From an uncultured Candidatus Saccharibacteria bacterium (lineage in GTDB: Bacteria; Patescibacteriota; Minisyncoccia; CAIUEV01; JAHKAQ01), in the NCBI GenBank assembly GCA_964598205.1, contig CAZRBB010000004.1, forward strand, positions 2,324 to 66,323: a stretch of 64,000 nucleotides of DNA. The letters are read 5' to 3'. The translations under genes and the position numbers were made by a program. The notes beneath the pieces are model-generated. The model saw nothing but the letters and a program-made list of their open reading frames with translations. It was not told the origin of the DNA and ran no database searches. Positions 1 through 64,000 of the stretch are shown one piece after another (positions within the stretch are counted from its first letter, which is position 1; every line of letters begins with the position of its first letter).

Positions 1-248
1 ATAGATATTTTAAAATTCATTTCATATTCACTTATAAGAAGATAAGTAATTAGAAAACCAGACAATACAAAAAATATTGAAACACCTGTTCCTCCATTAC
101 TCATAGTGTAGAGCAGTTTTTCCCAAATAGTATTTTTAATTGGAAGATATTGATATGATGGGCTAACAGCATGTCCAAGGAAAACCATTAACGCGGCTAT
201 GAATCTAATAGAATCTAAATTTTTAAAATATAATTTGTCGTTACTCAT
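1..248 (-). CDS. Acyltransferase family 3 (OafA-like) membrane protein, N-terminal fragment truncated by the window edge
   Basis: The minus strand read from the ATG at 246-248 gives MSNDKLYFKNLDSIRFIAALMVFLGHAVS...GVSIFFVLSGFLITYLL. This is the typical AT3 N-terminal TM1-TM2 signature. The ORF runs off the window start. Confidence 0.5.
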   Translation of the reverse strand, partial: MSNDKLYFKNLDSIRFIAALMVFLGHAVSPSYQYLPIKNTIWEKLLYTMSNGGTGVSIFFVLSGFLITYLLISEYEMNFKIS

Positions 249-658
249 AATTGTCTTGGTCGTGTTTTTTTGCTTACCACTTTTGTTTTAGTCGAAGCGT
301 TGTTTTTTCATTTTCTGTCTGTCGGTTTATGATTGCACTGCATTTTACAATGACCGCTAACGTTTCGGCATATCTGATGTTTTGTGGAGCGTAGCGGAAC
401 AAAATATGGGTGGAGGCTTTTGTAAAAAGCCGTAACCAGATATGCCGTGTTAGCTGATGTATTCCTTTTCTTTTTTCCGACAGCAGTCGGAATTGTTTTA
501 AAAAATTTTAAAATTTCTTTTTCCGTTTTGGATTTTGGGCAGAGGGGTCAGGGGTGAATGCCCAAAATCCAAAACACATTATTTCTTTTTCGTTTGAGAG
601 GGTGGCAAGAGGGGAACAAAAGGGGTGAATTGCCACTCTCTCAAACTCCTTATTGTAT

Positions 659-2023
659 TTAATTTGTAATCTTCATTTGTTGTTTTATTTCTCGTAAATA
701 TACAGTTGATTTTTGTTTTAATATATCCATATTGGTACTTGCAATATTTTCAAAATATTCAAAATCTTGTAATGCATCTCCCAAGTTGTTTCGTTTGAAA
801 TAACTCAAAAAACCAATCCAAAAATATAACTGTGCCTTAGGGGCTACATCGGTTAAAAGATTCAAATTAAATTTTCTTACTTCGTCTAAAGTTATTGCTT
901 CCGTTAAATAACGTTGTTGTTTTATTTTTTGACAAGTTTTCAATGCATTTTGATAATCTTCTTTCCAAAAATACAAAAATGCTTTGCTGTATCTCCACTC
1001 AAAAGTATTTTTTGCGTATTGCTCCGCTTTTTTTACACTTTTAATAGCCTCATCTATATTTTTATCAACCATAAAATCAATAATTGCTTTAAATAACCAC
1101 GCTCCATAATTATTATTATTTTCTGATAATGATTTTTCTAAAAATGTTTTTGCCTCGCTTATCCTGTTGTTTTCAAAATGCCATTTAGCTATCCACAGTG
1201 TCTCATCTGATATTAAAAGAGGAATACGATTTCGTATGTCTTGTAAATGAAGAGGCAGTGGTCGAAAAGCATTAAATTGGTCTTTTAAGCCATTGTGTAA
1301 TTTAAGAGCCAGTTGTGGATCTTGTGAGACGAAAGCGGCAATGCCGATGATGTATTTCGCGGCTAAATGTACTATCGTTGCAGAGGCTTCAAATCCTTTA
1401 AAACTTCTTTTTTCAAGAAAATTTACTTCTTTAGGCAATACTTTTGAAAAATCGATGGAAATTACTTGGCTTAAATTTTGAGGGATTGGTTTATGCACAA
1501 CATATCCTTGAAAATTTATAAAATACTTTTCGCCTTCATCACCGTCAGGTCTTTTTTTGACATCTCCCCAAACGTAGAAATGGGCTTTAATTTTTTTATT
1601 TATTATTTCTAATTTTGCTCGTGAATCGCTTGCCTCCTTAATTTGATTTGAAAAGTGGTTTTTAAGAAAAACGACTTCCGAAAAATTTAAAATGCCTTCC
1701 TGTTGTAAATCTTTTTTTAATTTGGAAATAAAATCTGCTTTCAATTTTTGTCTTTCCTTTTCGTTTTCTGAAAAAATAGCAATTACTATTCCGACTTTAT
1801 TTTTTCTGTTTCTGGGTAGGTGAAATTTATTAAATATCCAAAATCCTATCCATGATAAAAGCAATAACGAATAGATAGTTGCTCTTATTTTTAAGTCAGT
1901 AAATTGCCCCAAAAAACTATCTGCGAATACGAAAACACCAATTAAACCAATGACACCAACAAGAAGTGTTTTAACTTCTGGTAATTTTTCTTCGGTGATG
2001 TAATTAAACTTATCCCAATCCAT
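659..2023 (-). CDS. Membrane-anchored protein of unknown function: two N-terminal TM helices, a central alpha/beta domain and C-terminal TPR-like helical repeats
   Basis: 454-aa ORF with hydrophobic segments near the N-terminus. The C-terminal region (YGAWLFKAIIDF...EAIKSVKKAEQYAKNTFEWRYSKAFLYFWKEDYQNALKTCQKI) is TPR-like. It lies directly next to the R-M pair. Confidence 0.6.
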   Translation of the reverse strand: MDWDKFNYITEEKLPEVKTLLVGVIGLIGVFVFADSFLGQFTDLKIRATIYSLLLLSWIGFWIFNKFHLPRNRKNKVGIVIAIFSENEKERQKLKADFISKLKKDLQQEGILNFSEVVFLKNHFSNQIKEASDSRAKLEIINKKIKAHFYVWGDVKKRPDGDEGEKYFINFQGYVVHKPIPQNLSQVISIDFSKVLPKEVNFLEKRSFKGFEASATIVHLAAKYIIGIAAFVSQDPQLALKLHNGLKDQFNAFRPLPLHLQDIRNRIPLLISDETLWIAKWHFENNRISEAKTFLEKSLSENNNNYGAWLFKAIIDFMVDKNIDEAIKSVKKAEQYAKNTFEWRYSKAFLYFWKEDYQNALKTCQKIKQQRYLTEAITLDEVRKFNLNLLTDVAPKAQLYFWIGFLSYFKRNNLGDALQDFEYFENIASTNMDILKQKSTVYLREIKQQMKITN

Positions 2024-2058
2024 ATTTTATTACGTTTTTTGTCTTTTGTAAAAATTCT

Positions 2059-3075
2059 TTATTTTAAAGTTTTCAAGACTTTGAGCGTTAGGTCTTTTAC
2101 TGAATAAATGCCTTTCATTTTTTGTAAAAACTCTCTAGCACAATATATCTCATCGGCAACAAATATGTGTATGTTATGATTTAAAATACTCTTTGCTTTT
2201 TCTTCGTTTAGGTCTAGTCCTAGTGTTATTTCAATCATTACATCAATTTTGCTCATTTGAGCTGTCTTTATAAACTGTTTATACCTTTCTCTTAGTGTTC
2301 TTTTTGCACCAATTCCAAAAGTACGACCACCAAGCTCGAAAAAGAAGTCGAATTCCGTGCTAGAATCATCTTTGTCGTGAACTTTTTTAATATTTTTTTC
2401 TGGTATTCCTATTTTAGTTAAAACTGATAAAATTCTGTCTTCATAATCTGTCCCAGAATCAGAAATGATTGATTGATTAATGCTTTCCGAAAACATAAGC
2501 ATAAAAATTTGGTTTGGCTCAACCCCATTCTTTTTCAGCTTAATAGCAAATTTAGACAAATTATTAATAAAGCTATGAGCGTCAGATGACATAAAATTTG
2601 TTTTACCTGCCTCTAACTGCGAGAAAAACAATAAAGCCAATAATGCGCCGTTAACTCTGGTTGCGTAGGGTCTATATACTGAAATTTTATCGTAACTTAA
2701 TGACAGCGGATCAAGTCTGTCTAAATCGGAAACTCCGATAACATCAGTTAATTTAGCCTCTTGTAGTAGTAAATCTTTTATCAAGTATAATTTTAAGCTA
2801 AAAGCAAACAGGTCTAGGTCTACTTTGTTTTCAAGAGTTTCAATAATTGTAAATAAAATATTTTGCTTATCCTGTCCTACGATTTGCGATATCAAACCCT
2901 CGAACTTTTCATTGCAAGTTTCAATTTTTGAAGATTTGAATAAAACATATGTCTCCAAAAACTGCAGAGCCTGTTTTTCTGAAAGTTTTGATTTCACTAA
3001 ATGTTTTAATAAAAAGTAAAATTTTAAATTTATATCAAATTTACCTTTCGTAATTTGTAGTTTGTTGATTTTCAT
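2059..3075 (-). CDS. Putative type II restriction endonuclease, partner of the adjacent C5 methyltransferase
   Basis: 338-aa ORF lying 12 bp upstream of the MTase on the same strand. It has no recognisable housekeeping family, and its AT-rich composition matches the MTase. Assignment rests on gene context only. Confidence 0.4.
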   Translation of the reverse strand: MKINKLQITKGKFDINLKFYFLLKHLVKSKLSEKQALQFLETYVLFKSSKIETCNEKFEGLISQIVGQDKQNILFTIIETLENKVDLDLFAFSLKLYLIKDLLLQEAKLTDVIGVSDLDRLDPLSLSYDKISVYRPYATRVNGALLALLFFSQLEAGKTNFMSSDAHSFINNLSKFAIKLKKNGVEPNQIFMLMFSESINQSIISDSGTDYEDRILSVLTKIGIPEKNIKKVHDKDDSSTEFDFFFELGGRTFGIGAKRTLRERYKQFIKTAQMSKIDVMIEITLGLDLNEEKAKSILNHNIHIFVADEIYCAREFLQKMKGIYSVKDLTLKVLKTLK

Positions 3076-3086
3076 AGATTTTTTTA

Positions 3087-4064
3087 TTAAGTAATTGCTT
3101 TTTTAATAGCTTGTGCAAGTGCTGTGATAACGGGTACAGCAACACTATTTCCAAATTGTTTATATGCTTGAGTGTCGCTCACGGGTATTTTAAAATTTTC
3201 TGGATAACCTTGAAGTCTTGCTGCTTCTCTCGGCGTCACTTTTCGAGGATTTTTATTTTTTTGTTCTATTAAAATTTCAGAGCCATCTTTGTAGTATCTA
3301 GCTGATATTGTACTTGTGTATTCAGAATCTTCAGTAAACATGGAATAACCAAATCCGTTGCCTTTCTCTTTATGTTCTTTTTTTCTTCTTTGGTGACCAG
3401 CCCATAATTTGTCAGAAAGAGTATATTTCTTGTCTACCTTTTTTTCTAAAATATTACCCAACTTTGTTTTTACTCCTATAGCTTCTGGAAATTTAAAGTC
3501 CACCTCATCTAAAAAACCAATAATATATATTCTCTCTCTATTTTGTGGGACACCAAAATCTTTTGCATTTAAAATTTTTGTAAAAATTTTATACCCCATA
3601 TCCTCTAAAGTTTTCTTTATTACTTCAAAGGTGTTCCCTTTGTCATGGTTTTTAAATCCTTTTACATTTTCCAAAAAAACTACCCTTGGCTTATGATGTT
3701 TAATAATTCTGGCTATGTCAAAAAAAAGTGTTCCCCTTGAATCTTCAAAACCTTTTTTTAGTCCGGCATTTGAAAATGGCTGGCATGGAAAACCTGCACA
3801 CAAAATATCAAATTTTGGTATATTTTTTTCTTTGACTTTTATTATGTCACCTTCAAAAAGATTCTCACCTTTTGAAAACAATCCTTCTTCAAAAATACTT
3901 GGCGATAAATCTTTGTAGTTTTCTATGTAAGTTTTTCTTGCTTGTTCATCCCATTCAGATGCAAAAACACAATCACAACCGACACTGTGAAATGCTGTAT
4001 GAAAACCGCCTATGCCAGCGAATAAATCTATAAATGTTAGTTGTGGTTTTTTTGGATTGGACAT
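3087..4064 (-). CDS. DNA (cytosine-5)-methyltransferase, HhaI-like
   Basis: Motif I FIDLFAGIGGF, motif IV ILCAGFPCQPFSNAG, GFEDSRGTLFFDIARI, VVFLENVKGF, and QNRERIYIIGF. The 325-aa length is close to M.HhaI-type enzymes. Confidence 0.92.
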   Translation of the reverse strand: MSNPKKPQLTFIDLFAGIGGFHTAFHSVGCDCVFASEWDEQARKTYIENYKDLSPSIFEEGLFSKGENLFEGDIIKVKEKNIPKFDILCAGFPCQPFSNAGLKKGFEDSRGTLFFDIARIIKHHKPRVVFLENVKGFKNHDKGNTFEVIKKTLEDMGYKIFTKILNAKDFGVPQNRERIYIIGFLDEVDFKFPEAIGVKTKLGNILEKKVDKKYTLSDKLWAGHQRRKKEHKEKGNGFGYSMFTEDSEYTSTISARYYKDGSEILIEQKNKNPRKVTPREAARLQGYPENFKIPVSDTQAYKQFGNSVAVPVITALAQAIKKAIT

Positions 4065-4360
4065 ATATCAAATTAAGTCAAAATTATTATATTCGTTTTC
4101 CCCTTATAAATAAATCGTTTTCGTAGCGGAGCGGAGAAAACACCTTATTACCCCTCTTTAATTAATGAAAAAGAAATTTTAAAATTTTTTAAAATAATTG
4201 GGCGATAGCCCAAAAAAGAAAAGGAATATTTCAGCTAACTCGTTGTTATGCGAACTTACTGGCGGATAATGGGTGGGGATTGTATGTTAGGCGAATTAAT
4301 TTATTTTTTATTGGGGTTCTTTTTAGAATGATTTTATTGGTGCTAGTGTAGCATATTTTT

Positions 4361-5179
4361 ATGAATCTGGACGATCTTTTGGGGAGAATTAGAAGAGAAT
4401 TAAAGTTGCGGAATTATAGCTCCAAAACGATCAAAAGTTATTTGGGTTGTTTGGTTGATTATTTTCGGTACCTTAAAAATATTAAAAGAGAACCAAATAT
4501 TGAGTTGATAAAAGATTATTTGTCCAAAAAGCAAGAAAGGGGACAGTCTTCGCAAACGATCAATCTCTATTTGAATGCTATTAAGTATTTTTATAGAGAA
4601 GTTTTTAAAAGTAGAACAAGTATTGATCTTAAATTTGCCAAGAGATCAAAGAAATTGCCGGTGGTTTTATCTAGAAAAGAAATTAAAAAAATAATCGAAT
4701 CAATTAAAAATAAAAAGCATAGATTATTAATTGCTCTTTCTTATAGTGGGGGACTAAGGGTGAGTGAAGTAACGAATTTAAAAATAGGAGATCTAGATTT
4801 GGAAGAACTAACAATTCATATTAAGAATGGAAAAGGAAAAAAAGATAGAATGACTATTTTTTCTGAAAGAATAAAAATTGATTTGGAGAAAATAAGTAAT
4901 AGAAGAATAGGGAATGCTTTGGTTTTTGAAAGTAACAGGGGTGGAAAATTAACCGAAAGATCGGTTCAAAAAGTTTTTAAAAAGGCGATCAAAAAAGCGG
5001 AAATAAAAAAGGAGGCAACTTTCCATTCGCTTCGGCATAGTTTTGCCACTCATCTTTTAGAAGACGGGGTGGATATTCGGTTCGTTCAAGAATTATTGGG
5101 GCACGCCAATATTCGGACTACTCAAATTTATACTCAGGTAAACAGCTCAAGGTTGAAAAAAATAAAAAGCCCTTTGTAG
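4361..5179 (+). CDS. Site-specific tyrosine recombinase (XerC/XerD / integrase family)
   Basis: C-terminal catalytic box HSLRHSFATHLLEDGVDIRFVQELLGHANIRTTQIYTQV (R..HxxR..Y). N-terminal SAM-like core-binding domain. Confidence 0.85.
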   Translation: MNLDDLLGRIRRELKLRNYSSKTIKSYLGCLVDYFRYLKNIKREPNIELIKDYLSKKQERGQSSQTINLYLNAIKYFYREVFKSRTSIDLKFAKRSKKLPVVLSRKEIKKIIESIKNKKHRLLIALSYSGGLRVSEVTNLKIGDLDLEELTIHIKNGKGKKDRMTIFSERIKIDLEKISNRRIGNALVFESNRGGKLTERSVQKVFKKAIKKAEIKKEATFHSLRHSFATHLLEDGVDIRFVQELLGHANIRTTQIYTQVNSSRLKKIKSPL

Positions 5180-5277
5180 GCTTGGGTTTTGGGAAATGGA
5201 TTGGCGATTTTTATTTTAGGTCTTTTAATAGTCTGTTTGTAAGAGTTTGGTTTTTATTTTTTTTGGTTATTTGTTTT

Positions 5278-5964
5278 TTATTGGATTATTGACCAGCCAC
5301 CGCTTGTTAGTGCTGGAAACATTTTGTATTTACCTATTTCTTTTTGAATGTGCCAGTGCCCGCAAATAACGCTATCTACTTCTGGTCCATCTTCAACTTC
5401 TTTTAAGCGCTTCATTTGTTCTGGTACTTCTTCTGTGTTTTTAACGAATGGGGGATGATGCTGAAGTATTAAAACTCTTTTATCTGTTTTAATAACATTT
5501 TTTAACCATTCCAATTGGGTTTCCGAAACTCCTCCATTGTATCCTGCTTGTTCGTTAGTATCTAAAACAATAATTCTGTCGTTTCCAGTATCTTCGTAAT
5601 AGTATCCGCTTTGTTCTATTCCGTGATTTCCTTTTAACCAAAATACTTTTAGTTTTGATTTGGTGGCTATTTTTTTTAATTCCTTGTTTCTTTTGCTGTC
5701 TTTTTTGTCCGTGCTGTCTCCAAGAATAAAAACTACTTCTTCTCCTCTTGTTTTTAATTCTTTTAAGGCAGCCTTAAAAGAATTAGCTCCATTTTTAGGA
5801 TAAATAGTAGGAAAACCAGTGCATTTTTTAGTATTTGCTTTTCCGTAATGAATATCGGCAATTACCCCATAAGCCAGAGTGGTTTGGGGAATTAGTAAGA
5901 GGAATAGAAATACAGCGTATTTTATTTTATTCAAAAGATATTCAATTTGATTCGGCCGGATCAT
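5278..5964 (-). CDS. Calcineurin-like metallophosphoesterase with N-terminal signal/TM segment
   Basis: Motifs DIHYG, GDSTD, GNHG, QHHPP and GHWH. The six-frame ORF extends to 6126 only by reading through the antisense tRNA-Asp. The true start is the internal ATG (MIRPNQ) at 5964. Confidence 0.75.
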   Translation of the reverse strand: MIRPNQIEYLLNKIKYAVFLFLLLIPQTTLAYGVIADIHYGKANTKKCTGFPTIYPKNGANSFKAALKELKTRGEEVVFILGDSTDKKDSKRNKELKKIATKSKLKVFWLKGNHGIEQSGYYYEDTGNDRIIVLDTNEQAGYNGGVSETQLEWLKNVIKTDKRVLILQHHPPFVKNTEEVPEQMKRLKEVEDGPEVDSVICGHWHIQKEIGKYKMFPALTSGGWSIIQ

Positions 5965-5998
5965 GATTATTGTTTGGCTATAAATGGAGATTTTTCTC

Positions 5999-6075
5999 TG
6001 GCGGGGACGACGGGGCTCGAACCCGCGACCTTCTGCGTGACAGGCAGACGCTCTAACCAACTGAGCTACGTCCCC
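5999..6075 (-). tRNA. tRNA-Asp (GTC), CCA encoded
   Basis: Minus-strand sequence GGGGACGTAGCTCAGTTGGTTAGAGCGTCTGCCTGTCACGCAGAAGGTCGCGGGTTCGAGCCCCGTCGTCCCCGCCA. It folds as a cloverleaf with anticodon loop CTGTCAC. Confidence 0.9.
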
Positions 6076-6330
6076 GTAAATTGTGCGGAGATTCTTTTTT
6101 TTACCTTCTTTTACCTTTTTGTGCAAGCAAAATTGATTTAAAAATAACGAATTTATTTGCGGTTTATTTTTGACTTTGTTCTTGGCTTTAGGTGTTTATA
6201 ATTATTCAATCTTTGATTTTACAATTTTTTTAAATTAACGAATTATAAAGAGTTGCATATAAAATTAAGAAAAATTCGTATTATTAGTGAGGTTTTGGCT
6301 TTTTTTGTTGATTGCTAAATAATTATTGGA

Positions 6331-6897
6331 ATGAATAGGAAATATTTTAAAGTTTGGGTTTTGGGATTGGTTTTTATTTTTTTAATTCCTTCTTTTGCTT
6401 TGGCGGCTACGACTTGTCCGTACGGATTAACTAATGATTCGTATCCTGGAGAATGCGGAAGGTATGTTGATCAAGATAAAAACGGGGTTTGCGATTTAAG
6501 CCAAGTTGCAGTAAATACTTCTAACAACCAGCCAGAAACAAAAAACGAAAACGAAGTCTTGATACCAGAAAAAAGAAAAATAAAAGCAATCTATAATTTC
6601 TTACCGCTTTCTTTAGTTCTTTTGATTGCTTACGGAATAACTTATTTATTGGCTGGGAAGAAAATAATAAGCTTGGTTTGGCATCGTCGGATTTGGAATT
6701 TGGTTTTGCTTTTTTCTTTTTTGGCTTCGGGATTGTTGGGAATTTTTTTGGTGTTGAAAATAAATTACGGTTTTAATTGGAATTGGCCACTTAACATACT
6801 TTATTGGCATGTGGAAACAGGAATCTCAATGGTGGTTGTTTCTATTTTTCATATTAGTTGGCACTTAAAATATTATGCTTGTGGTTTTTCTTTTTAA
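6331..6897 (+). CDS. Membrane protein with signal peptide, small Cys-rich ectodomain and about 4 TM helices; function unknown
   Basis: Signal peptide MNRKYFKVWVLGLVFIFLIPSFALA. Ectodomain CPYG...CGRYVDQDKNGVCD. Hydrophobic helices follow. Confidence 0.5.
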   Translation: MNRKYFKVWVLGLVFIFLIPSFALAATTCPYGLTNDSYPGECGRYVDQDKNGVCDLSQVAVNTSNNQPETKNENEVLIPEKRKIKAIYNFLPLSLVLLIAYGITYLLAGKKIISLVWHRRIWNLVLLFSFLASGLLGIFLVLKINYGFNWNWPLNILYWHVETGISMVVVSIFHISWHLKYYACGFSF

Positions 6898-7003
6898 TTT
6901 TTAAGAAGCGTTGGCGTTTGATTTTGACGCTATTTTTTTAGAAGGAAAAAAGCTAGAATGGGGTTAGGAAAGATAAAAAATAAATAATCATTAAAAAATA
7001 ATT

Positions 7004-7588
7004 ATGGAAAAAACATTGAACAATTTGGCTAACGCTTTTATTGGTGAATCGCAAGCAAGAAATCGTTATGATTTTTTTGCCAGTACGGCCAGGAAAGAAG
7101 GGATGGAGCAGGTAGCGGAGATTTTTGTCTTAACTGCCAGCCAGGAAAAGCAACACGCCAAGCAGATTATGAAGATGATGCTAGAAATTTTAGCTAAGAA
7201 TTCCGAATTAAAAAATCCGGTAAAGGCGGAATCAGAAGTGGCGGTGATTTTAGGAACTACTGCAGATAATTTGGCACACGCTATTGCCGGAGAAAACCAC
7301 GAGCATACGGCAATGTATCCGGAATTTGCCAAAACCGCCGAAGAAGAAGGCTTGCCAGAGATGGCGGCAAGGATTCGGTCAATTGCTAAGGCCGAAGAAC
7401 ATCACGAGGAACGCTACGGGAAAATTTTAGAACAGATAAAAAACGGTTCCCTATTTAAAAAAGAAGAGGAAGTGGAGTGGACTTGTCGGGAGTGTGGCTA
7501 TGTTCATAAAGGAAAAGAAGCGCCAGAAATTTGCCCTTCTTGTTCTCATGCTCAAGCTTTTTATCAGTTAAAATGCGAGGAGTACTAA
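7004..7588 (+). CDS. rbr: Rubrerythrin
   Basis: Di-iron four-helix motifs (E..EKQH, EHHEERY) plus a C-terminal rubredoxin-like domain, CRECG...CPSC. Confidence 0.9.
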
Positions 7589-7692
7589 GATTATAATAAT
7601 TTTGGTGATCAGTATTTTTTGTTAAGACCAAGTTTTATTTACTCGTTGTGGCTTGGGTTGTATAGATAAAAATAATAAATAATTTAAACAAA

Positions 7693-8082
7693 ATGACCGA
7701 ATTTAAACAGCTTTATAGGTGCAGTATCTGTGGGAATATTACCGAGGCGTTACATCCGGGAGAAGGGGAATTAGTTTGTTGCGGGAAGCCAATGGAATTA
7801 CAAGTGGTGCACACGGAGAAAGATGAAGGCCAAGAGAAACATGTGCCGGTGCGGGTTGGTCGAGTAGTGAAAGTGGGGGAAGTGGCTCATCCAATGGAAG
7901 AAAACCACTTTATTGAATGGATAGAAAAAGTCTCTATTTCTGGAAAATATGCTCGTAAACATTTAAAACCGGGAGAAGCTCCAGAGGTTCCTTTTGGTAA
8001 CAGGGGAGGAGAAATTTTGCGTTGCTACTGCAATGTTCATGGACTTTGGGAAAACAACAAAGCGGATCATAGAAAATCCTAA
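7693..8082 (+). CDS. dfx: Desulfoferrodoxin / superoxide reductase (2Fe-SOR)
   Basis: N-terminal desulforedoxin-like CSICG...CCGKPM. C-terminal SOR domain with HVPV, HPMEENHFIEW and CNVHGLWEN. Confidence 0.85.
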   Translation: MTEFKQLYRCSICGNITEALHPGEGELVCCGKPMELQVVHTEKDEGQEKHVPVRVGRVVKVGEVAHPMEENHFIEWIEKVSISGKYARKHLKPGEAPEVPFGNRGGEILRCYCNVHGLWENNKADHRKS

Positions 8083-8084
8083 AT

Positions 8085-8822
8085 TTAATTGGAGGCTTTA
8101 ATTCTGATTGTTTGGCGGGCAATGGTGATTGCCTCTATGTTTTTGAATCCTGCCCGAAAAAGAACACTGGCGCAGGCTTTTAAGGTGGCGCCGGTGGTGA
8201 GAATGTCGTCTATTAAAATAATAGTTTGAGAAAAAAAATGCGGATTACAAAAGCGTTGATTAACCAAGAAACAGTCTTTAAGGTTTTTTAATCTTTGTTT
8301 TTTATTTTTAGTTTTGGCTTGAGGTGGTGTTTCTTTTGTTTTTAAAAGAAGGTTGGAAGCCAAGGGGATTTTGGTTTTAAGACTTAAATTCTTGGCAATT
8401 TTTTGTGATTGATTAAAACCTCTTTGTTTTTCTTTTTTAGAAGTTAGCGGAACAGGAACTAAAAGCACTGGTGATTTTGAGCAAAGAATTTTTTGGCAAG
8501 CTGGATGATAAAAAATAATTTGGGCTAAATCGCGAGCAATTAGAAAAGCTTTTTGGTATTTTAAAATATGAATTGCTTCTTTAATAGCTGAGTTAGTGTA
8601 AAAAAAAGCGGTGACGACTTTTTTTAGAAAAAATTTATGTTGGCAATCTGGGCAGAGCTTGCCACCAGAAGATGACCGACCGCAAAAAATACAAAAACTA
8701 TTTGGGTAGAGTTCTAATTTACTGGCGCAGTTGGGACAGAAGTAGAAATGGGGCTTTCCACAACGAAAACAATTAATCGGCAAAAAACAATCCAGGAGGA
8801 TTTTTTTTATTTTTAATAACAT
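8085..8822 (-). CDS. comFC: ComF family competence protein (phosphoribosyltransferase domain)
   Basis: N-terminal zinc-finger-like CFRCG...CPNC...CIFCG...CPDC. C-terminal PRTase motif ILIDDILTTGATL. Confidence 0.75.
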   Translation of the reverse strand: MLLKIKKILLDCFLPINCFRCGKPHFYFCPNCASKLELYPNSFCIFCGRSSSGGKLCPDCQHKFFLKKVVTAFFYTNSAIKEAIHILKYQKAFLIARDLAQIIFYHPACQKILCSKSPVLLVPVPLTSKKEKQRGFNQSQKIAKNLSLKTKIPLASNLLLKTKETPPQAKTKNKKQRLKNLKDCFLVNQRFCNPHFFSQTIILIDDILTTGATLKACASVLFRAGFKNIEAITIARQTIRIKASN

Positions 8823-8883
8823 GGCTTTATTCTAAAAGAGAAAGATAAAGCCCAATTAAAAAAGTATTAAATTTTTTCTAAAC

Positions 8884-11304
8884 TTAACCACGAAAAATTA
8901 TTTTATTTTTCTTAACAGAAGCCCTGAGGGAGAGAGCGGTGGAGGGATTTTTTTTGATAATGATTTCTGCTAAGGGATTTTCTAAATATTTCTCTGTGTT
9001 TTTTCTTAGAAGGCGAGCACCTTCTTTTTTGTCTAAACTTTTTTCTGCTAAAAATTGGAAAACTTCTGGTTTGATTTTTAACTTTATTTTATTCTTGTTT
9101 AATCTTTGAATAATTTTCTTAATCTCTTTTTGAGCGATTTTTTTAAGATCTTTCTTGGTTAGGGCGTTAAAAACAATAATGTGATCAATTCTGTTTAAAA
9201 GTTCTGGCAAAAATTCTTCTTTAAAATTGGCCAAGGCTGTCTTTTTTTGGGAAGAATCATCTTTTGATTCAGTGCCTTCTTTTCCAAATCCAAGCAAATT
9301 TTTGGTAAAATCTCTGGCTCCCAAATTAGAAGTCATAACGATTAGGGTGTTTTTAAAGTTAACGGCCCGACCGGAAGAATCCGTTAGGAGTCCGTCTTCT
9401 AACACTTGCAAAAGAATGTTAAAAACTTCTGGATGAGCTTTTTCTATTTCATCAAAGAGAATTAAGCTGTAAGGGTTGCGGCGAATCTTGTCTGTTAGCT
9501 TGTTTTCGTCTTCGTAGCCAACATAGCCGGCGGGAGCGCCGATTAGCCTAGAAACATTGTGCTGCTGGGCGAATTCACTCATGTCTATTCGCAAAAAACT
9601 GGCGGGATTTTTGAATAAAATTTGGGCAATGCTTTTGGCTAAATAGGTTTTACCAACTCCGGTTGGCCCTAAGAAAACAAAAGATCCTAAGGGGCGACTA
9701 GGGTCGCCAATGCCACTATAGGATTTTTGGATGGTTTTAATAACGGCTTTTAAGGCCTGATCTTGACCAATAATTCTTTCTTGAAGTTTCTTTTTTAAGA
9801 GGACTATTTCTTGGGGTTTTTTTACTCCGATTTCGGTTAAGGGAATACCGGTTCGTTCGGCGACTATTTCTTGAATATCTTTTTCGGTAACCCGGAGAAA
9901 GGTTAAATCTTCTCTTCTTTTTTGTTCTTTTTTAATGACTCTTAAAATATTTTCTAATTCTTCTTCATCTTTTTTTAATTCTACGGCCAGCGCTAACTTG
10001 TTATCAAAAACCAATCTCTTTTTTAGTTTTTTGATTTTTCTTTTTTGTTCTAAGCATTTTTTTATTTTTTTGGTGGTGTCAAAAGAAATGGCATTAGCTC
10101 TGGCTCTGGCCTGGGCTTCGTCGATTAAGTCGATTGCTTTGTCTGGAAGAAAGCGGTCGTTTAGGTAGCGTTCGCTGAGAGTTGCCGCCGCTTCTAGGGC
10201 TTTTTCGTCTAGGTTAACGCGATGGAATTGTTCGTAACTTTTTTTAATACCTGAAAGAATTTTTTTTACTTCTATCCCTTGGGGTTCTTTAACATTGACT
10301 GGCTGGAAGCGTCTTTCTAGGGCGGCGTCTTTTTCTATGTAACGGCGGTATTCGTCGAATGTAGTGGCGCCAATCAATTTTAATTTTCCTTTGGCCAAGG
10401 CTGGCTTTAACATATTGGCTGCATCTAAGCTTCCTTGAGCGCTACCGGCTCCTATTAGGTTATGAATTTCGTCTATAAATAAAATAATATCTTTGTTGGA
10501 TGAGGCGTATTGAACAACTTCTTTCATTCTTTGTTCAAATTCTCCGCGGAAAGTGGTACCAGAAAGGAGTAGGCCTAAGTCTAATTCGTAAATTTGTTTT
10601 TCGCTCATTGCTCCAGGAACTTCTCCTTTATTGATTCTCTGGGCTAAGGCGGCAACAACGGCCGTTTTACCTACGCCTGGCTCGCCAATAAGCACCGGAT
10701 TATTTTTGCTTCTTCTTAGTAAAATATTGATTAAGCGGTCTGCTTCTTTTTCCCGACCAATAATTGGATGAGTATTTTCTTCTTGATTTTCTAGGTTTAA
10801 ATTAACAGCAAATTTTTCTAAGGGATTGTTTTTAAGTGATCTTTTATTTTTAGAAGTGATGCCAAGGTGCATAGAATGAAGGAAGTCTGGCAAGCGGCCA
10901 AAACCTTCTGGGTTAGAAAGGGGGCGAAAAGAATTATTTAAAATATTTTTAGAAAAAAATTCTTCTACTTCTGGCTCTTTTGATTTGATTACGGCATGAA
11001 CTAAATGTTCGGTGCCGATGTAGGGGTAATGATATTGGGCAGCGATTTTAACTGCAGTGGCTAAAATAGTTTTTAGAGCGAAAGAGAAGGGAAGGTCTTT
11101 GGTTGCGTTAGAATCTTGGTCAAAATCAATTAAAGGTTCCTTCTTAATACCTAGTTCTCTTAGAATATTTTCTCCGACACTGCCTTTTTCGGCGGCGATG
11201 CCCAAAATTAAATGTTTAACTAGAATTTCTTTTGATATTTCTTGAGTGGCAAAATAACGCGCTCGGTCCAGTGACCGTTTGGCGTGCTTGGTGAACTTGT
11301 TCAT
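8884..11304 (-). CDS. clpC: ATP-dependent Clp protease ATP-binding subunit ClpC (two AAA+ modules plus Clp_N)
   Basis: Clp_N repeats. Walker A motifs GEPGVGKTA and GPTGVGKTY. The start is set at the ATG (MNKFTKHAKRSLDRAR) that matches Clp N-termini. The six-frame ORF begins 42 nt further upstream at 11346. Confidence 0.9.
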   Translation of the reverse strand: MNKFTKHAKRSLDRARYFATQEISKEILVKHLILGIAAEKGSVGENILRELGIKKEPLIDFDQDSNATKDLPFSFALKTILATAVKIAAQYHYPYIGTEHLVHAVIKSKEPEVEEFFSKNILNNSFRPLSNPEGFGRLPDFLHSMHLGITSKNKRSLKNNPLEKFAVNLNLENQEENTHPIIGREKEADRLINILLRRSKNNPVLIGEPGVGKTAVVAALAQRINKGEVPGAMSEKQIYELDLGLLLSGTTFRGEFEQRMKEVVQYASSNKDIILFIDEIHNLIGAGSAQGSLDAANMLKPALAKGKLKLIGATTFDEYRRYIEKDAALERRFQPVNVKEPQGIEVKKILSGIKKSYEQFHRVNLDEKALEAAATLSERYLNDRFLPDKAIDLIDEAQARARANAISFDTTKKIKKCLEQKRKIKKLKKRLVFDNKLALAVELKKDEEELENILRVIKKEQKRREDLTFLRVTEKDIQEIVAERTGIPLTEIGVKKPQEIVLLKKKLQERIIGQDQALKAVIKTIQKSYSGIGDPSRPLGSFVFLGPTGVGKTYLAKSIAQILFKNPASFLRIDMSEFAQQHNVSRLIGAPAGYVGYEDENKLTDKIRRNPYSLILFDEIEKAHPEVFNILLQVLEDGLLTDSSGRAVNFKNTLIVMTSNLGARDFTKNLLGFGKEGTESKDDSSQKKTALANFKEEFLPELLNRIDHIIVFNALTKKDLKKIAQKEIKKIIQRLNKNKIKLKIKPEVFQFLAEKSLDKKEGARLLRKNTEKYLENPLAEIIIKKNPSTALSLRASVKKNKIIFRG

Positions 11305-11423
11305 TAAATATTGTCCGCGGGTTTCCATGGGGATAATTAAAATCAATTTATCTTAACGGAAAAAAGCAGTCTGTCCAGCTATAATTCAATTACGAATGAC
11401 GAATTTTGAATTTCGATTCGCAG

Positions 11424-11652
11424 CTTTTCAGAAATGATGTTCTTAGAGGAGGCTCCTTGTTCCCGTCACACAGAAAGAGATTAGAGGAATAACTGTTCCA
11501 AGCAGAAACAACTCAATTCTGTTTGGAACAGTTATTCCTCTAATCTCTAAAGCCTTAAGCTTTTTAGACAAAGTAGAGCAGGAACAAGGTGGAGTGAGGC
11601 CCGGTCGAGGCCGAGCGTACTCCGAGAAGAACATAGTTTCTGAAAAGCTTAT
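11424..11652. repeat. Family-A GC-rich palindromic intergenic element, copy A1 (reverse orientation, carries a nested hairpin module)
   Basis: GGAGGCTCCTTGTTCCCG ... AAGCTTTTTAG ... CAGGAACAAGGTGGAGTGAGGCCCGGTCGAGGCCGAGCGTACTCC. Outer arms GCTTTTCAGAAATGATGTTCTTAG and its complement. Coordinates approximate. Confidence 0.7.
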
Positions 11653-11772
11653 TTAGTAATTAGTCATCTGCAATTGAGTTATAAGCTGGCATCTTTTTTA
11701 TTGTTTATGATATAGTAGGATAAATTTGACTGATCGATGGGAAATAAAGAAAATAAATATTAAAAATAAAAG

Positions 11773-12408
11773 ATGAAGAAAAGAAGTTGTTGGGCAGGGG
11801 TCGCTGTAGGCGGACTGCTCCTAACTCTTCCTTTTTTGGCTCAGGCAAAAGATTCTGGAAGTGGTACAAAAATGAAGCTTAAAAACGCCAAGGTAATCCA
11901 AGTGCTTTCGGAACAGGGAATGGTTGTGGTTCAAAAGTCGGGCGGAGTTTACAACATTGCCTTGGGCTTGGCCGATCCAGACAAGACCGAACTTTTAAGC
12001 AAATACGGAATCATGGTTGATCCTTTTAAGCTGGAATCTGGCGATCATCTTACTTGCCGAGGAAGACGCTTTCCCAGCTACTTTATTCCTTCTAAATGTA
12101 AGATAGAGGAGGGATCTCAAAAAGATCTTTATAAAAAAGATAAAGGAGTAATGGTGGCCGATGTTTATGCCGCTGAAGATGGCTATATCTATGCAGCTCA
12201 TAGTTTAAACAAAACGAACCTAACTACCATTAAACAAGGGAAGTCTAAGATAACTTATAAAGGAGAGAATCGATCGTTAAGCAAATTAACTCCTTACTGG
12301 AGATTAAAAGTAAAAGGAGAATGGGATAAAGATCAGAACATGTTAAGAAAGGTTGATTACATTAAGATTACAGCGAAGCACAAGAACGAAACTCCTTACG
12401 GATACTAA
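11773..12408 (+). CDS. Secreted hypothetical protein (signal peptide)
   Basis: N-terminal MKKRSCWAGVAVGGLLLTLPFLAQA. No recognisable family. Confidence 0.5.
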   Translation: MKKRSCWAGVAVGGLLLTLPFLAQAKDSGSGTKMKLKNAKVIQVLSEQGMVVVQKSGGVYNIALGLADPDKTELLSKYGIMVDPFKLESGDHLTCRGRRFPSYFIPSKCKIEEGSQKDLYKKDKGVMVADVYAAEDGYIYAAHSLNKTNLTTIKQGKSKITYKGENRSLSKLTPYWRLKVKGEWDKDQNMLRKVDYIKITAKHKNETPYGY

Positions 12409-12473
12409 TCCTTTTGACTTTTTGGGCTGAGGCTTTTAACATTACCGTGTTAGTTAATTTTTAAATAAAAAAA

Positions 12474-12692
12474 ATGGCAGAAGATATTTCTAAACAAGAT
12501 TCCCAAGAAGAAACAACCGTGGTGTTTGATTTAGACGCTTGCACTCGTTGCATGGCGTGCGTGGCTAACTGTCCCACTAAATGTTTAGAGGAAGTAGATG
12601 GCGATCCGGTTCAAACCAAGCCCAAGGATTGTATTCGCTGTGGGACTTGCGAAGCGACTTGTTCGGTAGAAGCGGTAAAACTTAAATCCTAG
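12474..12692 (+). CDS. 2x[4Fe-4S] ferredoxin
   Basis: Two cysteine clusters: CTRCMACVANCP and CIRCGTCEATC. Confidence 0.8.
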   Translation: MAEDISKQDSQEETTVVFDLDACTRCMACVANCPTKCLEEVDGDPVQTKPKDCIRCGTCEATCSVEAVKLKS

Positions 12693-12701
12693 TAGCGGAT
12701 C

Positions 12702-12810
12702 TACGCATTTGGCACATTTCTTCGTTAAAACCAAACTTACTCGCTCACCGTAACCTAATTACGCTTCGCTCGTTCGTTTGGTTTTGCCTTGAACTGCGCT
12801 CAAATGCGTA
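12702..12810. repeat. Family-B repeat element, copy B1
   Basis: Core CATTTCTTCGTTAAAACC..TACTCGCTCACCGTAAC..AATTACGCTTCGCTCGTTCG..GGTTTTGCCTTGAACTG. Flanked by the copy-specific inverted repeat TACGCATTTG / CAAATGCGTA. Coordinates approximate. Confidence 0.65.
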
Positions 12811-12844
12811 AATCCTGGTTTGTTCTCTATATTAAATTTATTTT

Positions 12845-12871
12845 TTAGCACTCGTCCTTGACGAGTGCTAA
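12845..12871 (+). promoter_or_regulatory. CIRCE operator (HrcA-binding heat-shock element) upstream of groEL
   Basis: Perfect match to the consensus TTAGCACTC-N9-GAGTGCTAA: TTAGCACTCGTCCTTGACGAGTGCTAA. It lies about 55 bp upstream of the groEL start. Confidence 0.85.
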
Positions 12872-12900
12872 ATTTTTTTGCTACATTTTTAGTGCAATAA

Positions 12901-14574
<1,674 letters not shown>

Positions 14575-14602
14575 TTTTTTCCAAGAAAGTTTTAGGATAA
14601 AA

Positions 14603-14631
14603 AAGAAGCCGGTAAAACGGCTTCTTTTTTT
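14603..14631 (+). terminator. Rho-independent terminator after groEL
   Basis: Hairpin AGAAGCCGG-TAAAA-CCGGCTTCT followed by a T7 run. Confidence 0.6.
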
Positions 14632-14671
14632 ATGTTGAATTACTAATTTTGAGTAATGGTTTAAGAAAGAT

Positions 14672-14817
14672 TTTTCCCAAGCCAATATTCTTCCTGGAGT
14701 ACGCTCGGTCTTGATCGGGCCTCGCTCCGCCTTGTTCCTGCTTTGCTTTACCTAAAAAGCTTGGAGTTTAATAGGCGGGAACAAGGAGCCTCCTCTAAGA
14801 ATATTGGCTTGGGAAAG
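14672..14817. repeat. Family-A element, copy A2
   Basis: GGAGTACGCTCGGTCTTGATCGGGCCTCGCTCCGCCTTGTTCCTG...CTAAAAAGCTT...GGCGGGAACAAGGAGCCTCCTCTAAGAA. Outer arms TTTCCCAAGCCAATATTC / GAATATTGGCTTGGGAAA. Confidence 0.7.
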
Positions 14818-14851
14818 TTAGTAGTTTTATAATTCGCAATCCGTAATTGTT

Positions 14852-15934
14852 CTAGAGGTCTTCTCTGGTTTTAATGTATTCAATTGCGGATTCAAAAGCT
14901 TCAAAGCTGTTGGCGATTACAATTTTATCTCGCATAACAATGTAGTTTAGTGAAACGGAGCCGTCGTTTAAGAAATTAATATAGCGACCACCTGGATATT
15001 TACTGCTGCTAGTAAATGTTTTATTTTTAGCGTTGGCAATAAAGTCGTAGTCTTCTCCTAAAAGAAGGAAGCTTTTTAGATCTTCCGATAAATAATTTTC
15101 CCAACGCTTCATAACTTCTTCGGTTTTTTTGTAATCGGAAAAGTTTGATTCTAGAATCAAAACTGTTTTGGGATTTTTACTAGAAAAAGTGAGATTCATA
15201 AAAAAATAATATTTAGAAGTAACAATTTCGTTTACATAATAGGGGATGGTTATCTTTGATCTTTCTGCAAAACGGGCCAAGGAAAGCCGATCGATGTTTT
15301 TGTCGTAGAAATTGAATTCTGTTTCCTGGTTTTTTATTTCGGCAAAGTAATCTTCTAATAGACGATTAATATCGGCTCCTTCTTCTAGAGAAATATTTTT
15401 TTGAGTGGCGGTGTTTTCTGGAAGTTTTTTATTGGGATCTACTGGATCGGTCGGCTTTTCTACTGGATCGGTCGGCTTTTCTGGGGGATCAGTGGGTTTT
15501 TCTGCTGGATCAGTGGGATTTTCTTTAGGATTGACTGGAGTAACCGGATCTTTCTGTTTATTTTTAGTAACCAAAAAAAGAATTATGGCCGTTAGAAAAA
15601 TTCCACCAACAATAAGGCCACCAATGGTGATAATTTTTTTAGTTTCTGAATCTCCTTCGGGAATTTCTTCTAATTCAGGGAATTCTTTAAGATTTATAAA
15701 TTGGTTTTTATCTCTACTGTTGGGACTATTTGCTTTTTTAATATCCGAAGAAGTAGGTGAAGAAGGTCCATAACCGTAAGAAGAAGATTCTGATCCAGGC
15801 ATAGCAGTAGCTATTGGAGGAGCTTGATTGATTACTGGTGAAGGCGCTGGGGTAGTTGGTGGTCGAAAAGCCGGATCAACTGGAGTAAAATCTTGTTGAT
15901 TGTTGGGATTGATTGATGGATCGACGGGGGGCAT
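14852..15934 (-). CDS. Single-pass membrane protein with proline-rich N-terminus and tandem EKPTDPx heptad repeats; function unknown
   Basis: The ORF has one TM helix (IITIGGLIVGGIFLTAIILFLV) and four 21-bp DNA repeats. The repeats encode PTDPAEKPTDPPEKPTDPVEKPTDPV. The start is set at the internal ATG (MPPVDPS). The six-frame ORF begins at a TTG 42 nt upstream at 15976. Confidence 0.6.
   Translation of the reverse strand: MPPVDPSINPNNQQDFTPVDPAFRPPTTPAPSPVINQAPPIATAMPGSESSSYGYGPSSPTSSDIKKANSPNSRDKNQFINLKEFPELEEIPEGDSETKKIITIGGLIVGGIFLTAIILFLVTKNKQKDPVTPVNPKENPTDPAEKPTDPPEKPTDPVEKPTDPVDPNKKLPENTATQKNISLEEGADINRLLEDYFAEIKNQETEFNFYDKNIDRLSLARFAERSKITIPYYVNEIVTSKYYFFMNLTFSSKNPKTVLILESNFSDYKKTEEVMKRWENYLSEDLKSFLLLGEDYDFIANAKNKTFTSSSKYPGGRYINFLNDGSVSLNYIVMRDKIVIANSFEAFESAIEYIKTREDL
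15450..15533. repeat. Tandem 21-bp repeat (4 units) inside the CDS, encoding the heptad repeats
   Basis: TACTGGATCGGTCGGCTTTTC x2, then TGGGGGATCAGTGGGTTTTTC and TGCTGGATCAGTGGGATTTTC. Confidence 0.7.
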
Positions 15935-16155
15935 TTTATTTTTATTTAAGCCAAGTGAATCCAAAGAAAAAAACAACTTTCTTGATTATAAATTTTTTAG
16001 GAATTAAAAGCCAGCTTATGAATTACGAATTTTGAATTTCGAATTTCGAAATAATTTGGAAAGTAGAATTTTTAAATTTATTTGAAATTAAAAATTCTTT
16101 ATTCATAATTTTTGTGCTATTCTTTGAGGAAGATAGTAGTTTTACAAAAATAAAA

Positions 16156-17907
16156 ATGCCAAAAACAAATGATCAGTTGGCGCAGTTTCTTTTAGATTCT
16201 GGACTAGTAACCAAAACAGAGATAGAAGAAGCTCAAAAGGCGGTCCCTAGTAAAAAGTGGGCTCAATTTTTGGTGGAAAAAAAAATAATTAGCGATGAAC
16301 AGTTGCATAAAGCCTATGCTTATGTGAATGGTATTCCTTATGTAGATTTGGAGAATGTTCTTATTTCTAAAGAAGTTTTGCGAGTTATTCCAGAGTCTAT
16401 TGCTAGAAAAAACAATATTGTTGCTTTTCAGAAAGAAGATGGTCGCTTGAAGGTGGCAATGCTTGATCCCGACAATCTTCCAGTAATTGATTTTATTAGA
16501 AAGAAAACGGAATTTAAAATAATTCCTTGTCTTACTTCTCAAAAATCAATCGCTAAGGTTCTAAATCAATACCAAAAATCATTGCAGGCTGAATTTGGAG
16601 AAATTATTGAAAAGAATTCCCAAACGGCTTTGATTAAAAATGGTGGTAGCAGTGAAGATGATTTAAAAAAGGCAGCGGCTGATCTGCCGGTGGTTAAGAT
16701 TGTGAATACTTTGATTAAACACGCTATTCTGCAGTTGGCGAGTGATATCCACATTGAACCATTAGAAGAAGGAATGATTGTGCGTTACCGAATTGACGGA
16801 ATATTGCACGATACAATGAATTTATCTAAAGAGATTTTACCGTTTATTGTGGCAAGAATTAAAGTTCTAGCTAACTTAAAATTAGACGAACATCGTTTAC
16901 CTCAAGATGGTCGGTTTAAAATGGCCGAAGAAAACGCCGATATTTCTTTTCGGGTTTCTATTCTTCCGGTATATGGAGGAGAGAAGGTGGTGATGCGGGT
17001 ATTAGATGAATCATCAAAGGGACTTACCTTGGAACAAATGGGAATGGATGGAAAAGCTTTGGAAGCGGTGCAGGTGGCTTTTCGAAGACCTAATGGAATG
17101 ATTCTAGTTTCTGGACCAACAGGAAGCGGTAAAACGACCACGCTTTACACCGTATTAGATATTCTTAATTCCCGAGAAGTAAATATTAGCACCGTGGAGG
17201 ATCCGATTGAATACCGAATGCCAGGAGTTAATCAAACACAAGTAATGGCTAAGATTGGATTAACTTTTTCGGCGGGATTGCGATCACTTTTGCGCCAAGA
17301 TCCGGATATTATTATGGTGGGGGAAATTCGGGATGCAGAAACTGCGGAAATAGCGGCTCATGCAGCAATGACTGGTCACTTGGTGCTTTCCACTATTCAC
17401 ACCAATTCGGCGGCGGCTTCCTTGCCTCGCTTAATAGATATGGGAGTAGAGCCTTTTTTGGTAGCCACAACGCTAAATGTGGTAATTGCCCAACGCTTGG
17501 TTAGAAAAATCTGTCCAAACTGCCAGGAAAATTATCGTTTAGACAAAGATCAACTAAATTCCCTTTCTCAAATGGCGGACTTGAATCAACTAATTACTTT
17601 TTTAAAGAAAGATCCTCGTTCGGCTAAAGAAGCGGCTAAAATGAAAAATCTTACCAGTATTGACTTTCGACATGGGAAAGGTTGTGAGCGTTGTAATCAA
17701 ACGGGTTATAAGGGGCGAGCGGGAGTTTTTGAAGTACTAGAAGTGGACGATGAAATTGCGAAAATGATTTCTAAGGGACAGAACTCGCTAGACATTGAAA
17801 CGCGGGCACGGGAAAAAGGAATGCGAACAATGTTTGAAGACGGATTCTTAAAGGCGATTCTAGGAATCACTACCATAGAAGAAGTATTAAGAGTGACAAG
17901 GGAATAG
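16156..17907 (+). CDS. pilB: Type IV pilus / T2SS assembly ATPase (GspE/PilB family)
   Basis: N-terminal GSPII_N-like domain. Walker A VSGPTGSGKTTTLYTVL. Asp/His boxes. C-terminal tetracysteine CPNC...CERC. The start is set at the ATG (MPKTNDQ). The six-frame ORF begins at a GTG 42 nt upstream at 16114. Confidence 0.9.
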   Translation: MPKTNDQLAQFLLDSGLVTKTEIEEAQKAVPSKKWAQFLVEKKIISDEQLHKAYAYVNGIPYVDLENVLISKEVLRVIPESIARKNNIVAFQKEDGRLKVAMLDPDNLPVIDFIRKKTEFKIIPCLTSQKSIAKVLNQYQKSLQAEFGEIIEKNSQTALIKNGGSSEDDLKKAAADLPVVKIVNTLIKHAILQLASDIHIEPLEEGMIVRYRIDGILHDTMNLSKEILPFIVARIKVLANLKLDEHRLPQDGRFKMAEENADISFRVSILPVYGGEKVVMRVLDESSKGLTLEQMGMDGKALEAVQVAFRRPNGMILVSGPTGSGKTTTLYTVLDILNSREVNISTVEDPIEYRMPGVNQTQVMAKIGLTFSAGLRSLLRQDPDIIMVGEIRDAETAEIAAHAAMTGHLVLSTIHTNSAAASLPRLIDMGVEPFLVATTLNVVIAQRLVRKICPNCQENYRLDKDQLNSLSQMADLNQLITFLKKDPRSAKEAAKMKNLTSIDFRHGKGCERCNQTGYKGRAGVFEVLEVDDEIAKMISKGQNSLDIETRAREKGMRTMFEDGFLKAILGITTIEEVLRVTRE

Positions 17908-17977
17908 CTTGCTTGGGATTTACGCGTTTGATGCATTTTTTTAATGTGCAAATCTCCATTATTATTAATTTTTTACG

Positions 17978-19192
17978 GTGCCACTTTATTTGTACCAAGC
18001 CATTAATAAAAAGGGTGTTCGGAGTTCTGGCTTTTTAAAGGCGGAAAGAGAAAGAGATTTGGCTTGGCAACTTAAAAAGGATGGTTTAACGCCAATAAAG
18101 ATAGAGCTGAGGGGAGTCAAAGAAGGAAAAAGTTTTTTTAGTTTTTCTTTTGGTTCGGTTCCTTTGGTGGAAAAGTTAATGTTTACGCGCCATTTAGGAG
18201 TAATGATTAAGGGTGGAGTGAGTTTACCAGAGGCAATTTCGGTTTTGGCTGGGCAGGCTGAGTCAGCGGTTTTTAGCAAAGTCTTAAAAGAGGTTTTGGA
18301 AAGTGTTAAAAAAGGGATTCCGCTTCACGAGGCGCTGGCCATGCATCCTAAAGTTTTCTCCAAGATTTTTATAAGCATGGTGGAAATAGGAGAGGCATTG
18401 GGGAATTTGGAAGAAGCGTTGAATCTTTTGGCGCGAGAAATGAAAAAGGAGCATGAATTAAGGAGTAAAATAAAGGGGGCAATGATGTATCCAATGGTGG
18501 TGTTTTTTGCAATGATTGTGATTGGAATGATAATGATGGTAGTGGTGATTCCTAAGCTTACTAAAATTTTTACCGATTTGGATGTGGAGTTACCGGCAAC
18601 TACCCAATTCATTGTTAATGTTTCTGATTTCCTAAGGAATCATACTTTGCTTTTTATTTTTGGCTTTTTGGCTTTTATTTTTTTAATGCGACTGGTGATA
18701 AAAAGTCGCTTGGGAGGTCGATTGGTAGATTGGTTAATTTTAAAAACGCCTTTTATTAAAGGAATCGCTACCGAAATTAATTCGGCTCAATTTTGCCGAT
18801 CTCTTTCTTCCATGTTGGCTGGCGGTGTGCCAATAGTGCGGGCGTTAGAAATAATTTCTTCTTCGGTGAATAATGTTTTTTACCAGGAGGCGATTAAAAA
18901 AGCGTCTCAAGAAGTACGGAAAGGAGTGGCGCTAAATTCCGTTCTAGCTGAAAATTCAGGGATTTTTCCTACTCTAGTGACTCAGATGGTACGGGTAGGC
19001 GAAGAAACGGGGATGAGTGCTGATATTTTAAAACAATTGGCGGAGTTTTACGAAGAAGAAGTAGACACAATTACCAAGAGCTTGTCTTCTATTATGGAGC
19101 CGGTGTTAATGATTGTAATGGGGGCGGCGGTGGGCTTCTTTGCTATTTCCATGTTACAGCCAATGTATTCGATTATGAATGAAGTAGGATAG
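17978..19192 (+). CDS. pilC: Type IV pilus / T2SS platform protein (GspF/PilC family)
   Basis: Duplicated GspF domains and 3 TM segments. 404 aa. Confidence 0.9.
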   Translation: MPLYLYQAINKKGVRSSGFLKAERERDLAWQLKKDGLTPIKIELRGVKEGKSFFSFSFGSVPLVEKLMFTRHLGVMIKGGVSLPEAISVLAGQAESAVFSKVLKEVLESVKKGIPLHEALAMHPKVFSKIFISMVEIGEALGNLEEALNLLAREMKKEHELRSKIKGAMMYPMVVFFAMIVIGMIMMVVVIPKLTKIFTDLDVELPATTQFIVNVSDFLRNHTLLFIFGFLAFIFLMRLVIKSRLGGRLVDWLILKTPFIKGIATEINSAQFCRSLSSMLAGGVPIVRALEIISSSVNNVFYQEAIKKASQEVRKGVALNSVLAENSGIFPTLVTQMVRVGEETGMSADILKQLAEFYEEEVDTITKSLSSIMEPVLMIVMGAAVGFFAISMLQPMYSIMNEVG

Positions 19193-19228
19193 CCTTAATT
19201 TTGAATTACGAATTTTGAATTTCGAAAT

Positions 19229-19382
19229 AGAACTTTTGTGAACCAATGTCCTTTTCGGAGTACGCTCGCCCTCGACCATGGCTCGCTCCACCTTGTTCCT
19301 GTTTTCCTTTGTCTAAAAAGCTTAGGGTTCAGTAGGCGGGAACAAGGAGACTCCTCTAAGAACATTGGTTCACAAAAGTTCT
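19229..19382. repeat. Family-A element, copy A3
   Basis: Perfect outer arms AGAACTTTTGTGAACCAATG ... CATTGGTTCACAAAAGTTCT enclose the conserved core. Confidence 0.75.
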
Positions 19383-19405
19383 AAATTCAAAATTAATTAA
19401 AAAGA

Positions 19406-20746
19406 TTGTCTAAATTTTTGAAATCAAAAAATAGGGGAGTAACGCTTATAGAATCATTAGTAGCGGTAATGTTGTTGTCTTTGGTAAGTGTTACTTTCTA
19501 CGAAATGTTTCTTTTAGCTGGAAGGTTAACTGCTGATTCCAAAACAAGAATGATGGCGGTTTATTTGGCGAACGAAGAAATGGAAATTTTAAAATCAATG
19601 GCTTATTCCAAAATAGGGACACAGGGCGGTGTTCCGGCGGGAACGATTCTGCAGTCTAGAAATATTTCTAAGGGTGGTTATAATTTTTTAGTGAAAACAG
19701 AAGTAAAATTTTCGGATGATCCGTTGGATGGTGTTTTTCCAGCAGACAATACGCCTTCAGATTTTAAAACGGTGCGGCTAGAAGTTTCTTGGCCTAGTCA
19801 TTTTAAACAGAAGCAAGCAGTTTTGGTTTCTAGCATTTATCCAGAAACACCAGAGCAAGAGGAGGGTGGTGGAGTATTAAGTTTTAATGCAATCAATTTT
19901 GAAGGGTTGGGAATTGCTGGTTGTGATGTAGAAATAAAAAATGAAGAAATAGCACCCCCAGTGGCGATTAATACTCGGACCGATGATGGGGGAAATGTTT
20001 TACTTTTAGGTCTTTCGGCTTCTCAAAATGGTTACGAGATAAAACTTAATTGTTCTGGAATGGAGGAAATCAGAACATTGCCACCGTATCCGGAATCGGT
20101 TTTTCGGCCAGTGAACGAGCATGCAACGGTAGTTCTTGGTTCTTTGAATTTAAAAACAATAGAGGCAAATCAGCTTGGTAATTTAAAGCTGATTTTTAAA
20201 GACGAAAAAGGAGCTTTGATTTCTGGATTAGATACTGGTCTTTCTGGCGGAAGAATAGAAGGCTACACAGTGGCGGCAGATCCCTTGCCGGTTTATGTTT
20301 TTTCTGACGAATCAATACTAACTAACGGGGTGGGAGAAGTGGAGCTTGAAGAAGCGAGTGGTGGAAATTATTTTTTAACAATCAATGATCTTAATTCGGA
20401 ATTAGTCAGAGCAAGCGTTGACCTTCCTCTGGTTTTAACTCCGGGGAGTGAGCTGGAAGCAAATTTTACCGTGGTTAAAAAAACTCTAGATTCTTTATTG
20501 GTGTCGGCGCTAGACAGTGTTACCAAGGAACCGATTGGTGATATTTTAGTGACTGTGAAAAAAGGAGAGGATTATAATCAATCGATTGTTACAGATTTTT
20601 CTGGTAAGGCGTTTTTTTGGGAAGAGAATATGGCCGAAGGAGAATATCAGATAGAAGTCAATGCTGCTGAGTACCAACCGTATACGGGAACAGTTGCTTT
20701 GGAAAGATTAACCAAGAAGGATGTTTTCTTGGAAAGAATACCTTAG
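19406..20746 (+). CDS. Large prepilin-type (class III signal) pseudopilin, 446 aa
   Basis: Leader ...KNRG then VTLIESLVAVMLLS, with Glu at +5. TTG start as called in the ORF track. Confidence 0.7.
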   Translation: MSKFLKSKNRGVTLIESLVAVMLLSLVSVTFYEMFLLAGRLTADSKTRMMAVYLANEEMEILKSMAYSKIGTQGGVPAGTILQSRNISKGGYNFLVKTEVKFSDDPLDGVFPADNTPSDFKTVRLEVSWPSHFKQKQAVLVSSIYPETPEQEEGGGVLSFNAINFEGLGIAGCDVEIKNEEIAPPVAINTRTDDGGNVLLLGLSASQNGYEIKLNCSGMEEIRTLPPYPESVFRPVNEHATVVLGSLNLKTIEANQLGNLKLIFKDEKGALISGLDTGLSGGRIEGYTVAADPLPVYVFSDESILTNGVGEVELEEASGGNYFLTINDLNSELVRASVDLPLVLTPGSELEANFTVVKKTLDSLLVSALDSVTKEPIGDILVTVKKGEDYNQSIVTDFSGKAFFWEENMAEGEYQIEVNAAEYQPYTGTVALERLTKKDVFLERIP

Positions 20747-20775
20747 GGAATAATTATGAATTTTGAGTTTTGAAA

Positions 20776-20934
20776 TTTTTTACAGAACCAATGTCCTTTT
20801 CGGAGTACGCTCGCCCTCGACCATGGCTCGCTCCACCTTGTTCCTGTTTTCCTTTGTCTAAAAAGCTTAGGGTTCAGTAGGCGGGAACAAGGAGCCTCCT
20901 CTAAGAACATTGGTTCTGTAAAAAATTATTAAAA
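20776..20934. repeat. Family-A element, copy A4
   Basis: The core is near-identical to A3. The outer arms differ: TTTTTTACAGAACCAATG ... CATTGGTTCTGTAAAAAA. Confidence 0.75.
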
Positions 20935-20976
20935 GTCCGGTTTATAAAATTGACTAATAATTTTTAATTCAGAGTA

Positions 20977-21600
20977 GTGGGCGAATCTTTAGAATCAAAA
21001 AACAAAAGAAAGGGGATGTCGTTGGTTGAGGCAATAGTAGCGGTGACGGTTTTTGTAACGGCTTCTTCTTTGGCGGCTTCTTTTATTACTTATGGCTACC
21101 GGAATCATTTAAAAGTTACAGAAGAGGCACTGGCAACGGATCGAGTGAATATAAGTATCCAGAAATTAGCGGAAGAGTTAAGAAAAACACGAACCGGTGA
21201 GAATGCTGGTTTTCCAATTATTACGGCCCAAGAAGATGAGATTGCTTTTTATTCGGATTCTGATAACGATGGCAAAGCGGAAAAAATACGGTATTTTCTT
21301 AGTAATGAAGTGTTTTATCGGGGAGTGACGGAGCCAACTGGAGCGCCACCGGTTTATCTTGTGGCGAATGAAGTGGTAAAAAAAATAACCGATAAAATAG
21401 TTTGGGAAGAAGGCAGTCCTTTATTTAATTACCACGGAATAGATCCTCTGGGTGGCGGTGTTAATGAAGTCTTGAGTTTTCCGGTAGATGTTTCTCGGGT
21501 GCGATTAGTGGAGATTACGCTAAAGACTCCAGTTGGAAAAGAAGAGAAAATAAGAACGGTAAGCACCCAAGTTCTTTTAAGAAATTTAAAAGATTATTAA
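20977..21600 (+). CDS. Prepilin-type pseudopilin, 207 aa
   Basis: ...NKRKG then MSLVEAIVAVTVFV, the prepilin cleavage/methylation motif with E+5. Confidence 0.7.
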   Translation: MGESLESKNKRKGMSLVEAIVAVTVFVTASSLAASFITYGYRNHLKVTEEALATDRVNISIQKLAEELRKTRTGENAGFPIITAQEDEIAFYSDSDNDGKAEKIRYFLSNEVFYRGVTEPTGAPPVYLVANEVVKKITDKIVWEEGSPLFNYHGIDPLGGGVNEVLSFPVDVSRVRLVEITLKTPVGKEEKIRTVSTQVLLRNLKDY

Positions 21601-21601
21601 A

Positions 21602-22993
21602 ATGAGAAACCAAAAAAAAATAAGACGCGGTTCGATACTTCCTTTGGTTCTGGTTTTTGGAAGCTTTTTTTTAGTGGTCTTAGTGAGTCTTTTGGGATAT
21701 GTGGAAAGCCAACGGGGCCTGAGCATTAAAAAAGTTCAAAGGGAAGAAGCATTTAATATTTCTGAGGCTGGGCTGGCAATGTATCGCTGGCACATTGCTT
21801 CTGAATTAGATGGAAAAATTGCTGACGATATTCAAAATTATTGGGATGGGAGTCCGTTGGGAGTTCCTTTTTACGAAAGAGAATACAAAGATCCTCAAGG
21901 AAAAGCAGTAGGCAAATACCGCTTGGAAGTAACGGTACCTGAGCCTGGATCTACAATAATAGACGCTAAAATTACTGGCTGGAATTATCTTAATCCGAAT
22001 GCCAAGCGGATAATCAAGGCTCGTTTTAGGAAACCGGCTTGGAGCGAGTTTGCTGTGGTGGCCAACGATGTGATGCGATTTGGAGAAGGGACAGAAGTTT
22101 GGGGAAAGATCCATTCTAATGATGGCATTCGGTTTGATGGAATAGCACATAATTTGGTTTCTTCGGCGCGTGATGTTTATTGGGACCCCGATACTAGTTC
22201 CCAGAGGCCAGGGGTCTGGACTTCTAAATCTGATCCTGGTGATGTTTTTTTGGCAGGGACGGCATTTCCTTTGGCTACTGCTGATTTTACTGGGATCACC
22301 GGAGACCTGAGAGATATTAAGACCAATGCTCAATCTGGTGGACTTTATTTGGCTAAGACTACCGGATCTTACAAAAATGGTTATCGATTAAACATAAAAA
22401 CTAACGGAACAGTGGATGTTTACCGAGTAAAAACGCGCGGTGCTGTTAGCTATCAGATTCAATCAGAAACTTTTTTAAGGAACTATCCTTTGCCGGCTAA
22501 CGGTTTAATTTTTGTAGAAGATGATGCAACGATAGAAGGAACACTGAATAATAAATACTTAACAATTGTGGCTGCCGATATAACCTCTGGTGGTTCTTTT
22601 AGGAATATTTTTTTGGAGAAAGATTTGGTTTATGCTCACCGCAACGGTTCGGAGATTTTAGGATTGATTGCTCAGGGAAGTATTAAAATCGGGCTTTTTT
22701 CTAATAATGTTTTAAAAATTGATGGGGCATTGATTGCTCAGAACGGCAATGTGGGGCGCGATTATTTTACTTCTGGAGACAGTTCCACTTATTATAAAAG
22801 AGATACGATTACGGTTTATGGGGCTATCGCTACTAACCAGCGATACGGTTTTTCTTGGGGTTGCCCCACAACTTATTGTAGTGGTTATAAAAATCGTAAT
22901 CTGATTTTTGATTCAGAGCTGATCAATAAAATTCCGCCGTTTTTTCCAACTCAGAATAGCTATGGCTTAGATATGTGGGAGGAAGAAAAATAA
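21602..22993 (+). CDS. Membrane-anchored pilus-associated protein (PilX/minor-pilin-like position), 463 aa
   Basis: N-terminal TM ILPLVLVFGSFFLVVLVSLLGY. Immediately follows the pseudopilins in the operon. No prepilin E+5. Confidence 0.45.
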   Translation: MRNQKKIRRGSILPLVLVFGSFFLVVLVSLLGYVESQRGLSIKKVQREEAFNISEAGLAMYRWHIASELDGKIADDIQNYWDGSPLGVPFYEREYKDPQGKAVGKYRLEVTVPEPGSTIIDAKITGWNYLNPNAKRIIKARFRKPAWSEFAVVANDVMRFGEGTEVWGKIHSNDGIRFDGIAHNLVSSARDVYWDPDTSSQRPGVWTSKSDPGDVFLAGTAFPLATADFTGITGDLRDIKTNAQSGGLYLAKTTGSYKNGYRLNIKTNGTVDVYRVKTRGAVSYQIQSETFLRNYPLPANGLIFVEDDATIEGTLNNKYLTIVAADITSGGSFRNIFLEKDLVYAHRNGSEILGLIAQGSIKIGLFSNNVLKIDGALIAQNGNVGRDYFTSGDSSTYYKRDTITVYGAIATNQRYGFSWGCPTTYCSGYKNRNLIFDSELINKIPPFFPTQNSYGLDMWEEEK

Positions 22994-23088
22994 TGTATAA
23001 TACTTGTGAATTAACAATTACGAATTTTGAATTTTGAATTTTGATTAAAATTTGAAGTTAGAATTTTAATTGAGGCTCAAGATTAACA

Positions 23089-23160
23089 GGGACTAGAGAA
23101 GTATTTATTTAGTAGGCAAGGCTCTTAGTCTACTGAATGAATATTCCTCTGGTCTCTGTC
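23089..23160. repeat. Solo copy of the family-C hairpin module (the same module is nested in A6/A9 and, more divergently, in A1)
   Basis: GGACTAGAGAAGTATTTATTTAGTAG-GCAAGGCTCTTAG-TCTACTGAATGAATATTCCTCTGGTCTC. The loop GCAAGGCTCTTAG is shared with the inserts at 31336-31415 and 43959-44030. Confidence 0.6.
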
Positions 23161-23207
23161 AATGCGAACAAAGAGCCTTCTCTAAAATAAAAAATAATTT
23201 TCTTGCG

Positions 23208-24296
23208 GTGCTTTATCAAGTGGATTATACAAAATCTTTTGGACTACAAATAGAAGATAGAAGTTTGCGAATTTTAGAAATTTCTAAAAATAAAAACGGG
23301 CTCTTGGTGAGAGGGTATGCCAAGCGGAAACTGGCTCCAGGGCTAATAATTAAGGGAGTGATTCAAAAACATAAGCTAGTGGCGGAAACTATTCGGCGAG
23401 CCATGGCTGATGCTATTCCTAACCCTATTAAAAAAAAGGAAGTTATTTGTTCGGTTCCAGAATATAAAACTTTTGTTAAAATTTTAGAGATGCCCTTGAT
23501 TGATCCGGAAGAAGCAGAGGAAGCTGTTAGATGGGAGGCAGAAGACAGTATTCCCTTGCCCTTGGAGAAAGTTTTTTTGGATTGGAAAATAATAGAACGC
23601 TACCCAGAAAAGAAAAAAATGAAAGTGGCAGTGGTGGCGGCGCCGAAAGAAATAATTCTTGGTCGGATTCAAGTTTTAGAATATGCCGGACTTTTGCCCG
23701 TAGGGTTTGAACCGGATTCTTTTGCCTTGAGCAAATGTTTGGGCAAGATGGAAACTGCTTCTCTTAGGCCGGAAATGATTATTTATTTAGGAGAAAGAAA
23801 ATCAATTGTGGTGATTAAACGGGGTTTTTTGGCGCTTTTTTCTTCTAGTCTTCTTTTGGGAGTGACAGATGTTAAAAGAGCTATCTTAACGAGCTTTGGC
23901 AGTTCTTCTAAGCATCGCTTACCAGAATCAGATCTGGAAATGGAATTAGAAAAAACGGTGACCAAAGATTTAGAGAAGTTTGGCTTTGATTCGTCTAGGG
24001 AAAAAGGGAAAAAACAGCTCTTAATTGGGAAGGAAAGTCTAAGTGAACTTTTACGGGAAATAAAGAGTGCTTTGAATTATTTTGAAGAAGAATTAGAAGA
24101 AGAAGTAGAAATGATTTATTTAACCGGAGCGGGGAGTGCAATTAAAGGAATGGATGCTTTTTTGGGAAAGGAAATTTCTAGAGAGATTTTGGAAGGAAAA
24201 GAGCTTTCTTTCTATAAAGTGAAGCATAGTGCACTGACAATGCCTAAAAGATTAATCAGCGATTATGCGATTGCTTTGGGGAGCGCTCTTGGTTAG
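23208..24296 (+). CDS. pilM: Type IV pilus assembly protein PilM (actin-like ATPase fold)
   Basis: GTG start. PilM-like N-terminus and length. Followed by pilN/pilO. Confidence 0.8.
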   Translation: MLYQVDYTKSFGLQIEDRSLRILEISKNKNGLLVRGYAKRKLAPGLIIKGVIQKHKLVAETIRRAMADAIPNPIKKKEVICSVPEYKTFVKILEMPLIDPEEAEEAVRWEAEDSIPLPLEKVFLDWKIIERYPEKKKMKVAVVAAPKEIILGRIQVLEYAGLLPVGFEPDSFALSKCLGKMETASLRPEMIIYLGERKSIVVIKRGFLALFSSSLLLGVTDVKRAILTSFGSSSKHRLPESDLEMELEKTVTKDLEKFGFDSSREKGKKQLLIGKESLSELLREIKSALNYFEEELEEEVEMIYLTGAGSAIKGMDAFLGKEISREILEGKELSFYKVKHSALTMPKRLISDYAIALGSALG

Positions 24297-24298
24297 AT

Positions 24299-24417
24299 AA
24301 AATCTTGTACAATGACACATTTCTTCGTTAAAACCGTCGTTACTCGCTTACCGTAACACAATTACGCTTCGCTCGTTCCTCCGGTTTTGCCTTGAACTGT
24401 GTCATTGTACAAGATTT
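24299..24417. repeat. Family-B repeat element, copy B2
   Basis: Core CATTTCTTCGTTAAAACCGTCGTTACTCGCTTACCGTAACACAATTACGCTTCGCTCGTTCCTCCGGTTTTGCCTTGAACTG. Flanked by the inverted repeat AATCTTGTACAATGACACA / TGTGTCATTGTACAAGATT. Confidence 0.65.
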
Positions 24418-24448
24418 AGGAATAAAAAAAGATAAAAAAGAAGATAAA

Positions 24449-25096
24449 ATGGAGATCAATCTTCTGCCCGAAGAGCAGGTAGAAAAAATAAAAATGAACT
24501 GTCTTTCCAAGAAGGCAACGGGATTGATTGTTTTGGCTATTTTTTTAAATGTAGTTTTTGGTTTTTATATTTATTCGCTAAAAGCGGGAATGACTGAACG
24601 GTTAAAAGAGGAAGAGGCACGCAAGAATACGCTGGCGCTAAAAGAAGAAGTGAAGGACTTGGAAAAGTTTGAAGCAGAAGTAAAAAAAAGTTTTGATCTT
24701 TTAGAAAAAGCTAAGAGGATTCAAAAGGAAGAAGAAAAATCTTCTGTTTGGTTTTTAATTCTTTCCGAGTTGCATGATTTTTGGGAATCAGGAATTGTTT
24801 TTTCTTCTTTCGTGGTTCAAGAAGAAGAAAAAATAGTACCACCCAAGGACGAAAAAGAAGAAGCTGAGAAGACGGCCGAAGAGAAAAAGGCTGAAGCAGA
24901 GAATAAGAAAAATGTGGAAGAAAAAGTTATTTACGAAATAATACTTTCTGGAAAGGCAAAAGAGAGAGATCAGGTGATTCGTTTAAAAGAAAAGCTGGCG
25001 AGTTCGGATTTTTATAGGGAGGTAATTTCTCCGGTTTCCAACTTAACTTCTAGGGAAGATGTGGAATTTGATTTTACTTTAAAACTTAAAGAATGA
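24449..25096 (+). CDS. pilN: Type IV pilus assembly protein PilN
   Basis: N-terminal MEINLLPEE (the INLLP signature), a single TM helix, and a coiled-coil with a Glu/Lys-rich C-terminus. The start is set at the ATG preceding INLLP. The six-frame ORF begins at a TTG 57 nt upstream at 24392. Confidence 0.7.
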   Translation: MEINLLPEEQVEKIKMNCLSKKATGLIVLAIFLNVVFGFYIYSLKAGMTERLKEEEARKNTLALKEEVKDLEKFEAEVKKSFDLLEKAKRIQKEEEKSSVWFLILSELHDFWESGIVFSSFVVQEEEKIVPPKDEKEEAEKTAEEKKAEAENKKNVEEKVIYEIILSGKAKERDQVIRLKEKLASSDFYREVISPVSNLTSREDVEFDFTLKLKE

Positions 25097-25683
25097 TTTT
25101 GGGTAAGTTTAAAAATAAGCTTTTTATTTTCTTGGCAATAGAGCTTTCTTTTTTGGTTTTTTCTGGTTGGATGCTTAATTCTGTTTGGCTTTTGGATCTG
25201 GCAATTAGGGATGCCCAAAAATCTTCTTGGGAAATGGAAGTAAAGATTGCTAACTATGACCGATTAAAAGAAGAACGCAGCAAGCTAGAAGGTGAGGGGA
25301 AAAGACTTTTTAGGCGCTTTGTGACCGACGACGAGGCTCCGGTGGAATTTATTTCTAAAATAGAAAAGGCAGCTGAGGATTCTGGGGTTAAGTTAAAGTT
25401 GGAGACTTATCAGGAAAAAGCAGTGAAGAAGAAAGGTAAGGTTGAAGAAAAAAAAGGAGAAGGAGAAGCATTAGCTTTGATTTTAAAAACAGAGAGCGGT
25501 TTCTTTGAATGGATGCGTTTTTTGGCTAGAATAGAAAACTTAGACGGCTATTCTTCTGTTAAAAAAATAAGCTTGAATTTTGGAAAAGTGGAGGAAGATA
25601 CAACGGCGCCTTCTAGTGTGGGAGGAGAAGAAACGGGTCTTGCTTCAAAACTTTTGGGAGAAACTATAATTGTGGCTTATTAA
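25093..25683 (+). CDS. pilO: PilO-like pilus assembly protein (single TM)
   Basis: Overlaps the pilN stop in an ATGA junction. TM FIFLAIELSFLVFSGWML. Operon position. Confidence 0.5.
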   Translation: MILGKFKNKLFIFLAIELSFLVFSGWMLNSVWLLDLAIRDAQKSSWEMEVKIANYDRLKEERSKLEGEGKRLFRRFVTDDEAPVEFISKIEKAAEDSGVKLKLETYQEKAVKKKGKVEEKKGEGEALALILKTESGFFEWMRFLARIENLDGYSSVKKISLNFGKVEEDTTAPSSVGGEETGLASKLLGETIIVAY

Positions 25684-25969
25684 AATGAAATTATATAATT
25701 TAAAAAGATTTATTCTTGGTCGCGAAAAAGTGATTTTTTGTTTAATGCTTTTAGGGACGATCCTGCCTTTGATTTTTGGTGTATTGGTCTATGAAAGATT
25801 TGATTTAAATGATGAGAAAAGAGAGCAGACAGTAGAAAATGATAGTGGAAATAAGCTGAAGTATAAAATAGATCCCAAGGCATTAGAAGAAATGGATCAA
25901 TATTTTAAGGAACGAGAAGATTTTATAAAAAAAGAAGAAATCAAGAAGTTTAAAGAAATTTTTGGATGA
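25670..25969 (+). CDS. Small single-TM protein, unknown (possible PilP-like accessory)
   Basis: 99 aa. TM FCLMLLGTILPLIFGVLVY. Overlaps its neighbours by a few nt, suggesting translational coupling. Confidence 0.4.
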   Translation: MWLIKMKLYNLKRFILGREKVIFCLMLLGTILPLIFGVLVYERFDLNDEKREQTVENDSGNKLKYKIDPKALEEMDQYFKEREDFIKKEEIKKFKEIFG

Positions 25970-26946
25970 CAAAAAACGGTTATCTTTCGCCAAAAACCGC
26001 TTTATCTTTAGAACTTATTAAAACTTTGATTTATTTTCGTGCAAGGAAACTGCCGGCACCATTAGTGGTTTTGACGCGCTTTTCTTTGTTTAAATCGCTG
26101 GAGACGGAAAAAATAACCGGTCAGGTAGCAATAGTTTTGGAAGAATTAAAGGACAGGGGACTGGTTTCTTGTTTTAGAGGATTTTATTATTGGGGGAAGA
26201 AAGAAAAAAAGGGAAAAACGCAGGATTTAAAAATCGCTGCCGAAAAAATGAAAATGGCGACCGGAGCGGCGTTTTTTTTACGACACTTGCCGTTTCTTAG
26301 GCTGGTAGCGGTTTCGGGAACGGTGGCCTCTGGTAATCCGCGATCTAAAAGTGACATTGATCTTTTTTTGGTAGTGAGAAAAGGTCGGATTTGGATGGCA
26401 CGATTGGGAGTGCTTTTGGTTTTGGAACTGATTGGTAAGAGGAAAAAAGGTCAAAAGAAAAAAGACCGCTTTTGTTTGAATTGTCTTTTAGCAGAAGACA
26501 GTTTAAAAATGAAATTTTTTGATTTGTATTCAGCACAGGAGCTTTTGTTTTTAACACCACTTTTAGCGCAATCAGGAATTATTCGACGCTTAAGAAAGAA
26601 AAATGTTTGGATTAAAAAATATTTAGGAGATTTTGATTTTGATCAGGAGCCGCTTAGTGGTTGGTGGCAAGAGCGAGCTGGGGGTTTTTCTTGGTTGAGT
26701 TGGGTGTTAGAGCAATTGCTTTTGTTGCCGATTTTTGATTGGCTAGAGCGGTGGTTGGGGAAAAAACAAGCAGAGAGAATAGAGCGGAAGCGGAAACAGG
26801 AAAAAGACGGTCAAGTTTATTGGGGTGATGATGCTTTAATTTTTCATCCTAAGCCAAAGAGCGTTATCTTGAAAAAAATTTACGAACGAATTTTGATTAA
26901 GGATCGAGAAAAAATTAAAAATTTTGCGCTAAGTTTTAATCGTTGA
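25966..26946 (+). CDS. Nucleotidyltransferase-fold protein (Pol-beta-like GS..DxD motif) with N-terminal wHTH-like region
   Basis: VAVSGTVASGNPRSKSDIDLFLVV followed by a downstream acidic LLAED. 326 aa. Confidence 0.5.
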   Translation: MTKNGYLSPKTALSLELIKTLIYFRARKLPAPLVVLTRFSLFKSLETEKITGQVAIVLEELKDRGLVSCFRGFYYWGKKEKKGKTQDLKIAAEKMKMATGAAFFLRHLPFLRLVAVSGTVASGNPRSKSDIDLFLVVRKGRIWMARLGVLLVLELIGKRKKGQKKKDRFCLNCLLAEDSLKMKFFDLYSAQELLFLTPLLAQSGIIRRLRKKNVWIKKYLGDFDFDQEPLSGWWQERAGGFSWLSWVLEQLLLLPIFDWLERWLGKKQAERIERKRKQEKDGQVYWGDDALIFHPKPKSVILKKIYERILIKDREKIKNFALSFNR

Positions 26947-26970
26947 AGAAATGAATAAGAGAAGAATTAA

Positions 26971-28656
26971 ATGGGAAATCGATATCGAATAAAAATAAAA
27001 GATCTTTTTAAAAATAGTTTAGAATTTAAAAAGAATTATTTGGAAGGATTGTTTTTGGTGTTTTTATTTACTTTCTTTCTACTTTTTTCTTATGGCCATA
27101 TTGAGCAAAGTATTTCTTTAATTAAATATCATAACGAATGGGGAATACAGAACCTTATTGATAATTACAATCTTTTTCATCGTTCTTTTGGAGAATTTTT
27201 TCTCCAAACTGGTCAGTTTCATGAGGGCAATACTACTTCCGGATGGCGGACAATGTTCTATCTTCTACCCCTGTTTCTGTTTTGTGATTTATTTGGTGGA
27301 TTCAGTTTTAAGCTAGTCTGTTTTTTTACAGTTACAACTTCATTACTTGCTCTGTTTTTGTTCTATTTGTGGATTAGGAATTCATGGGGAAGGAAAGCAG
27401 CTTTTTTCGGTGTTCTTTTCTTTGGCTTTTCTGCTGTTTTTCAGGAATTTTCAAGGTCGGGCAGTTATGGTGCCTATAGCTTATTGTTGTGTGTGGCATG
27501 GCTTTTACTTTGTTTTTTAAAAAATAAAAAAGAGAATGTTTTATACTTTCTCTTTTTTGGCATTTTAACGGGATTTTCTTGGTATGCCTACAGTCTTCTT
27601 AGGGGATTGACTTTGGTGGCCTTTATTCGTGTTTTTTGGTCCAAGATAATTCCAAAATGGAAAACTGTGGGGTTGTTTTTGCTAGGTTTTTTAATAACCA
27701 TTATTCCTGGAGTTATTATTCTATTACAACAAACAGGGAACAATGGCGGACCAATGCATTTATTGTTTGTTGATAAAGAAAATATTTTAGATGAAGGAAA
27801 AAATATTTCTAATACCTTTAGAATACTTTCTTTAAACTTAATTGTTTTTTTAAAGAGGATAACGGGATTCTCTCAAATGTTAGAGCCCATGGTTAAAGAT
27901 AGGATTCATGCGCATTTTATTAATCCGATTCTTTTTTTACCAATGATGGTTGGTTTTTTTAGTGTTTTAAAATCATGGCGTCAATTCAGAAATATCTTCT
28001 TACTGCTATCGTCGGTGTTTATTTTTGGAATAGCAATATTAACATCAGATTATGGGTATATTGAAGCTAGGCGTTCTGTTTTCTACTTAATTCCAATGTA
28101 TTGTTATCTTGGATTGGGAGCCAAATTAATCTTGGATTTGGTTTTAAAAATAAAACTTCTTTGGGCTAAAAGATTAATCTTGTTGTTTTTTGTAATTATC
28201 ATTGGCAATGTTTTAGTTTTGGAAAGAAGCTTTGTCCACGAGTATATTCTAAGCCCTAAGAGGGATCTTGGTTTATTGGCTTTCTCTGATAAGCTTAAGA
28301 AGTTAAAAGTTGGTGGGGAAATGCTTTACTTAGAGAGGCCGGAAAGAAAATTACCACAGGACAAAAGACCGCTGTATCTTTTTGCCAGTGAAAGTAATAT
28401 TATGCGCGTGGCTTTAGTGGAAAAAGGAAAAGAACCGTTTCGTATTACAAGCATAACGCCTACTGCTAGTGCCCCATATTTATTAGAATCCCTTTTTTTA
28501 ACTAAGAGTCCAGATATTTCAGAGAAAGAGTTTAGTCAATGGTGCGTGCGTAACAAGTTAAAATCTTCATTGGTTTTTGAATCTCCTGTAATTAATCTTC
28601 CTCACAAGACAAAGCTGGAAGAAGGATTGTTTAAGTTTTATAAGATTAATCGCTGA
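26971..28656 (+). CDS. Polytopic integral membrane protein (>=10 TM); possibly a GT-C-like glycosyltransferase or O-oligosaccharyltransferase
   Basis: 561 aa with many hydrophobic helices and a large C-terminal soluble domain. No definitive motif. Confidence 0.45.
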   Translation: MGNRYRIKIKDLFKNSLEFKKNYLEGLFLVFLFTFFLLFSYGHIEQSISLIKYHNEWGIQNLIDNYNLFHRSFGEFFLQTGQFHEGNTTSGWRTMFYLLPLFLFCDLFGGFSFKLVCFFTVTTSLLALFLFYLWIRNSWGRKAAFFGVLFFGFSAVFQEFSRSGSYGAYSLLLCVAWLLLCFLKNKKENVLYFLFFGILTGFSWYAYSLLRGLTLVAFIRVFWSKIIPKWKTVGLFLLGFLITIIPGVIILLQQTGNNGGPMHLLFVDKENILDEGKNISNTFRILSLNLIVFLKRITGFSQMLEPMVKDRIHAHFINPILFLPMMVGFFSVLKSWRQFRNIFLLLSSVFIFGIAILTSDYGYIEARRSVFYLIPMYCYLGLGAKLILDLVLKIKLLWAKRLILLFFVIIIGNVLVLERSFVHEYILSPKRDLGLLAFSDKLKKLKVGGEMLYLERPERKLPQDKRPLYLFASESNIMRVALVEKGKEPFRITSITPTASAPYLLESLFLTKSPDISEKEFSQWCVRNKLKSSLVFESPVINLPHKTKLEEGLFKFYKINR

Positions 28657-28660
28657 AAAA

Positions 28661-29032
28661 ATGAATAAAAGAAGAATTAAGAGCGCTAATTTGAATTTAA
28701 GAGATGAGCTTTCAGAAGTTGTTCGCCGGGAGATGGAGTTTCCAGACATTTTAGTAACCATTACTCGAGTAGAAGCTTCGGCGGATTTAAGGAGTCTTTT
28801 GGTTTTTGTGTCTACCATGCCCGAAGAAGCGTTAAAAAAGACCCTAAGAACTTTGCGGCGCAATATTTTTATGATTAAGGGGGCGCTTGTTCGGCGGGTA
28901 AAAATCAAGTATATTCCAAAGATTTCTTTTCGGCCTGATGAAGGTAGCCAAAATTATGCAGCGGTGGAACAAATTATTGGCGAATTAAAAAATGAAAAAT
29001 CAGTATCAAGCAAAAATAAAACGACTTTTTAA
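28661..29032 (+). CDS. rbfA: Ribosome-binding factor A
   Basis: ILVTITRVEASADLRSLLVFVS core. 123 aa, KH-like. Confidence 0.8.
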   Translation: MNKRRIKSANLNLRDELSEVVRREMEFPDILVTITRVEASADLRSLLVFVSTMPEEALKKTLRTLRRNIFMIKGALVRRVKIKYIPKISFRPDEGSQNYAAVEQIIGELKNEKSVSSKNKTTF

Positions 29033-30002
29033 GATTTTTAAGGAAGCAAAATCGGTGGCTCTTTTTTCACATAAAGATCCCGATGGCGATGCCTTAGGAT
29101 CCTCTTTAGCGCTAAGAAATTGGTTTTTAAAAGACGGGAAAAAAGTTTTTTCGGCCTATGCTGGTGTTGCTAATTGCGGATTAAAAAAGCTTTTTCGGGG
29201 TTGTGATGATTTTTTTGTAAAAGAAGGTGAGTTACCAGCTTGGGATGGGAAGCCGGTAGATCTAATTGTTATTTTAGATGCCGGTCAACCAGAGAGGACC
29301 GGTTTTCCTAATTATTTTTTAGAACAACTGGCCGGTGGCAAGGAAGCGCTTGCTTCCAAATTAATAATCTGGGATCACCATCGCGATTCGGCGGCGGAAG
29401 GTGTGCGTTTTTCTTTAGTGTTGCCTCAAAAAGCGGCAACTTGTGAAATGGTTTACGATTTTTTTAGAATCAATGAAATTGATTTTGGGAAAGAAGAAGC
29501 GGCTTTTATTTTGACGGGCATTTTTACAGATACTGGTGGTTTTTTGCATGCTAATACCACTAGTGGCTTGATTAAGGCGGCTTCTTATTTAATGCGAAAG
29601 GGAGTTTCTCTTTCGGCGATTGCCAAAGGGGTTTATGCCGAGAAAAAACCCGGTGTCTTAAAAATTTGGGGACGAGCATTGGCTCGGGCAGAAATAAATC
29701 AGAAAACTAAAGCGGCTTTTTCTTACGTGACTCAAAGAGACTTGGCTGAATGCCAAGCAAACTTGGAAGATCTTTCTGGAGTAACAAATATTTTAGGCAC
29801 AGCGAGTGAATCGCGGTTTTCTATTTTTTTGGCAGAAGCGGAAGAAAATAAAATTAAAGGAAGCTTGCGGAGTGAAGAGAATAAACATTGCGATGTTTCT
29901 AAGATAGCAAGAATGCTGGGTGGTGGCGGGCATCGGTTGGCTTCTGGTTTTGAGATTAAAGGCCGGATTACGAATCAGGGAGGGAAGGCGGCGGTAGCTT
30001 AG
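28992..30002 (+). CDS. nrnA: DHH/DHHA1 phosphoesterase NrnA (oligoribonuclease / pAp phosphatase)
   Basis: HKDPDGDALGS, IWDHHRD, and GGGH near the C-terminus. Confidence 0.85.
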   Translation: MKNQYQAKIKRLFKIFKEAKSVALFSHKDPDGDALGSSLALRNWFLKDGKKVFSAYAGVANCGLKKLFRGCDDFFVKEGELPAWDGKPVDLIVILDAGQPERTGFPNYFLEQLAGGKEALASKLIIWDHHRDSAAEGVRFSLVLPQKAATCEMVYDFFRINEIDFGKEEAAFILTGIFTDTGGFLHANTTSGLIKAASYLMRKGVSLSAIAKGVYAEKKPGVLKIWGRALARAEINQKTKAAFSYVTQRDLAECQANLEDLSGVTNILGTASESRFSIFLAEAEENKIKGSLRSEENKHCDVSKIARMLGGGGHRLASGFEIKGRITNQGGKAAVA

Positions 30003-30065
30003 GGAAATTTTGAATTTTGAATTTTGGATTTCGATTAAATTTTAAAATTAGAATTTTAATCAAAA

Positions 30066-30275
30066 CTTTTCCAAACTGATATCCTTTTCCCAGTTCGTTC
30101 GGCCTCGACCGGGCCTCGCTCCACCTTGTTTGTCATTCCGAACGCAGTGAGGAATCCCTTGTGCTAGAAAATAATTGTCAATTATAGACCAAGGGATCCT
30201 TCGCTTCGCTCAGGATGACAGATATTAGTAGGCGGGAACAAGGAGCCTCCTCAAAGGACATCAGTTTGGAAAAGC
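30066..30275. repeat. Family-A element, copy A5, interrupted by a nested miniature element
   Basis: Outer arms CTTTTCCAAACTGATATCC / GGACATCAGTTTGGAAAAG. The core ...GCTCCACCTTGTT is broken by an 89-bp insert before ...TTAGTAGGCGGGAACAAGGAGCC. Confidence 0.7.
30132..30220. mobile_element. Miniature ORF-less derivative (MITE) of the GIY-YIG element found at 63621-63995, nested in A5
   Basis: Left end GTCATTCCGAACGCAGTGAGGAATCCCTT. It matches 28/29 of the reverse complement of the right IR of the GIY-YIG element. Right end AAGGGATCCTTCGCTTCGCTCAGGATGAC. Confidence 0.7.
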
Positions 30276-30316
30276 TAAGATCAATAATTTTATTCTTAAT
30301 TCATAATTTAAACCAA

Positions 30317-31282
30317 GTGGATTTTGGAGCGCATGTTTCGGCGGCGGGGGGAGTGGCCAATGCTCCCAAGAACGCATCTGTATTGGGATGTGAGTGTTTT
30401 CAATTTTTTTCACAGAGTCCTCGTGGCGGAACAAGAAAGCTTCCTTCCGCAGAAGAAGCGACGGCGTTTAAAAAAACGGTGGTGGATTTGGGTTTAAAAT
30501 CAAGCTATATTCACGCACCGTATTTTATTAATTTGGCTTCAAAAAATGGTCGGATTTATTATGGATCGATTGAGGCGCTAAAAAAAGAATTGGAAATTGC
30601 TGATATGTTGGGGGTGCGAGGTGTAGTGACTCATTTGGGGAGCGCCAAGGACTATGCAGTGGTAGATGGGGAAGGTGAGGGGGTACGAGCGCAAAGGGAC
30701 AAAGGACCAAGGGGACCAATTAAGCAACATCGGGCAACTTCGGGATTGGGACGACCTGCAACTTCGGGCAATGTCGGCAGTGGGACGGCGGGAATGCCAA
30801 GCGAAGCGGCGGAAAGAATAGTTAAGGCGTTGATCGAAATCGAAAAGGCGCGCACGGGAAAGTCACGATTGATTTTGGAAAATGCTGCCGGCGCCGGTCG
30901 GATTTTGGGAAGCAATTTGGAACAGTTGGCTTTTTTATTAAAAGCAGTGCCGGGATTAGGCGGGATTTGTTTGGATACGGCGCACGCTTTTGCTTCTGGC
31001 TTAGAATTAAGAGGGGATAAGGCGATTGATGAACTGGTTAGGAAGATTAAGGGTTTGATAGGGTTTGATAAATTGTGGGTGGTGCATGCTAATGATTCTT
31101 TAGTGGATTTTGATTCACATTGCGATCGGCATGCGCATTTAGGGGAAGGGAGAATTGGTAAGGAAGCTTTTGGGAAATTAGTTCGGCGAAGAGAATTTTC
31201 TAAAGTTGATTTTATTTTAGAAACGCCGACAATAGAGGGAATGGTTCGGGACTTGGAAATGCTTCATAGATTTAGGGATTAG
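30317..31282 (+). CDS. nfo: Endonuclease IV (AP endonuclease family 2)
   Basis: GAHVSAAGG, HAPYFINLAS, VVTHLGS, LENAAG, ICLDTAHAFASG, VHANDS, DRHAHLGEG and ILETPT. The start is set at the GTG (VDFGAHV) to exclude repeat-A-derived upstream codons. The six-frame ORF begins at 30215. Contains a GC-rich low-complexity insertion. Confidence 0.85.
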   Translation: MDFGAHVSAAGGVANAPKNASVLGCECFQFFSQSPRGGTRKLPSAEEATAFKKTVVDLGLKSSYIHAPYFINLASKNGRIYYGSIEALKKELEIADMLGVRGVVTHLGSAKDYAVVDGEGEGVRAQRDKGPRGPIKQHRATSGLGRPATSGNVGSGTAGMPSEAAERIVKALIEIEKARTGKSRLILENAAGAGRILGSNLEQLAFLLKAVPGLGGICLDTAHAFASGLELRGDKAIDELVRKIKGLIGFDKLWVVHANDSLVDFDSHCDRHAHLGEGRIGKEAFGKLVRRREFSKVDFILETPTIEGMVRDLEMLHRFRD

Positions 31283-31301
31283 GAATTTTTTTTATTTTAT
31301 T

Positions 31302-31512
31302 AAACTAATGTTCTTTGAGGAGGCTCCTTGTTCCCGCTGACAGAGACCAGAGGAGTATCCGTTCAGTAGACAAGGCTCTTAGTCTACTGAACGGATACTC
31401 CTCTGGTCTCTGTAGAGCTTTAAGCTTTTTAAACAAAGCTGACCAGGAACAAGGTGGAGCGAGGCCCGGTCGAGACCGAACGAACTTGGAAAAGAACATT
31501 AGTTTGAGAAAA
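31302..31512. repeat. Family-A element, copy A6 (reverse orientation, nested family-C hairpin 31336-31415)
   Basis: TTGAGGAGGCTCCTTGTTCCCG...AAGCTTTTTAAACAAAG...CAGGAACAAGGTGGAGCGAGGCCCGGTCGAGACCGAACGAAC. Outer arms AAACTAATGTTCTTT / AAAGAACATTAGTTT. Confidence 0.7.
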
Positions 31513-31537
31513 ATATAGTTCCTAAACTAAATATGAC

Positions 31538-32098
31538 ATGAAGATTTCTTTAGAAAAATTGGAAAAAAAGTTGCGAAATTGCCAAGCGTGTGAACTGGGA
31601 AAAGGGCGGACTAATTTGGTGTTTGGAGAGGGAAGCTTGGATGCAGACCTAATGTTTATTGGGGAAGGGCCAGGTCGGAAAGAAGATGAATTAGGTCGGC
31701 CATTTGTGGGGGCAGCTGGGAAATTTTTAGATGAGCTTTTAGCTTCGGTTGATTTAGAAAGAAAAGTTGTGTATATTGCCAATATTGTTAAATGTCGGCC
31801 ACCACAGAATCGCGATCCGTTGCCCCAAGAAGTAGAAGCTTGTTTTCCTTTTTTGGCTCGGCAGATTAAAGTGATTAAGCCAAAATTGCTGGTGCTTTTA
31901 GGCAGGCACTCTTTGGTGCGATTTATGCCACAAAAAACAATTTCTAAAGCACATGGCCAAGCTTTTCGGCGGGAATTTCCAGGATTAGGAAAGCAGGTAT
32001 TTTTTGCCATGTATCATCCAGCCGCTGCTCTTTACAATGGAGGTCTCAGAGAAACGCTTTTTCGGGATTTTAAAAGAATTCCAAAGATCCTAGGATAA
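31538..32098 (+). CDS. Uracil-DNA glycosylase, family 4 (4Fe-4S type)
   Basis: CQACELGKGRTNLVFGEG...LMFIGEGPG, GRPFVGAAGKFL, and NIVKCRPPQNRDP. Confidence 0.85.
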   Translation: MKISLEKLEKKLRNCQACELGKGRTNLVFGEGSLDADLMFIGEGPGRKEDELGRPFVGAAGKFLDELLASVDLERKVVYIANIVKCRPPQNRDPLPQEVEACFPFLARQIKVIKPKLLVLLGRHSLVRFMPQKTISKAHGQAFRREFPGLGKQVFFAMYHPAAALYNGGLRETLFRDFKRIPKILG

Positions 32099-32227
32099 TT
32101 GTGAATGACGAATTTTGAATTTTGATTAAAATTTGAATAATTAATTTTAAAATTAAAATCCATTTTAAAATTATTTTTTCTAAATTATTTCGAAATTCAA
32201 GCTTTAAAATTAAAAATTTAAAAATAG

Positions 32228-32300
32228 GCCGAGATAGCTCAGTTGGTAGAGCACAGGACTGAAAATCCTGGTGTCGGCGGTTCAATCCCGCCTCTCGGCA
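32228..32300 (+). tRNA. tRNA-Phe (GAA), CCA not encoded
   Basis: GCCGAGATAGCTCAGTTGGTAGAGCACAGGACTGAAAATCCTGGTGTCGGCGGTTCAATCCCGCCTCTCGGCA. Confidence 0.9.
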
Positions 32301-32824
32301 CAAATAAATTCGAGCTTGGATTCGTAAAGGAAGTTGTTAAATTAGTGAAGAAGAAAATAACAATCAAAAAGCTCTCTCTAATGGTGGAAGAAGGATTTGG
32401 CGATTTTTAACATCAAAATTTGACTCTTGGTGGCGGGCATCGATTGCGCTAGGTTTTGAGCGGAAAAAGGCAATTATGGATTCTTGCGATAAGGGCTATT
32501 TTTTGGTAATATTTTTTCAATGAACCAAGAGTAAAAAAGGAAAAAGCCTTGAGAAAGAAATAAAGATTCAAACAAAAAATGGGAGTCTGGCTATTTATAA
32601 TGTCTAAATTTAGAAGGAAAGCTTGAATGCTTTTGGCGTGGCAACACCTATGTTGGCTATAAAGAATATTAAGGAATCGGCTGAGGTAATTGGAGAAGAA
32701 ACGGTCGGGTCGGTGAAGATAGATACCAATAAAAATGTCGATGGAATAGATAATTAAACTGGTGCTGACAGTCAAAGGTTAGCAGTAACTACCGGAGCGA
32801 TTACCGAAACTTGCAAGGTCTTTC

Positions 32825-32844
32825 TTTTTTTTTTGGGGGGGGGG
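32825..32844. repeat. Abutting homopolymers T10 G10
   Basis: ...TTTCTTTTTTTTTTGGGGGGGGGGTACTTACTGG... lies within a roughly 700-bp stretch that has no convincing ORF. Confidence 0.8.
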
Positions 32845-33015
32845 TACTTACTGGGTAGAAAAAAATACAATAAAGAAACTGATAAATTTACTAGCTTTAA
32901 GATCGCTTTTAAAAACCAATTACCAGCAAAACCAAAGTTTTTTGGTTGATTGTGGAAAAGGCGGAGTAAAAATAGAAAAAACAGAGCAAGAATAAAATGT
33001 GTTATAATAAAAAAT

Positions 33016-34242
33016 ATGAACAATCCTTATCTTAAAATTAGAATGGCGGCGGCGCGGATTAACGCCAAGGAATGGAAGGAGCGATTGGCTCGTTTGGAGG
33101 CAAAGCCGATTTTAGCGAATTCAAAGGTTTTAAAACCGGTGACTCTTTTTAAAGCTGTCACTAAAACTATTTCTTCTCGGCGTAATCCTAGAATGGAGTC
33201 ACTAAAGCTCAGAATGGCCATTTCTCATTCTTCAGAAAAACTAAAAGAAGAAGTTAAGGAATTGAGAGAAAAAGCTTCATTGGCCGGCGTTCTGGGTAGT
33301 ATTCCTCATGGTTCTAGTCGAGAAGGAGAGGTTGATTTAGCAATCTCTTGCCTAAAAGCAACTCGCTTGGAGTTTATAGAAGTTGACTTAGCGGTGGAAA
33401 AGGGGGTAATGGGAATGTTACGAAAGTTAGGATTTTGTGGAGCTAAAGAAGAAAATCCTTCTTATGTTTTACTTCGCAATAAATATTTGGGAGCACTAGA
33501 TGATTTCCGCGGTTTAGTGATTGAGGAATTTAAAAAGAAGAAGGGCTTTTTGTTTAGTGCCAGCTTAAAAACTATTTATCGCATTACTGTTGCCGACGAA
33601 ATAGAAAGATTAAAAGTGGAAAAAGAAAGGCTTTGGCGGCGACAGGGGTTTAAAGGATTTTTGCGTGAAAGAATTCAAGATTATCGCGAGACTTCTTCTG
33701 GCTTAAAAATAATTTTAGGTGTTCTCTTGATTTTTTTTGGATTATTTATTTTCAGTTTTGGAAAAGAAATTCTAAATCTTCTTTCTTTTTTAACAATTAT
33801 TTTGGGAATGGTAATTAGCTTAGAAGGGGTTCATCAGGAGATGAGTATTATTGAAGGTATTCGGCAAGAGCTGACCAGAGCCCAGGCTTTTCGTCGTGCT
33901 TTCCGCCGATTAGGGAGGGGAGAGGCTGGATTAAGAGAACGACTGCGAAAAATCCATTTAAGATTAGAAGAAGATATTTGGCAAATTCGTAAATTCGAAA
34001 AACGCGCCGAAGTTGCTCGCTTTTTGTCCCCCATTCTTTTGGGGGCTACCTTGGGTGCTTTTTTAGCACTTTCTTTAGGAATTTTTGCTGCGCTAAAAGT
34101 TTTTATTTCGGTTTTTGTGGTGCGTTTTTTCTTGATTGTTTATCTTCCTTTAATTCCGTTCAAAGACTCTCTAAGAGTGAATTCTGAATCAAAACAATAC
34201 TCCAAAGAAGGGGAGTATCCAGAAGAAAAAGCTTATATTTAG
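33016..34242 (+). CDS. Hypothetical protein with coiled-coil region and C-terminal TM helices
   Basis: The start is set at the ATG (MNNPYLKIRMAAARINAKEW). The six-frame ORF begins at 32950. C-terminal hydrophobic segments. No family recognised. Confidence 0.45.
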   Translation: MNNPYLKIRMAAARINAKEWKERLARLEAKPILANSKVLKPVTLFKAVTKTISSRRNPRMESLKLRMAISHSSEKLKEEVKELREKASLAGVLGSIPHGSSREGEVDLAISCLKATRLEFIEVDLAVEKGVMGMLRKLGFCGAKEENPSYVLLRNKYLGALDDFRGLVIEEFKKKKGFLFSASLKTIYRITVADEIERLKVEKERLWRRQGFKGFLRERIQDYRETSSGLKIILGVLLIFFGLFIFSFGKEILNLLSFLTIILGMVISLEGVHQEMSIIEGIRQELTRAQAFRRAFRRLGRGEAGLRERLRKIHLRLEEDIWQIRKFEKRAEVARFLSPILLGATLGAFLALSLGIFAALKVFISVFVVRFFLIVYLPLIPFKDSLRVNSESKQYSKEGEYPEEKAYI

Positions 34243-34243
34243 T

Positions 34244-34319
34244 TGGCGCGTCTGGCAGGAATCGAACCCGCAACCTCTTGGTCCGAAGCCAAGCGCTCTA
34301 TCCGTTGAGCTACAGACGC
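34244..34319 (-). tRNA. tRNA-Arg (TCG), CCA encoded
   Basis: GCGTCTGTAGCTCAACGGATAGAGCGCTTGGCTTCGGACCAAGAGGTTGCGGGTTCGATTCCTGCCAGACGCGCCA. Anticodon loop CTTCGGA. Confidence 0.75.
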
Positions 34320-34374
34320 TTATCTAGTGTTATCACTTGTTTAGTTTAGTCAATCGTTCCGTAAAGTCAAAGAC

Positions 34375-34503
34375 TTTCTTTAATTACGAATTATGAATTA
34401 CGAATTTCGATTAAAGACCAAGTTTTTTAATTTAGAAACGGGCTCGTTTTTAAATTCTAATTTTTAATTTTAATCGAAATTTGTAATTCATAATTCGTAA
34501 TTC
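34375..34503. repeat. Family-D AT-rich palindromic intergenic element (example copy)
   Basis: AATTACGAATTATGAATTACGAATTTCGATTAAA ... TTTAATCGAAATTTGTAATTCATAATTCGTAATT (inverted arms). Confidence 0.6.
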
Positions 34504-34510
34504 AAAAAAG

Positions 34511-35239
34511 GTGCTTTCTTTTTTTTCTGAATCAAAAAATATTAGAGCGGTGATGTCTGTGGCGTCCGATGGTCCCATGGAAAGAGTGGCTAATAAAAAT
34601 GAAAATATTTTAGAGGCTCCCAACCGTTTTCGGTTTTTTTTAAAGAACGGTATTGATTCGCAAAGAACAGTTTCCTTAGAGCTAAAGGCGGGTTCTGTGG
34701 CTGGTGTTCTTTTGGAAGTTCCTCCGAATGGAGTTTATTCCGAAGCTGATGGCCTAGTAACTAAATTACCAGGAGTGTTTCTTACTGCCACGGCAGCAGA
34801 TTGCGCCTTAGTTTTTCTCTGGGAAGAAAAAGCAGGAATAGTTGGGATTTGTCATGCTGGTTGGCGAGGAGTGGCACAGGGGATAATCAAGAACACGATT
34901 AAAAAAATCTTGGTTATTAGGGGTGAACTTTCTAGCGTTCGTGCTGTAATTTCCCCGGCACTTGGGGTTTGTTGTTTTGAAATCAAAGAAGATGTGGCTT
35001 CCATTTTTAATAATTTGGGATTTTCTCTTTTTATAAAAAAGAAAAAAGGCCGGTTGTTTTTAGATTTAAAGGGGATAATCAAAAAGCAACTAGAAAATTC
35101 AGGATTAAAGTCCGAAAATATTACAATTAGTTCTGATTGTACTTTTTGCGATCCAAAGTATTTTTCTTATCGCCAAAGTGGAGATAACATAAATAAAGGT
35201 CCAATTTCTTTAATGATCGGTGCCATAGGGATTGTTTAA
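34511..35239 (+). CDS. pgeF: Peptidoglycan editing factor PgeF / YfiH (laccase-domain) family
   Basis: TATAADCALVFL, ICHAGWRGVAQGI, and CTFCDPKYFSYRQ. GTG start, with an alternative internal ATG. Confidence 0.75.
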   Translation: MLSFFSESKNIRAVMSVASDGPMERVANKNENILEAPNRFRFFLKNGIDSQRTVSLELKAGSVAGVLLEVPPNGVYSEADGLVTKLPGVFLTATAADCALVFLWEEKAGIVGICHAGWRGVAQGIIKNTIKKILVIRGELSSVRAVISPALGVCCFEIKEDVASIFNNLGFSLFIKKKKGRLFLDLKGIIKKQLENSGLKSENITISSDCTFCDPKYFSYRQSGDNINKGPISLMIGAIGIV

Positions 35240-35413
35240 TTGCGAATTTCTAATTTTTAATTTCGACTAAAATTAGAATTATTAATTTTAAAACAAAGAT
35301 AATTTTATTCCAAAACCAAAAACCCCCAGATAGTTTAATGTCTAGGGGTATTGATTTTAAATTCGATTTTTTGAATTTAATCGAAATTAAAAATTAGAAA
35401 TTTAGAATTGGAT

Positions 35414-36340
35414 CTAGTCTTTTACTACTGGAGAAATAATACCTTTTTTATTGTCAGAGAAAACATTGCCACTTTGCAGGACTACGCCTTTATTCATTTT
35501 GTCTTCAAAGAAACCGCCCTTGGAGATTTTGGCGATTGCCCAGCGACCGTTTTTGTAAAATTTGTTGTCTCTAATCCAAACAGAACCACTCTCTCCTTTC
35601 CCAGCAACTTCTAGGCCTTCGCGGTTGTTATCTCTAATAGAATTCTTTTTTACGGTAATTTTACTTCCGTCTAGCGTTAGCTTAATACCATCGCCGCCAT
35701 TATCCTTGATTTTGTTCTTAGACAAGGCTCCTTCTGATCCAGAAGAAAATTCTACCCCGTCTTTTTGGTTGTCGGTAATTTCGTTATTGTCTAAAACAAA
35801 AATTCTTTGACGGGAGTAAATCCCGTTCCAACCGTTTTTAGTAATCAGCGAATCGTAAACTTCTACTTGGCGACTTTCCTTCATTTTACCTTCTTCCACA
35901 GTTAAGCCGTCTTTATCGCTGTTTTTAATTACACAGTTCTTGATTAGGGCACCCACACCTTCCTTAACCACAACACCGCGTTCGCCACCATCTATGGTGA
36001 CATTTCTTAGGGCAGTTTTGTGGTAAAGAGAGACAACAGTTTTGTTTTTGCCTTCAGGTTTAATAATTACCTTGTCCTTATCTTCTCCGTCTATTTCTAC
36101 GCCTTCCCAAACTTTTAAATTTTCGTAGTAGGTTCCTTTTCTAATATAAACATCTTTATCTTTAGATTTGGCCTTATCAATGGCTTTTTGGATAGAGGAG
36201 TAAGGGTGCTTGGAGCTACCATCCATGTCTCCTTTAGCATTCTTATCCGCGTAAACTCGGTCTTTGGCGGTAGCCGAAAAGCCTAATGGAAGGAGTACAG
36301 AAAAAAGAACCATTAAAGAAAACCCAATTAACTTTTTCAT
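35414..36340 (-). CDS. Secreted right-handed parallel beta-helix repeat protein (pectin-lyase fold / NosD-like)
   Basis: Signal peptide MKKLIGFSLMVLFSVLLPLGFSATA. Repeated N.TI.GN...G-rich beta-helix rungs. Confidence 0.7.
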   Translation of the reverse strand: MKKLIGFSLMVLFSVLLPLGFSATAKDRVYADKNAKGDMDGSSKHPYSSIQKAIDKAKSKDKDVYIRKGTYYENLKVWEGVEIDGEDKDKVIIKPEGKNKTVVSLYHKTALRNVTIDGGERGVVVKEGVGALIKNCVIKNSDKDGLTVEEGKMKESRQVEVYDSLITKNGWNGIYSRQRIFVLDNNEITDNQKDGVEFSSGSEGALSKNKIKDNGGDGIKLTLDGSKITVKKNSIRDNNREGLEVAGKGESGSVWIRDNKFYKNGRWAIAKISKGGFFEDKMNKGVVLQSGNVFSDNKKGIISPVVKD

Positions 36341-36373
36341 AGAAACATTAATTAATTATGAATTACGATTTAT

Positions 36374-36533
36374 ACCTTTTTCAAACTGATGTTCTTTTCG
36401 GAGTACGCTCGTCCTCGACCAGACCTCGCTCCACCTTGTTCCTGCATTCCTTTGTCTAAAAAGCTTAAAATCTAGTTGGTGGGAACAAGGAGCCTCCTCT
36501 AAGAACGACAGTTTGGAAAAGAGGCTAATCTTG
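36374..36533. repeat. Family-A element, copy A7
   Basis: GGAGTACGCTCGTCCTCGACCAGACCTCGCTCCACCTTGTTCCTG...CTAAAAAGCTT...GGTGGGAACAAGGAGCCTCCTCTAAGAAC. Outer arms CCTTTTTCAAACTGATGTTCTT / AAGAACGACAGTTTGGAAAAGAGG. Confidence 0.7.
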
Positions 36534-36670
36534 GCTGAATTCGTTTCCCGAAAGATAGATTCAAACAAGATTAAAAAAGAGATCTCTTCTTTTGGTTTCG
36601 GCTTTTTCTTATGTTAAAATAAAGCCGTTGAGTTTTTGTTTTTTTTGGAAACATTATTTAATAGCATAAA

Positions 36671-37357
36671 ATGGTAAAAGAGTCAAGGATAAATCTCCCT
36701 GTTAACTATCCGGGTCGAATTTTAGTGTTTGAAGGCGGTGATGGTACTGGTAAATCTGCTCAGATAGAAAAATTGAAAAATCTTTTAGGAGAGAGAAAAA
36801 TTCCTTTTGTTTTTTTTAAGTTTCCACGGCACGGTAAGGCGGTCTTTGGGAAAATAGTAGACAATTATTTGGAAGGGAAGTTTGGTAATCCGGTTTGCTT
36901 GGATCCTTATTTGTCGGCTTCTTTTTTTGCTTCCGACAGGCGAGAAGTTTTATCCAAAATCAAAAAAGCGCAGAAACAAGGCAAGTTGGTTTTAATGGAT
37001 CGATTTACTGGTTCTAATTTGGCACACCAACTGGCCAAGATAGAAGGAAAGGAAGCGCGACGGCGATTTTCTTTGTGGCTTTTTAACTTGGAACATCAAG
37101 TTCTTGGCTTGCCAACGGCAGATTGGGTGCTTTATTTTTCTGTTTCGGTTAAGTCTTCTTTAAAACTTTTAAACAAAACTACCAAGAATAAAGATGGTCA
37201 TGAAATCGATTTAGATTATCTTTCTCTGGTAAAAAAAGAATTTGACGCTATTGCTAAAAATGGCCGAGAATGGCACATTATAGAGTGTGAAGAACAAGGT
37301 TGCCTGCTTTCGCTAGAGGCGGTATTTAAAATGGTTCGCAATCTTTTAAGTATCTAA
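36671..37357 (+). CDS. tmk: Thymidylate kinase
   Basis: P-loop ILVFEGGDGTGKSAQ. DR(F/Y) motif. LID-region arginines. Confidence 0.8.
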   Translation: MVKESRINLPVNYPGRILVFEGGDGTGKSAQIEKLKNLLGERKIPFVFFKFPRHGKAVFGKIVDNYLEGKFGNPVCLDPYLSASFFASDRREVLSKIKKAQKQGKLVLMDRFTGSNLAHQLAKIEGKEARRRFSLWLFNLEHQVLGLPTADWVLYFSVSVKSSLKLLNKTTKNKDGHEIDLDYLSLVKKEFDAIAKNGREWHIIECEEQGCLLSLEAVFKMVRNLLSI

Positions 37358-37367
37358 GAGCGTTAAC

Positions 37368-37934
37368 ATGAAGATTGTTTTGGGAATTTCCGGAAGGAAT
37401 GGTAGCGGTAAGGACACGGTTGCTGATTATCTTGTTTCTAAGCATCAAGCAGAAAAGCTGGTTTTTTCGGATCTTCTAACGGAAGCACTTTCTTTTTTTA
37501 TTACCAAAATTGGTCGATCTGATCATGCTTGGCTTTCTACTTTTCTTAGGGAGAAATATGGTGAAGGTATTTTAGGGGTAGCAATGAAAAGAAGAATCAA
37601 GCGCTCAACCGCTGATTTGGTGGTAGTTTCTGGCTTGCGAGATTTTGGTGAGCTTTCTATGATTCGCTCTTTTTCTAGCGGTTACTTGGTTTTTGTAGAA
37701 ACCGATCAAAAAGTTCGTTGGGAAAGGTTAAAAAAAAGAAACAAGAAGGCGGACGATACTGTTAGTTTTTTAAAATTTCAACGGCAAAAAGAAAAACTTC
37801 CTTCTGAAGCTTGGATTTCTGGATTAAAAGAAAAAGCAGATTTTATTATTAATAATAACAGTCAAAGAGAATTAGCCGAACAACAGGTAGAGAAAATACT
37901 GACTAAAATTTATTCCCGAGCAAATAATAATTAA
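37368..37934 (+). CDS. Deoxynucleoside-monophosphate kinase-like P-loop kinase (phage T4 gp1-like), paralog 1
   Basis: P-loop GRNGSGKDTVADYL of the RSGKDT type. 188 aa. Confidence 0.55.
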   Translation: MKIVLGISGRNGSGKDTVADYLVSKHQAEKLVFSDLLTEALSFFITKIGRSDHAWLSTFLREKYGEGILGVAMKRRIKRSTADLVVVSGLRDFGELSMIRSFSSGYLVFVETDQKVRWERLKKRNKKADDTVSFLKFQRQKEKLPSEAWISGLKEKADFIINNNSQRELAEQQVEKILTKIYSRANNN

Positions 37935-37981
37935 TTATTAGTTGATAAAGGACTATTAAAGATAAAGAAATAAATCTTGAT

Positions 37982-38533
37982 ATGAAAAAAATTTATTTGG
38001 GATTGGTTGGCGAAGCGGGGAGTGGCAAAAATACAGTGGCAGATTTTTTAGAGAAGCAGTTCGGTGCTCAAATAGTGACCTCTTCCTATCTTTTAAAAAA
38101 GGCTATTCAGATTTTTATTTCTAAGATTGGTCGAGCGGATTATATTTGGTTTGTGGAAAAATTAACTGAAAAATACGGTGAAGATATTATTTCCAAAGCA
38201 GTGGTAAAAAATATGCAGGAATTTTCGGCGCCGATTGTGGTTTTTAATGGTGTGCGTTTGCCGAGTGATTATGAGATGTTAAAAAAGATTGGTGGAATAT
38301 TGGTTTATGTAACGGCGGATTCTCGTGTACGTTGGCAAAGAGTTCAGAAGCGAGGTGAAAAATCAGACGACAGGGCTCCTTTTGAAGAGTTTATGGCAAT
38401 GCATAGCGCCAAGACGGAAATCAATGTTCCTAAAATAGGTCTTTTGGCGGACTATCAGATTAAAAACGATGGCTCTTTGGCAGACTTGGAGAAAGCAACG
38501 ACTTTGGTTATAGAAAAGATAGAAAAAGCCTAG
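37982..38533 (+). CDS. Deoxynucleoside-monophosphate kinase-like P-loop kinase (phage T4 gp1-like), paralog 2
   Basis: GEAGSGKNTVADFL. C-terminal IKNDGSLADLEKA, resembling the T4 gp1 NDGSLEEL tail. 183 aa. Confidence 0.6.
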   Translation: MKKIYLGLVGEAGSGKNTVADFLEKQFGAQIVTSSYLLKKAIQIFISKIGRADYIWFVEKLTEKYGEDIISKAVVKNMQEFSAPIVVFNGVRLPSDYEMLKKIGGILVYVTADSRVRWQRVQKRGEKSDDRAPFEEFMAMHSAKTEINVPKIGLLADYQIKNDGSLADLEKATTLVIEKIEKA

Positions 38534-38658
38534 GGATAATTTCGAATTTCGAATTTTGAATTTCGATTCAAGCTAGAATTCATAATTTAAAATAATTTAG
38601 AAATTCTAAATTATAATTTTATTCGAAATTAAAAATTCGAAATTAAGAATTAAATAAG

Positions 38659-40155
38659 ATGGCTTACAAAACTCGAATTGGTTTAGAGATTCATATTCAG
38701 CCAGAAACAGAGAGTAAAATGTTCTGTCGTTGCCCCAATGAATTTAATCCGGGGGAGCCAAATAAAAATATTTGCGAAATTTGTACTGGTCAGCCAGGAA
38801 CTCTACCGGCGGTTAATGAAGTAGCGGTAAGGGCGATTGTTAAGGCAGGAATGGCTTTGAATTGTTCTATTAATCGCCGAGCGCATTGGGATCGCAAGCA
38901 TTATTTTTATCCCGATTTGCCAAAAGGGTATCAGCTAACCCAAAATACAACACCTTTTTGTATTGGTGGATTTTTAGATGTGGATTACGAAGACAAAACT
39001 GGGGCAAAAAAAATCAAGCGAGTAGAAATTAATCGAATTCATTTAGAGGAAGATGCGGGGAAGGATTTGCATCCTGCTGGCGCTAATTATTCTTTGATTG
39101 ACTTAAATCGTGCTGGGGCGCCATTGATTGAACTAGTCACCGAGCCGGTAATAGAGAGCAAGGAACAGGCGACCGCTTTTTGCAAATCTTTACGGCAAAT
39201 TTTTCGCTATCTGAACATTTCTGCGGCGGACATGGAAAAAGGTCAAATGCGTTGTGAAGTGAATATTAGCTTAGAAGAAGAAGGAAAAGATCTTTCGGGA
39301 GTAAAAGTGGAAGTAAAGAATATTAACTCTTTTAAAGGTGTTTTAAAAAGCATTGCCTACGAAGAAGATCGGCAGAAAGAACTTTTGGAAAAAGGAGAAA
39401 AGATTGTGCCAGAAACTAGAGGCTGGGATGCTGATGCCGGCGTTACTATCTCTCAGCGGGCCAAAGAAGAAGCTTACGATTATCGTTATTTTCCAGACCC
39501 AGATATTCCGCCGGTTAATATTAACGACGAACTTTTTTTAGAGATTAAAAATTCACTTTCAGAATTACCAGGAGAAAAGAAAAAACGATTTTGTGCGGAC
39601 TATAAAATACCAGAACTCTTGGCTAATGATTTGGTTCTAGAAAAATCAGCGGCAGAATTTTTTGAAAATATTGTTTCAGAGATAGATAGTTTTTTAAAGG
39701 ATGAGAAAAAATTAAAACAAGAGTTAAGAGATAGAACGATTATTTTGGCGGCCAATTATTTTTCTACAGAAGTTTTTCGTTTGGCGGCTATGTCGGGCAT
39801 TGATTTTTCCGAATTCAAAATGACGAGTGAAAACTTTGCCGAACTAATGTTGATCATTGCCAAGGGAGAGATTAATTCTTCTGCGGCTCAAAAGATATTA
39901 AAAGAAATGTTTAGTTCGGGCGGTGACCCTTCGCAAATTATTGAGCGGGATAATTTAAAAATAGAAAAAGACTCGGGATTAGTTCTAGAAAAAGTAAAAG
40001 AGGTTCTTTTGGAAAATTCGGCCGCTAAGAGTGATTATCTTTCTGGGAAAGAAAAAGCATTGCAGTTTCTTTTGGGCCAAGTAATGGCCAAAACAAAAGG
40101 CAAGGCAGAACCCAAAGAAGCGCTAGAAATGTTGAAAAAGGAAATGGTGCAATAA
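38659..40155 (+). CDS. gatB: Asp/Glu-tRNA(Asn/Gln) amidotransferase subunit B
   Basis: MAYKTRIGLEIHIQ, FCRCPNEF, and GQPGTLPAVNE. C-terminal YqeY-like domain. Confidence 0.92.
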   Translation: MAYKTRIGLEIHIQPETESKMFCRCPNEFNPGEPNKNICEICTGQPGTLPAVNEVAVRAIVKAGMALNCSINRRAHWDRKHYFYPDLPKGYQLTQNTTPFCIGGFLDVDYEDKTGAKKIKRVEINRIHLEEDAGKDLHPAGANYSLIDLNRAGAPLIELVTEPVIESKEQATAFCKSLRQIFRYLNISAADMEKGQMRCEVNISLEEEGKDLSGVKVEVKNINSFKGVLKSIAYEEDRQKELLEKGEKIVPETRGWDADAGVTISQRAKEEAYDYRYFPDPDIPPVNINDELFLEIKNSLSELPGEKKKRFCADYKIPELLANDLVLEKSAAEFFENIVSEIDSFLKDEKKLKQELRDRTIILAANYFSTEVFRLAAMSGIDFSEFKMTSENFAELMLIIAKGEINSSAAQKILKEMFSSGGDPSQIIERDNLKIEKDSGLVLEKVKEVLLENSAAKSDYLSGKEKALQFLLGQVMAKTKGKAEPKEALEMLKKEMVQ

Positions 40156-40167
40156 AGTATAAAAATA

Positions 40168-40507
40168 AAGAGTCTGATTGGTGTATTTTCTTGGGAGACG
40201 CTCGATTTTTTTCCAGCGAAAAATCTCGCTAAATAATATTGGAAAAATTTCCAAAATAAATTTTGGAACCAAGCAATTTTTCCAATATATTCTCCCAAGA
40301 AGACACACCAATCAGACTCTTATATAATTTATTATTCGGTCGGAGTTCGTTCGGCCTCGACCGGTCCTCGCTCCACCTTGTTCCTGTTCTGTTTTGTCTA
40401 AAAAGCTTGAAGTTTGGCAGGGTGGGACCAAGGAGCCTCCTCAAAGAATATTAGCTTGGAAAATAAAAAGCCTGGTTAGTATATTCTCCCAAGAAGATAT
40501 ACCAATC
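40168..40507. repeat. Complex repeat region between convergent gatB and rpsP. Three copies of a roughly 34-bp sequence (one inverted, two direct) bracket the family-A copy A8 at about 40321-40460
   Basis: AAGAGTCTGATTGGTGTATTTTCTTGGGAGA (40168-). Its reverse complement ATATTCTCCCAAGAAGACACACCAATCAGACTCTT (40286-40320). A direct copy TATATTCTCCCAAGAAGATATACCAATCAGGCTTTT (40472-40507). Confidence 0.65.
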
Positions 40508-40532
40508 AGGCTTTTATTATAGAGTAAACAAT

Positions 40533-40964
40533 TTATTTTTCGGTTGGAGTTTTTTCGGTTGGAGTTTCTTTGATTTCTTTGGCTGTTTCGGTATTTGGAG
40601 AGGTTTCTGGAGCTGTTGTTTCTGGATTGGTTACGGCTGGAGTAGTGGGCGTGGCGGCGGGAGTATTCGGGGTAGTAGTTTCTTCTCCTTCTTTCTTTTT
40701 CTTTCTAAAAACAACTTTTCTCTTTGGTCCTTCTATAATTTTTTCTTTAACAAAGAGATTATGAACGGTGTCGCTGGTCTGGGCACCATTTTTAATCCAA
40801 TGAAGGATCCGTTCTTTTTTGAATTGGTTTATTTTTTGATGAGGATTCACGGAACCTAGGATTTCTAAAAACTTACCAGAAGCGGCTTTGCTTTTTTCTG
40901 CTACAACCAAGCGGTAATAAGCTTGATTCTTTTTGCCGACTCTTTGTAATCTGATAATCAACAT
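40533..40964 (-). CDS. rpsP: 30S ribosomal protein S16 with Pro/Thr-rich C-terminal extension
   Basis: MLIIRLQRVGKKNQAYYRLVVAEKSKAASGKFLE... The start is set at the ATG (MLIIRL) that matches S16 N-termini. The six-frame ORF begins 24 nt upstream at 40988. Low-complexity tail TTTPNTPAATPTTPAVTNPETTAPETSPNTE. Confidence 0.85.
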   Translation of the reverse strand: MLIIRLQRVGKKNQAYYRLVVAEKSKAASGKFLEILGSVNPHQKINQFKKERILHWIKNGAQTSDTVHNLFVKEKIIEGPKRKVVFRKKKKEGEETTTPNTPAATPTTPAVTNPETTAPETSPNTETAKEIKETPTEKTPTEK

Positions 40965-41070
40965 AAAAAATAAAAAATATTTAGACAACTAAAAAAAGAG
41001 GAAATAAAATTAATCTCTTTTGGATAGTAGATTAAAGAGTTGGTTCCGTCAATATAATCGTGAATTTTTA

Positions 41071-41232
41071 ATTACGAATTTTGAATTTCGATTAAAATTA
41101 GAATAATTAATTTAAAAACAAAAATATTATTGCGTACTTCCAGAAACTAAATCCGTTAGAATAGATTTAAGTCAAGATTGATTTTAAAATTCGAATTTCA
41201 GATTTTATTCAAAATTAAAAATTCGTAATTCT
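41071..41232. repeat. Family-D AT-rich palindromic element (copy with perfect arms GAATTACGAATTTT / AAAATTCGTAATTC)
   Basis: AATTACGAATTTTGAATTTCGATTAAAATTAGAAT ... AAAATTCGAATTTCAGATTTTATTCAAAATTAAAAATTCGTAATTC. Confidence 0.6.
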
Positions 41233-41283
41233 AAATTTAGAAAGTCTCTTTCCTATTTTAAAGGAGAACGCTAAGCTCTGATT

Positions 41284-41994
41284 ATGATAGAAGAAGATTC
41301 AATTTATAATTCGGTTAAGAAAAATTACAATCAAGGCGCTTGGGAGTTTTCGCGTTCTCGCACTTTCTTTTTTAGGGACTTAGAATTTATTAAAAATTAT
41401 CCTAAAAAAGAAGATAAAATTTTAGATTTTGGTTGTGGCAATGGGCGATTAATTGATTTTTTAAAAACTGACCCCAGTAATTATTGGGGAGTCGATGTTT
41501 CGGTGGAAATGCTTTGGGTAGCCAGAAAAATAAATCCCAATCATCGGTTCTTTTTAATCAAGAAGAAATTAGAAGAAACTCTTTCCAAGAATACTGAGTT
41601 TGATTTTATTTTTTCCGTTGGTGTTTTTCATCATCTACCTCCGGGAGAAAAAAGAAAAAAGATTGTTCAAGAAATATTCTCTTTTTTAAAACCAGGCGGT
41701 CGACTTTTTGTTTCCGTTTGGGATCTTGGTGGCGAGCGTTATGCTAAATTCCTAGAAGATAAGAAAGAGGCTTTAATTCCTTTTCGTTCTGGATCTGGTA
41801 ATGTCATTTTTGAGCGCTATTGCTATTCTTTTTCCCTAAAGGAATTGATTGGTATTCTAGAGGAGGCGGGATTTGTATTAGTTGAAAGCGGAAAGACCAA
41901 AAGGAACGGTAAACCGGCCAATATTTTTTGCTTAGTAGAAAAACCAATGGAAAAAAATGGTGATAAAAAAGAAACGAAAGAGTTAAAAGAATAG
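41284..41994 (+). CDS. Class I SAM-dependent methyltransferase
   Basis: Motif I ILDFGCGNGRLIDFL. Motif post-I WGVDVS. Motif II/III region. Confidence 0.75.
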   Translation: MIEEDSIYNSVKKNYNQGAWEFSRSRTFFFRDLEFIKNYPKKEDKILDFGCGNGRLIDFLKTDPSNYWGVDVSVEMLWVARKINPNHRFFLIKKKLEETLSKNTEFDFIFSVGVFHHLPPGEKRKKIVQEIFSFLKPGGRLFVSVWDLGGERYAKFLEDKKEALIPFRSGSGNVIFERYCYSFSLKELIGILEEAGFVLVESGKTKRNGKPANIFCLVEKPMEKNGDKKETKELKE

Positions 41995-42058
41995 AAATGT
42001 TTTTAGATGGATTTTATAAAATTTTTATATTTAGCTGGTTAAATAACTGTTGTTAACA

Positions 42059-43831
42059 ATGAGTTCCTTAGCAGAAAAAATAATTAGCTTAGCTTGGGAA
42101 AGAAAAATTTCTTCCGAAGAAGAGTTAAAATATCTTAAAAGAGAAGCAGCCAAGGGTGGCAAGGAGAACATTCCTAATAATCGGGAATTGGGTCGTGCCT
42201 ATTCTAAGCTTTTGGCGGAGGGGACTATTTCCCCTGATCCAATACTAGTAGATCTTTTGGTGCTAAAAAGAACTCGCACGCTTTCTGGTGTTTCTGTGGT
42301 AGCGACTTTAACGGCCTCTTATCCCTGTCGTAATCAATGCCTGTATTGTCCAGAAGAAAACAAAATGCCTAAAAGCTATCTTTCTAATGAGCCGGCAGTA
42401 ATGCGAGCAATCAAGCTTGATTTTGATCCTTATCTTCAGGTTCAAAAAAGAATAGGAGCCTTAGAATTAAATGGCCACGATGCTTCTAAGGTGGAGCTGA
42501 TTATTATGGGGGGGACTTTTTCTCATTTGCCAGTGCTTTACCAATATTGGTTTGTTTTGAACTGTTTTTTGGCGGCTAATGCTTTTAGCGGTTCAAAGAA
42601 AAATTCAAAGGTTAGAGCACTTAATTTAGAGGCAAAAAATATTTTGAAAAAATATTTTTTAAGGGCTAAAGAGGAAATGTTTGTTGCAGGAAGGTCGCTG
42701 ACCAAAAACAAGAAAAAGATTAAGCCGAGTTCTAAAATTGCAGAAAAAGAAAAAGACTGTTTTTTAAAAGATGATGGAAAGATTTTGGCAAAAATTAAAA
42801 TGGCTCTTTTGGCGGCTCAAAAAGAAAATCAAATCGCTAAGCACCGAATAGTGGGGCTTACCTTAGAAACCAGACCAGATTCCATAAATTTAAAAGAGCT
42901 AGTTAGATTCAGAAAGCTGGGCTGTACTCGCGTGGAAATAGGAGTGCAGTCGGTATTTACCAGGGTTCTTAAAAAAAATGAACGGGGACATGGTCGGCAA
43001 GAAATTATTAAAGCAACACAGCTTTTAAAAGAATTGGGTTTTAAAATAAACTATCACTTAATGCCTGGTCTTTGGGGATCTTCTTTTAAGTTGGATCAAA
43101 AACTTTTTGGCGAGGTGTTTAGCAATCAAGTTTTTCGGCCGGATATGTTAAAAATTTATCCTTGTGTGGTAGTAGCTGGATCGCCCTTGTTTTCTATTTG
43201 GCAACAAGGTCTTTACCATCCTTATTCTAACGATGAATTATTTCGGCTTTTGGCTTTTGTTAAAAAGAGGATTCCACGCTATGTGCGGATTGCCAGGGTG
43301 ATTAGAGACATTCCTACTGATTCAATTGTGGCTGGTCCCAACATTCCCAATTTAAGGGAAATGCTTAAAAAAAGAGGAGTGGTTTGCCAATGTATTCGTT
43401 GCCGAGAAGCGGGAAGAATTGTTTGGGAAAAATCGGCTCCTGTAAAATTAAAAAGAACTAATTACAAAGCTTCTGGTGGGCAAGAAATATTTTTAGAATT
43501 TTTAACCAAAGAAGCTCTACATGCTTTTTTACGATTAAGAATTCCTGCTTTTATTCTTAAAAAGAAACCAACACCACTCAAAGAGTTAAAAGGAGCGGCA
43601 ATGATTAGAGAAGTTCATTCTTATGGTCAGGTGGCGCCGATTGGAGAAAAAATAAAAGGCACTTCTCAACACCAAGGATTCGGCAAACGGTTAATTAAGG
43701 AAGCCGAAAAAATTGTTAAGGAAGAATACAAATTAAAAAAAATCGCGGTGATTGCCGCGGAAGGAACTAAAGAATATTATTTTTCTTTGGGATTTAAGGA
43801 AGAGGGACTTTATCTAATGAAGGAAATCTAA
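42059..43831 (+). CDS. Elp3-like radical SAM + GNAT enzyme (tRNA wobble-uridine carboxymethyl synthase family)
   Basis: N-terminal CRNQCLYCP (CxxxCxxC). Radical SAM core. C-terminal GNAT motif QHQGFGKRLIKEAEKI. The start is set at the ATG (MSSLAEK). The six-frame ORF begins at a TTG 9 nt upstream at 42050. Confidence 0.75.
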   Translation: MSSLAEKIISLAWERKISSEEELKYLKREAAKGGKENIPNNRELGRAYSKLLAEGTISPDPILVDLLVLKRTRTLSGVSVVATLTASYPCRNQCLYCPEENKMPKSYLSNEPAVMRAIKLDFDPYLQVQKRIGALELNGHDASKVELIIMGGTFSHLPVLYQYWFVLNCFLAANAFSGSKKNSKVRALNLEAKNILKKYFLRAKEEMFVAGRSLTKNKKKIKPSSKIAEKEKDCFLKDDGKILAKIKMALLAAQKENQIAKHRIVGLTLETRPDSINLKELVRFRKLGCTRVEIGVQSVFTRVLKKNERGHGRQEIIKATQLLKELGFKINYHLMPGLWGSSFKLDQKLFGEVFSNQVFRPDMLKIYPCVVVAGSPLFSIWQQGLYHPYSNDELFRLLAFVKKRIPRYVRIARVIRDIPTDSIVAGPNIPNLREMLKKRGVVCQCIRCREAGRIVWEKSAPVKLKRTNYKASGGQEIFLEFLTKEALHAFLRLRIPAFILKKKPTPLKELKGAAMIREVHSYGQVAPIGEKIKGTSQHQGFGKRLIKEAEKIVKEEYKLKKIAVIAAEGTKEYYFSLGFKEEGLYLMKEI

Positions 43832-43852
43832 TGAATTTTAAATTTTAATTAA

Positions 43853-44073
43853 TAGCTTTTCTGAAATATCGTTCTTCTCGGAGTACGCTCGGCCTCGACC
43901 GGGTCTCGCTCCACCTTGTTCCTGTTTTATTTCACCTAAAAAGCCTAAAGCTTTATAGAAACCAGAAGAGTATTTATTCAGTAGACTAAGAGCCTTGTCT
44001 ACTGAATAAATACTCTTCTGGTTTCTATGGCGGGAACAAGGAGCCTCCTTGAAGAACATTATTTCAGAAAAGC
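43853..44073. repeat. Family-A element, copy A9 (with nested family-C hairpin 43959-44030)
   Basis: GGAGTACGCTCGGCCTCGACCGGGTCTCGCTCCACCTTGTTCCTG...CTAAAAAGCCTAAAGC...[hairpin]...GGCGGGAACAAGGAGCCTCCTTGAAGAAC. Outer arms GCTTTTCTGAAATATCGTTCTTC / GAAGAACATTATTTCAGAAAAGC. Confidence 0.7.
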
Positions 44074-44116
44074 TTATTTTGAAATTCAAAATTCGTTATT
44101 CAAAATTAGATAGGGG

Positions 44117-45232
44117 TTATTTCTTACTTTGATTTTTGATTTCGGCGATAATTTTGATCTCTGCCTCTAAGAGGCGATCTGGAGTTTCGAATAAAACAAC
44201 GCCCTCCCAATCAACTCCCTTAAATTCTTTTAAGAAAAAATCAGCGAGAGCACCTTGGAACAAGCCTCTGGTCGGAGCATTGGGACTTTCCCAAAGAAGC
44301 ATTAAATTTTCTTCTTTGGAGCAGTTGTTTTTTATTTTATTAAAAACTGCGCGAATTTCTTCGGTTTTAAAATTGGTTTCTTCTAGATCTTTTCGGTGAG
44401 CAATTGTCCAAGAAAAATTGGCTTCGTTTAGGCGACGAAGACGGGCCATTAAGCGACCCCAAAAACGGATGATCGATAAATTTTGTGTTTTATAAAGACG
44501 GCGGACTATTTCCTGATGATCGGCTCCGCTATCTATTAACTTGGCAGCGGCAGTGAGGGAATTAGGAGTAGTGCGAGGAGACTGGAAGCTTTCGGTGGCT
44601 TCTAAGATTCCGGCGTAGAAACAGCCAGCTGCTACCGGTGGGATAGTGATTTGGTTTTTAAAGAAAAAACGGGTCACCAGTTCCGAAATACCTGAACATT
44701 TGGGGTCTACTAAATTTATTTGTCCATATTGTTCGTTTTCAATATTGCAGTCTAAATTAACCACCGGAACTTCAAAAAACAAATCGGCGTTTTGGGAGAA
44801 GCATTCGCCAACGGCTTCTAAATCAGTGGCTCCTAAAATAATTACCAAGTCGTATTTGAATTGGCCAAGAGAAAAGAAAAAATCTTTGGGATTGATTGCT
44901 CCTTTTTGGGGAGTGATAAAAATATTTAATCGATCTGATTCTTTTTCGTAATGAACATTGCTGATTTTATTTTCAGAGGTGTTAAATGACAAAACAAATT
45001 GACGAATATTTTCTAATTGGTGTTTTATTTTTTCGGTGTTGGGAAAAAAACGAAAGCGTTGAGGTAGTCGTCCGGGGAAGGCGAGGGTGGCTTTTTTATT
45101 TTGATCTAAAATAAAGTTATAAATTCCTAATCCACAGAGAATTACTTCGGACGGAGAATTTTCGGGAACAATAATTACCGGGTGCTTCGCTTTGGCGATT
45201 TGATTTTTCAAGGATTCTTCTTTATTTTCCAT
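44117..45232 (-). CDS. DHH/DHHA1-like phosphoesterase paralog with degenerate DHH motif
   Basis: NrnA-like length and layout, with a DHHA1-like C-terminus. The position of the canonical DHH box reads NLDCNIENE (DCN instead of DHH). Confidence 0.45.
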   Translation of the reverse strand: MENKEESLKNQIAKAKHPVIIVPENSPSEVILCGLGIYNFILDQNKKATLAFPGRLPQRFRFFPNTEKIKHQLENIRQFVLSFNTSENKISNVHYEKESDRLNIFITPQKGAINPKDFFFSLGQFKYDLVIILGATDLEAVGECFSQNADLFFEVPVVNLDCNIENEQYGQINLVDPKCSGISELVTRFFFKNQITIPPVAAGCFYAGILEATESFQSPRTTPNSLTAAAKLIDSGADHQEIVRRLYKTQNLSIIRFWGRLMARLRRLNEANFSWTIAHRKDLEETNFKTEEIRAVFNKIKNNCSKEENLMLLWESPNAPTRGLFQGALADFFLKEFKGVDWEGVVLFETPDRLLEAEIKIIAEIKNQSKK

Positions 45233-45309
45233 TTTTGTTAACCTTTGGGTGATTCAATGTTCGCCAAAAAATATTATGCTAGAATAGCAAAAAGAAATGA
45301 TAAGTCAAA

Positions 45310-45795
45310 ATGGCTAAAATAAAGGAAAAATCAAAAAGAGGGAAACAAGAAACGGTTTCTCTTTTAAAAATCTTTACCGCCAAGGAGCCGGCTGATTTTT
45401 GTTTGCCGGCGGTTTTTTTGGCCAAGGCCTCTGGGGGCCGAGGATTAATCGCTCTTTACGGCGATCTGGGTAGCGGGAAAACGACCTTGGTGCGTTTTTT
45501 GGGGAAGGAATTAAAAGTGAAAGGTTTGCCAAATAGCCCCACCTTTAATATTTTAAAAACCTATTCTTTTCCTAGGGGAAAGACGCTTTACCATTTAGAT
45601 TTTTATCGCCTAAAAACGCCACAAGAAATTCTAGATCTGGGATTTAAGGAATGGTTTTTAGATAAAAATGGTCTTTTGGTGGTAGAATGGCCGGAGATAT
45701 TAGGAGAACACTTGCCGGCGCCACGATTAGAAGTAAGAATTGATTTTAAAAACGAATCACGAGAAATAAAGATTTTTAGGGTTACTAATTGTTAA
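45310..45795 (+). CDS. tsaE: tRNA threonylcarbamoyladenosine biosynthesis protein TsaE
   Basis: ALYGDLGSGKTTLVRFL and HLDFYRL motifs. 161 aa. Confidence 0.8.
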   Translation: MAKIKEKSKRGKQETVSLLKIFTAKEPADFCLPAVFLAKASGGRGLIALYGDLGSGKTTLVRFLGKELKVKGLPNSPTFNILKTYSFPRGKTLYHLDFYRLKTPQEILDLGFKEWFLDKNGLLVVEWPEILGEHLPAPRLEVRIDFKNESREIKIFRVTNC

Positions 45796-45797
45796 TA

Positions 45798-48704
45798 ATG
45801 GCTAAGGAAAAATTAATTCTAATAGACGGGAATGCTTTAGTGCACCGAGCTTTCCACGCATTACCTCCTTCACTAACCGACAGTCAGGGGCGGATGGTAA
45901 ATGGTGTCTATGGTTTTATTTTGGTTTTTTTGCGGGTGATTTCCGAATTTAAACCTGATTTTGTAGTTGCAACTTTTGATCGCAAAGGAAAAACTTTTCG
46001 ACATCGTCGCTACTCTCTTTATAAAGCGCAAAGAAAAAAGGCTCCCGACGAGCTTTATATGCAGATCCCGTTAGTTAAGGAAGTTTTAAAATCTTTTGGA
46101 ATCCCTATTTATTCCCAAAAAGGTCTAGAAGCGGACGATCTGATTGGTGCCATTGCTAAAGATTTTTCCAAGAAAAAAGACAGGGAAGTGGTGATTGTTA
46201 CTGGAGATTCCGACACTTTGCAATTGGTGAATCCAAAAGTCAAAGTCTTTGCCTTAAGGAAGGGAACTAAGGACACGGTTCTTTACGGCGAAGAAGAAGT
46301 TTTCCAAAAAATGGAACTTACTCCCTCCCAAATTGTTGACTTTAAGGCGTTGGCTGGGGATTCTTCCGACAATATTCCTGGAGCTAAAGGGATTGGCCAA
46401 AAAACAGCGGTTGGTCTTTTGCAACGATTTGGTGATCTAGAAAATATTTACGCTAATTTAGGAGAGCTACCAGTCGCTGTGGCAAAAAAATTAACCGATT
46501 CTAGGGCGGATGTTTTTTTAAGCCAAGAACTGGCAGAAATTAAAACGGATTTTAAAACTGGATTTTTGGTATCGACGGCGCGATTTTTAGGGATAGAGCC
46601 AAGGAAGGCGGAGATTTTAAAAATTTTCAAAGAGTTAGCTTTTTTTTCGCTGATCAAAAGATTGGCGCTAGATGATTCTTTTCCGTCACCAGTCCCAACA
46701 GAAACTCTAATAAAGCCGTTGTTTGAGTTTACGGAAGTAACTTCTTTGAGGGAGAAGGATTTCTTTATTCAAGAACTAAAGAAAGCTGTGGCGGCTGTTT
46801 TTTTGATTTTTCCTAGGCCTTGGTTTTTAAAATCAAAAAAAGATGTTTTTGCTTTTGGCGGGGAGTTTGTTTTTTGGGCGCCGCTAGATTCGGCCTTGGT
46901 TTTTAAAATAAAAAAAGAAGATTTTCTTTCTCTTTTTAGGATTCATAAAAACAAATCATTGATTGGGTTTGAGGTGAAACACGATTTTAAAAAATTAAAA
47001 GGCGCAGATTCAGTCCTTTCGCCTTTAAAGGATGATGTAAAAATTCTTGGTTATTTGGTTCTAGCGGGGCGTGGTGGCGTGGACCTAGCTTCTCTTTGTA
47101 AGGAAAAGAAAATTAGTCTTCCTTTTTGGGAGGCTTCGCTGAATGTTCCTAAAAAACGCCAGGAAACTCTTTTTTCTTTGGTCACAAAAGAAGAAGAAAG
47201 TGAGGCGCTAGAAAAAGAAAATCAGTTAATAGCAGAGACGGTATCGGCAATTAGAATGCTCTATCTTTTATTAAAGGAAGAATTAAAAATAATCACCAAG
47301 GAACAAAAAAAGGAAGGAATTTCGCCAATACCTTATTCAAAAATAAAAAAAGGTTTTTGGGGATTGGATTTGGTTTATAAAAATATTGAAATGCCATTGG
47401 TTAGAGTTTTGGCTAAAATGGAGGAGAGGGGCATTGGGATTGACTTGGAGAAAGCTAAACAATTAGTAAAAGATTATTGTCTTCGGTCAGAAAAAATAAA
47501 ACAAAAGGTTTTTGGTTTGTGTCAAGAAGAATTCAATCTGGATTCTCCCCAACAGCTTTCTTTAATTTTTTATAAAAAGCTTAAATTTTCTACGCAAGGA
47601 ATCAAAAAAGGAAAAAGTGGTTTTTACTCTACCTCGGTAGATGCTTTAGAAATTTTAGCGGAGCGCTATCCGGTGGCTAAAATGGTGAAAAGTTACAGAG
47701 AATTAACCAAACTAATCAATACCTATTTAGAACCTTTGCCGGAGTTGGTGAATCAAAAAACGGGACGAGTGTATGCTGGGTTTAATCAAGAGGTAACAAC
47801 CACCGGTCGGCTTTCTTCTAGCAATCCTAATATTCAAAACATTCCAACACGGACTGCTGCTGGAAAAAAAATTAGAGGAATTTTTAGGGCAGAAGAAGGT
47901 TTTTCCCTTTTTTCTTTTGACTATTCACAGATAGAGTTAAGGCTGGCTGCCCATTATTCAGGGGATAAAACAATGCGACGAGTTTTTTTAGAAAACGGCG
48001 ACATTCACAAAACAACAGCGGCCGAGGTTGGAGGAATTACAGAAGAAAAAGTAACTTCCAAAATGCGGAGCGCTGCCAAAGAATTGAATTTTGGATTAAT
48101 TTACGGGATGGGTAGTTATGGATTTTCTCGGGCGGCGGGGATTTCTCGTTCCGCGGGAAAAGAATTTATTGAACGATATTGGCAAAAATTTCCAGCGGTT
48201 GCTTCTTATTTAGAAGAAGCAAAAAAAGTGGCTCAGAAAAATGGTTTCGTGGAAACTTTGTTTGGGCGTCGTCGGAGTATTCCAGAAACACGCTCCCCAA
48301 ATTGGCAGGTAAGAGCTTCTGCGGAACGAATGGCGGTGAACATGCCATTGCAGGGAACGGCGGCCGATATTTTAAAATTAGCAATGGTGAGGATAGATTG
48401 TTTTTTGGGGGAGAAGGGGTTGGAAGATGAATTTAAAATGTTAGCTTCAGTACACGATGAAATCCTTTTTGAAGTTAAAAAAGGCACCAAAGAAAAAATT
48501 ATTCTAGAGGTTAAAAGAATAATGGAACAAGTGGTGGAGCTGGCCGTTCCGCTAAAGGTAGATGTAAAAAGTGGAGAAAATTGGGAAGAAATGGAGTCTT
48601 GTGTGTGGGCCGGGAGGGATTTGAACCCCCGTAGGCGTAAGCCGGCAGATTTACAGTCTGGCGCGTTTGACCACTCCGCAACCGACCCAACTTTTGGATT
48701 ATAA
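45798..48704 (+). CDS. polA: DNA polymerase I (5'-3' exonuclease + polymerase)
   Basis: N-terminal LILIDGNALVHRAFHALPP. Polymerase motifs RRSAKELNFGLIYGMG and SVHDEILFEV. The start is set at the ATG (MAKEK). The six-frame ORF begins 9 nt upstream at 45789. There is no in-frame stop until 48704, so the last 28 or so codons are antisense to tRNA-Tyr. Confidence 0.9.
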   Translation: MAKEKLILIDGNALVHRAFHALPPSLTDSQGRMVNGVYGFILVFLRVISEFKPDFVVATFDRKGKTFRHRRYSLYKAQRKKAPDELYMQIPLVKEVLKSFGIPIYSQKGLEADDLIGAIAKDFSKKKDREVVIVTGDSDTLQLVNPKVKVFALRKGTKDTVLYGEEEVFQKMELTPSQIVDFKALAGDSSDNIPGAKGIGQKTAVGLLQRFGDLENIYANLGELPVAVAKKLTDSRADVFLSQELAEIKTDFKTGFLVSTARFLGIEPRKAEILKIFKELAFFSLIKRLALDDSFPSPVPTETLIKPLFEFTEVTSLREKDFFIQELKKAVAAVFLIFPRPWFLKSKKDVFAFGGEFVFWAPLDSALVFKIKKEDFLSLFRIHKNKSLIGFEVKHDFKKLKGADSVLSPLKDDVKILGYLVLAGRGGVDLASLCKEKKISLPFWEASLNVPKKRQETLFSLVTKEEESEALEKENQLIAETVSAIRMLYLLLKEELKIITKEQKKEGISPIPYSKIKKGFWGLDLVYKNIEMPLVRVLAKMEERGIGIDLEKAKQLVKDYCLRSEKIKQKVFGLCQEEFNLDSPQQLSLIFYKKLKFSTQGIKKGKSGFYSTSVDALEILAERYPVAKMVKSYRELTKLINTYLEPLPELVNQKTGRVYAGFNQEVTTTGRLSSSNPNIQNIPTRTAAGKKIRGIFRAEEGFSLFSFDYSQIELRLAAHYSGDKTMRRVFLENGDIHKTTAAEVGGITEEKVTSKMRSAAKELNFGLIYGMGSYGFSRAAGISRSAGKEFIERYWQKFPAVASYLEEAKKVAQKNGFVETLFGRRRSIPETRSPNWQVRASAERMAVNMPLQGTAADILKLAMVRIDCFLGEKGLEDEFKMLASVHDEILFEVKKGTKEKIILEVKRIMEQVVELAVPLKVDVKSGENWEEMESCVWAGRDLNPRRRKPADLQSGAFDHSATDPTFGL
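48606..48688 (-). tRNA. tRNA-Tyr (GTA), long variable arm, CCA not encoded
   Basis: GGGTCGGTTGCGGAGTGGTCAAACGCGCCAGACTGTAAATCTGCCGGCTTACGCCTACGGGGGTTCAAATCCCTCCCGGCCCA. Confidence 0.8.
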
Positions 48705-48789
48705 AGAAAAGAGAATTAAAATTCAACCTATGGAAAAAGTTTTAGTGTTTGTTATATTTAATTAGATTTAATTATTTTAAAAAAAAACA

Positions 48790-49767
48790 ATGATTGTCCC
48801 TTCTTCCTTAAATATCCTAACTACCCAAAAATGTAATGCCAAGTGTAATTTTTGTGAGTTTTCTTGCAAAAAGGAAGGCCCTTTTATAAAGGAAGATCTA
48901 TTTTATAAAATAATTTCCGAAAGCCAAGAGATCGGTGTTGAAAGAATTATTTTTGACGGAGGAGAGTTTCTTTACCATCCGAAGGCAGAAAACATAATCA
49001 GGTTTATGGGAAAGGTGGGGGCCCATGGTTACCTTCTGACCAACGGACTTTTGTTTTCTCGTTATGCAAAGATTCTTTTAGAAAATAATATTAAAGAAGT
49101 TGTTTTTGGTATAGATAGTTTTAATCCAGCAACAAACGATAGAATAAAAGGAGTAAAAGGGATTACTCTAGCGGCTATTAAGGGAATAGAAGAGGCCAGG
49201 AAGCTTGGGTTCAAAGTTGGATTGCACATTGTTCTTTCGGCGCAAAATGTTGCTGATTTTCCCAAGTATTTAGAATTTGCGGCATCAATACAAGCAACGC
49301 CTTTAATGGTTTCTTCGGTAAATTTAACGGGGAGGGGATTGGAAAATGAAAAAGAATTAGCTTTGAGTTCTTTGCAAAAAAGATTTGTTAGGGGTGCTTA
49401 TCGTCATTATTTTCATTATTTTCGGGGAGCTTCCGGTTTTTTTGCTTACAGAAACGATTCACCGCCCCAAGAAACAATGGAACAATATCGGAAATCGGTG
49501 CGAGGGTGTAAATATTTTTCTGGAAATACTCTAGCAGTTGATTGGAACGGATCCGTTCCCTTTTGTGCCATGGAACCAAGCCTGGAGAGCGACAGTAAGT
49601 TCCCCAAATTTTCTATAGAGGAACATGGATTAAAAGGAGCGATTATTCAAAGAGAAAATCTAAAAAAGAAAATGGAACAAAAAATAGAAAAGAAAAAGAA
49701 CGAACGGCTTTTAAATGGAGAGCATAATTGTTATGCTTGCTACGGTTATTTTAAAGAAGGTGTTTAA
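48790..49767 (+). CDS. Radical SAM enzyme with C-terminal SPASM/twitch-type Cys cluster (paralog 1)
   Basis: CNAKCNFC (CxxxCxxC) at residues 15-22. C-terminal CKYFSGNTLAVDWNGSVPFC and CYAC. Confidence 0.8.
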   Translation: MIVPSSLNILTTQKCNAKCNFCEFSCKKEGPFIKEDLFYKIISESQEIGVERIIFDGGEFLYHPKAENIIRFMGKVGAHGYLLTNGLLFSRYAKILLENNIKEVVFGIDSFNPATNDRIKGVKGITLAAIKGIEEARKLGFKVGLHIVLSAQNVADFPKYLEFAASIQATPLMVSSVNLTGRGLENEKELALSSLQKRFVRGAYRHYFHYFRGASGFFAYRNDSPPQETMEQYRKSVRGCKYFSGNTLAVDWNGSVPFCAMEPSLESDSKFPKFSIEEHGLKGAIIQRENLKKKMEQKIEKKKNERLLNGEHNCYACYGYFKEGV

Positions 49768-49778
49768 AAAAGAGATTA

Positions 49779-50759
49779 ATGAAAATCAATTCTTTTTCTG
49801 TTATTTTAACTTATCGTTGCAATTTAAATTGTAGTTATTGTTTGAGAGAGCCGAATAGTCTTTTGGGTGATATTCCTTTTTCTTTTTTAAAATCTTTGAT
49901 TCTTTCTTTTAAAAAGAAAGGTCTCCTAAGTGTTTCTTTAACTGGAGGAGAGGCAACGGTCTATCCTTATTTTTGGGAGCTGATGGATTTTTTAGAAGAT
50001 CAAGGATTGAGGGTTTTTATTGAGTCTAATGGGGTTAACCTGAATCTAAAATTTTTAAAAAGACTGATCAGAAAAATTCCTAAAGAAAAGCTAAGCTTTC
50101 TGATTAGCTTAGATAGTTACAAGGCCAGTGTTCATGATGCTTGTAGAGGGTCGGGGTCTTTTGCTAAAGCGGTGATGGCAATAAAAAACATAAGATCCTT
50201 GGGGATTCCAGCAGCTACCAATATGGTAATTAGCGGTAGCAATCCTCCTAGCTTGATGGATTTTTTTAATTATTTTGATTTTTTAGTTGATCTTGGGGTT
50301 TCTACGAGTCATCTCTCTTTGGTGGTTGACATGGGGAGAGGCAAGAAGGAGTTTAGGAAAATAAATCCTCAAAAGATAGTTCAGATTGGAAAATCGGTTG
50401 TTAGGTTTAGAAACAGATATAAAGATAAAATAAAGATAGAAACCGGCGGTCTAACTTCTTTTATTCCCCAAAAATTAAAAGCAGGAAATGATTACGGATC
50501 TATTATTGAATGCGGAAGGATGAATAATCCCTGTTTTTCTTTTAAAGGGATCCATCCTTGTTTATACCTGGATGACTTTTTTATTTTGGACAATAAAAAT
50601 AATAATTTTGATTTTTTGCGTCAATTTAGGTTTTTAAGGAATTTTCTAATGATTAAAAAAGGCATTAAGAATGCTGCTTGTACTACCTGCGTTGAGTTGT
50701 TTTGTGAATTCAAAAAATCACCCAAGAAGTTTATTGATTTTGAGGTAGACACCGAATAA
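49779..50759 (+). CDS. Radical SAM enzyme with C-terminal SPASM-like Cys cluster (paralog 2)
   Basis: CNLNCSYC at residues 14-21. C-terminal ECGRMNNPCFSFKGIHPC and CTTCVELFC. Confidence 0.8.
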   Translation: MKINSFSVILTYRCNLNCSYCLREPNSLLGDIPFSFLKSLILSFKKKGLLSVSLTGGEATVYPYFWELMDFLEDQGLRVFIESNGVNLNLKFLKRLIRKIPKEKLSFLISLDSYKASVHDACRGSGSFAKAVMAIKNIRSLGIPAATNMVISGSNPPSLMDFFNYFDFLVDLGVSTSHLSLVVDMGRGKKEFRKINPQKIVQIGKSVVRFRNRYKDKIKIETGGLTSFIPQKLKAGNDYGSIIECGRMNNPCFSFKGIHPCLYLDDFFILDNKNNNFDFLRQFRFLRNFLMIKKGIKNAACTTCVELFCEFKKSPKKFIDFEVDTE

Positions 50760-50761
50760 AT

Positions 50762-51925
50762 TTACGGTGGGTTACTTGCAGAAGGTTGGAGGATTCCTTG
50801 GGCATCGCACCAATTGGGGTTTCTGTCCCAAAAATCACGGCAGTAGCAGGAATAAGAGTTGTTGCCTTTTAGGACGCCTTGATTAGCTTGGAGGGCTGGT
50901 TTTCCTTGTGGTCCCCAAACGCTAGCGGATACGGCACCAAAAAGGGCGGGAACATTTGCCATAGCAGCGCAAATATTACCGACCTTGCCTCCTCCTCCAC
51001 AACTATTATTGGAATATCCGGCGCCTGGATCGTAAAGCCGGTAACAAGGATGACAGAATTGTTTAGCAATAACATCTGGATGGTCCCAGTATTTTTGACT
51101 AACAGCAGTGGTGTTCTTCTCCATGCAATGACACATTGATCCTTTAACATTACTGGTGAGATTTCGATAAAGAGTCCAGCACCAATGGGCCCCTTGGCTT
51201 TCATCGGTTCCTGCCCCGTAAAGATTCGACTGGGCGTTGTCTAGGTCACTGTCGTAATAGGCACATTCATTGAGATCGGTATAGCAAGTGGCTGAGCATT
51301 CGGGCCATATTCCTAGCCAGCCACGAATACCACCATTTGGTCCGGTGTCGTCAACTAACCCTGGGCACTCTGCTTTAGGAAAAGTTTTGATGGTTCCGGC
51401 GGTGGCGAGTTTATTGCAAACAATAAATGGTTTAATCACGGAAGAGGTAGAGATGCTATTTACGGTGGCGCCAACCGCTCTGGTTTTAGTGCTGGCATCG
51501 GAAAAATTGTCAGCGATTATTTGCGATCCTTTGGTAAAAATAGCGGTGGCTAAAAGGGGACTGGCGCAGTCGTCGGTTAGGGTAGCCGTTGCTTGGGTTA
51601 GTTGTTTATAGATAAATGTTTCAGCTTGATAATAATCGCAGTAGTAATCTTTAATGTTTTTGGCAAACATTTTATAAAGAGCCGGTCCGGCGGTTGTTGT
51701 GCTACCGTTTTCTAGTGCTGCCTTTCTACCCCACAGAGCACATTCAGCGGCTTCGTCTGCCTTTTGGTAGGCGGTTTCCGAAGAGTCCAAGGATTTAGAG
51801 GTTTTCTTTTTAGAAATGGTTAATTGGCTAATTCCAATAATAGAAATAGTCATTAGGGTGGCAATAATCAAAGCCAAAATAATCATGGCGGCTCCTTTTT
51901 CTTTTTTATTCGTTTTGTTATTCAT
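50762..51925 (-). CDS. Membrane-anchored, extremely Cys-rich extracellular protein heading the minus-strand pilin operon
   Basis: N-terminal hydrophobic anchor KGAAMIILALIIATLMTISIIG, which is pilin-like but has no E+5. More than 20 Cys in the C-terminal 250 aa (CPGLVDD, PECSATCYTDLNECAYY, SMCHCME, FCHPCY, SCGGGG, NICAAM, SYSCYCRDF, NWCDAQG). Confidence 0.55.
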   Translation of the reverse strand: MNNKTNKKEKGAAMIILALIIATLMTISIIGISQLTISKKKTSKSLDSSETAYQKADEAAECALWGRKAALENGSTTTAGPALYKMFAKNIKDYYCDYYQAETFIYKQLTQATATLTDDCASPLLATAIFTKGSQIIADNFSDASTKTRAVGATVNSISTSSVIKPFIVCNKLATAGTIKTFPKAECPGLVDDTGPNGGIRGWLGIWPECSATCYTDLNECAYYDSDLDNAQSNLYGAGTDESQGAHWCWTLYRNLTSNVKGSMCHCMEKNTTAVSQKYWDHPDVIAKQFCHPCYRLYDPGAGYSNNSCGGGGKVGNICAAMANVPALFGAVSASVWGPQGKPALQANQGVLKGNNSYSCYCRDFWDRNPNWCDAQGILQPSASNPP

Positions 51926-51950
51926 GTTTTGGGTATCTTTATGGGAAAAA

Positions 51951-52460
51951 TTAAGGAATTAAATTGTAGCTTCTTAGGGAAGTGGTCATTTGAAAAGGAA
52001 TGGTGATGTCTTCTGGGGAATCTTTAATAATAATATTAAAGACAATAGTTACTCGATTAAATCCGTCTACTCCCTCAGTATTTACTATTTTAAAATCCGA
52101 AATTTTAAAATTAGGGAAGTAAGATTCAATAGTTGCTTGGTTTAGAGTTATTAGGATTTCGCTATAGGTTTTTCCGTTTTCTTTGCGCCAGTTAAAAATA
52201 ATAGAGCTGGCAGGAACATTTGTAAGTTCGCTCATTCTAATTTGTTTGGAAATTTCCAGAACGGCTGCTTGAGCTTGAGCCTGAGCGGTTTGAATATTTT
52301 TTAACCGCAAAGAAGAAGTAGTAAGTGCGCGAGTAATCGAGGTTAAAGAAATAGCCACAAAAGAAAGAATAGCCACTACTACTAGCATTTCTATTAGGCT
52401 AAAGCCTTTTTGTTTTTCTTGTTTAATTTTTTGTTTTTTAGATTTCATTCGGGTCGCCAA
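51951..52460 (-). CDS. Prepilin-type pseudopilin / minor pilin
   Basis: KQKG then FSLIEMLVVVAILSFV. Confidence 0.7.
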   Translation of the reverse strand: MATRMKSKKQKIKQEKQKGFSLIEMLVVVAILSFVAISLTSITRALTTSSLRLKNIQTAQAQAQAAVLEISKQIRMSELTNVPASSIIFNWRKENGKTYSEILITLNQATIESYFPNFKISDFKIVNTEGVDGFNRVTIVFNIIIKDSPEDITIPFQMTTSLRSYNLIP

Positions 52461-53167
52461 TCATAAAGACATTTAGTAACTCTTACTCGGTGTAATGTTT
52501 TATTATTCTCTAACCATAGTAGATTATCATTAGCATTGCCTGGCCAGCTGTTTTCCCAAAACTCTGACCAGTAGACAGTGACTACCACTAGGGCACCACC
52601 TTGACCGTCTACTACTTCGCAGTTGTAGGTGATATCGAAAGCAGGAGAAGGGCTGACGCCATCTCTGTAAGTGGAAGTAAGGATTTGAATCTTGCGAATA
52701 AATTGGCGGGTGGCAGTGTTAATATTACATATCTGGTAATTTCCGGTTGCAGCAGCGCGACAAAGGCCGGCGCGATTATTATTAAAAGCGTAAGTACCAC
52801 TTCCTATATTGAAATTATTGACATAGGTACTGACGGTGTTATCTAAGGCGTAAGCATTTCTTGCTGGTGGGTTAGTGATGTGGTTAATTTGGTTAAATCC
52901 ATTCAAGGGAGTTACCGAATTTCTTAGACACCAGTTGTCTCCGGTGTCGCGGATGTTTCTAACCAGCTCTACGCCTTCTTGGGCTAAGGCGGCGGCAGTG
53001 ATTTCGTTTTTGGTAACAGAAGAAAGTCGTAAATTTCTAGTAATCAAAACAAGGCCAGTGGTTAGGGAAAGGCTAATAATGGCAATGGCTACCAAAAGTC
53101 CAACAATGGTAAACCCTTGATCTTGGGAATAGCTTTTGATTTTTTTGTGATTCGGTTTTAAGATCAT
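52445..53167 (-). CDS. Prepilin-like minor pilin lacking Glu at +5
   Basis: QDQG then FTIVGLLVAIAIISLS, with G at +5. Cys-containing C-terminal domain. Confidence 0.6.
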   Translation of the reverse strand: MILKPNHKKIKSYSQDQGFTIVGLLVAIAIISLSLTTGLVLITRNLRLSSVTKNEITAAALAQEGVELVRNIRDTGDNWCLRNSVTPLNGFNQINHITNPPARNAYALDNTVSTYVNNFNIGSGTYAFNNNRAGLCRAAATGNYQICNINTATRQFIRKIQILTSTYRDGVSPSPAFDITYNCEVVDGQGGALVVVTVYWSEFWENSWPGNANDNLLWLENNKTLHRVRVTKCLYDWRPE

Positions 53168-53215
53168 TGTTTTTGAGTTTTTTTGGTTTTATTTTTACCT
53201 AACAACTGCTTTTGT

Positions 53216-53713
53216 TTATTGAACATCGATAGAAGTAGTGGTTACATTGATGGTGAAAATGGTATTGGGATCGGCACAGGCATTGTCTCCACAGACTCTA
53301 ATGGCGCAAGGGGCGACACTACGGGTCATTTCGGCATGAGGAGGACTAAAATAGATAGTAGCGTTCTCTAAGAGGATTCCGTCTGTTGCAGGAATGGTTA
53401 CTGTTTTTAGGTTGATAACATTATTATTGGGATTGACTGAGCCAATCTTATAGGTGTTTCCTCCGGTTATAGAAAACACAAAACTCTCAGGAACAACGCT
53501 ACCAGGAGGGACATTTTCCCCGGTTAAGGCGTAATTGCGAGCTTGTTCAATCATATCTTTTATTTGCTGGGCTCTGATTTGAGCTCGTTTTACTCTTGTT
53601 GATTGCTGCCATTTGATTACTCCTCCTGTCACTAAAAGACCAATAATTACCACAACAACCAAGACTTCTATGATTGTAAAGCCATTCTTTGATTTTGTTT
53701 TTTGATTATTCAA
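53216..53713 (-). CDS. Type IV pilin
   Basis: KSKNG then FTIIEVLVVVVIIGLLV. C-terminal disulfide pair CAIRVCGDNACADP. Confidence 0.75.
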   Translation of the reverse strand: MNNQKTKSKNGFTIIEVLVVVVIIGLLVTGGVIKWQQSTRVKRAQIRAQQIKDMIEQARNYALTGENVPPGSVVPESFVFSITGGNTYKIGSVNPNNNVINLKTVTIPATDGILLENATIYFSPPHAEMTRSVAPCAIRVCGDNACADPNTIFTINVTTTSIDVQ

Positions 53714-53796
53714 TTTTGTTTGGAAAGCATTTTTTTATATGGTAATATCTTACTATGTTTTTAGGAAAAGTGAAAATTAAATAAAAATCAAAAATA

Positions 53797-54879
53797 ATGC
53801 TTTCTTCTTTGGGTAGTATAATCAATAGTTCCAAGAATAGTTCTATTGGAATTGATATTGGAACTTCTTCCATTAAAATAGTTCATTTAAGTGGCTCAAC
53901 AGAAAAAGTGGTTTTGGAAAATTTTGTAATTGCTAGGCTTAAAGAAGGCTTGATTCAAAATAGCAATCAGATTATTGCCGGAAAGCAAATTGCTCAAATT
54001 ATTAAAGTGGCAATGGAAAAGGGCGGTATTAAATCGGGAACTATTTCTTTTTCTATTCCTACTTTTTCTTCTTTTTCTTCTTTTATTACTCTTCCGCGAT
54101 CAGATGAAGAAAATTTGGCCAGCAAGGTAGAAATAGAGGCTCGGAAATATATTCCCGTTCCTCTTTCTGAAGTTTCTTTGGGTTGGGAAATAGTTCCCGA
54201 CAACTACAAGCCGCGCTCCATGGAAATAAAATCCCAAGAAAAAATAATAAAAATACTTTTAATGGCAGTTTCTAAGGACATTATTCAAAAATATGAAGCA
54301 ATTGCCAGGAGTGCCGGATTAAACTTGGGTTCCATGGAAGTAGAAACTTTTTCCTTGATTCGTTGCTTAATAGGTCAGGATAAAACGCCTTCCTTGATTA
54401 TAGACATTGGTTCTCGGGTTTCTAATTTAATGATTGTAACAGAAGGATTTTTGCGTGGCAGTAGCAGTATTGATGTTGGCGGAGGAGAGGTGACAGAGGC
54501 TGTTGCCAGGGGAATGGGAGTTGATTTTATTAGAGCAGAAGCCCTAAAAAAAGAATGGGGAGTAGATAATCCACAGGTGGCTGAATTAATAACCCCGGTG
54601 ATTTTAAGAATTGTTCAAGGAATTAAAAAAGCAATAGAATCTTACGAAAAAAATAATCCCAGCAAAAAGATGGAAAAAATAATCTTAATAGGAGGAACAT
54701 CTAAGATGAAGGGCTTTAAAGAGTATTTAAAAAAAGAATTGAATTTAAAAATAGAAGATGGCAATTCATTGAAATTGGTTTCTGTGGAAAAATTAGTAGA
54801 ACCATTGGTGCAAAAATTTAAAGATGAATTAGCAGTAGCAGTGGGGATTGCGCTTTCTGGAATGGAAAACTTGCAATAA
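53797..54879 (+). CDS. pilM: Type IV pilus assembly protein PilM (second copy)
   Basis: SIGIDIGTSSIKIVHL N-terminus. Actin-like fold signatures. 360 aa. Confidence 0.8.
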   Translation: MLSSLGSIINSSKNSSIGIDIGTSSIKIVHLSGSTEKVVLENFVIARLKEGLIQNSNQIIAGKQIAQIIKVAMEKGGIKSGTISFSIPTFSSFSSFITLPRSDEENLASKVEIEARKYIPVPLSEVSLGWEIVPDNYKPRSMEIKSQEKIIKILLMAVSKDIIQKYEAIARSAGLNLGSMEVETFSLIRCLIGQDKTPSLIIDIGSRVSNLMIVTEGFLRGSSSIDVGGGEVTEAVARGMGVDFIRAEALKKEWGVDNPQVAELITPVILRIVQGIKKAIESYEKNNPSKKMEKIILIGGTSKMKGFKEYLKKELNLKIEDGNSLKLVSVEKLVEPLVQKFKDELAVAVGIALSGMENLQ

Positions 54880-54935
54880 AAAGACAGTTCTTATATTATT
54901 CAGTTGTGAGAAGATTTTAGAAAACTAAAATAAAA

Positions 54936-55625
54936 ATGATTAATACTGGTGGCATAAATTTTGCCAAACAGACGGGGATTTATAAAGAAGAGCAAAAAAA
55001 AGAGTTATTTGCCAAGGGATTGGTAATCTCTGTTTTTGTGTTTCTTTTTTTGGGTTTAATTTCTGGCTGGACCTATCTTTCAAAGCAAAGTCAAGAAAAG
55101 AAAATGGTGGCTCTGAATGCTGACTTGGTAAAAGAGAGGCAAAGAGATTATGGGGAATTGGCTGAATTTATGACTGATTCTGTAAAGCTGGACTTTATTG
55201 GTGATTTTTCTTTGAAGCAAAAATTTTGGAGTGGGCTTCTTGGAGAGCTTGAAAAAGGAATTTTAGTTAACTCCTATTTAAAATCATTAAAAGGAACGAC
55301 TTCTTACAATATTAAAGGATTTCTTTCTCAGGCCGTAAGCGATCCGGTGATTGCCGGATCCGCTACTATTCCAACAGTGGGGGCTACAGGAGCTATTCAA
55401 GAAGTAGATAGTCTTGTTCTTACTGTAGTTGCTCCTACGCTGAATGATATTGCAAAACAGATAGTTTCTTTAGAAGAGTCTCCAGCAATAGCTGACCTAA
55501 CAGTTATTTCTCCTTCTTTGTCCGAAGAAGGAGTTTCTTTTGAATTAAAAATTGAGCTTGTGCCTGGAGCGTGGGAAAGATCGTTTTATGCTCAAAAAGA
55601 AAATAGCCTAAATCTTGAACAATGA
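54936..55625 (+). CDS. pilN: PilN-like protein (single TM)
   Basis: TM LVISVFVFLFLGLISGW. Operon position after pilM. Confidence 0.5.
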   Translation: MINTGGINFAKQTGIYKEEQKKELFAKGLVISVFVFLFLGLISGWTYLSKQSQEKKMVALNADLVKERQRDYGELAEFMTDSVKLDFIGDFSLKQKFWSGLLGELEKGILVNSYLKSLKGTTSYNIKGFLSQAVSDPVIAGSATIPTVGATGAIQEVDSLVLTVVAPTLNDIAKQIVSLEESPAIADLTVISPSLSEEGVSFELKIELVPGAWERSFYAQKENSLNLEQ

Positions 55626-56386
55626 TTAAAGCCTTAGCCTTGCCACTTTCTATTATTGTTTCTGCAATTGTTTTTTTCTTTTTTCTTTCTCCTACATATA
55701 AAGAGACTAAACGGATTAAAGAAGTAGAAATTCCATTTTTAGAAGAAAAGATTAAAAAAGAACAAGAAATAACGAAGAATATTAATTCTCTGGGAGAAGA
55801 TTATGCCCTACATAAGGAAGAATTAAAGAGATTGAAATATATTTTACCAGAAAACAAGGATGTAAAGTCTCTTTTGGTCCAGATTGAGGCTCTGCTTTTA
55901 GGAAACGGAATGGCCTATAAGAAAATAGGGATAGAAGATGTTTCCAAGTCTGCTTCTGCCAACCAATTCGTGGCTTCGGGCGTAGTTCCTTTGGCTGGAA
56001 CTTTTTCTGCTCCTTCTCCAGAACCAATAAGTATTTCTTTGGAACTAAAAGGAACATACCTTAATTTTAAAAATTTTATTAAGGAGTTAGAAGTTTTGGA
56101 TCGGATTTGTAATGTAACCTTACTGACTATTGGAAATATTGAAGTTCTTGGTGAAGTTGCTGAAATAAAAGCTCCAAGTGAAGGTGTGTCTATTGCTAAC
56201 AATGTTGTTCCAGATAAGGAGCTTGATATTAAAGTGACTTTGGAGTTTTACAGTCAAAAGCCGATAGCTAAGGAAGAAATTGAACAGGCTTTTAGGTCGG
56301 CACAAGGAGGAGCTTCTAGTCCTGTTACGACTGGATCCGACGGATCAACTCTTTCTCCAGCTACTCCGCCTCCAGCTACCCCGTAA
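55622..56386 (+). CDS. pilO: PilO-like protein (single TM)
   Basis: ATGA overlap with the upstream gene. TM LPLSIIVSAIVFFFFL. Ser/Thr/Pro-rich C-terminus. Confidence 0.5.
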   Translation: MIKALALPLSIIVSAIVFFFFLSPTYKETKRIKEVEIPFLEEKIKKEQEITKNINSLGEDYALHKEELKRLKYILPENKDVKSLLVQIEALLLGNGMAYKKIGIEDVSKSASANQFVASGVVPLAGTFSAPSPEPISISLELKGTYLNFKNFIKELEVLDRICNVTLLTIGNIEVLGEVAEIKAPSEGVSIANNVVPDKELDIKVTLEFYSQKPIAKEEIEQAFRSAQGGASSPVTTGSDGSTLSPATPPPATP

Positions 56387-56425
56387 AGTTTCTATTTTTT
56401 TAATAAAAGTTATTTTTTAAAAAGT

Positions 56426-56773
56426 ATGTTTTCTAAAAAATCAAAATTTCTTCTTATTTTTTCTTTCCTAGCGTTGGTTGGTTCCTTTTATTTTTTTGCT
56501 TTCGATTTTTCTTGGGGAGCGGAAGAAGCTTCTCTGAGCGTTCCTCCAACAGCCGGAGATCCGCTAACTAGCAGTGATCCCTCTGCTCTTAATTCGGTTG
56601 CGGCTGACACTAATTCTTCGGCGTCTTCTAGCCTTAATGTTGGTGGACTTTTAATTCCTTCTACTTTGAATAAAAAAGGAATCGAATTCCTTACTCTATT
56701 AAAGGGCAAGGGAATTTTTCCGATAATATTAGATCCAGGTACGGTGGGTAAAGAGAACATTTTCAAAAAATGA
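56426..56773 (+). CDS. Small secreted protein, unknown (PilP-like position)
   Basis: Signal/TM FLLIFSFLALVGSFYFFAF. Low-complexity Ser-rich region. Confidence 0.4.
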   Translation: MFSKKSKFLLIFSFLALVGSFYFFAFDFSWGAEEASLSVPPTAGDPLTSSDPSALNSVAADTNSSASSSLNVGGLLIPSTLNKKGIEFLTLLKGKGIFPIILDPGTVGKENIFKK

Positions 56774-56788
56774 TAAGGTAGATTTTAT

Positions 56789-58465
56789 ATGGAAAATAAA
56801 GATCTTTTAAGAGAAGAAAAGGTTATTGATTTAATAGGAAAAGAAGTTCCTTATAAAGTTTTAAGTGTTTTGGCTAAGGAAGCGGCAGATAAATACCAAA
56901 TGCTTGTTTTTGAAAAAGGAGAGAAGGTTCTTAAGGTGGCCATGGTTGATCCTGAAAATGTGGAGGCATTAAATGCTCTTCGCTTTATTGCCAATAAGCT
57001 TGGTTCAGAAGTAGAAGTCTTTCGGGTTTCAGAGGATGGATTTGCTTCGGCTTTTGTTGGTTATGATAGGGCGGAGGTGATTGTTCAAAAGGCTCAAACG
57101 GACTACATTAAAAAAGAAAAAGAGATAGAGGCAGAAAAACAGCAACGAGAAAAGATTAAGGAAGATGTTAAAACTATTGGTTCGGCGCCGATTACTAAAA
57201 TTGTAGATGTAATTTTGCAACATGCAGTTTTGGGGGGAGCGAGCGATGTGCATATTGAACCTCAGGAAAACGAATTAAGAGTGCGCTATCGAGTAGATGG
57301 TGATTTATATGAAAGCTTTAAACTTTCACGGGATTTAACGGCGGCGCTGGTTTCGCGGGTTAAAATTATGTCTAATCTAAGAATTGACGAAAAAAGAAAA
57401 CCGCAAGATGGACGCTTGCAAATAGTAATGGAAGGGCGGAAAGATGTAATAGATGTGCGGGTTTCTAGTTTGCCAACGGCGGAAGGAGAAAAGGTAGTGA
57501 TGAGAATCTTAGAAAAGCAAACAGGATTGGATCAATTTAATAATTTAGGATTGATTGGTCGGAATCAAAGAATAATAGAGAAAGGATTAGACGAACCTTA
57601 TGGAATTATTTTAGTGACTGGTCCTACTGGTAGCGGTAAATCTACCACTATTTTTACTTGTTTGCGGAAGATAAATAAGTTGGACACGAATATTGTTACC
57701 TTGGAAGATCCAGTAGAATATAAGGTTCCTGGAGTGAATCATTGTCAAGTTAATCCGGAGATTGGATTTACCTTTGCTTCTGGTCTGCGGTCTATTTTGC
57801 GTCAAGATCCGGATGTGATTATGGTAGGGGAAATTAGAGATAAGGAGACGGCGGAACTAGCGGTTCATGCTGCCCTGACCGGTCATTTAGTTCTTTCTAC
57901 ATTACATACTAACGACGCTTTAGGTGCAATTCCTCGCATGGTGGACATGGGGATTGAACCATTTCTGCTTTCTTCTAGCCTACGAGTGACTGTTGCCCAA
58001 CGATTGGTGCGACGAGTTTGTAATAATTGTAAAAAAGAAGTTAAGCCGTCGGATCGAATAAAACAGTATGTTCTAAATAGTTTAAAACTAGTCCCCCAAG
58101 AAGAGATAAAAGAACGACTGCCTAATTTTGATCCAGATAATTTTTTTGTTTGGCAGGGCATAGGATGTTCTAAATGCAAAAATACAGGAACCAAAGGAAG
58201 AATTGCGATTTATGAAGTAGTGGAATGCGGAACGGAAATGAGAAGGGTGATAGACGACAGCCTAAATGCGTCTTCTTTGGTTAATGAATTTAAAAGACAA
58301 GGAGCTACCTTAATGAGAGAAGATGGGGTTATGAAAGCATTAAATGGAGAAACAACGGTTGAAGCAGTAGAAGAGGCGACCACAGAAGACGATATTAACA
58401 AAGAAGAAGAAGTTGCCGATGAAGAAAAAAGTGTAGAAAAAGTAATGGTGGAAAACGAAACTTAA
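56789..58465 (+). CDS. pilB: Type IV pilus assembly ATPase PilB (second copy)
   Basis: GSPII_N-like N-terminus. Walker A VTGPTGSGKSTTIFTCL. Tetracysteine CNNC...CSKC. Confidence 0.9.
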   Translation: MENKDLLREEKVIDLIGKEVPYKVLSVLAKEAADKYQMLVFEKGEKVLKVAMVDPENVEALNALRFIANKLGSEVEVFRVSEDGFASAFVGYDRAEVIVQKAQTDYIKKEKEIEAEKQQREKIKEDVKTIGSAPITKIVDVILQHAVLGGASDVHIEPQENELRVRYRVDGDLYESFKLSRDLTAALVSRVKIMSNLRIDEKRKPQDGRLQIVMEGRKDVIDVRVSSLPTAEGEKVVMRILEKQTGLDQFNNLGLIGRNQRIIEKGLDEPYGIILVTGPTGSGKSTTIFTCLRKINKLDTNIVTLEDPVEYKVPGVNHCQVNPEIGFTFASGLRSILRQDPDVIMVGEIRDKETAELAVHAALTGHLVLSTLHTNDALGAIPRMVDMGIEPFLLSSSLRVTVAQRLVRRVCNNCKKEVKPSDRIKQYVLNSLKLVPQEEIKERLPNFDPDNFFVWQGIGCSKCKNTGTKGRIAIYEVVECGTEMRRVIDDSLNASSLVNEFKRQGATLMREDGVMKALNGETTVEAVEEATTEDDINKEEEVADEEKSVEKVMVENET

Positions 58466-58477
58466 ATTAAACTTAAA

Positions 58478-58885
58478 ATGCCAATAGAATTAAAAAGAAA
58501 AATCAAGAAGAAAATTTTAATAGTAGAAGATGATCCTTTTATTTCTGATATTTACTCTACCAGTTTAACTGGTCAGGGATTTGAAACGGAATTAGCTTTT
58601 AATGGCGAAGAGGCTTTAGAAAAGCTTAGGAAACAAAAATTTGACTTGATGATTTTGGATGTTCTAATGCCTAAAAAAGATGGCTTTGCTGTTTTAAAAG
58701 AAATACGGTTAAACCCTAGTCTAAAAGTTCCAGTTTTAATGCTGAGCAACCTAAATGGAGAAGAATGTGTTAAGATGGGAATGGAATTAGGGGCGGAGGA
58801 TTTTGTGGTGAAGACTCATTTTACTCCCCAAGAAGTTGTACAAAAAATAAAAGAAATAATAGAAACTAAAGGGTTAAACAATTAA
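58478..58885 (+). CDS. Single-domain response regulator (CheY-like receiver, PilH-like)
   Basis: ILIVEDDPFISD, DLMILDVLMPKKDG and the conserved Lys region. 135 aa. Confidence 0.85.
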   Translation: MPIELKRKIKKKILIVEDDPFISDIYSTSLTGQGFETELAFNGEEALEKLRKQKFDLMILDVLMPKKDGFAVLKEIRLNPSLKVPVLMLSNLNGEECVKMGMELGAEDFVVKTHFTPQEVVQKIKEIIETKGLNN

Positions 58886-58894
58886 TTTTTTAAA

Positions 58895-59965
58895 ATGAGC
58901 GTTCAAAGTCGCGGGAAAATGCAAAATCTTTTAGAATCGGTGGTTCAGCAGGGAGCTTCTGATCTTCATTTATCTATAGGTAAGCCACCTATTCTTCGAA
59001 TTGATGGAGCGCTAGTTCCTCTTTCAGATAAAAATACTCTTAATGAAAAAGAAGTCACAGAGCTGATTACTTCGGCAATGACAGAAAGTCAAAAGGCGCG
59101 ATTACAAAACGATTTAAGCATAGACTTTTCTTTTAGTTTGGCGGGTAAGGCGCGATTTCGGGCTAATGTTTTTTACCAGTTGGGAGTTTTGAGTGGTGCT
59201 TACCGTTTAATAGATTCCAGAATAAGAACGATCGACGAGCTGGGTTTACCGCCGATTATTCACGAGTTTGGTAAGCTAAAACAAGGACTGGTGCTGTTTG
59301 TGGGGCCAACTGGTCACGGTAAATCAACTTCTATGGCGGCCCTGATCGATGAAATAAATCATAATCGCACGGAGCATATAGTAACCATAGAAGATCCAAT
59401 AGAATATGTTTATCAGCAAGATTTATGCGTTGTTAATCAAAGAGAGGTTGGTCACGATGTGCTTTCTTTTGAAAGTGGCTTACGATCGGCGTTCCGAGAA
59501 GATATTGATGTGATTCTTTTGGGAGAAATGCGAGATTTGGAAACCATTAGCACGGCGATTACGGCGGCAGAAACAGGACATCTTATTTTTTCTACACTGC
59601 ATACTAACGATTCTTGGCAAACAATAGACCGGATTATAGATGTTTTTCCTGGGAATCAGCAAAATCAAATTCGATCACAGTTGGCGAGCGTTCTAGAAGG
59701 TATTGTTTCTCAAAGATTAATTTCTAAAACTGGTGGTGGGCGGGTTCCGGCAGTGGAGGTGCTTTTAAGAAACGACGCAGTAGAAAATCTGATTCGCGAA
59801 GGGCAAACTCACCAAATTACTAATGTTTTAGAAACAAGCACCGAACAGGGAATGCAATCTATTAATCGTTCCTTGGCGGAATTGGTGCAAAAAGGAGAAA
59901 TAAGCATTGACGATGCCGAATCTTATGCTTCCGATAGAGATATTTTTCATATGTTGATTAAATAA
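58895..59965 (+). CDS. pilT: Twitching-motility retraction ATPase PilT
   Basis: Walker A VGPTGHGKSTS. PilT-size (356 aa) with no GSPII_N domain. AIRNLIRE-like motif as AVENLIRE. Confidence 0.9.
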   Translation: MSVQSRGKMQNLLESVVQQGASDLHLSIGKPPILRIDGALVPLSDKNTLNEKEVTELITSAMTESQKARLQNDLSIDFSFSLAGKARFRANVFYQLGVLSGAYRLIDSRIRTIDELGLPPIIHEFGKLKQGLVLFVGPTGHGKSTSMAALIDEINHNRTEHIVTIEDPIEYVYQQDLCVVNQREVGHDVLSFESGLRSAFREDIDVILLGEMRDLETISTAITAAETGHLIFSTLHTNDSWQTIDRIIDVFPGNQQNQIRSQLASVLEGIVSQRLISKTGGGRVPAVEVLLRNDAVENLIREGQTHQITNVLETSTEQGMQSINRSLAELVQKGEISIDDAESYASDRDIFHMLIK

Positions 59966-59996
59966 AAGATTTATAGGGGTAAGTCTTAAAATAAAT

Positions 59997-61208
59997 ATGG
60001 ATTTTAAATACAAGGCAAAAAATTTACAAGGAGGTGTGCAGACTGGAGTGGTAAAGGCGGCTGATCAAACTGCCGCCATGGATGTTTTGGCAAAAAACAA
60101 TCTGGATGTTTTTATGATAGAGCCGGTTCGCTTGATTGGTGGAATTTCTTTGATTTTATCTAATTTTTTCAATAGGATTTCTCCTAAGGATTTGGTTATT
60201 TTTTCTAGACAACTTTCTGTGCTTATTAAATCTAATGTGTCGGTGATCAAGTCTCTAAAGATTATTTCCGAACAAACAGAAAGTGGTGGTATGAAAAATG
60301 TTTGCGTGCAAATGGCTACGGCGGTAGAAGAAGGTAAATCGCTAGCAGATGCGGTGGCGCTTTTCCCAAAGCAGTTTGATAATTTTTTTGCAAGTGTTAT
60401 TCGGAGTGGGGAAACTTCTGGGAATTTAGAGCATTCGCTAATTTATTTGGCTGACCATGTGGAGCGAGCTTACGAACTAAAAAGAAAAATCAAAGGAGCA
60501 ATGATGTATCCAGTGGCTATTTTGACGGCTTTTTGCGGAATTTTCTTTTTTTTAATGGTAAAGGTTTTGCCACAGTTAACAGACATTTTGACTGAATCTG
60601 GGGTTGCGTTGCCTTGGACTACTAAGTTGATTATTTGGTTGTCTGACTTTATGAAGGCTCACTGGGTAATTACCCTTGCCATGATTCTTATAACAATAGG
60701 TACATTCTTTTATTACAGTCGAACAAAGGCTGGGAAAAAGCAGTTCGACACTTTAATCTTTAGAATACCGGTTATTGGAACTGTAATTCGGTTTGCGTAT
60801 ATTGCACGGTTTGCTGAGAATTTACGGGTGCTTTTAACGGAGGGTATTTCTCTTGTAAAGGCACTAGATATTATGGCGGCTGTAATGGATAATGAGGTTT
60901 ATCGGATTCTGTTATTGCGGATTATGAAAAATGTGGAGAAGGGAAAGAGCATGACAGAGGCGATGCTGGAAGATGAACAGGCCTTTCCTAGAATGGTTTC
61001 GCAAATGATTAAGATTGGAGAAGATTCAGGAAGAACAACGGAAATTTTAGAAAATATTGAAAATTTTTACACCAAGGAAGTAAACAATATGACAGAAAAC
61101 ATGACTACTTTAATTGAACCGCTTTTAATTGTTATATTGGGATTAGGTACTGGTATTTTGGTGGTTGCAATTATTATGCCGATATATGACATGGCGGGAG
61201 CAATGTAG
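59997..61208 (+). CDS. pilC: Type IV pilus platform protein PilC (second copy)
   Basis: Duplicated GspF domains. 403 aa. Confidence 0.9.
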   Translation: MDFKYKAKNLQGGVQTGVVKAADQTAAMDVLAKNNLDVFMIEPVRLIGGISLILSNFFNRISPKDLVIFSRQLSVLIKSNVSVIKSLKIISEQTESGGMKNVCVQMATAVEEGKSLADAVALFPKQFDNFFASVIRSGETSGNLEHSLIYLADHVERAYELKRKIKGAMMYPVAILTAFCGIFFFLMVKVLPQLTDILTESGVALPWTTKLIIWLSDFMKAHWVITLAMILITIGTFFYYSRTKAGKKQFDTLIFRIPVIGTVIRFAYIARFAENLRVLLTEGISLVKALDIMAAVMDNEVYRILLLRIMKNVEKGKSMTEAMLEDEQAFPRMVSQMIKIGEDSGRTTEILENIENFYTKEVNNMTENMTTLIEPLLIVILGLGTGILVVAIIMPIYDMAGAM

Positions 61209-61212
61209 TATG

Positions 61213-61390
61213 ATAAAGGTCACGGTTAAATGGGTGAATGGATTTTTCGATTGGCGCATTTCATCGTTAAAACCTCCGTCGCTTGCTCTGCGTAACGCCA
61301 TTACGCTTCGCTCGCTTACTCGGTTTTGCCTCGAACTGCATTAAAAATAAAGGTCACGGTTAAATGGGTGAATGGATTTTTCGATTGGCG
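61213..61390. repeat. Family-B element copy B3 (61257-61346) bracketed by a perfect 44-bp direct repeat
   Basis: ATAAAGGTCACGGTTAAATGGGTGAATGGATTTTTCGATTGGCG occurs at 61213-61256 and again at 61347-61390. The B core CATTTCATCGTTAAAACC...GGTTTTGCCTCGAACTG lies between them. Confidence 0.75.
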
Positions 61391-61457
61391 TATTTCTTCG
61401 GAGAAGTTATAAACCATTTTTTATGGTAAAAACAAAAAGAGAGGGGGTGAGCGTTAA

Positions 61458-61859
61458 GTGAGAACAAAACAAAAAGGGTTTACAATGGTAGAACTTTTAG
61501 TAGTGATTGCCATTATTGGAATCTTAGCTTCCATTGCTTTGATTTCTTACAATAATGTTCAAAATAAAGCCAAAGATAAAGCGGCTATTGGAGAAATGAC
61601 TCAATTAAGAACTCAAGCGCAAGTTTTTTATGATGATACTGCCAATGTTTACACTGGTTTTTGTGCCGATGCCGAGACTACTAGAATTGCCGGAAGTATT
61701 GCCGATCATGGCGGAACTGCATTTAATTGTGATGCTGGAACCGATGAATGGGCAGCAGAAGTGACCCTGGCGGGTGGTACTATTTATTGCGTTGATTCTT
61801 CTGGAACTTCCAAAACTATTGCAGCTACCAAAGGAGCGGATACGACGGTTTGCGAATAA
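61458..61859 (+). CDS. pilA: Type IV pilin (probable major pilin)
   Basis: GTG start. Leader (M)RTKQKG then FTMVELLVVIAIIGILASIAL. Strong hairpin terminator follows. Confidence 0.8.
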   Translation: MRTKQKGFTMVELLVVIAIIGILASIALISYNNVQNKAKDKAAIGEMTQLRTQAQVFYDDTANVYTGFCADAETTRIAGSIADHGGTAFNCDAGTDEWAAEVTLAGGTIYCVDSSGTSKTIAATKGADTTVCE

Positions 61860-61867
61860 GTTATTAA

Positions 61868-61908
61868 CTTTTACAAGCCTCATCTTTTGGGGTGAGGCTT
61901 GTAAGGTT
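61868..61908 (+). terminator. Hairpin terminator after the pilin gene
   Basis: ACAAGCCTCATC-TTTTGG-GGTGAGGCTTGT. Confidence 0.55.
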
Positions 61909-61974
61909 GGCTGATATGGTTTAAAATGAACAAAATCGAAATTAATAAATTTTAATAAACAGAAGAATAAAAAA

Positions 61975-62541
61975 ATGAAGACAAAAATGAAGACCAAAAT
62001 GAAGACCAAAATGAAGACCAAAGCAAAGAAAGTGACCAAGCCAAAAACCAAGAAGAAGCCCGTGGCTAAGCCAAAGACAAAATTAAAGGTAAAACCAAAA
62101 ACCAAGAAAAGAGGGTTTACTTTAATAGAAATGTTAATTGTGGTGGCAATTATTGGTGTTTTGGCGACGGTAGTATTGGTAGCGGTGGTTCAAGCTAGAA
62201 AAAAGTCTAACGCTACACAAGCTAAAGCACTAGTGTCTCAATACATGCAGGCGTTAGAAATGTATAAAGCAAATGGTTGTGATGGATCTCTGGCAATCAG
62301 CACTCCTTTTAACGGTCTTCCATTGAAGGATTGCAACAATGAAGTATTAATGGAAAGGTTCGTTAATATATCTGTTCCCGGTGTTCTTCCTGCTGGTATG
62401 ACGTATACTTGGGCAACAATGACATATAATGACTATGAAATGACTATAAAAGGCTTTAGTGACGGTGAGATTTTCATATGTAAAAATGGGGCTTGTACTT
62501 GTTCTACCCAGCTCCAGACTAGCTGTACTAAGTCCAAATAA
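61975..62541 (+). CDS. Type IV pilin with an unusually long lysine-rich leader of tandem MKTK repeats
   Basis: MKTKMKTKMKTKMKTKAKKVTKPKTKKKPVAKPKTKLKVKPKTKKRG then FTLIEMLIVVAIIGVLATVVL. The DNA carries tandem ATGAAGACCAAA units. Confidence 0.7.
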   Translation: MKTKMKTKMKTKMKTKAKKVTKPKTKKKPVAKPKTKLKVKPKTKKRGFTLIEMLIVVAIIGVLATVVLVAVVQARKKSNATQAKALVSQYMQALEMYKANGCDGSLAISTPFNGLPLKDCNNEVLMERFVNISVPGVLPAGMTYTWATMTYNDYEMTIKGFSDGEIFICKNGACTCSTQLQTSCTKSK

Positions 62542-62567
62542 TTTTTCTGTACTTGTTTGAATAACAA

Positions 62568-62600
62568 AAACGGCTTTCTTTTTGGGGGGAGCCGTTTTGA
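62568..62600 (+). terminator. Hairpin terminator after the second pilin gene
   Basis: AAAACGGCT-TTCTTTTTGGGGGG-AGCCGTTTT. Confidence 0.5.
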
Positions 62601-62701
62601 TTTAGGTTTAAAATGATTTTTTGGGAGTGATTTTATTTTTTGTTATACTGTTAGGCAGTCTGAGCTAGGGTCATTATTTGGGAGCAATAAAAATAATAGA
62701 A

Positions 62702-63544
62702 ATGATTATTTTTCTCTTCTTTGTTTTTCTTTTTGGTCTTATTTTTGGTTCTTTTTTAAATGCGCTTCTTTACCGTTTAGAAAAAGAAAAAGATTTTGTT
62801 TGGGAGCGTTCCTGTTGCCCCAAATGTGGGAAGCTGATTAGCTGGTACAACAACATTCCTTTATTAAGCTTTGTGTTTTTGGGTGGTAAGTGTCGTGATT
62901 GCAAGAAGCCGATCAGTTGGCGGTATCCGTTGGGTGAATTTTTAACGGCAGTGCTGGGCGGTGTTGCGTTGATGGCTTTTTGGCCAGTAATTGGTCTTGG
63001 CTTGGAAGATATTTCTTTATGGATTGTTTTTTTTGGTTTTTACATACTTTCTGTTTGTGCAGTTTTATTAGGGGTTTTTCTTTATGATTTAAAACATTAT
63101 TTAATTCCCGATGAGCTTTTGATTTGGGGGGGAGTGGTGGCTTTTTTGTTTAATATTTTTTCTGATTTTAAGTTTTACGATTTTTCTAATTTGGGGCTTT
63201 CTTTTTTTACTAGAAGTTTGACTGGATCGGGAATATTAGCGGCCCTGATTGCTGGTGGTTTCTTTTTTGGCTTGGTATATTTTTCCCGTGAAAAATGGAT
63301 GGGGTGGGGAGATGTTAAGCTTGGGCTTTTAATGGGGGTTCTGTTGGGTTTTCCTAGGATTCTAGCGGCGCTTTTTTTGGCGTATTTGGTTGGGGCGGTG
63401 GTTTCTGTTTTCTTGGTAGTCTTAAAAAAGAAAAAGTTTAAATCGGAAGTTCCTTTTGGTCCCTTTCTGTGCGCGGCGACCTTTGTGGTTTGGCTTTGGG
63501 GTGAAGAGATTATTAGTTGGTACTTTAGAATTTTGAATTTTTAA
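62702..63544 (+). CDS. pilD: Prepilin peptidase (A24 family, leader peptidase / N-methyltransferase)
   Basis: N-terminal zinc-binding CCPKCG...CRDCKK. Multiple TM helices. GWGDVKLG catalytic-Asp region. The start is set at the ATG (MIIFLFF). The six-frame ORF begins at a TTG 24 nt upstream at 62678. Confidence 0.85.
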   Translation: MIIFLFFVFLFGLIFGSFLNALLYRLEKEKDFVWERSCCPKCGKLISWYNNIPLLSFVFLGGKCRDCKKPISWRYPLGEFLTAVLGGVALMAFWPVIGLGLEDISLWIVFFGFYILSVCAVLLGVFLYDLKHYLIPDELLIWGGVVAFLFNIFSDFKFYDFSNLGLSFFTRSLTGSGILAALIAGGFFFGLVYFSREKWMGWGDVKLGLLMGVLLGFPRILAALFLAYLVGAVVSVFLVVLKKKKFKSEVPFGPFLCAATFVVWLWGEEIISWYFRILNF

Positions 63545-63620
63545 TTTTGAATTTTGAAATAATTTTGAAATTGGAATTTTAAAACAAGACAGAATTTCTA
63601 ATTTTGAAACAGAACATTTT

Positions 63621-63995
63621 GTCATTCCGAGCGTTAGCGAGGAATCCCTTTTACTAAAAAAATGAGAGACTATAATTTTTTTGTTTATATTGTTGCTAGC
63701 GATTCAGGAACTTTATATACCGGAGTAACCAACAATCTCAAAAGAAGGATCTGGGAACATAAAAATGGTTTTTTCGAAGGTTTTTCTAAAAAATATAAAT
63801 GTCATAAGTTGATTTTTATGGAAAGATTTCAATATGTTAAAGACGCTATTGTTGCTGAAAAGAGAATTAAGGGATGGAGCCGAAAAAAGAAAGAAGATTT
63901 AATTGGAATAAAGAATCCTTGTTGGAAAGATTTAAGCGTTGGCTTGTAATAATAAGGATGGCTCAAGGGATTCCTCGCTGCGTTCGGAATGACAG
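63621..63995. mobile_element. Compact element: GIY-YIG nuclease ORF bounded by roughly 30-bp terminal inverted repeats
   Basis: Left IR GTCATTCCGAGCGTTAGCGAGGAATCCCTT (63621-63650). Right IR AAGGGATTCCTCGCTGCGTTCGGAATGACAG (63965-63995). The ORF lies between them. Confidence 0.65.
63662..63949 (+). CDS. GIY-YIG nuclease family protein (UPF0213-like), 95 aa
   Basis: FFVYIVASDSGTLYTGVTNNLKRRIWEHKNG...KLIFMERF contains the GIY-YIG core (YIV...Y.G, R, E). Confidence 0.75.
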   Translation: MRDYNFFVYIVASDSGTLYTGVTNNLKRRIWEHKNGFFEGFSKKYKCHKLIFMERFQYVKDAIVAEKRIKGWSRKKKEDLIGIKNPCWKDLSVGL

Positions 63996-64000
63996 GGGGT

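What the first reader, a model, noticed from the sequence alone, without database searches (positions are those of the whole stretch)
452..6075. Restriction-modification islet with an unknown membrane/TPR gene, next to a tyrosine recombinase and tRNA-Asp
Four neighbouring genes are present here: the unknown 454-aa membrane/TPR protein (659-2023), a 338-aa putative endonuclease (2059-3075), an HhaI-like C5 methyltransferase (3087-4064) and a tyrosine recombinase (4361-5179). A metallophosphoesterase gene follows, then tRNA-Asp (5999-6075). The three minus-strand genes (unknown, REase, MTase) are visibly more AT-rich than neighbouring housekeeping genes such as groEL or clpC. A short imperfect inverted repeat (GTTAGCTGA.TATTCC near 455-471, its complement near 4222-4240) brackets the three-gene cassette. 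This arrangement is typical of laterally acquired defence islets. I could not find a duplicated tRNA 3' end (att site), so element boundaries are unproven. The recombinase may also simply be the chromosomal Xer.
Basis: partly seen in the sequence, partly recalled or inferred. Interest (0 to 1): 0.55.

Follow-up and report, generated by a model that had tools for sequence, protein, structure and literature searches.

The report
Xer-site-bounded restriction-modification defence cassette
A restriction-modification operon plus an unknown membrane protein sits in a standard 'cassette frame' flanked by recombinase sites next to a recombinase gene, and the same frame carries other anti-virus genes in many ultra-small (CPR) bacteria, which suggests an integron-like way of swapping immune genes.

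Summary
The inverted repeat is much larger than described: about 78 nt per arm (446-523 and 4167-4242). It is one instance of a widespread cassette frame.

The three genes are:
- a Dcm-type (not HhaI-type) C5 methyltransferase;
- a CCGG-family (EcoRII-C-like) endonuclease;
- 'fam454', a Patescibacteria-only 2TM/TPR protein. In 9 other genomes it lies between hsdS and hsdR of type I R-M operons.

The cassette is bounded by a 'P' arm and a 'T' arm.
- The P arm's outer end is the right half of a dif-like Xer site (4228-4254), 107 nt upstream of the XerA/IntI-like recombinase gene.
- Outside the T arm lies an ~87-nt three-way-junction element with strong covariation.

More than 120 metagenome contigs carry the same arms. 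In them I found:
- 35 complete cassettes of 0.6-9.2 kb;
- cargo rich in defence genes;
- tandem arrays of up to 8 junctions;
- the recombinase at the promoter-proximal end only.

Homology between contigs breaks exactly at the GTTA arm ends.

Best reading: a Xer-dependent, dif-module/integron-like defence cassette array. tRNA-Asp plays no part. Recombination itself is inferred, not shown.

The parts
355..460 (+). Junction element, a structured three-way junction. The module proper is about 362-448. Stem P0 pairs 359-362 with 448-451, and stem P1 pairs 366-376 with 437-447. There are two internal hairpins (P2, P3).
   Evidence: Covariance-model hit of 117 bits, E=3.5e-25, the only one in the window. 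P1 shows compensatory changes in 7 of 14 pairs. 95% of cells are paired, against 85% in shuffles (0/500) and 35-45% when partners are slid. No Rfam family matches.
431..460 (+). T-side recombination-site candidate: left arm CGTAACCAGATA (431-442), spacer TGCCGTG (443-449), right arm TTAGCTGATGT (450-460, the T head).
   Evidence: Across 61 junctions the left arm and head are conserved and the spacer varies in classes (GCCGTG x20, TCGTTG x12, ACGCTG x11). Homology breakpoints between contigs fall at this head.
449..523 (+). T arm, the cassette's distal inverted-repeat arm: block 1 (449-476), hairpin CCGACAGCAGTCGG (477-490), block 2 (491-523).
   Evidence: There are 76 T arms in metagenome loci, always preceded by the junction. 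The hairpin scores as an inward-facing terminator.
526..645 (.). Two long hairpins (526-575 and 596-645) between the T arm and the stop codon of the 454-aa gene. The first is conserved next to T arms in other loci (GGGCAGAGGGG motif).
   Evidence: Read directly from the sequence. The conserved extension of T arms is seen and in L019.
659..2023 (-). fam454: a 454-aa protein with 2 TM helices, a novel alpha/beta central domain and a TPR C-terminal domain. It is a companion gene of R-M systems.
   Evidence: 122 homologues were found; every homologue that carries a source name is from Patescibacteria. The AF2 model has pLDDT 88.8. Only the TPR region finds fold matches. The gene is embedded in R-M operons in at least 16 of 30 loci. 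No PADLOC hit.
2059..3075 (-). Type II restriction endonuclease, CCGG-family / EcoRII-C-like (D...K258-x3-R262-E263-R264...E282).
   Evidence: 942 homologues at 60-83% identity across phyla, one named a type II REase. 23 of 26 family members hit Pfam EcoRII-C. It always follows a C5 MTase. The motif is described in PMC6344858.
3087..4064 (-). C5 cytosine DNA methyltransferase with a Dcm/EcoRII-type target-recognition domain.
   Evidence: Pfam DNA_methylase 2.6e-104. PDB matches: M.HhaI 2.6e-73 and Dcm-type 3lx6 5.6e-72. The TRD alone matches only 3me5/3lx6, at 1.5e-16.
4083..4110 (-). Promoter-like site for the cassette operon, inside the cassette between the P arm and the MTase start.
   Evidence: Consensus scan, TTTATA-16-AATAAT, 9 of 12 matches. 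This is a weak, consensus-only match.
4167..4239 (-). P arm, the cassette's proximal inverted-repeat arm: block 2 (4167-4199), hairpin GGGCTATCGCCC as read on the minus strand (4200-4211), block 1 with the head GTTAGCTGAAAT (4212-4239).
   Evidence: There are 84 P arms in metagenome loci. The hairpin scores as an inward-facing terminator. Homology breakpoints fall at the first base of the head.
4228..4254 (-). dif-like Xer core site TTCGCATAA-CAACGAG-TTAGCTGAAAT. The left arm is XerC-arm-like, the spacer is 7 nt, and the right arm is XerD-arm-like and is the P head.
   Evidence: One match in the window against 0.00 expected. The arms match 9/11 and 8/11 to the pdif arms printed in PMC13141974. 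The same site lies 62-113 nt upstream of Xer in six other loci.
4285..4295 (-). Second, direct copy of the XerC-arm-like motif (TTCGCCTAACA), about 45 nt outside the core site. It may be an accessory binding site.
   Evidence: Paired motif copies are seen in the Xer-P spacers of L001, L067, L126, L019 and L102. This was judged by eye and not tested statistically.
4361..5179 (+). Tyrosine recombinase of the XerA / integron-integrase-like branch, transcribed divergently from the cassette.
   Evidence: NCBIfam XerA_Arch/integron integrase scores 235.8 bits, above the 220 cut-off. PDB: XerA 5e-43; VchIntIA 1.4e-42 in two pieces, lacking the IntI insertion. It is the only tyrosine recombinase in the window. 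Homologues sit divergently at the P-proximal end of arrays in 16 of 17 loci.

Best explanation
Window 359-4254 is one module of a chromosomal array of exchangeable defence cassettes in a Patescibacteria (CPR) genome. The array grammar resembles Acinetobacter dif modules and, in layout, integrons.

**Cargo.**
- A CCGG-family type II R-M pair: a Dcm-type C5 methyltransferase and an EcoRII-C-like endonuclease. The target is probably CCWGG or CCNGG (inferred).
- fam454, a membrane-anchored TPR protein that travels with many different R-M systems.

**Frame.** The cargo sits between two ~75-nt inverted arms (P and T).
- Their outer ends (GTTAnnTGA...) are XerD-arm-like half-sites.
- With a XerC-arm-like element outside the P arm, they form a dif-like core site 107 nt from the gene of a XerA/IntI-like tyrosine recombinase.
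- On the T side, the partner half-site lies in an ~87-nt structured junction module.

**Inferred mechanism.**
- The recombinase exchanges strands in the 6-7-nt spacer just outside the GTTA heads.
- Cassettes, with or without their junction, are thereby inserted, excised or swapped between sites with matching spacers.
- The junction may work as a folded single strand, like integron attC or the CTX phage attP(+).
- The inward-facing terminator hairpins in both arms, plus an internal promoter, insulate each cassette transcriptionally.

**Shown:** the anatomy, the conservation, the covariation, the array structure, the cargo, and the sharp homology boundaries.

**Inferred:** that the adjacent recombinase catalyses the exchange, the strand and form of the substrate, the R-M specificity, and any function of fam454. 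My guess for fam454 is a sensor or effector that backs up R-M, by analogy with PrrC. That guess has low confidence.
For: **Arms.**
- Arms of ~78 nt bracket the three genes and occur only twice in 64 kb.
- The same arms occur in at least 120 metagenome contigs: 84 P arms, 76 T arms, 35 complete cassettes of 0.6-9.2 kb. Every pair is one P plus one T with heads outward, and 80 of 83 large ORFs run P to T.

**Cargo.** It is rich in defence genes: DNA MTases, ResIII, Eco57I, Mrr, MTES_1575, AAA_21/AAA_15 (AriA-like), nSTAND3, PLD, MADS.

**Junction.** A three-way junction with covariation. A covariance model finds arrays of up to 8 junctions, all on one strand.

**Recombinase position.** A divergent recombinase lies outside 7 of 43 P arms and 0 of 37 T arms. 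It is at the P-proximal end in 16 of 17 loci.

**dif-like site.**
- One copy in the window against 0 expected.
- It recurs 62-113 nt from Xer genes elsewhere.
- It resembles published pdif sites.
- The T side has the same arm-spacer-arm layout, with spacer classes.

**Breakpoints.** Homology of 90-95% over about 400-1000 nt of cargo (87% and 91% over 1.7-2.5 kb in two further pairs) ends within 0-2 nt of the GTTA head in 7 contig pairs. One cassette lies next to Xer in one contig and behind a junction in another.

**L019.** It has the same Xer, frame and junction but a different R-M.

**Conservation.** Arm DNA is more than 90% conserved where the Xer proteins are only 41-67% identical.
Against: - No recombination event was observed. 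No contig pair shows presence versus absence of a cassette between identical flanks.
- Sharp homology ends show where the conserved unit stops, not necessarily where strands are exchanged.
- Arms of 75-100 nt could also cause chimeric joins in metagenome assemblies.
- Only 7 of 43 P arms have a recombinase gene next to them. Elsewhere the site abuts housekeeping genes, so the enzyme would have to act in trans.
- The T-side left arm is only weakly dif-like (4/11), and internal P-side sites have a 9-10-nt spacing, unusual for tyrosine recombinases.
- The sites flanking a cassette are inverted, which predicts inversion. Inverted cassettes were not seen.
- The promoter call is consensus-only.
Confidence: 0.62

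Rival explanations
1. The arms and junction are purely transcriptional or RNA-level devices (insulating terminators, 3'-UTR or antisense RNA structure) that come with horizontally transferred defence operons. In this reading cassettes move by other means, for example homologous recombination through the conserved arms after natural transformation. The Xer gene would be only a frequent neighbour.
For: - Both arm hairpins score as inward-facing intrinsic terminators.
- G-T wobble pairs favour one strand of the junction.
- Most P arms (36 of 43) have no recombinase gene nearby.
- Sharp homology ends at the arm termini are expected for any conserved handle.
Against: - The outer arm ends, together with their flanks, form a dif-like arm-spacer-arm site that resembles published Xer sites.
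- The recombinase gene, when present, is always at the P end and never at the T end.
- No conserved promoter precedes the junction on its folding strand (read from the sequences).
- The junction's variable positions behave like spacer classes.
Confidence: 0.15
2. An ordinary stand-alone R-M islet acquired once by horizontal transfer. In this reading the inverted repeat and the neighbouring Xer gene have no functional connection with it.
For: - The MTase-REase pair occurs as a two-gene module in unrelated genomes.
- The cassette has lower GC.
Against: - The arms recur around 35 other cassettes with other cargo.
- L019 has the same Xer, arms and junction with a different R-M.
- fam454 is linked to R-M systems in at least 16 of 30 loci.
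Confidence: 0.06
3. A phase-variable invertible segment. In this reading the tyrosine recombinase flips the 3.7-kb cassette between the inverted sites to switch the R-M system on and off.
For: - The flanking sites are inverted and lie next to a tyrosine recombinase.
- Inversions between inversely oriented Xer sites are documented for dif modules.
Against: - All 4 same-organism contigs that hold both the Xer gene and the cassette have the same orientation.
- The recombinase lies next to the P arm and never the T arm (7 vs 0).
- 80 of 83 cargo ORFs are co-oriented in arrays.
- The promoter-like site lies inside the segment, so inversion would not disconnect it.
Confidence: 0.07
4. A bona fide integron: an IntI integrase, attI, and attC-bounded promoterless cassettes.
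For: - A divergent recombinase followed by a co-oriented cassette array.
- The recombinase matches VchIntIA as strongly as XerA.
- Hairpin junctions based on AAC...GTT pairing.
- The folding strand is antisense to the cargo, as for attC bottom strands.
Against: - The IntI-specific insertion is absent, and the TIGR02249 score is below its cut-off.
- The junctions have strongly conserved sequence, unlike attC.
- The cassettes are multi-gene, up to 9-12 kb, with their own promoter-like sites and terminators.
- The boundary sites look like dif sites.
Confidence: 0.05

Closest known systems
Acinetobacter dif modules (pdif / XerC-XerD modules; PMC13141974)
   Same: - Discrete gene modules are bounded by inversely oriented dif-like sites (arm, ~6-nt spacer, arm).
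- Two module types alternate: here, cassettes with XerD-like arms internal and junctions with XerC-like arms internal.
- Spacer classes exist.
- The cargo is accessory or defence-type genes.
- Site sequences are similar: TTCGCATAA...TTAGCTGAAAT here, against ATTTCGTATAA...TTATGTTAAAT.
   Different: - The arrays are chromosomal and in Patescibacteria, not on Rep_3 plasmids.
- There is a single XerA/IntI-like recombinase, often encoded next to the array.
- The 'C modules' are reduced to an ~87-nt structured three-way junction.
- The cassettes carry an extra ~60 nt of conserved arm with terminator hairpins.
- The P-site spacer is 7 nt, and internal P-side spacings are 9-10 nt.
- Xer dependence is untested.
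Integrons (IntI, attI, attC cassettes), including chromosomal integrons that store anti-phage systems (10.1101/2024.07.02.601686)
   Same: - A divergently transcribed tyrosine recombinase sits at one end of a co-oriented cassette array.
- A distinct site lies next to the integrase gene, with repeated arm-like motifs.
- Cassette junctions are imperfect hairpins with AAC/GTT at their base.
- Homology boundaries fall at GTT.
- The cargo is defence genes.
   Different: - The recombinase lacks the IntI-specific domain.
- The junctions are conserved in sequence.
- The cassettes are large and multi-gene, with their own promoter-like sites and terminators.
- Each cassette has long inverted arms.
rAID-1 recombinase-associated gene arrays of Bacteroidales (10.1101/471110)
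   Same: - A XerD-family recombinase lies at the 5' end.
- The downstream genes are co-oriented and low in GC.
- The intergenic sequences are repetitive, which the authors call reminiscent of integrons.
- The cargo is protective.
   Different: - The cargo there is interbacterial immunity genes.
- By the authors' search criterion, the downstream genes there are co-directionally oriented with one another; whether the recombinase itself shares their orientation was not checked. Here the recombinase is divergent.
- No dif-like arm grammar or three-way junction is described in the passages I read.
EcoRII/PspGI/SsoII-Ecl18kI type II R-M systems (CCGG family) with Dcm-type methyltransferases (PMC6344858, PMC2577326)
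   Same: - The methyltransferase TRD is of Dcm type.
- The endonuclease family matches Pfam EcoRII-C and carries K-x3-R-E-R plus downstream E, as in the permuted PD...K...E site with the R-(D/E)R recognition motif.
   Different: - The 338-aa enzyme has a ~190-aa N-terminal region with no detectable relative (no EcoRII-N).
- The recognition sequence is untested, and site-avoidance statistics are not decisive.
PrrC anticodon nuclease in the EcoprrI type I R-M locus (PMC2610378)
   Same: Like prrC, fam454 is an extra gene embedded in type I R-M operons, between hsdS and hsdR in 9 loci. The placement of prrC between hsdS and hsdR is from my own knowledge. The paper describes PrrC as silenced by a linked type I R-M enzyme and activated by a phage anti-restriction factor.
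   Different: - There is no sequence or fold similarity: fam454 has 2 TM helices, a novel alpha/beta domain and TPRs, with no ABC ATPase or nuclease domain.
- fam454 also accompanies type II and type ISP/IIG-like systems.
- Its function is unknown.

Membership tests
Type II R-M, CCGG family (EcoRII-C-like REase + Dcm-type C5 MTase) | C5 MTase catalytic motifs together with a Dcm/EcoRII-type target-recognition domain | tested here: met
   Pfam DNA_methylase 2.6e-104. The TRD alone matches only 3me5/3lx6, at 1.5e-16.
Type II R-M, CCGG family (EcoRII-C-like REase + Dcm-type C5 MTase) | Endonuclease with the EcoRII-C fold/family and the K...R-(D/E)R...E motifs | tested here: inconclusive
   The window protein itself hits Pfam EcoRII-C only at E=0.025. 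23 of 26 close homologues hit it, best 3e-6. K258, R262-E263-R264 and E282 are invariant in the family alignment. A profile search of PDB sequences found nothing.
Type II R-M, CCGG family (EcoRII-C-like REase + Dcm-type C5 MTase) | Recognition and cleavage of CCGG/CCNGG/CCWGG | not testable with these tools
   Site-avoidance ratios are CCWGG 0.84, CCNGG 0.73 and CCGG 0.74, which is not decisive.
M.HhaI-type (GCGC) methyltransferase | Target-recognition domain homologous to that of M.HhaI | tested here: not met
   The TRD query finds no M.HhaI chain at E<=1, only Dcm-type chains.
Integron | IntI integrase with the IntI-specific additional domain | tested here: not met
   The alignment to VchIntIA (2a3v) splits: query 9-175 aligns to 8-177 and query 196-271 aligns to 241-316, so about 40 residues of IntI are missing. 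TIGR02249 scores 205.5, below its 265 cut-off.
Integron | Co-oriented cassette array adjacent to a divergently transcribed integrase | tested here: met
   L055 reads Xer< followed by five cassettes, each ended by a junction. 16 of 17 loci are divergent at the P-proximal end.
Integron | attC sites: structure-conserved, sequence-variable hairpins of 57-141 nt with R''/L''-L'/R' boxes | tested here: inconclusive
   The junction is an 85-130-nt hairpin based on AAC/GTT pairing with an unpaired TTT. However, its sequence is highly conserved, and no attC model was available to run.
dif modules (Xer-site-bounded modules) | Module flanked by inversely oriented dif-like sites (arm, ~6-nt spacer, arm) | tested here: met
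   The P site is at 4228-4254 (9/11 and 8/11 matches to pdif arms, 7-nt spacer). The T site is at 431-460 with a conserved arm, a variable spacer and the head. The T-side left arm matches only weakly (4/11).
dif modules (Xer-site-bounded modules) | Alternation of two module types, with C-type or D-type arms internal | tested here: met
   Cassettes (heads internal) alternate with junction modules (left arms internal) in arrays.
dif modules (Xer-site-bounded modules) | Carried on Acinetobacter Rep_3 plasmids and dependent on host XerC + XerD | tested here: not met
   The context is chromosomal and CPR, with housekeeping neighbours. A single XerA-like recombinase is present. Dependence on Xer is not testable here.
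tRNA-integrated genomic island | Direct repeat of the tRNA 3' end marking the far boundary | tested here: not met
   No second copy of the last 12-45 nt of tRNA-Asp exists in the window.
IMEX inserted at the chromosomal dif (terminus) | Site located at the replication terminus, where GC skew goes from + to - | tested here: not met
   The skew goes from - to + at ~4.1 kb and stays positive for 60 kb.
Invertible (phase-variable) DNA segment | Both orientations present in populations or relatives | tested here: not met
   All 4 same-organism contigs that hold both the Xer gene and the cassette have the same orientation. Xer lies next to the P arm in 7 of 43 cases and next to the T arm in 0 of 37. 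Read-level data were not examined.
PrrC/RloC anticodon nucleases | ABC-ATPase domain plus a C-terminal ACNase domain | tested here: not met
   No Pfam, NCBIfam or PADLOC hits other than TPR. The central domain has no fold match. Only the embedding in type I R-M operons is shared.

The most novel reading that the evidence does not exclude
Patescibacteria possess a previously undescribed gene-capture platform. It consists of chromosomal arrays of insulated defence cassettes, bounded by dif-like half-sites and separated by a conserved three-way-junction module. The junction would fold as single-stranded DNA (like integron attC or the CTX phage attP(+)) to serve as the substrate of a XerA/IntI-like recombinase. 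Such a system would be a living intermediate between Xer/dif dimer resolution and integrons. It would also carry a new R-M-guarding membrane protein family (fam454).
Probability: 0.4. Interest if true: 0.85.

Novelty: new variant of a known kind. Interest (0 to 1): 0.72.

Why it matters
CPR/Patescibacteria make up a large share of bacterial diversity. They have tiny genomes, few CRISPR systems, and almost no characterised mobile-element biology.

- **A possible explanation for their immune turnover.** A standardised, recombinase-served cassette frame that shuttles R-M, Abi-like and NTPase defence systems would explain how these episymbionts renew their immune repertoire.
- **A discovery handle.** Anything lying between a P arm and a T arm is a candidate defence system, fam454 included.
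- **An evolutionary link.** The frame combines a dif-like site grammar, an IntI-like but insertion-less recombinase, and hairpin junctions. This bears on how integrons arose from Xer systems.
- **Practical use.** The arms, with their terminators, internal promoter and recombination sites, could also serve as parts for the new CPR genetics.

Tried and rejected
- **tRNA-Asp as integration site.** No 3'-end repeat exists.
- **Recombinase beside the chromosomal terminus dif.** The GC skew has the wrong sign change.
- **HhaI (GCGC) specificity.** The TRD is Dcm-type.
- **Inferring specificity from site avoidance.** The ratios of 0.55-0.95 are not decisive.
- **PDB sequence and profile searches for the endonuclease.** Only spurious LRR hits came back.
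- **Fold searches for fam454.** The full-length model finds only TPR proteins. The central domain alone has a best E of 3e-3 and TM about 0.4, which is not meaningful. A profile search against PDB found nothing.
- **Rfam for the junction.** No family matches.
- **Syntenic relatives lacking the cassette.** None of the fetched loci shares the window's flanks.
- **Insertion/deletion polymorphisms between collinear contigs.** One irrelevant case was found.
- **Same-cargo pairs with long flanks.** There were too few.
- **Reading the junction as a hammerhead-like ribozyme or a tRNA-like element.** The motifs do not fit, and neither ARAGORN nor Rfam reports it.
- **Interpreting the internal P-side flank as a canonical dif arm.** The spacing and polarity do not fit (reasoned from the sequences).
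- **Literature searches for a description of this system in CPR.** Nothing was found.

Full report
**1. Observation.**

- The cassette genes have the 1st, 2nd and 5th lowest GC of 58 genes in the window. The recombinase gene is 3rd.
- The low GC (0.28-0.33) continues at least 6 kb to the left of the window, through about ten more genes co-oriented with the cassette.
- The 'short imperfect inverted repeat' is in fact two blocks per arm: 446-476/4212-4242 (31 nt, 90%) and 491-523/4167-4199 (33 nt, 97%). A different small hairpin sits between the blocks in each arm.
- Each block occurs exactly twice in the 64 kb, against 0.01 or fewer expected.

**2. The R-M pair.**

The methyltransferase core matches M.HhaI (2.6e-73) and the Dcm-type enzyme 3lx6 (5.6e-72) equally well. 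Its target-recognition domain on its own finds only the Dcm-type chains, at 1.5e-16.

The 338-aa protein has 942 homologues.
- Many are full-length at 60-83% identity.
- They come from Moranbacteria, Zetaproteobacteria, Campylobacterales and archaea.
- One is named a type II restriction endonuclease.

Further support:
- 23 of 26 homologues hit Pfam EcoRII-C.
- The invariant K258, R262-E263-R264 and E282 fit the permuted PD...K...E site and the R-(D/E)R recognition motif of the CCGG family (PMC6344858).
- In other genomes the same MTase-then-REase pair sits in unrelated contexts, without the 454-aa gene or a recombinase.

This is therefore a mobile CCGG-family type II system, probably targeting CCWGG or CCNGG. 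That specificity is inferred, and site avoidance is not decisive.

**3. The 454-aa protein (fam454).**

There are 122 homologues, all about 455 aa. Every homologue that carries a source name is from Patescibacteria.

A confident model (pLDDT 88.8) shows three parts:
- two N-terminal TM helices;
- a conserved alpha/beta domain (residues ~75-205, with invariant N122-H123, H148, H177);
- a TPR domain.

Only the TPR part finds structural relatives. The central domain modelled alone (pLDDT 83.8) has no meaningful match. PADLOC has no model for the family.

Its genomic context is striking:
- In 9 loci it lies between hsdS and hsdR of type I R-M operons.
- In others it follows hsdR-hsdM-hsdS or a type ISP/IIG-like system plus DUF4145.
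- In L019 it precedes a different C5 MTase/REase/Vsr set.

At least 16 of 30 loci are R-M-embedded. Being embedded in a type I R-M operon recalls PrrC, which is silenced by its linked type I enzyme and triggered by a phage anti-restriction factor (PMC2610378). The analogy is positional only.

**4. The arms are a widespread cassette frame.**

L019 (fam454 74% identical) shares three things with the window: the recombinase gene (67% aa identity), fam454, and a 230-nt non-coding block (window 357-584). It also has the same two-block inverted repeat, around a different cargo.

A scan for block 1 found at least 120 metagenome contigs. There are two arm types:
- 'P' arms (GTTAnnTGAAATAT...);
- 'T' arms (GTTAnnTGATGTAT...).

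The 35 complete cassettes span 0.6-9.2 kb.
- Each is one P plus one T, with heads outward.
- 80 of 83 large ORFs run P to T.

Their cargo is dominated by defence genes.

Both arm hairpins look like inward-facing terminators. A promoter-like site lies inside the P arm. The arms therefore plausibly insulate each cassette.

**5. The junction.**

Outside every T arm lies a ~100-nt element. It has a covarying long-range stem P1, the AACG/TGTT base P0, and two internal hairpins of variable length. Its single-stranded motifs (ATGTT, ATATGGGTGGAG, CGTAAC) are conserved.

Structural support:
- RNAalifold finds compensatory changes in 7 of 14 pairs.
- For my hand-drawn three-way junction, 95% of cells pair, against 85% in shuffles (0/500) and 35-45% when slid. 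The covariation score is 0.283 against 0.120 (0/500).
- Wobble pairs favour the strand antisense to the cargo.
- Rfam has no such family.

A covariance model gives these hits:
- one copy in the window (355-460);
- a second, weaker copy ~2 kb further left on the source contig;
- arrays elsewhere: 8 junctions in 10.8 kb in L159; 6 in L109; 5 each in L162 and L055;
- 4 or more in the Magasanikbacteria locus L039, where junctions bracket a whole type I R-M plus fam454 operon.

All junctions within an array lie on one strand.

**6. The recombinase and its site.**

The 272-aa protein passes the NCBIfam XerA/integron-integrase model.
- It matches XerA structures end to end.
- It matches VchIntIA just as strongly, but without the IntI-specific insertion.

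Homologues lie divergently at the P-proximal end of arrays in 16 of 17 loci. They are found outside 7 of 43 P arms and 0 of 37 T arms.

Comparison with published pdif sites (ATTTCGTATAA-6 nt-TTATGTTAAAT; PMC13141974) shows the following:
- The sequence just outside the P arm plus the P head forms a dif-like core site, TTCGCATAA-CAACGAG-TTAGCTGAAAT (4228-4254).
- It lies 107 nt from the recombinase start codon.
- It is unique in the window, with 0.00 expected.

The same site lies 62-113 nt from Xer genes in six other loci. L126 matches the pdif arms at 10/11 and 10/11. Where no Xer gene is adjacent, the site abuts housekeeping genes.

The T side has the same layout: a conserved left arm, a variable ~7-nt spacer that falls into classes, and the head. 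The variable, covarying part of P1 is therefore largely the spacer.

Cassettes (XerD-like arms internal) thus alternate with junction modules (XerC-like arms internal). This is the grammar of dif modules.

**7. Evidence for modularity.**

Among the fetched contigs, 8 of 41 internal ends of high-identity homology blocks fall at an arm head in both partners. Seven of these are within 0-2 nt of the first G of GTTA.
- Identity is 93-100% inside for most pairs and at random level (11-27%; one pair 49%) outside.
- The homology continues for 400-2500 nt into the cargo.
- One cassette lies next to Xer in L161 and behind another cassette's junction in L125.
- The same T-side cargo is joined to different junction variants (L052/L132).
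- Arm DNA is more than 90% identical between genomes whose Xer proteins are only 41-67% identical.

**8. Rivals tested.**
- **tRNA island:** no att repeat.
- **Terminus dif/IMEX:** the GC skew changes from - to + here and stays positive for 60 kb, the opposite of a terminus.
- **Inversion switch:** orientation is constant in all same-organism contigs and across loci.
- **True integron:** the IntI domain is missing, the junction sequence is conserved, and the cassettes are large and self-promoted.
- **Purely RNA-level or homology-handle explanation:** this remains possible, and I give it 0.15.

**9. Limits.**
- No recombination event was observed.
- No presence/absence polymorphism was found.
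- Metagenome assemblies can be chimeric at repeats.
- The T-side left arm is only weakly dif-like.
- Internal P-side spacings are atypical.
- The promoter call is consensus-only.
- The R-M specificity and the function of fam454 are inferred.
- The organism's lineage is inferred from the names of homologues.

**10. Verdict.**

The finding is real. It is more than an R-M islet: it is one cassette of an apparently undescribed Xer-associated, dif-module/integron-like defence cassette system of Patescibacteria. I found no description of it in the searchable literature. The closest analogues are Acinetobacter dif modules, integrons that store defence systems, and rAID-1 arrays of Bacteroidales.

Noticed in passing
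window 4113-4138 (+) and window 379-405 (+): A hairpin GTTTTC-GTAGCGGAGCGGA-GAAAAC lies between the P arm and the MTase start. Its loop motif (GTAGCGrAGCGGA) is the same as in stem P2 of the junction, and it is on the same strand. The motif recurs in P2 loops of many junctions and may be a protein-binding element.
   Followed up: no
L001 15668-15814 (about window -1600 to -1750, outside the window); window 1-248: A second, weaker junction (37.8 bits) follows the Acyl_transf_3 gene and two small ORFs. The partial gene at the left edge of the window therefore probably belongs to the next module of the array. About ten co-oriented low-GC accessory genes (Fic, GrpB, GNAT, nitroreductase and others) follow.
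   Followed up: partly
L130 around 6830-6945: A T arm is fused back to back with a P arm, with no cargo between them. This is an 'empty cassette', next to a Xer gene.
   Followed up: no
L019 7682-7760; L098 2229-2255; flanks of junctions in L050, L051, L073, L074: A third head family (TTGTGCAAAAT / TTGTCCAAAAT) forms head-loop-head hairpins with a GAGCGAAGCGGAG-type loop. It also pairs with a TTCGTATAA arm at 7-nt spacing. The site grammar is therefore broader than the two arm families analysed.
   Followed up: no
L026, L027, L029, L031, L042, L043 (gene after hsdR): A conserved protein of about 189 aa ('p189') follows hsdR in the type I operons that contain fam454. A DUF4145 protein precedes fam454 in L013/L018. 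YgjP-like and Mrr/NA-iREase genes are other immediate neighbours.
   Followed up: no
window ~4100 and the whole window: The GC skew changes sign (- to +) at about 4.1 kb and is positive for the remaining 60 kb. Genes also diverge from this point. This could be a local effect of the co-oriented array or an origin-like switch. It was not resolved because only 7 kb to the left is available.
   Followed up: partly
window 355-460 vs L001 13605-13711: The window and the JGI 198-kb contig differ by a 1-nt indel in the P3 loop of the junction (TGTAAAAA vs TGTATAAAA). The window therefore comes from a slightly different assembly or strain.
   Followed up: no
L104 5515-8394: The gyrB gene next to a cassette site carries an intein (Pfam Intein_splicing).
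   Followed up: no
L019, L020, L022, L029, L033, L036, L038 (record titles): MAGs labelled 'uncultured Gammaproteobacteria' carry fam454 and CPR-type arrays. All named protein homologues are from Patescibacteria, so these taxonomic labels are probably wrong.
   Followed up: no
L166 (IMG/VR UViG 3300001336_000172) 10689-10809: One contig classified as viral ends in a junction plus T arm. It is either a misclassified cellular array or a hint that such cassettes also travel on phage or plasmid DNA.
   Followed up: no

Follow-up and report, generated by a model that had tools for sequence, protein, structure and literature searches.

A family of intergenic hairpin repeats resembling REPIN, ERIC and bcr1 elements in an apparently Moranbacteria-like bacterium (CPR/Patescibacteria)

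Introduction

ERIC elements (IRU) of the Enterobacteriaceae, 127 bp in length, are imperfect palindromes located between genes in either orientation. They contain a conserved central region, and their longer variants result from internal insertions at fixed positions. Palindromic repeats can also build intergenic mosaics, such as BIMEs, and hairpins are themselves targets of other elements: IS1397 and ISKpn1 enter REP loops, and IS200/IS605 elements and group IIC introns use stem-loops. For ERIC-type elements, TA flanks and target duplications have been reported (PMC3184786). The bcr1 repeat of the Bacillus cereus group (~155 bp) keeps its folded structure through compensatory base changes (PMC3184786). 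REPINs are doublets of REP sequences that form hairpins and are mobilised by RAYT (TnpA-REP); compensatory change is documented in these mobile repeats as well (Bertels and Rainey 2011, PMC3116915).

Our literature search found no paper tying CPR bacteria to REP, REPIN or MITE-type repeats. CPR/Patescibacteria are generally described as having very small, streamlined genomes that are poor in mobile elements. We analyzed a 64-kb stretch of DNA (the window) from what looks like one Moranbacteria-like lineage of this group. It carries a repeat, named family A, which is best read as a new, non-autonomous family of repeats that form hairpins, similar in behaviour to REPINs, ERIC and bcr1.

Results

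Number and location of the copies

A profile search recovered exactly nine full copies of family A in the window, the same nine that had been recognized in an earlier inspection of the nucleotide sequence (the sequence-only reading). In 84 kb of the contig there are 11 full copies and one truncated copy (Table 1). The window contains 9-10 occurrences of each of the two core motifs, where chance would give ~0.01. Positions 1-11400 and 44100-64000 of the window are free of copies, and so are the 9.3 kb that precede it (L008). All copies are intergenic (P ~3e-9 for 10 random points all falling between genes), and from 8.9 to 48.7 kb they constitute ~31% of the DNA between genes. The copy map also agrees with the earlier account in showing both orientations and convergent, divergent and tandem gaps. 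Short contigs from other samples begin or stop within copies, as is typical of a multi-copy repeat.

Table 1. Copies of family A. Coordinates are positions in the window, except for those given in L012.
Copy	Form	Coordinates	Strand	Internal features	Site and flanks
c1	long	11422..11649	-	nested hairpin 11476-11548	gap between divergent clpC-like and 211-aa genes; surrounded by a larger AT-rich palindrome
c2	short	14672..14817	+		convergent gap 3' of groEL; ~40 nt past the canonical groEL terminator (about 14600-14632)
c3	short	19229..19382	+	89-nt stretch of the core (19255-19343) identical to c4	begins 37 nt past the pilC stop codon
c4	short	20776..20927	+		30 nt past the stop of a 446-aa pilin-like gene
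c5	truncated	23086..23185	+	left half lost; nested hairpin 23086-23159 (loop flipped) and degenerate right core 23164-23182 remain	
c6		30066..30275	+	apical loop filled by an unrelated palindrome, GTCATTCCGAACGCAGTGAGGAATCC... (30131-30220)	
c7	long	31302..31512	-	nested hairpin 31340-31413	between + strand endonuclease IV-like and UDG genes
c8	short	36374..36530	+		divergent gap, with the start codon of a - strand beta-helix gene 34 nt away; 140 nt upstream of tmk
c9		40321..40460	+	intact core, degenerate left arm	left arm adjoins another palindrome (40168-40321)
c10	long	43853..44073	+	nested hairpin 43955-44028	begins 22 nt past the elp3 stop; inverted AT-rich heptamer arrays on the outside
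c11, c12	full	L012:15253-15476, L012:16586-16737	-, +		same contig, 5-6 kb past the window end

Structure of the repeat unit

The family A unit is a hairpin-forming repeat of roughly 150-230 bp, composed of a conserved core, an outer stem of 21-25 bp and an apical loop. The core is asymmetric, ~100 nt long and GC-rich (61-66%, against 37% for the genome). About 30 nt of it (ACGCTCGSCCTCGACCNNNNCTCGCTCCA) are present on the left side only, and the apical loop spans ~35 nt, so the description of the element as fully palindromic had to be dropped. The loop often contains a second, nested hairpin: the copies of 200-230 bp are short copies with such a hairpin in the loop. Nesting was observed for the D10 hairpin and for another palindrome within family A, and for family A within AT-rich palindromes.

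The arms (consensus CTTTTCCAAACYAATGTTCTT / AAGAACATTRGTTTGGAAAAG) are homologous between copies along their full length. Mean pairwise identity reaches 0.86-0.93 in the core and 0.69-0.72 in the arms, with the lowest conservation at the termini. An 89-nt stretch of the c3 core (19255-19343) is 100% identical to c4 (core columns 0.99 overall), and the outermost arms of these two copies are not the same. Arms specific to each copy and complementary within it had been postulated; their pairing is real, as are compensated changes at certain positions, but their unrelatedness is not. Two copies are decayed, c5 being truncated and c9 having lost one arm, which is expected if the host does not need individual copies.

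Ten of the 11 full copies (nine in the window and two in L012) fold into a long hairpin on either strand. The folding z-scores of nine of them lie between -5.5 and -17, and folding of c8 is weaker (z = -3.8/-2.2). The earlier statement that every copy is one long hairpin thus holds with the exception of c9, in which this fold is lost (z = -0.9).

Compensatory changes in the outer stem

The outer stem of family A has undergone genuine compensatory change, with two-sided changes at 13 of its 21 arm pairs. Compensated arm cells number 36, against 12.3 +/- 3.0 in shuffled and 3-7 in slid controls, in a small sample of eleven copies whose kinship inflates the counts. None of 500 shuffles reached the observed covariation, in line with the suggestion that the stems are maintained by compensatory change. 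The arms have diverged about as much as the unpaired loop (identity of 0.69-0.72 vs 0.73), yet 93% of the arm cells are Watson-Crick pairs. Mismatches in the arms are A:C in seven cases and G:T in three. Together with the equally good folding of both strands, this fits a constraint that is strand-neutral or acts at the DNA level.

Syntenic sites in related genomes

The nearest relatives compared (GroEL 81-84% identical) share the gene order groEL - pilB - pilC - pilin-like genes - pilM with the window. The gaps at the syntenic sites are 43-110 bp long in L006, L007 and L018; in the window they are 214-278 bp long and hold an element. This comparison is between species, and the intergenic DNA of the relatives is not alignable to exact insertion points. 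The profile search of these relatives gave no family A copies. The empty sites that the sequence-only reading had proposed to look for are present in these relatives, and they favour insertion, i.e. the mobile-element side of the dichotomy drawn there between a mobile element and a structured module. The two are not true alternatives, since compensatory change is documented in REPINs and bcr1. The short gaps in relatives and the separate terminator of groEL ahead of c2 point to lineage-specific insertions and not to terminators.

Contigs from other samples that overlap the window are 100% identical to it over the overlap, save for one single-base gap in the 12 kb of L009, and reveal no presence/absence polymorphism within the population. 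The case for mobility thus comes solely from the comparison with fairly distant relatives.

Database searches

When 185,579 GTDB genomes, JGI metagenome contigs and IMG/VR were scanned for the exact core, only chance matches restricted to the seed came up. Plasmid and phage searches gave no match to family A, and neither did a blastn search (distant mode) with c3 in 5,426 complete genomes of E. coli. At the gathering threshold, Rfam detected four tRNAs only; at a permissive threshold, the best overlap was a 16-bit match of c3/c4 to a miRNA precursor (E = 4.8). The initial impression that the repeat belongs to no described repeat or RNA family is consistent with these searches of Rfam, plasmids, phages and E. 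coli genomes.

Discussion

Comparison with described repeats

Family A resembles REPINs in being a non-autonomous, intergenic, long-hairpin unit with compensatory changes common on both hairpin sides, and likewise in the lack of target-site duplication, the lineage-specific families and the presence of singlet or decayed remnants. However, the ends of REPINs (two REP 16-mers) are conserved and the spacer is free, whereas in family A conservation lies in the middle and drift at the ends. Family A also differs in its size and core (150-230 nt with an asymmetric core, against ~70-110 nt), in ends devoid of a GTAG/CGTC tag, and in the lack of a RAYT gene within the 84 kb.

With bcr1, family A shares a similar size, a distribution that differs between relatives and a compensated folded structure. 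In contrast to family A, bcr1 has 5-bp direct repeats on its flanks; it bears no sequence similarity to family A and occurs in another phylum. Transcription is known for bcr1. As in ERIC, the copies are imperfect palindromes placed between genes in either orientation, but TA flanks and target duplications are absent, the arms are much more variable and sequence similarity is lacking (no match to c3 by blastn in the E. coli genomes). The intergenic mosaic of palindromic families, with element inside element, recalls BIMEs and hairpin-targeting insertion sequences, although in family A the nesting is a positional observation and need not reflect a target preference.

Origin and mobility of family A

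We consider it probable (about 0.6) that family A represents a non-coding and non-autonomous repeat, specific to this lineage, which has spread by insertion into AT-rich intergenic DNA. The conserved core may be the part recognized by a protein that copies or moves the element. In the outer stem, base pairing is kept and the sequence is free, and the apical loop tolerates, or may attract, further hairpin insertions. No target-site duplication was detected around the copies (direct repeats at the flanks reach 0-4 nt at best, vary in sequence and offset, and lie in AT-rich DNA), the termini are not conserved, and the folded form is. From these features we infer handling as a single-stranded hairpin, possibly by HUH/Y1 enzymes, as for REPINs and IS200/IS605-type elements; a cut-and-paste DDE transposase is not the route that we propose. 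No transposase or RAYT-like gene was found in the 84 kb examined, in which the sole recombinase seen is a XerC/D-like integrase. Effects on neighbouring genes, e.g. on mRNA stability, would be secondary.

Alternatively, the copies may function in the host as structured RNA, transcribed in 5' or 3' UTRs, where the hairpin would act on mRNA stability or processing as an RNase III/E entry site or by 3' protection; effects of this kind are reported for ERIC, Correia and bcr1. Selection on an RNA fold would account for the compensated arms, and the strong covariation of the outer stem, with compensated cells mostly transition/transition and ~5% wobble or A:C intermediates, agrees with this; but G:U is not in excess of A:C on the element strand (3 vs 7) and the two strands fold equally well. 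The positions of the copies are similarly divided. Many begin 20-50 nt past a stop codon, four of the five between co-directional genes (the truncated c5 counted) are in sense orientation, and c8 and the out-of-window copy c11 are each separated by 34 nt from a start codon, so that they must be part of a 5' UTR or provide the promoter; on the other hand, c7 lies between two + strand genes and is thus antisense to transcription, and c2 is placed beyond the groEL terminator. Relatives run the same operons without family A, two copies are decayed and Rfam offers no match. An RNA function, which would be compatible with a mobile origin, is doubtful as the main explanation.

An improbable extension of the insertion model makes family A one layer of a hairpin-in-hairpin hierarchy, in which at least four palindromic families insert into one another's centres. 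Family A would sit inside AT-rich heptamer palindromes and would itself hold either the D10 hairpin or the palindrome GTCATTCC. Arm complementarity would be kept by copying or repair on a folded single strand, and not by selection alone. If true, this would mean that integration is directed to exposed hairpin loops or to the centres of cruciforms, and this in a CPR bacterium without a recognizable transposase. As another improbable reading, the conserved asymmetric core could have been domesticated, either for protein binding or as an RNA module.

The proposal that family A is a MITE with long terminal inverted repeats did not survive in its classical form, i.e. as a DDE-type insertion sequence shortened by deletion, whose cut-and-paste movement depends on these repeats. 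Small, non-coding, intergenic units with inverted-repeat ends, in both orientations and with empty syntenic sites in relatives, would suit such an element, but the termini are the most variable part of family A (arms 0.69-0.72, core 0.86-0.93). Neither a target-site duplication of consistent length or sequence nor a parent insertion sequence or transposase was found in the 84 kb, and exact scans detected the core motifs in no other record, which makes a classical MITE highly unlikely. Stronger conservation of the core than of the termini is the reverse of most MITEs, and a host function could equally lie behind it.

The terminator module suggested earlier, whether an intrinsic or bidirectional terminator or an ancient regulatory hairpin retained by descent, is barely tenable despite the very stable intergenic hairpins, three of which in the window separate convergent pairs (four with c12, past the window end): the stem has no following U-tract on either strand and the flanks no T-runs, a scan for terminators does not pick up the copies, the canonical groEL terminator precedes c2 and is present too in the groEL orthologues of element-free relatives, copies also occupy divergent promoter regions, and relatives lack the family.

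Significance

In kind, family A belongs with REPIN, ERIC and bcr1-type repeats, and by itself it overturns nothing. In a 40-kb housekeeping stretch that includes groEL, a type IV pilus operon, gatB and elp3, about one third of the intergenic DNA belongs to a single repeat family, and several other palindromic families lie around and within this family. If abundant genome-wide, family A would explain assembly breaks in these MAGs and could serve as a strain-typing marker and as a natural data set on pairing preserved under sequence drift. The finding also prompts one to ask what enzyme mobilises hairpin DNA in a bacterium of minimal gene content.

Distribution and genomic setting of family A

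A profile search with the aligned copies (nhmmer with --max, all filters off) identified exactly nine full copies of family A in the window, with E-values from 1e-38 to 1e-49, at the same positions as the nine copies of the sequence-only reading, and a weak partial match at 23151-23185, in copy c5. The same loci were also returned by a repeat finder. The left (CTCGCTCCACCTTGTTCCTG) and right (GGGAACAAGGAGCCTCCTC) core motifs occur 9 and 10 times in the window, respectively, at no more than 3 mismatches, versus 0.01 and 0.00 times in dinucleotide-preserving shuffles. Two further full copies (c11 and c12) are located on the rightward extension of the contig, L012, ~5-6 kb past the right end of the window; no copy was found by the profile in 9.3 kb of new sequence upstream. 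The 11 full copies in the 84 kb of this genome examined are clustered. Features of this region are summarized in the table.

Every family A copy is intergenic (P ~3e-9 for ten random points all falling between genes), and within the 8.9-48.7 kb stretch the family constitutes ~31% of intergenic sequence and 4.3% of the sequence overall. GC skew across the window (1-64000) is strongly and uniformly positive from ~4 kb on (about +0.13 to +0.35), except at 34-36 kb, where it approaches zero, and the + strand carries most of the genes, so the window from ~4 kb onward is probably a single leading-strand replichore segment. Nine of the 12 copies are oriented with this putative leading strand, which is not significant.

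A 198-kb contig of JGI metagenome 3300045131 contains the window, whose GroEL shares 80-84% identity with GroELs annotated as Candidatus Moranbacteria or Patescibacteria group. Family A is surrounded by housekeeping genes, i.e. those encoding a ClpC/B-like ATPase, GroEL, GatB, Elp3, PolA, rubrerythrin and desulfoferrodoxin, and two type IV pilus clusters. No transposase was identified among the genes of the 84 kb examined. A CIRCE heat-shock operator (TTAGCACTC-N9-GAGTGCTAA) precedes groEL, and the relative's contig L006 (9914-9970) likewise has a CIRCE-like inverted repeat upstream of this gene (…TTAGCACTCG / CGAGTGCTAA…). The bacterial Elp3 homologue, a radical SAM/GNAT tRNA-modification enzyme, is full-length (TIGR01211, E = 8.5e-151). 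Elp3 homologues are uncommon in bacteria, and the presence of one in a CPR genome is worth noting.

Coordinates of repeats and other features in the window and its rightward extension
Feature	Contig	Position	Strand	Remarks
Family A, c1	window	11422-11649	-	
Family A, c2	window	14672-14817		
Family A, c3	window	19229-19382		
Family A, c4	window	20776-20927		
Family A, c5	window	23086-23185		truncated
Family A, c6	window	30066-30275		
Family A, c7	window	31302-31512	-	
Family A, c8	window	36374-36530		
Family A, c9	window	40321-40460		
Family A, c10	window	43853-44073		
Family A, beyond window	L012	15253-15476	-	full copy, profile match
Family A, beyond window	L012	16586-16737	+	full copy, profile match
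AT-rich palindrome	window	16016-16122		intergenic
AT-rich palindrome	window	32097-32218		intergenic
AT-rich palindrome	window	34374-34510		intergenic
AT-rich palindrome	window	35238-35409		intergenic
AT-rich palindrome	window	38537-38652		intergenic
AT-rich palindrome	window	41053-41237		intergenic
AT-rich palindrome	window	63529-63618		intergenic
~87-nt repeat	window	12710-12796		
~87-nt repeat	window	24313-24399		
~87-nt repeat	window	61252-61338		
Long palindrome	window	40168-40321		
CIRCE operator	window	12844-12872		
groEL terminator	window	~14600-14632		
Elp3 homologue	window	42050-43831		

Structure of the element

Alignment and folding of the copies revealed, from the outside inwards, an outer stem of 21-25 bp (GC 19-40%), which ends roughly at (A)GCTTTTC...GAAAAGC(T), an internal loop of 2-3 nt, a core with 61-66% GC (versus 37% in the genome) and an apical loop of ~35 nt that includes CTAAAAAGCTT. 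Within the core, the left GGAG pairs with the right CTCC, and the left CCTTGTTCC with the right GGAACAAGG. The two left-hand core blocks are separated by a segment of ~30 nt, ACGCTCG(G/C)CCTCGACC....CTCGCTCCA, that has no partner on the right side. Family A is therefore polar, and not fully palindromic as first described.

Nine of the 11 full copies fold into a long hairpin on either strand (z = -5.5 to -17). Copy c8 folds more weakly (z = -3.8/-2.2), and c9, which has a degenerate left arm, forms no hairpin (z = -0.9/-0.1); the view that every copy is one long hairpin thus applies to most copies, with c9 as the exception.

Six-frame chimeric translation of family A gave no match in a set of 5.8 billion proteins. 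The open frames of the core also lack a conserved start codon and a gene call in the source annotation, so a coding function was rejected, in agreement with the initial treatment of these short ORFs as by-products. A diversity-generating retroelement was likewise rejected by inspection, since the copies lie between genes and their differences are not confined to adenines.

Covariation, exchange and decay

Both-sided changes were found at 13 of the 21 pairs of the outer stem. The alignment contains 36 compensated cells, compared with 12.3 +/- 3.0 in column shuffles (none of 500 reached 36) and 3-7 in a control in which the partners were slid by 1-3 columns, which bears out the compensatory change proposed in the sequence-only reading. 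By a tally of pair types, transition/transition changes account for roughly three quarters of the compensated cells, and G:T or A:C intermediates make up ~5% of arm cells. Between-copy identity is 0.69-0.72 in the arms, 0.73 in the unpaired loop and 0.86-0.93 in the core. Since the arms have diverged as much as the loop, their sequence is free and only their pairing is constrained, while the sequence of the core is either constrained or homogenised. No variation occurs among copies in the inner helices, which are therefore uninformative on pairing either way.

The covariation is compatible with constraint at either the RNA or the DNA level and does not decide between them, because mismatches on the element strand (3 G:T versus 7 A:C) display no G:U preference, both strands fold equally, and c7 is antisense to the + strand genes on either side of it (endonuclease IV-like and UDG). 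REPINs (PMC3116915) and bcr1 (PMC3184786) provide precedents for compensatory change in mobile hairpin DNA.

Copies c3 and c4, which are 1.5 kb apart with one gene between them, share a 100% identical 89-nt core stretch (0.99 identity over all core columns) and differ in their outermost arm nucleotides. The arms of c6 equal those of c8, but its core variant (CCAGTTCGTTCGG) is that of c7 and c9. This disagreement between arm and core histories suggests recombination or conversion between copies. Decay is also evident: the left half is missing from c5 and the left arm from c9.

Insertion and lineage restriction

The gene order groEL / 400-aa gene (-) / pilB / pilC / 450-aa / 206-aa / 460-aa / pilM is common to the window and two relatives' contigs, L006 (1.2 Mb) and L018; a third, L007, shares the groEL region only. 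The gaps corresponding to c2, c3, c4 and c5 measure 43-110 bp in the relatives versus 214-278 bp in the window, and the profile matched nothing in L006, L007, L018, L020 or L021. The empty sites that the sequence-only reading had proposed looking for are therefore present, in relatives of at most 84% GroEL identity; no closer relatives were found. Scans for the exact core, run on one genome per species for 185,579 species and on JGI metagenome and IMG/VR viral contigs, yielded nothing beyond chance matches restricted to the seed (the source contig is absent from these collections). No blastn match was obtained in plasmids, phages or 5,426 E. coli genomes, nor any Rfam match at the gathering or permissive threshold, consistent with the earlier failure to recognise a described family. 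On the strength of the short gaps and these searches, family A is confined to one lineage, as far as the data show, and arrived after the split from relatives at ~81-84% GroEL identity.

Where they overlap the window, short contigs from sibling samples match it at 100% identity; the sole difference is one single-base gap across the 12 kb of L009, and no presence/absence variation of copies was seen among these contigs. One of them, L003, starts inside c1 and stops inside c2, as is typical when a multi-copy repeat interrupts an assembly.

A different Moranbacteria-like relative (L021) carries its own GC-rich hairpin repeat (CCCTCCCTTCATCAGGGAGGG...) at 9791-9898 and 11672-11782, flanking groEL. 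Hairpin repeats specific to single lineages may be widespread in this group.

Nested hairpins and neighbouring palindromes

Five copies (c1, c5, c7, c10 and c11) contain, at the same position in the apical loop, a second, near-perfect hairpin of ~74-80 nt, designated D10 (arms AGAGACCAGAGGARTAT...TTCAGTAGAC, loop TAAGAGCCTTG), which accounts for the "long" copies of 200-230 bp. In c6 this place is occupied by an unrelated palindrome (GTCATTCCGAACGCAGTGAGGAATCC...). D10 behaves like the outer stem: between c7 and c10 each of its arms shows four differences, all of them mirrored on the opposite arm. The D10 hairpin of the truncated c5 has accumulated mismatches, and its loop is flipped. The 9-mer GTTCAGTAG in the apical loops of the short copies c3 and c4 (19329-19345 and 20874-20890) recurs unchanged as the inner stem of D10 in c7 (31340-31413), so the long form may have arisen by palindromic expansion of the loop of the short form, or the short form by deletion. 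The same D10 position in c5, c10 (43955-44028) and c11 reads ATTCAGTAG.

Beyond the arms of c1, c3, c10 and c12, and marginally of c11, the two flanks form an inverted repeat with one another (z = 3.4-7.1 versus shuffles), so family A lies there within a larger palindrome. The simplest reading of this nesting would be that elements inserted into, or close to, the centres of pre-existing palindromes. That it reflects an integration system that targets loops, placing hairpins within hairpins in a minimal genome, seems to us rather unlikely.

Other palindromes are also present in the window. Those of an AT-rich family (110-190 bp) are inverted arrays of the heptamer AATTTYG, e.g. AATTACGAATTTTGAATTTCGA ... 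TCGAAATTAAAAATTCGTAATT, some with a small central GC hairpin; seven stand alone, none occur at the relatives' syntenic gaps, and several family A copies are enclosed by palindromes of this kind. A palindrome starting GTCATTCCGA(A/G)CG...GAGGAATCCC, which presumably resembles a short repeat of many unrelated genomes, is found inside the c6 loop (30131-30220) and beside an AT-rich array near the window end (63620-63650). The long palindrome directly after gatB (31-nt arms, 94% complementary, AAGAGTCTGATTGGTGTATTTTCTTGGGAGA / TCTCCCAAGAAGACACACCAATCAGACTCTT) abuts the degenerate left arm of c9. A third repeat family of ~87 nt (TGGCACATTTCTTCGTTAAAACC...CGCTTCGCTCG...GGTTTTGCCTTGAACTG) has an internal palindrome; one copy is extended by 24-nt outer arms (24300-24417) and another is accompanied by a 54-nt direct repeat pair (61213-61266 and 61347-61400, 96% identical). 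A CGCT(T)CGCTCG-like motif is common to this repeat and the family A core, possibly by coincidence.

Nature of family A and comparison with known repeats

We consider family A to be a selfish, non-autonomous hairpin repeat, with a probability of roughly 0.6. The conserved asymmetric core would serve as a recognition module and the outer stem would be required merely as a stem, the element being handled as a folded single strand in the style of REPIN/RAYT or IS200/IS605. The absence of target-site duplications and conserved termini would fit such handling.

An RNA structure useful to the host through effects on mRNA stability or processing is an unlikely alternative, and one that could coexist with a mobile origin. 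A classical MITE moved by DDE cut-and-paste is less likely still, as no target-site duplications were found flanking the copies and the termini are not conserved. The terminator function offered by the sequence-only reading is rejected as highly improbable, because groEL has its own textbook terminator (AAGAAGCCGG-TAAAA-CGGCTTCTTTTTTT) ~40 nt before c2, no copy has a T-run after the stem and a terminator scan reports none. The groEL orthologues in L006 and L007 also have a terminator, and c1, c8 and c11 are located in divergent promoter regions.

Family A is closest in behaviour to REPINs, bcr1 and ERIC, although it has no sequence similarity to any of them and belongs to none. Its conservation pattern is the reverse of that of REPINs, it lacks the direct repeats of bcr1, and it has neither the TA flanks nor the target duplications reported for ERIC-type elements (PMC3184786). 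In the literature searched, no published report linking CPR bacteria with REP, REPIN or MITE-type repeats was found. Family A is noteworthy for its density, its pattern of conserved core and free arms, and its nested architecture.

Follow-up and report, generated by a model that had tools for sequence, protein, structure and literature searches.

Tandem radical SAM enzymes with a twitch-like Cys pattern beside a cysteine-rich minor-pilin gene of a Candidatus Saccharibacteria genome: a candidate pilus-protein maturase

Host attachment of CPR bacteria (Patescibacteria) depends on type IV pili, and the minor pilins at the pilus tip are the likely contact point. Modification by a radical SAM enzyme is not known for any pilus protein, whatever the organism. 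In the 64,000-nt stretch of Candidatus Saccharibacteria DNA analysed here (the window), two radical SAM genes, rSAM1 and rSAM2, lie side by side next to a gene for a cysteine-rich protein at the edge of a pilus locus. To figure out what this pair may act on, we analysed the enzymes, their neighbours and the corresponding loci of relatives.

The left boundary of the locus is the gene for tRNA-Tyr (GTA), confirmed beside the pair at 48605..48688 on the - strand by ARAGORN and by Rfam RF00005 (53.4 bits). A PolA ORF (45789-48704) on the opposite strand to the tRNA runs through it. The two adjacent enzyme ORFs described in an earlier note were found on the + strand, rSAM1 at 48790..49767 (325 aa) and rSAM2 at 49779..50759 (326 aa). 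The Cys-rich protein (387 aa) is encoded at 50762..51925 on the - strand. The earlier note had placed its gene divergently and at the head of the pilin operon; in fact it is convergent with rSAM2, with the two stop codons 2 nt apart, and it closes a minor-pilin operon of four genes, transcribed from 53713 to 50762 on the - strand. The three pilins named as its neighbours are real, and all of them carry the prepilin cleavage/methylation motif (PF07963/TIGR02532). The operon opens with a GspH-like prepilin-type minor pilin of 165 aa (53216..53713, - strand; N_methyl 7.7e-07, GspH 1.7e-08), whose C-terminal CxxxxCGDxxC loop was seen in the alignment. The next prepilin-type minor pilin (240 aa, 52445..53167, - strand; N_methyl 2.3e-4, weak GspI-like match) has five Cys, including C80 (DNWC), which looks unpaired in the family alignment. 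The third (51951..52460, - strand; PF07963 N_methyl 9e-09, TIGR02532) has no Cys and is 169 aa long from a TTG start, or 165 aa from the start at 52448 chosen by gene callers. Divergent from this operon, the type IV pilus assembly genes occupy 53797..59965 on the + strand: PilM (53797-54879; PilM_2), two PilN/PilO-like genes (the PilO match is faint) with a 115-aa ORF, a PilB-type ATPase (56789-58465; MshEN+T2SSE), a response regulator (Response_reg) and a PilT-type ATPase (58895-59965; T2SSE). Their Pfam matches were precomputed on an identical contig (L014/L015), and the gene order is common to the window, L001 and L008-L011.

Both enzymes exceeded the gathering score of the radical SAM family PF04055 (29.5), with 70.1 bits for rSAM1 and 73.0 bits for rSAM2. 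The expected N-terminal CxxxCxxC was found in each, as CxxxCxxCxxxC in rSAM1 (C15, C19, C22, C26) and as C14, C18 and C21 in rSAM2. For the C-terminus, a SPASM domain (PF13186/TIGR04085) was defined by an HMM match and the seven-Cys pattern CX9-15GX4C ... CX2CX5CX3C ... C with two auxiliary clusters, and a twitch domain by Cys before and after a beta-hairpin, a downstream CxxC and one auxiliary Fe-S cluster, as in BtrN, MoaA and SkfB. Both enzymes show the pattern C...GxxxxC...CxxC, formed by C240, G254, C259, C314 and C317 in rSAM1 and by C245, G257, C261, C301 and C304 in rSAM2; the four Cys of each set are the conserved C-terminal Cys of the family. The spacing fits the twitch type (C240-x18-C259 plus C314xxC317; C245-x15-C261 plus C301xxC304), and C240, G254, C259 and C314 fell on conserved SPASM/twitch columns of a 28-sequence alignment. 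Only the first half of the SPASM motif (C...GxxxxC plus CxxC) aligned to SPASM columns. A full SPASM domain was rejected, since each enzyme has only four conserved C-terminal Cys and PF13186 gave no match at E<=0.1 in either; of the SPASM/twitch cluster proposed earlier, the twitch-like pattern stood. The AF2 model placed a hairpin at 247-256, and its C-terminus is of low confidence. In rSAM2, two extra C-terminal Cys (C252 and C309) are not conserved in the family, which is marked by the motif KG[IF]HPC[LI][YF].

The identity between rSAM1 and rSAM2 is 24% and confined to the core. By sequence they are distant paralogues from two separate families, rather than the similar enzymes of the earlier note. 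Members of both families are very scarce: in a set of 1.84 billion representative proteins, 19 scored E<=1e-30. The HMM classification suggested in the earlier note was run. The best NCBIfam model was TIGR04317 (tungsten-cofactor oxidoreductase maturase; 79 bits versus a cut-off of 380) for rSAM1 and TIGR04251 (72.6 bits versus 400) for rSAM2, and no cut-off of the curated equivalogs (anSME, MoaA, PqqE, NirJ/Ahb, HxsC, ScmE/F, AlbA, SkfB, W-cofactor maturase) was reached, homologues and fusions included. Judged by these scores, the two enzymes are not a housekeeping family. The anSME enzymes (TIGR03942; PDB 4K36) differ in having a seven-Cys SPASM domain, two auxiliary clusters and a C/S-x-P-x-R substrate motif. 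TIGR03942 was not among the listed matches for rSAM1 or rSAM2, homologues reached 52-62 bits versus a cut-off of 349, and neither a sulfatase nor a CxPxR motif is present.

In two representatives, P0135 and P0143, one polypeptide combines both types, with a complete rSAM2-type domain ahead of an rSAM1-type domain; on the two family HMMs these domains scored 232 + 177 bits in P0135 and 135 + 100 bits in P0143. Fusion of the two in other organisms indicates that the enzymes work together, and we therefore regard rSAM1 and rSAM2 as partners. Side-by-side paralogous radical SAM pairs serving one pathway are also known as HxsB/HxsC, ScmE/ScmF, NirJ1/NirJ2 and AhbC/AhbD. Unlike the present pair, none of these is fused in the rSAM2-rSAM1 order of P0135 or linked to pilins, and the ScmF, HxsC, NirJ and AhbD models matched weakly (49-73 bits versus cut-offs of 268-650).

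The pair and the Cys-rich gene also occur together in a diverged locus, L001, whose PilM is 55% identical. Here three pilin genes, the Cys-rich gene and rSAM1 follow one another on one strand, the start of rSAM1 falls 11 nt within the Cys-rich gene at its 3' end, and rSAM2 is convergent with them. The window differs in that both rSAM genes lie on the strand opposite to the Cys-rich gene, so the trio kept its adjacency through an inversion or reshuffle. In another clade (L009-L011), the place beside the Cys-rich homologue is taken by an unrelated rSAM/SPASM gene, which lies 10 nt past it in convergent orientation and is co-directional with a gene for another secreted Cys-rich protein (591 aa). 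The rSAM/SPASM product scored 304 bits on TIGR04340 (ACGX; cut-off 400), a family defined in the model description by association with Cys-rich repeat peptides. It carries a full SPASM domain (PF13186) and shows no homology to rSAM1 or rSAM2 past the superfamily core.

Other relatives of the enzymes have exported neighbours as well. In L002-L006, a signal-peptide protein of about 129 aa with four Cys is encoded directly upstream, with a further rSAM gene divergent. In L025-L029, the fusion gene is directly followed by a small ORF (80-90 aa) and by the gene for a membrane-anchored protein of 288 aa with about 10 Cys. In L030, a GspH-like pilin with four Cys comes after genes for a double rSAM1-type protein, an rSAM2-family enzyme (30% identity, E 5e-37) and an rSAM/SPASM enzyme. 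Co-occurrence is not obligate. No rSAM gene adjoins the Cys-rich gene in clade C of its family (L008, L019), where a PFOR-beta gene lies downstream, or in L012 of the window's own clade, where another secreted Cys-rich protein follows. Thus neither assignment to a housekeeping family nor a complete lack of co-occurrence, the outcomes that the earlier note had set against itself, was found. The exact trio was seen in two loci only, both in one clade of the Cys-rich tree, so that inheritance is not fully separable from selection.

This comparison of relatives suggests that the rSAM pair chemically modifies an exported pilus protein. Our preferred reading, held tentatively and at a little below an even chance, is a new two-part maturase of exported pilus-tip proteins. 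It rests on the fusions, the L001 trio, the rSAM/SPASM gene of L009-L011, the exported Cys-containing neighbours and the rarity of these non-housekeeping families. rSAM1 and rSAM2 would be the two halves of a rare twitch-type module, each with one auxiliary Fe-S cluster and a 5'-deoxyadenosyl radical derived from [4Fe-4S]/SAM. Its site of action would be the cytoplasm, and its client an exported protein that has yet to cross the membrane. The likeliest client would be a product of the adjoining minor-pilin operon, first the Cys-rich tip protein at the PilX/GspK position and possibly the PilV-like pilin with the odd Cys. The genes with their motifs and rarity, the fusions, the kept adjacency and the recurring exported neighbours are observed, whereas the enzyme-substrate meaning of that adjacency, the identity of the substrate and all chemical detail are inferred. 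The modification would more likely be a single or a few site-specific events, still compatible with Sec export; candidates would be H-abstraction with a local cross-link as its outcome, an epimerisation, or an oxidation close to one of the conserved aromatic-Cys motifs, for example GAHWCWT.

A more specific version of the maturase is rather unlikely to be right in all its parts. In it, the module installs an undescribed radical modification on a CPR type IV pilus tip protein, for example by cross-linking or oxidising the Cys-rich PilX-position protein at its invariant aromatic-Cys site GAHWCWT, or the PilV-like pilin at its unpaired WC80. The enzymes would form an RRE-less two-subunit, sometimes fused, family for which the Sec/prepilin signal is effectively the leader, and small exported proteins or peptides would be processed in other phyla. 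Several observations count against a maturase of pilus-tip proteins. The association with the Cys-rich gene is not obligate, and the exact trio is limited to two loci of the same clade. Neither an RRE/PqqD domain nor a leader-like peptide is present. The Cys of the proposed client have even counts and paired gain and loss, which point to disulfides. Pilins are unfolded during Sec insertion, which limits the access of a cytoplasmic enzyme and the export of a cross-linked product. Finally, the small-molecule enzymes BlsE, viperin and MoaA are structurally nearly as close as peptide maturases.

A known counterpart of such a maturase is QhpD, a radical SAM/SPASM enzyme that matures QhpC, the gamma subunit of quinohemoprotein amine dehydrogenase (reviewed in PMC8326336 and PMC5682303). 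QhpC contains Cys, does not belong to the classical RiPPs, and is modified while still in the cytoplasm, ahead of its export. The likeness lies in a radical SAM enzyme with a protein-subunit client encoded in the same locus. QhpD differs in that it works alone, has a full SPASM domain for two clusters and is extended at the N-terminus, whereas two enzymes of about 325 aa with four conserved C-terminal Cys each are found here, and QhpC is an enzyme subunit whereas the proposed client is a pilus protein. If the module does mature the tip protein, it would represent a new class of pilin modification and the first case of a pilus matured by a radical SAM enzyme. Protein maturation by such enzymes, represented until now by anSME and QhpD, would extend to surface appendages, and the pair would define a new, very rare two-component maturase family without RRE and with Rosetta-stone fusions. 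If the pilus link is not real, the locus holds two orphan twitch-type radical SAM enzymes beside a disulfide-rich, adhesin-like minor pilin, which is of modest interest.

It is unlikely, by our estimate, that the pair is instead an orphan RiPP-type maturase of a small secreted peptide encoded elsewhere, with its position at the pilus operon being incidental. The 80-90-aa ORF directly downstream of the fused homologue in Cand. Tagabacteria looks like a conventional precursor. A precursor found elsewhere with the same pair, which the earlier note had named as speaking against its reading, thus has a partial candidate, beside the fusion only. In the 64-kb window, part of a contig of 198 kb, tblastn detected no homologue of this peptide (L025-L029) or of the L002 small protein. 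No precursor ORF adjoins the pair, as the earlier note had stated. The 2-nt gap downstream holds none, and the sole ORF in the 101-nt gap upstream of rSAM1 is the 11-codon MEKVLVFVIFN, which becomes 32 aa long if begun at a TTG inside tRNA-Tyr. In L001, the gene to which rSAM1 is translationally coupled is the Cys-rich gene rather than a small ORF. The enzymes also lack the RRE: PF05402 (RRE/PqqD) matched neither of them, and the radical SAM motif begins at residues 14-15, which leaves no space for an N-terminal RRE. PF05402 does occur in many distant homologues of the pair. The twitch- or SPASM-type peptide maturases SkfB, SuiB, CteB, PqqE and MftC, which carry or require an RRE/PqqD and have a short adjoining precursor, differ from the window enzymes in both respects and share only 15-19% identity with them.

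Another improbable reading is small-molecule or cofactor chemistry, in which twitch enzymes of the BlsE/MoaA/BtrN type, or a pair that like AhbC/AhbD carries out successive steps on a metabolite, have no role in the pilus. The top Foldseek match was BlsE (E 5.5e-14, TM 0.62), and viperins and MoaA were also high. BlsE, MoaA and BtrN resemble the window enzymes in length, in the lack of an RRE and in the single auxiliary cluster predicted for the latter, a feature usual in twitch enzymes with small-molecule substrates. Members of the rSAM1 family consistently matched TIGR04317 and MoaA models first (60-85 bits), and half of the Cys-rich loci are without any rSAM gene. However, these scores are far under the cut-offs (61-68 bits versus 231-325 for the MoaA models), and the HMM matches to solved structures span the shared core only. 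No other biosynthetic gene or pathway context flanks the pair, whose neighbours are PolA, tRNA-Tyr and the pilins. The overlap of rSAM1 with the Cys-rich gene in L001 also argues against this reading, and so does the finding, made in four separate contexts, that the closest neighbour other than an rSAM gene codes for a protein or peptide that is exported.

For the 387-aa protein, the ORF and its unusual Cys richness were confirmed (4.65% Cys versus 1.13% for window ORFs of at least 150 aa), but it has 18 Cys and not more than 20 as described earlier; 15 of the 18 are invariant across the family. Cys counts were even in all nine complete homologues (18, 20, 22, 24, 24, 20, 22, 22 and 22), and variable Cys were gained or lost together (alignment columns 74+169, 265+308/309 and 348+357). 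This pattern is that of disulfides, and most of the 18 Cys probably pair in ordinary disulfides. An enrichment of MdbA-like oxidoreductase/VKOR, proposed to fold pilins, is reported for CPR bacteria (bioRxiv 10.1101/335083), which together with the disulfide signature suggests that the Cys need no rSAM. Extensive thioether cross-linking (sactionine/ranthionine type) of the protein into a covalently stapled adhesin, the role that the earlier note had seen for its many Cys, is therefore very improbable: the protein is Cys-rich, the best PDB sequence match of rSAM2 is the thioether-forming SkfB (1.5e-18), the L009 neighbour is related to ACGX and SbtM Cys-peptide maturases, and the invariant CAYY[DN] motif of the family is similar to the CX3D acceptor spacing of PapB substrates, but the pairing does not fit lone thioether donors, the conserved Cys are all retained in homologues without an adjoining rSAM (L008, L019, L012), and Sec would not export a domain of 350 aa that is heavily cross-linked.

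The Cys-rich protein gave no Pfam or NCBIfam match, PilX_N and GspK included, and PilX_N was matched weakly by one of nine family members (E=0.099). It resembles PilX/GspK-type proteins in its N-terminal Gly, its hydrophobic helix without Glu5 and its fourth and last place in the operon. The N-terminal hydrophobic segment (G11-A12...IILALI) precedes an extracytoplasmic domain, and G11, A12, I15, I16, A18 and L19 are invariant in the family alignment. The gene order with the Cys-rich gene last in the minor-pilin operon is kept in six loci, and clade C members carry variable, adhesin-like C-terminal domains such as DUF2341.

The two radical SAM enzymes are encoded in tandem on the plus strand, rSAM1 at 48790-49767 (325 aa) and rSAM2 at 49779-50759 (326 aa), downstream of PolA and of a tRNA-Tyr gene (48605-48688, minus strand). 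rSAM2 is convergent with the gene of the 387-aa Cys-rich protein (50762-51925, minus strand), which ends a minus-strand operon of four genes. In this minor-pilin operon, the products of genes one to three carry the prepilin N-methylation motif, the first one being GspH-like, and genes for PilM, PilN/O-like proteins, the PilB ATPase, a response regulator and the PilT ATPase are divergent from the operon. The separate pilus locus claimed by the earlier note was found at ~16-25 kb of the window. The stop codons of rSAM2 and the Cys-rich gene are 2 nt apart (50757-50764), and a terminator scan showed no terminator-like hairpin between them. Unless they stop within the partner gene, the transcripts of rSAM2 and of the minor-pilin operon would thus be antisense to each other where they overlap. 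The promoter scan was uninformative (21 promoter-like sites versus 13 +/- 4 expected). The window is AT-rich (GC ~0.32-0.43) and exactly matches a stretch of a metagenomic contig of 198 kb (JGI 3300045131), and the nearest relatives of its proteins are from 'Patescibacteria group bacterium' MAGs.

Two other features were observed upstream. The PolA ORF (45789-48704) lacks a stop codon where it would be expected to end (...SGENWEEME) and runs through the reverse complement of the entire tRNA-Tyr gene (the feature spans 48560-48704), which adds ~33 residues (SCVWAGRDLNPRRRKPADLQSGAFDHSATDPTFGL); gene callers put the PolA end at the same place on identical contigs, giving 968 aa. A third radical SAM gene, 5 kb upstream at 42050-43831 (593 aa, Radical_SAM + Radical_SAM_C, ELP3-like), probably encodes a tRNA-modification-type enzyme unrelated to the rSAM1/rSAM2 pair.

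The radical SAM core PF04055 was the only model matched by rSAM1 (70 bits) and rSAM2 (73 bits). Fer4_12 additionally matched rSAM1 below threshold, and the SPASM model PF13186 gave no match to either enzyme at E<=0.1. The identity between the two is only 24% and confined to the core. The CxxxCxxC motif (residues 15-22 in rSAM1 and 14-21 in rSAM2) is so near the N-terminus that it leaves no room for an N-terminal RRE, the PqqD-like leader-binding domain of RiPP maturases. Family alignments showed four conserved C-terminal cysteines in each enzyme (C240, C259, C314 and C317 in rSAM1; C245, C261, C301 and C304 in rSAM2), and C26 of rSAM1, right after the SAM motif, is also conserved. In a 28-sequence alignment including SPASM proteins, C240, G254, C259 and C314 of rSAM1 aligned with nearly invariant SPASM columns. 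This match suggests that the C-terminal domain of rSAM1 would correspond to the front half of SPASM, as in 'twitch' enzymes, which have a single auxiliary Fe-S cluster. No NCBIfam model came near its cut-off (at best 79 bits versus 380 for rSAM1 and 72.6 versus 400 for rSAM2), and the sub-cut-off matches mix maturases and cofactor enzymes. PDB sequence profiles gave PqqE, BlsE and MoaA (core only) for rSAM1 and SkfB for rSAM2. Because these matches are weak and mixed, the enzymes can be classed no more finely than 'SPASM/twitch clade, unassigned'; neither HMM nor structure comparison decided between a peptide-acting and a small-molecule-acting assignment.

Index-based searches of 5.8 billion clusters returned, for rSAM1, three real homologues at 39-44% identity and, for rSAM2, one at 35%. 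When 1.84 billion representatives were searched exhaustively by HMMER with the rSAM1 profile, only 19 reached E<=1e-30. The next-best group behind the rSAM1 family consists of 600-680-aa proteins with two radical SAM domains. When the HMMs of both families were applied, the representative protein P0135 scored 232 bits over a full-length rSAM2-type domain and 177 bits over the rSAM1-type domain that comes next, and P0143 has the same domain order. These Rosetta-stone fusions are direct evidence for joint action of the rSAM1 and rSAM2 types. The cluster of P0135 includes a member annotated as Candidatus Tagabacteria. Scans of viral contigs with the rSAM1, rSAM2 and Cys-rich families gave no matches. 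Among the other representatives, P0140, P0145, P0146 and P0148 are chains of 900-1100 aa that combine three or four radical SAM domains with CxxxCxxC in each, and P0138, P0139 and P0141 are two-domain fusions whose N-terminal domain is a pseudo-radical-SAM domain without the Cys motif.

The Cys-rich family is small (8 matches, one in L001 and six JGI loci) and falls into three clades; a genome-contig scan found nothing beyond the two MAGs already found. Clade A comprises the window, L001 and L012. In L001, whose PilM is 55% identical to that of the window, the genes of three pilins, the Cys-rich protein and the rSAM1 homologue follow each other on the same strand, with the rSAM1 start 11 nt within the Cys-rich gene; the homologue of rSAM2 has convergent orientation. 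Compared with the window, rSAM1 is on the other strand and side, yet rSAM1, rSAM2 and the Cys-rich gene are still adjacent. In L012, the C-terminus of a different secreted Cys-rich protein takes the place of the radical SAM pair. Clade B (L009-L011, two MAGs) has a different radical SAM/SPASM gene, convergent, 10 nt after the Cys-rich gene and downstream of the gene for a 591-aa secreted Cys-rich protein; the enzyme scores 304 bits on TIGR04340 (ACGX), under the cut-off of 400. In clade C (L008, L019) a TPP-enzyme/PFOR-beta-like gene is at this place, and there is no rSAM. Overall, an adjacent rSAM was found in three of the six Cys-rich loci with readable flanks (2/3 clade A loci and clade B), and the exact trio of rSAM1, rSAM2 and Cys-rich gene in only two loci. 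Beside the pilus locus of L009 (11268-21257), the ACGX-like rSAM/SPASM enzyme and the 591-aa protein are accompanied by a PRTase-PQQ beta-propeller protein, a 586-aa protein, an HxsC-like radical SAM enzyme, a 424-aa protein and a Hint-domain protein.

The enzyme families were also found in other contexts. The closest rSAM1 homologue (44% identity; L002-L006) is encoded directly after a ~129-aa signal-peptide protein with four Cys, and is flanked by one more radical SAM gene. Kinship of the small secreted protein of L002 with the Cys-rich family was rejected, as only the hydrophobic N-terminus is alike (hhalign probability 1.4%). Downstream of the fused rSAM2-rSAM1 gene of Candidatus Tagabacteria are a conserved 80-90-aa ORF (L025 3011-3283; L027/L028 2455-2700; L029 2464-2706), which reads ...AGGADA-CWDP-Gly/Thr tail-TTTY with a strain-variable tail, and the gene of a 288-aa membrane-anchored protein with ~10 Cys. 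In L030, from a GC-richer organism, the gene of a GspH-like pilin with four Cys comes after three radical SAM genes, one for a double rSAM1-type protein, one of the rSAM2 family (30% identity, E 5e-37) and one of rSAM/SPASM type. With rSAM genes set aside, the closest neighbour in every context is an exported protein or peptide, and in three contexts it is pilin-like.

Some details of these loci were also recorded. The N-terminus and ACWDP motif of the Tagabacteria small ORF are identical among strains, the tails being SGGG(TTGG)3TTTY, SGGTPGGTTTY, LPGGGGTTTY and SGGTPSGTTTY; the conserved C-terminal Tyr recalls MftA-type precursors. In L030 (1-13575) radical SAM genes are unusually dense: the cluster comprises five genes of radical SAM or SPASM type together with those of a glycosyltransferase, a protein with SPASM alone and two Ser/Thr kinases, of which one has ankyrin repeats, and the GspH-like pilin is at its end.

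The best-supported reading, which we put forward tentatively, is that rSAM1 and rSAM2 are the two parts of a twitch radical SAM maturase without RRE, which would act on exported proteins and here serve the minor-pilin operon. Its modification would probably affect a single residue or a few. Each of the three proteins encoded immediately beside rSAM1-type genes has a Cys next to a Trp (GAHWCWT, GCWEC and ACWDP), with W248 and C249 of GAHWCWT invariant; this is a post-hoc lead and suggestive only. The superfamily of the enzymes is known, and so is their mode, the maturation of proteins or peptides, but they fit no described family. A literature search gave no relevant report joining radical SAM with pilin, minor pilin or Patescibacteria type IV pili, and what is new is the pilus association together with the fused or paired architecture.

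Two other explanations appear unlikely. The pair could be an orphan RiPP maturase with its precursor encoded elsewhere. In favour of this, a conserved small ORF follows the Tagabacteria fusion; against it, the RRE is missing from both enzymes, and tblastn against the window found no match to this 90-aa peptide or to the other candidate substrates from other loci (the 129-aa protein, the Cys-rich proteins of 288 and 591 aa and the L030 pilin). Small-molecule twitch chemistry with no relation to the pilus is likewise doubtful: cofactor enzymes among the weak matches speak for it, and the exported neighbours that recur next to the genes speak against it.

The window Cys-rich protein has 18 Cys, 15 of which are invariant across nine sequences. 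The Cys counts are even in all nine complete homologues (18, 20, 22, 24, 24, 20, 22, 22 and 22), and the variable Cys are gained or lost jointly (alignment columns 74+169, 265+308/309 and 348+357). Disulfide-bonded extracellular domains show such even counts and paired gain or loss. Extensive thioether stapling by the neighbouring enzymes is therefore very improbable, and the same two features argue against reading the cross-linked protein of the earlier note as one with many Cys-derived thioethers. As read from the sequences, a disulfide pattern would agree with the reported CPR enrichment in MdbA-like oxidoreductase and VKOR, which were proposed to fold pilins (bioRxiv 10.1101/335083). The AF2 model built for the Cys-rich protein on an alignment of 8 sequences (pLDDT 47.8) was too poor for fold search or disulfide geometry.

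Cysteines of the minor pilins were compared as well. A Cys loop of the GspH-like pilin specific to rSAM-linked loci was ruled out, since every lineage has the CG(G)DxxC loop. In all three lineages with adjacent rSAM, the mature part of the PilV-like minor pilin of 240 aa (window 52445-53167, minus strand; L001 7562-8275; L009 8724-9434) contains five Cys, one of them an aromatic-Cys (WC/YC; C80 in the window) without obvious partner. In the two rSAM-less lineages this aromatic-Cys is absent (L008) or near an extra partner Cys (L019), a comparison of small sample and confounded by phylogeny.

The clade C Cys-rich module has extra C-terminal domains such as DUF2341, which fits a tip adhesin. A C-terminal module of ~130 aa (LTWPxSxH...YTNQPTYRVEIGI[WY]) is shared in clade C (L020 62-1348 and 1407-3035; L021 368-2272), being present on both the prepilin-type minor pilin and the Cys-rich tip protein of one locus, and is replaced by DUF2341 in L019. 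Such a distribution suggests that domains have been shuffled at the pilus tip.
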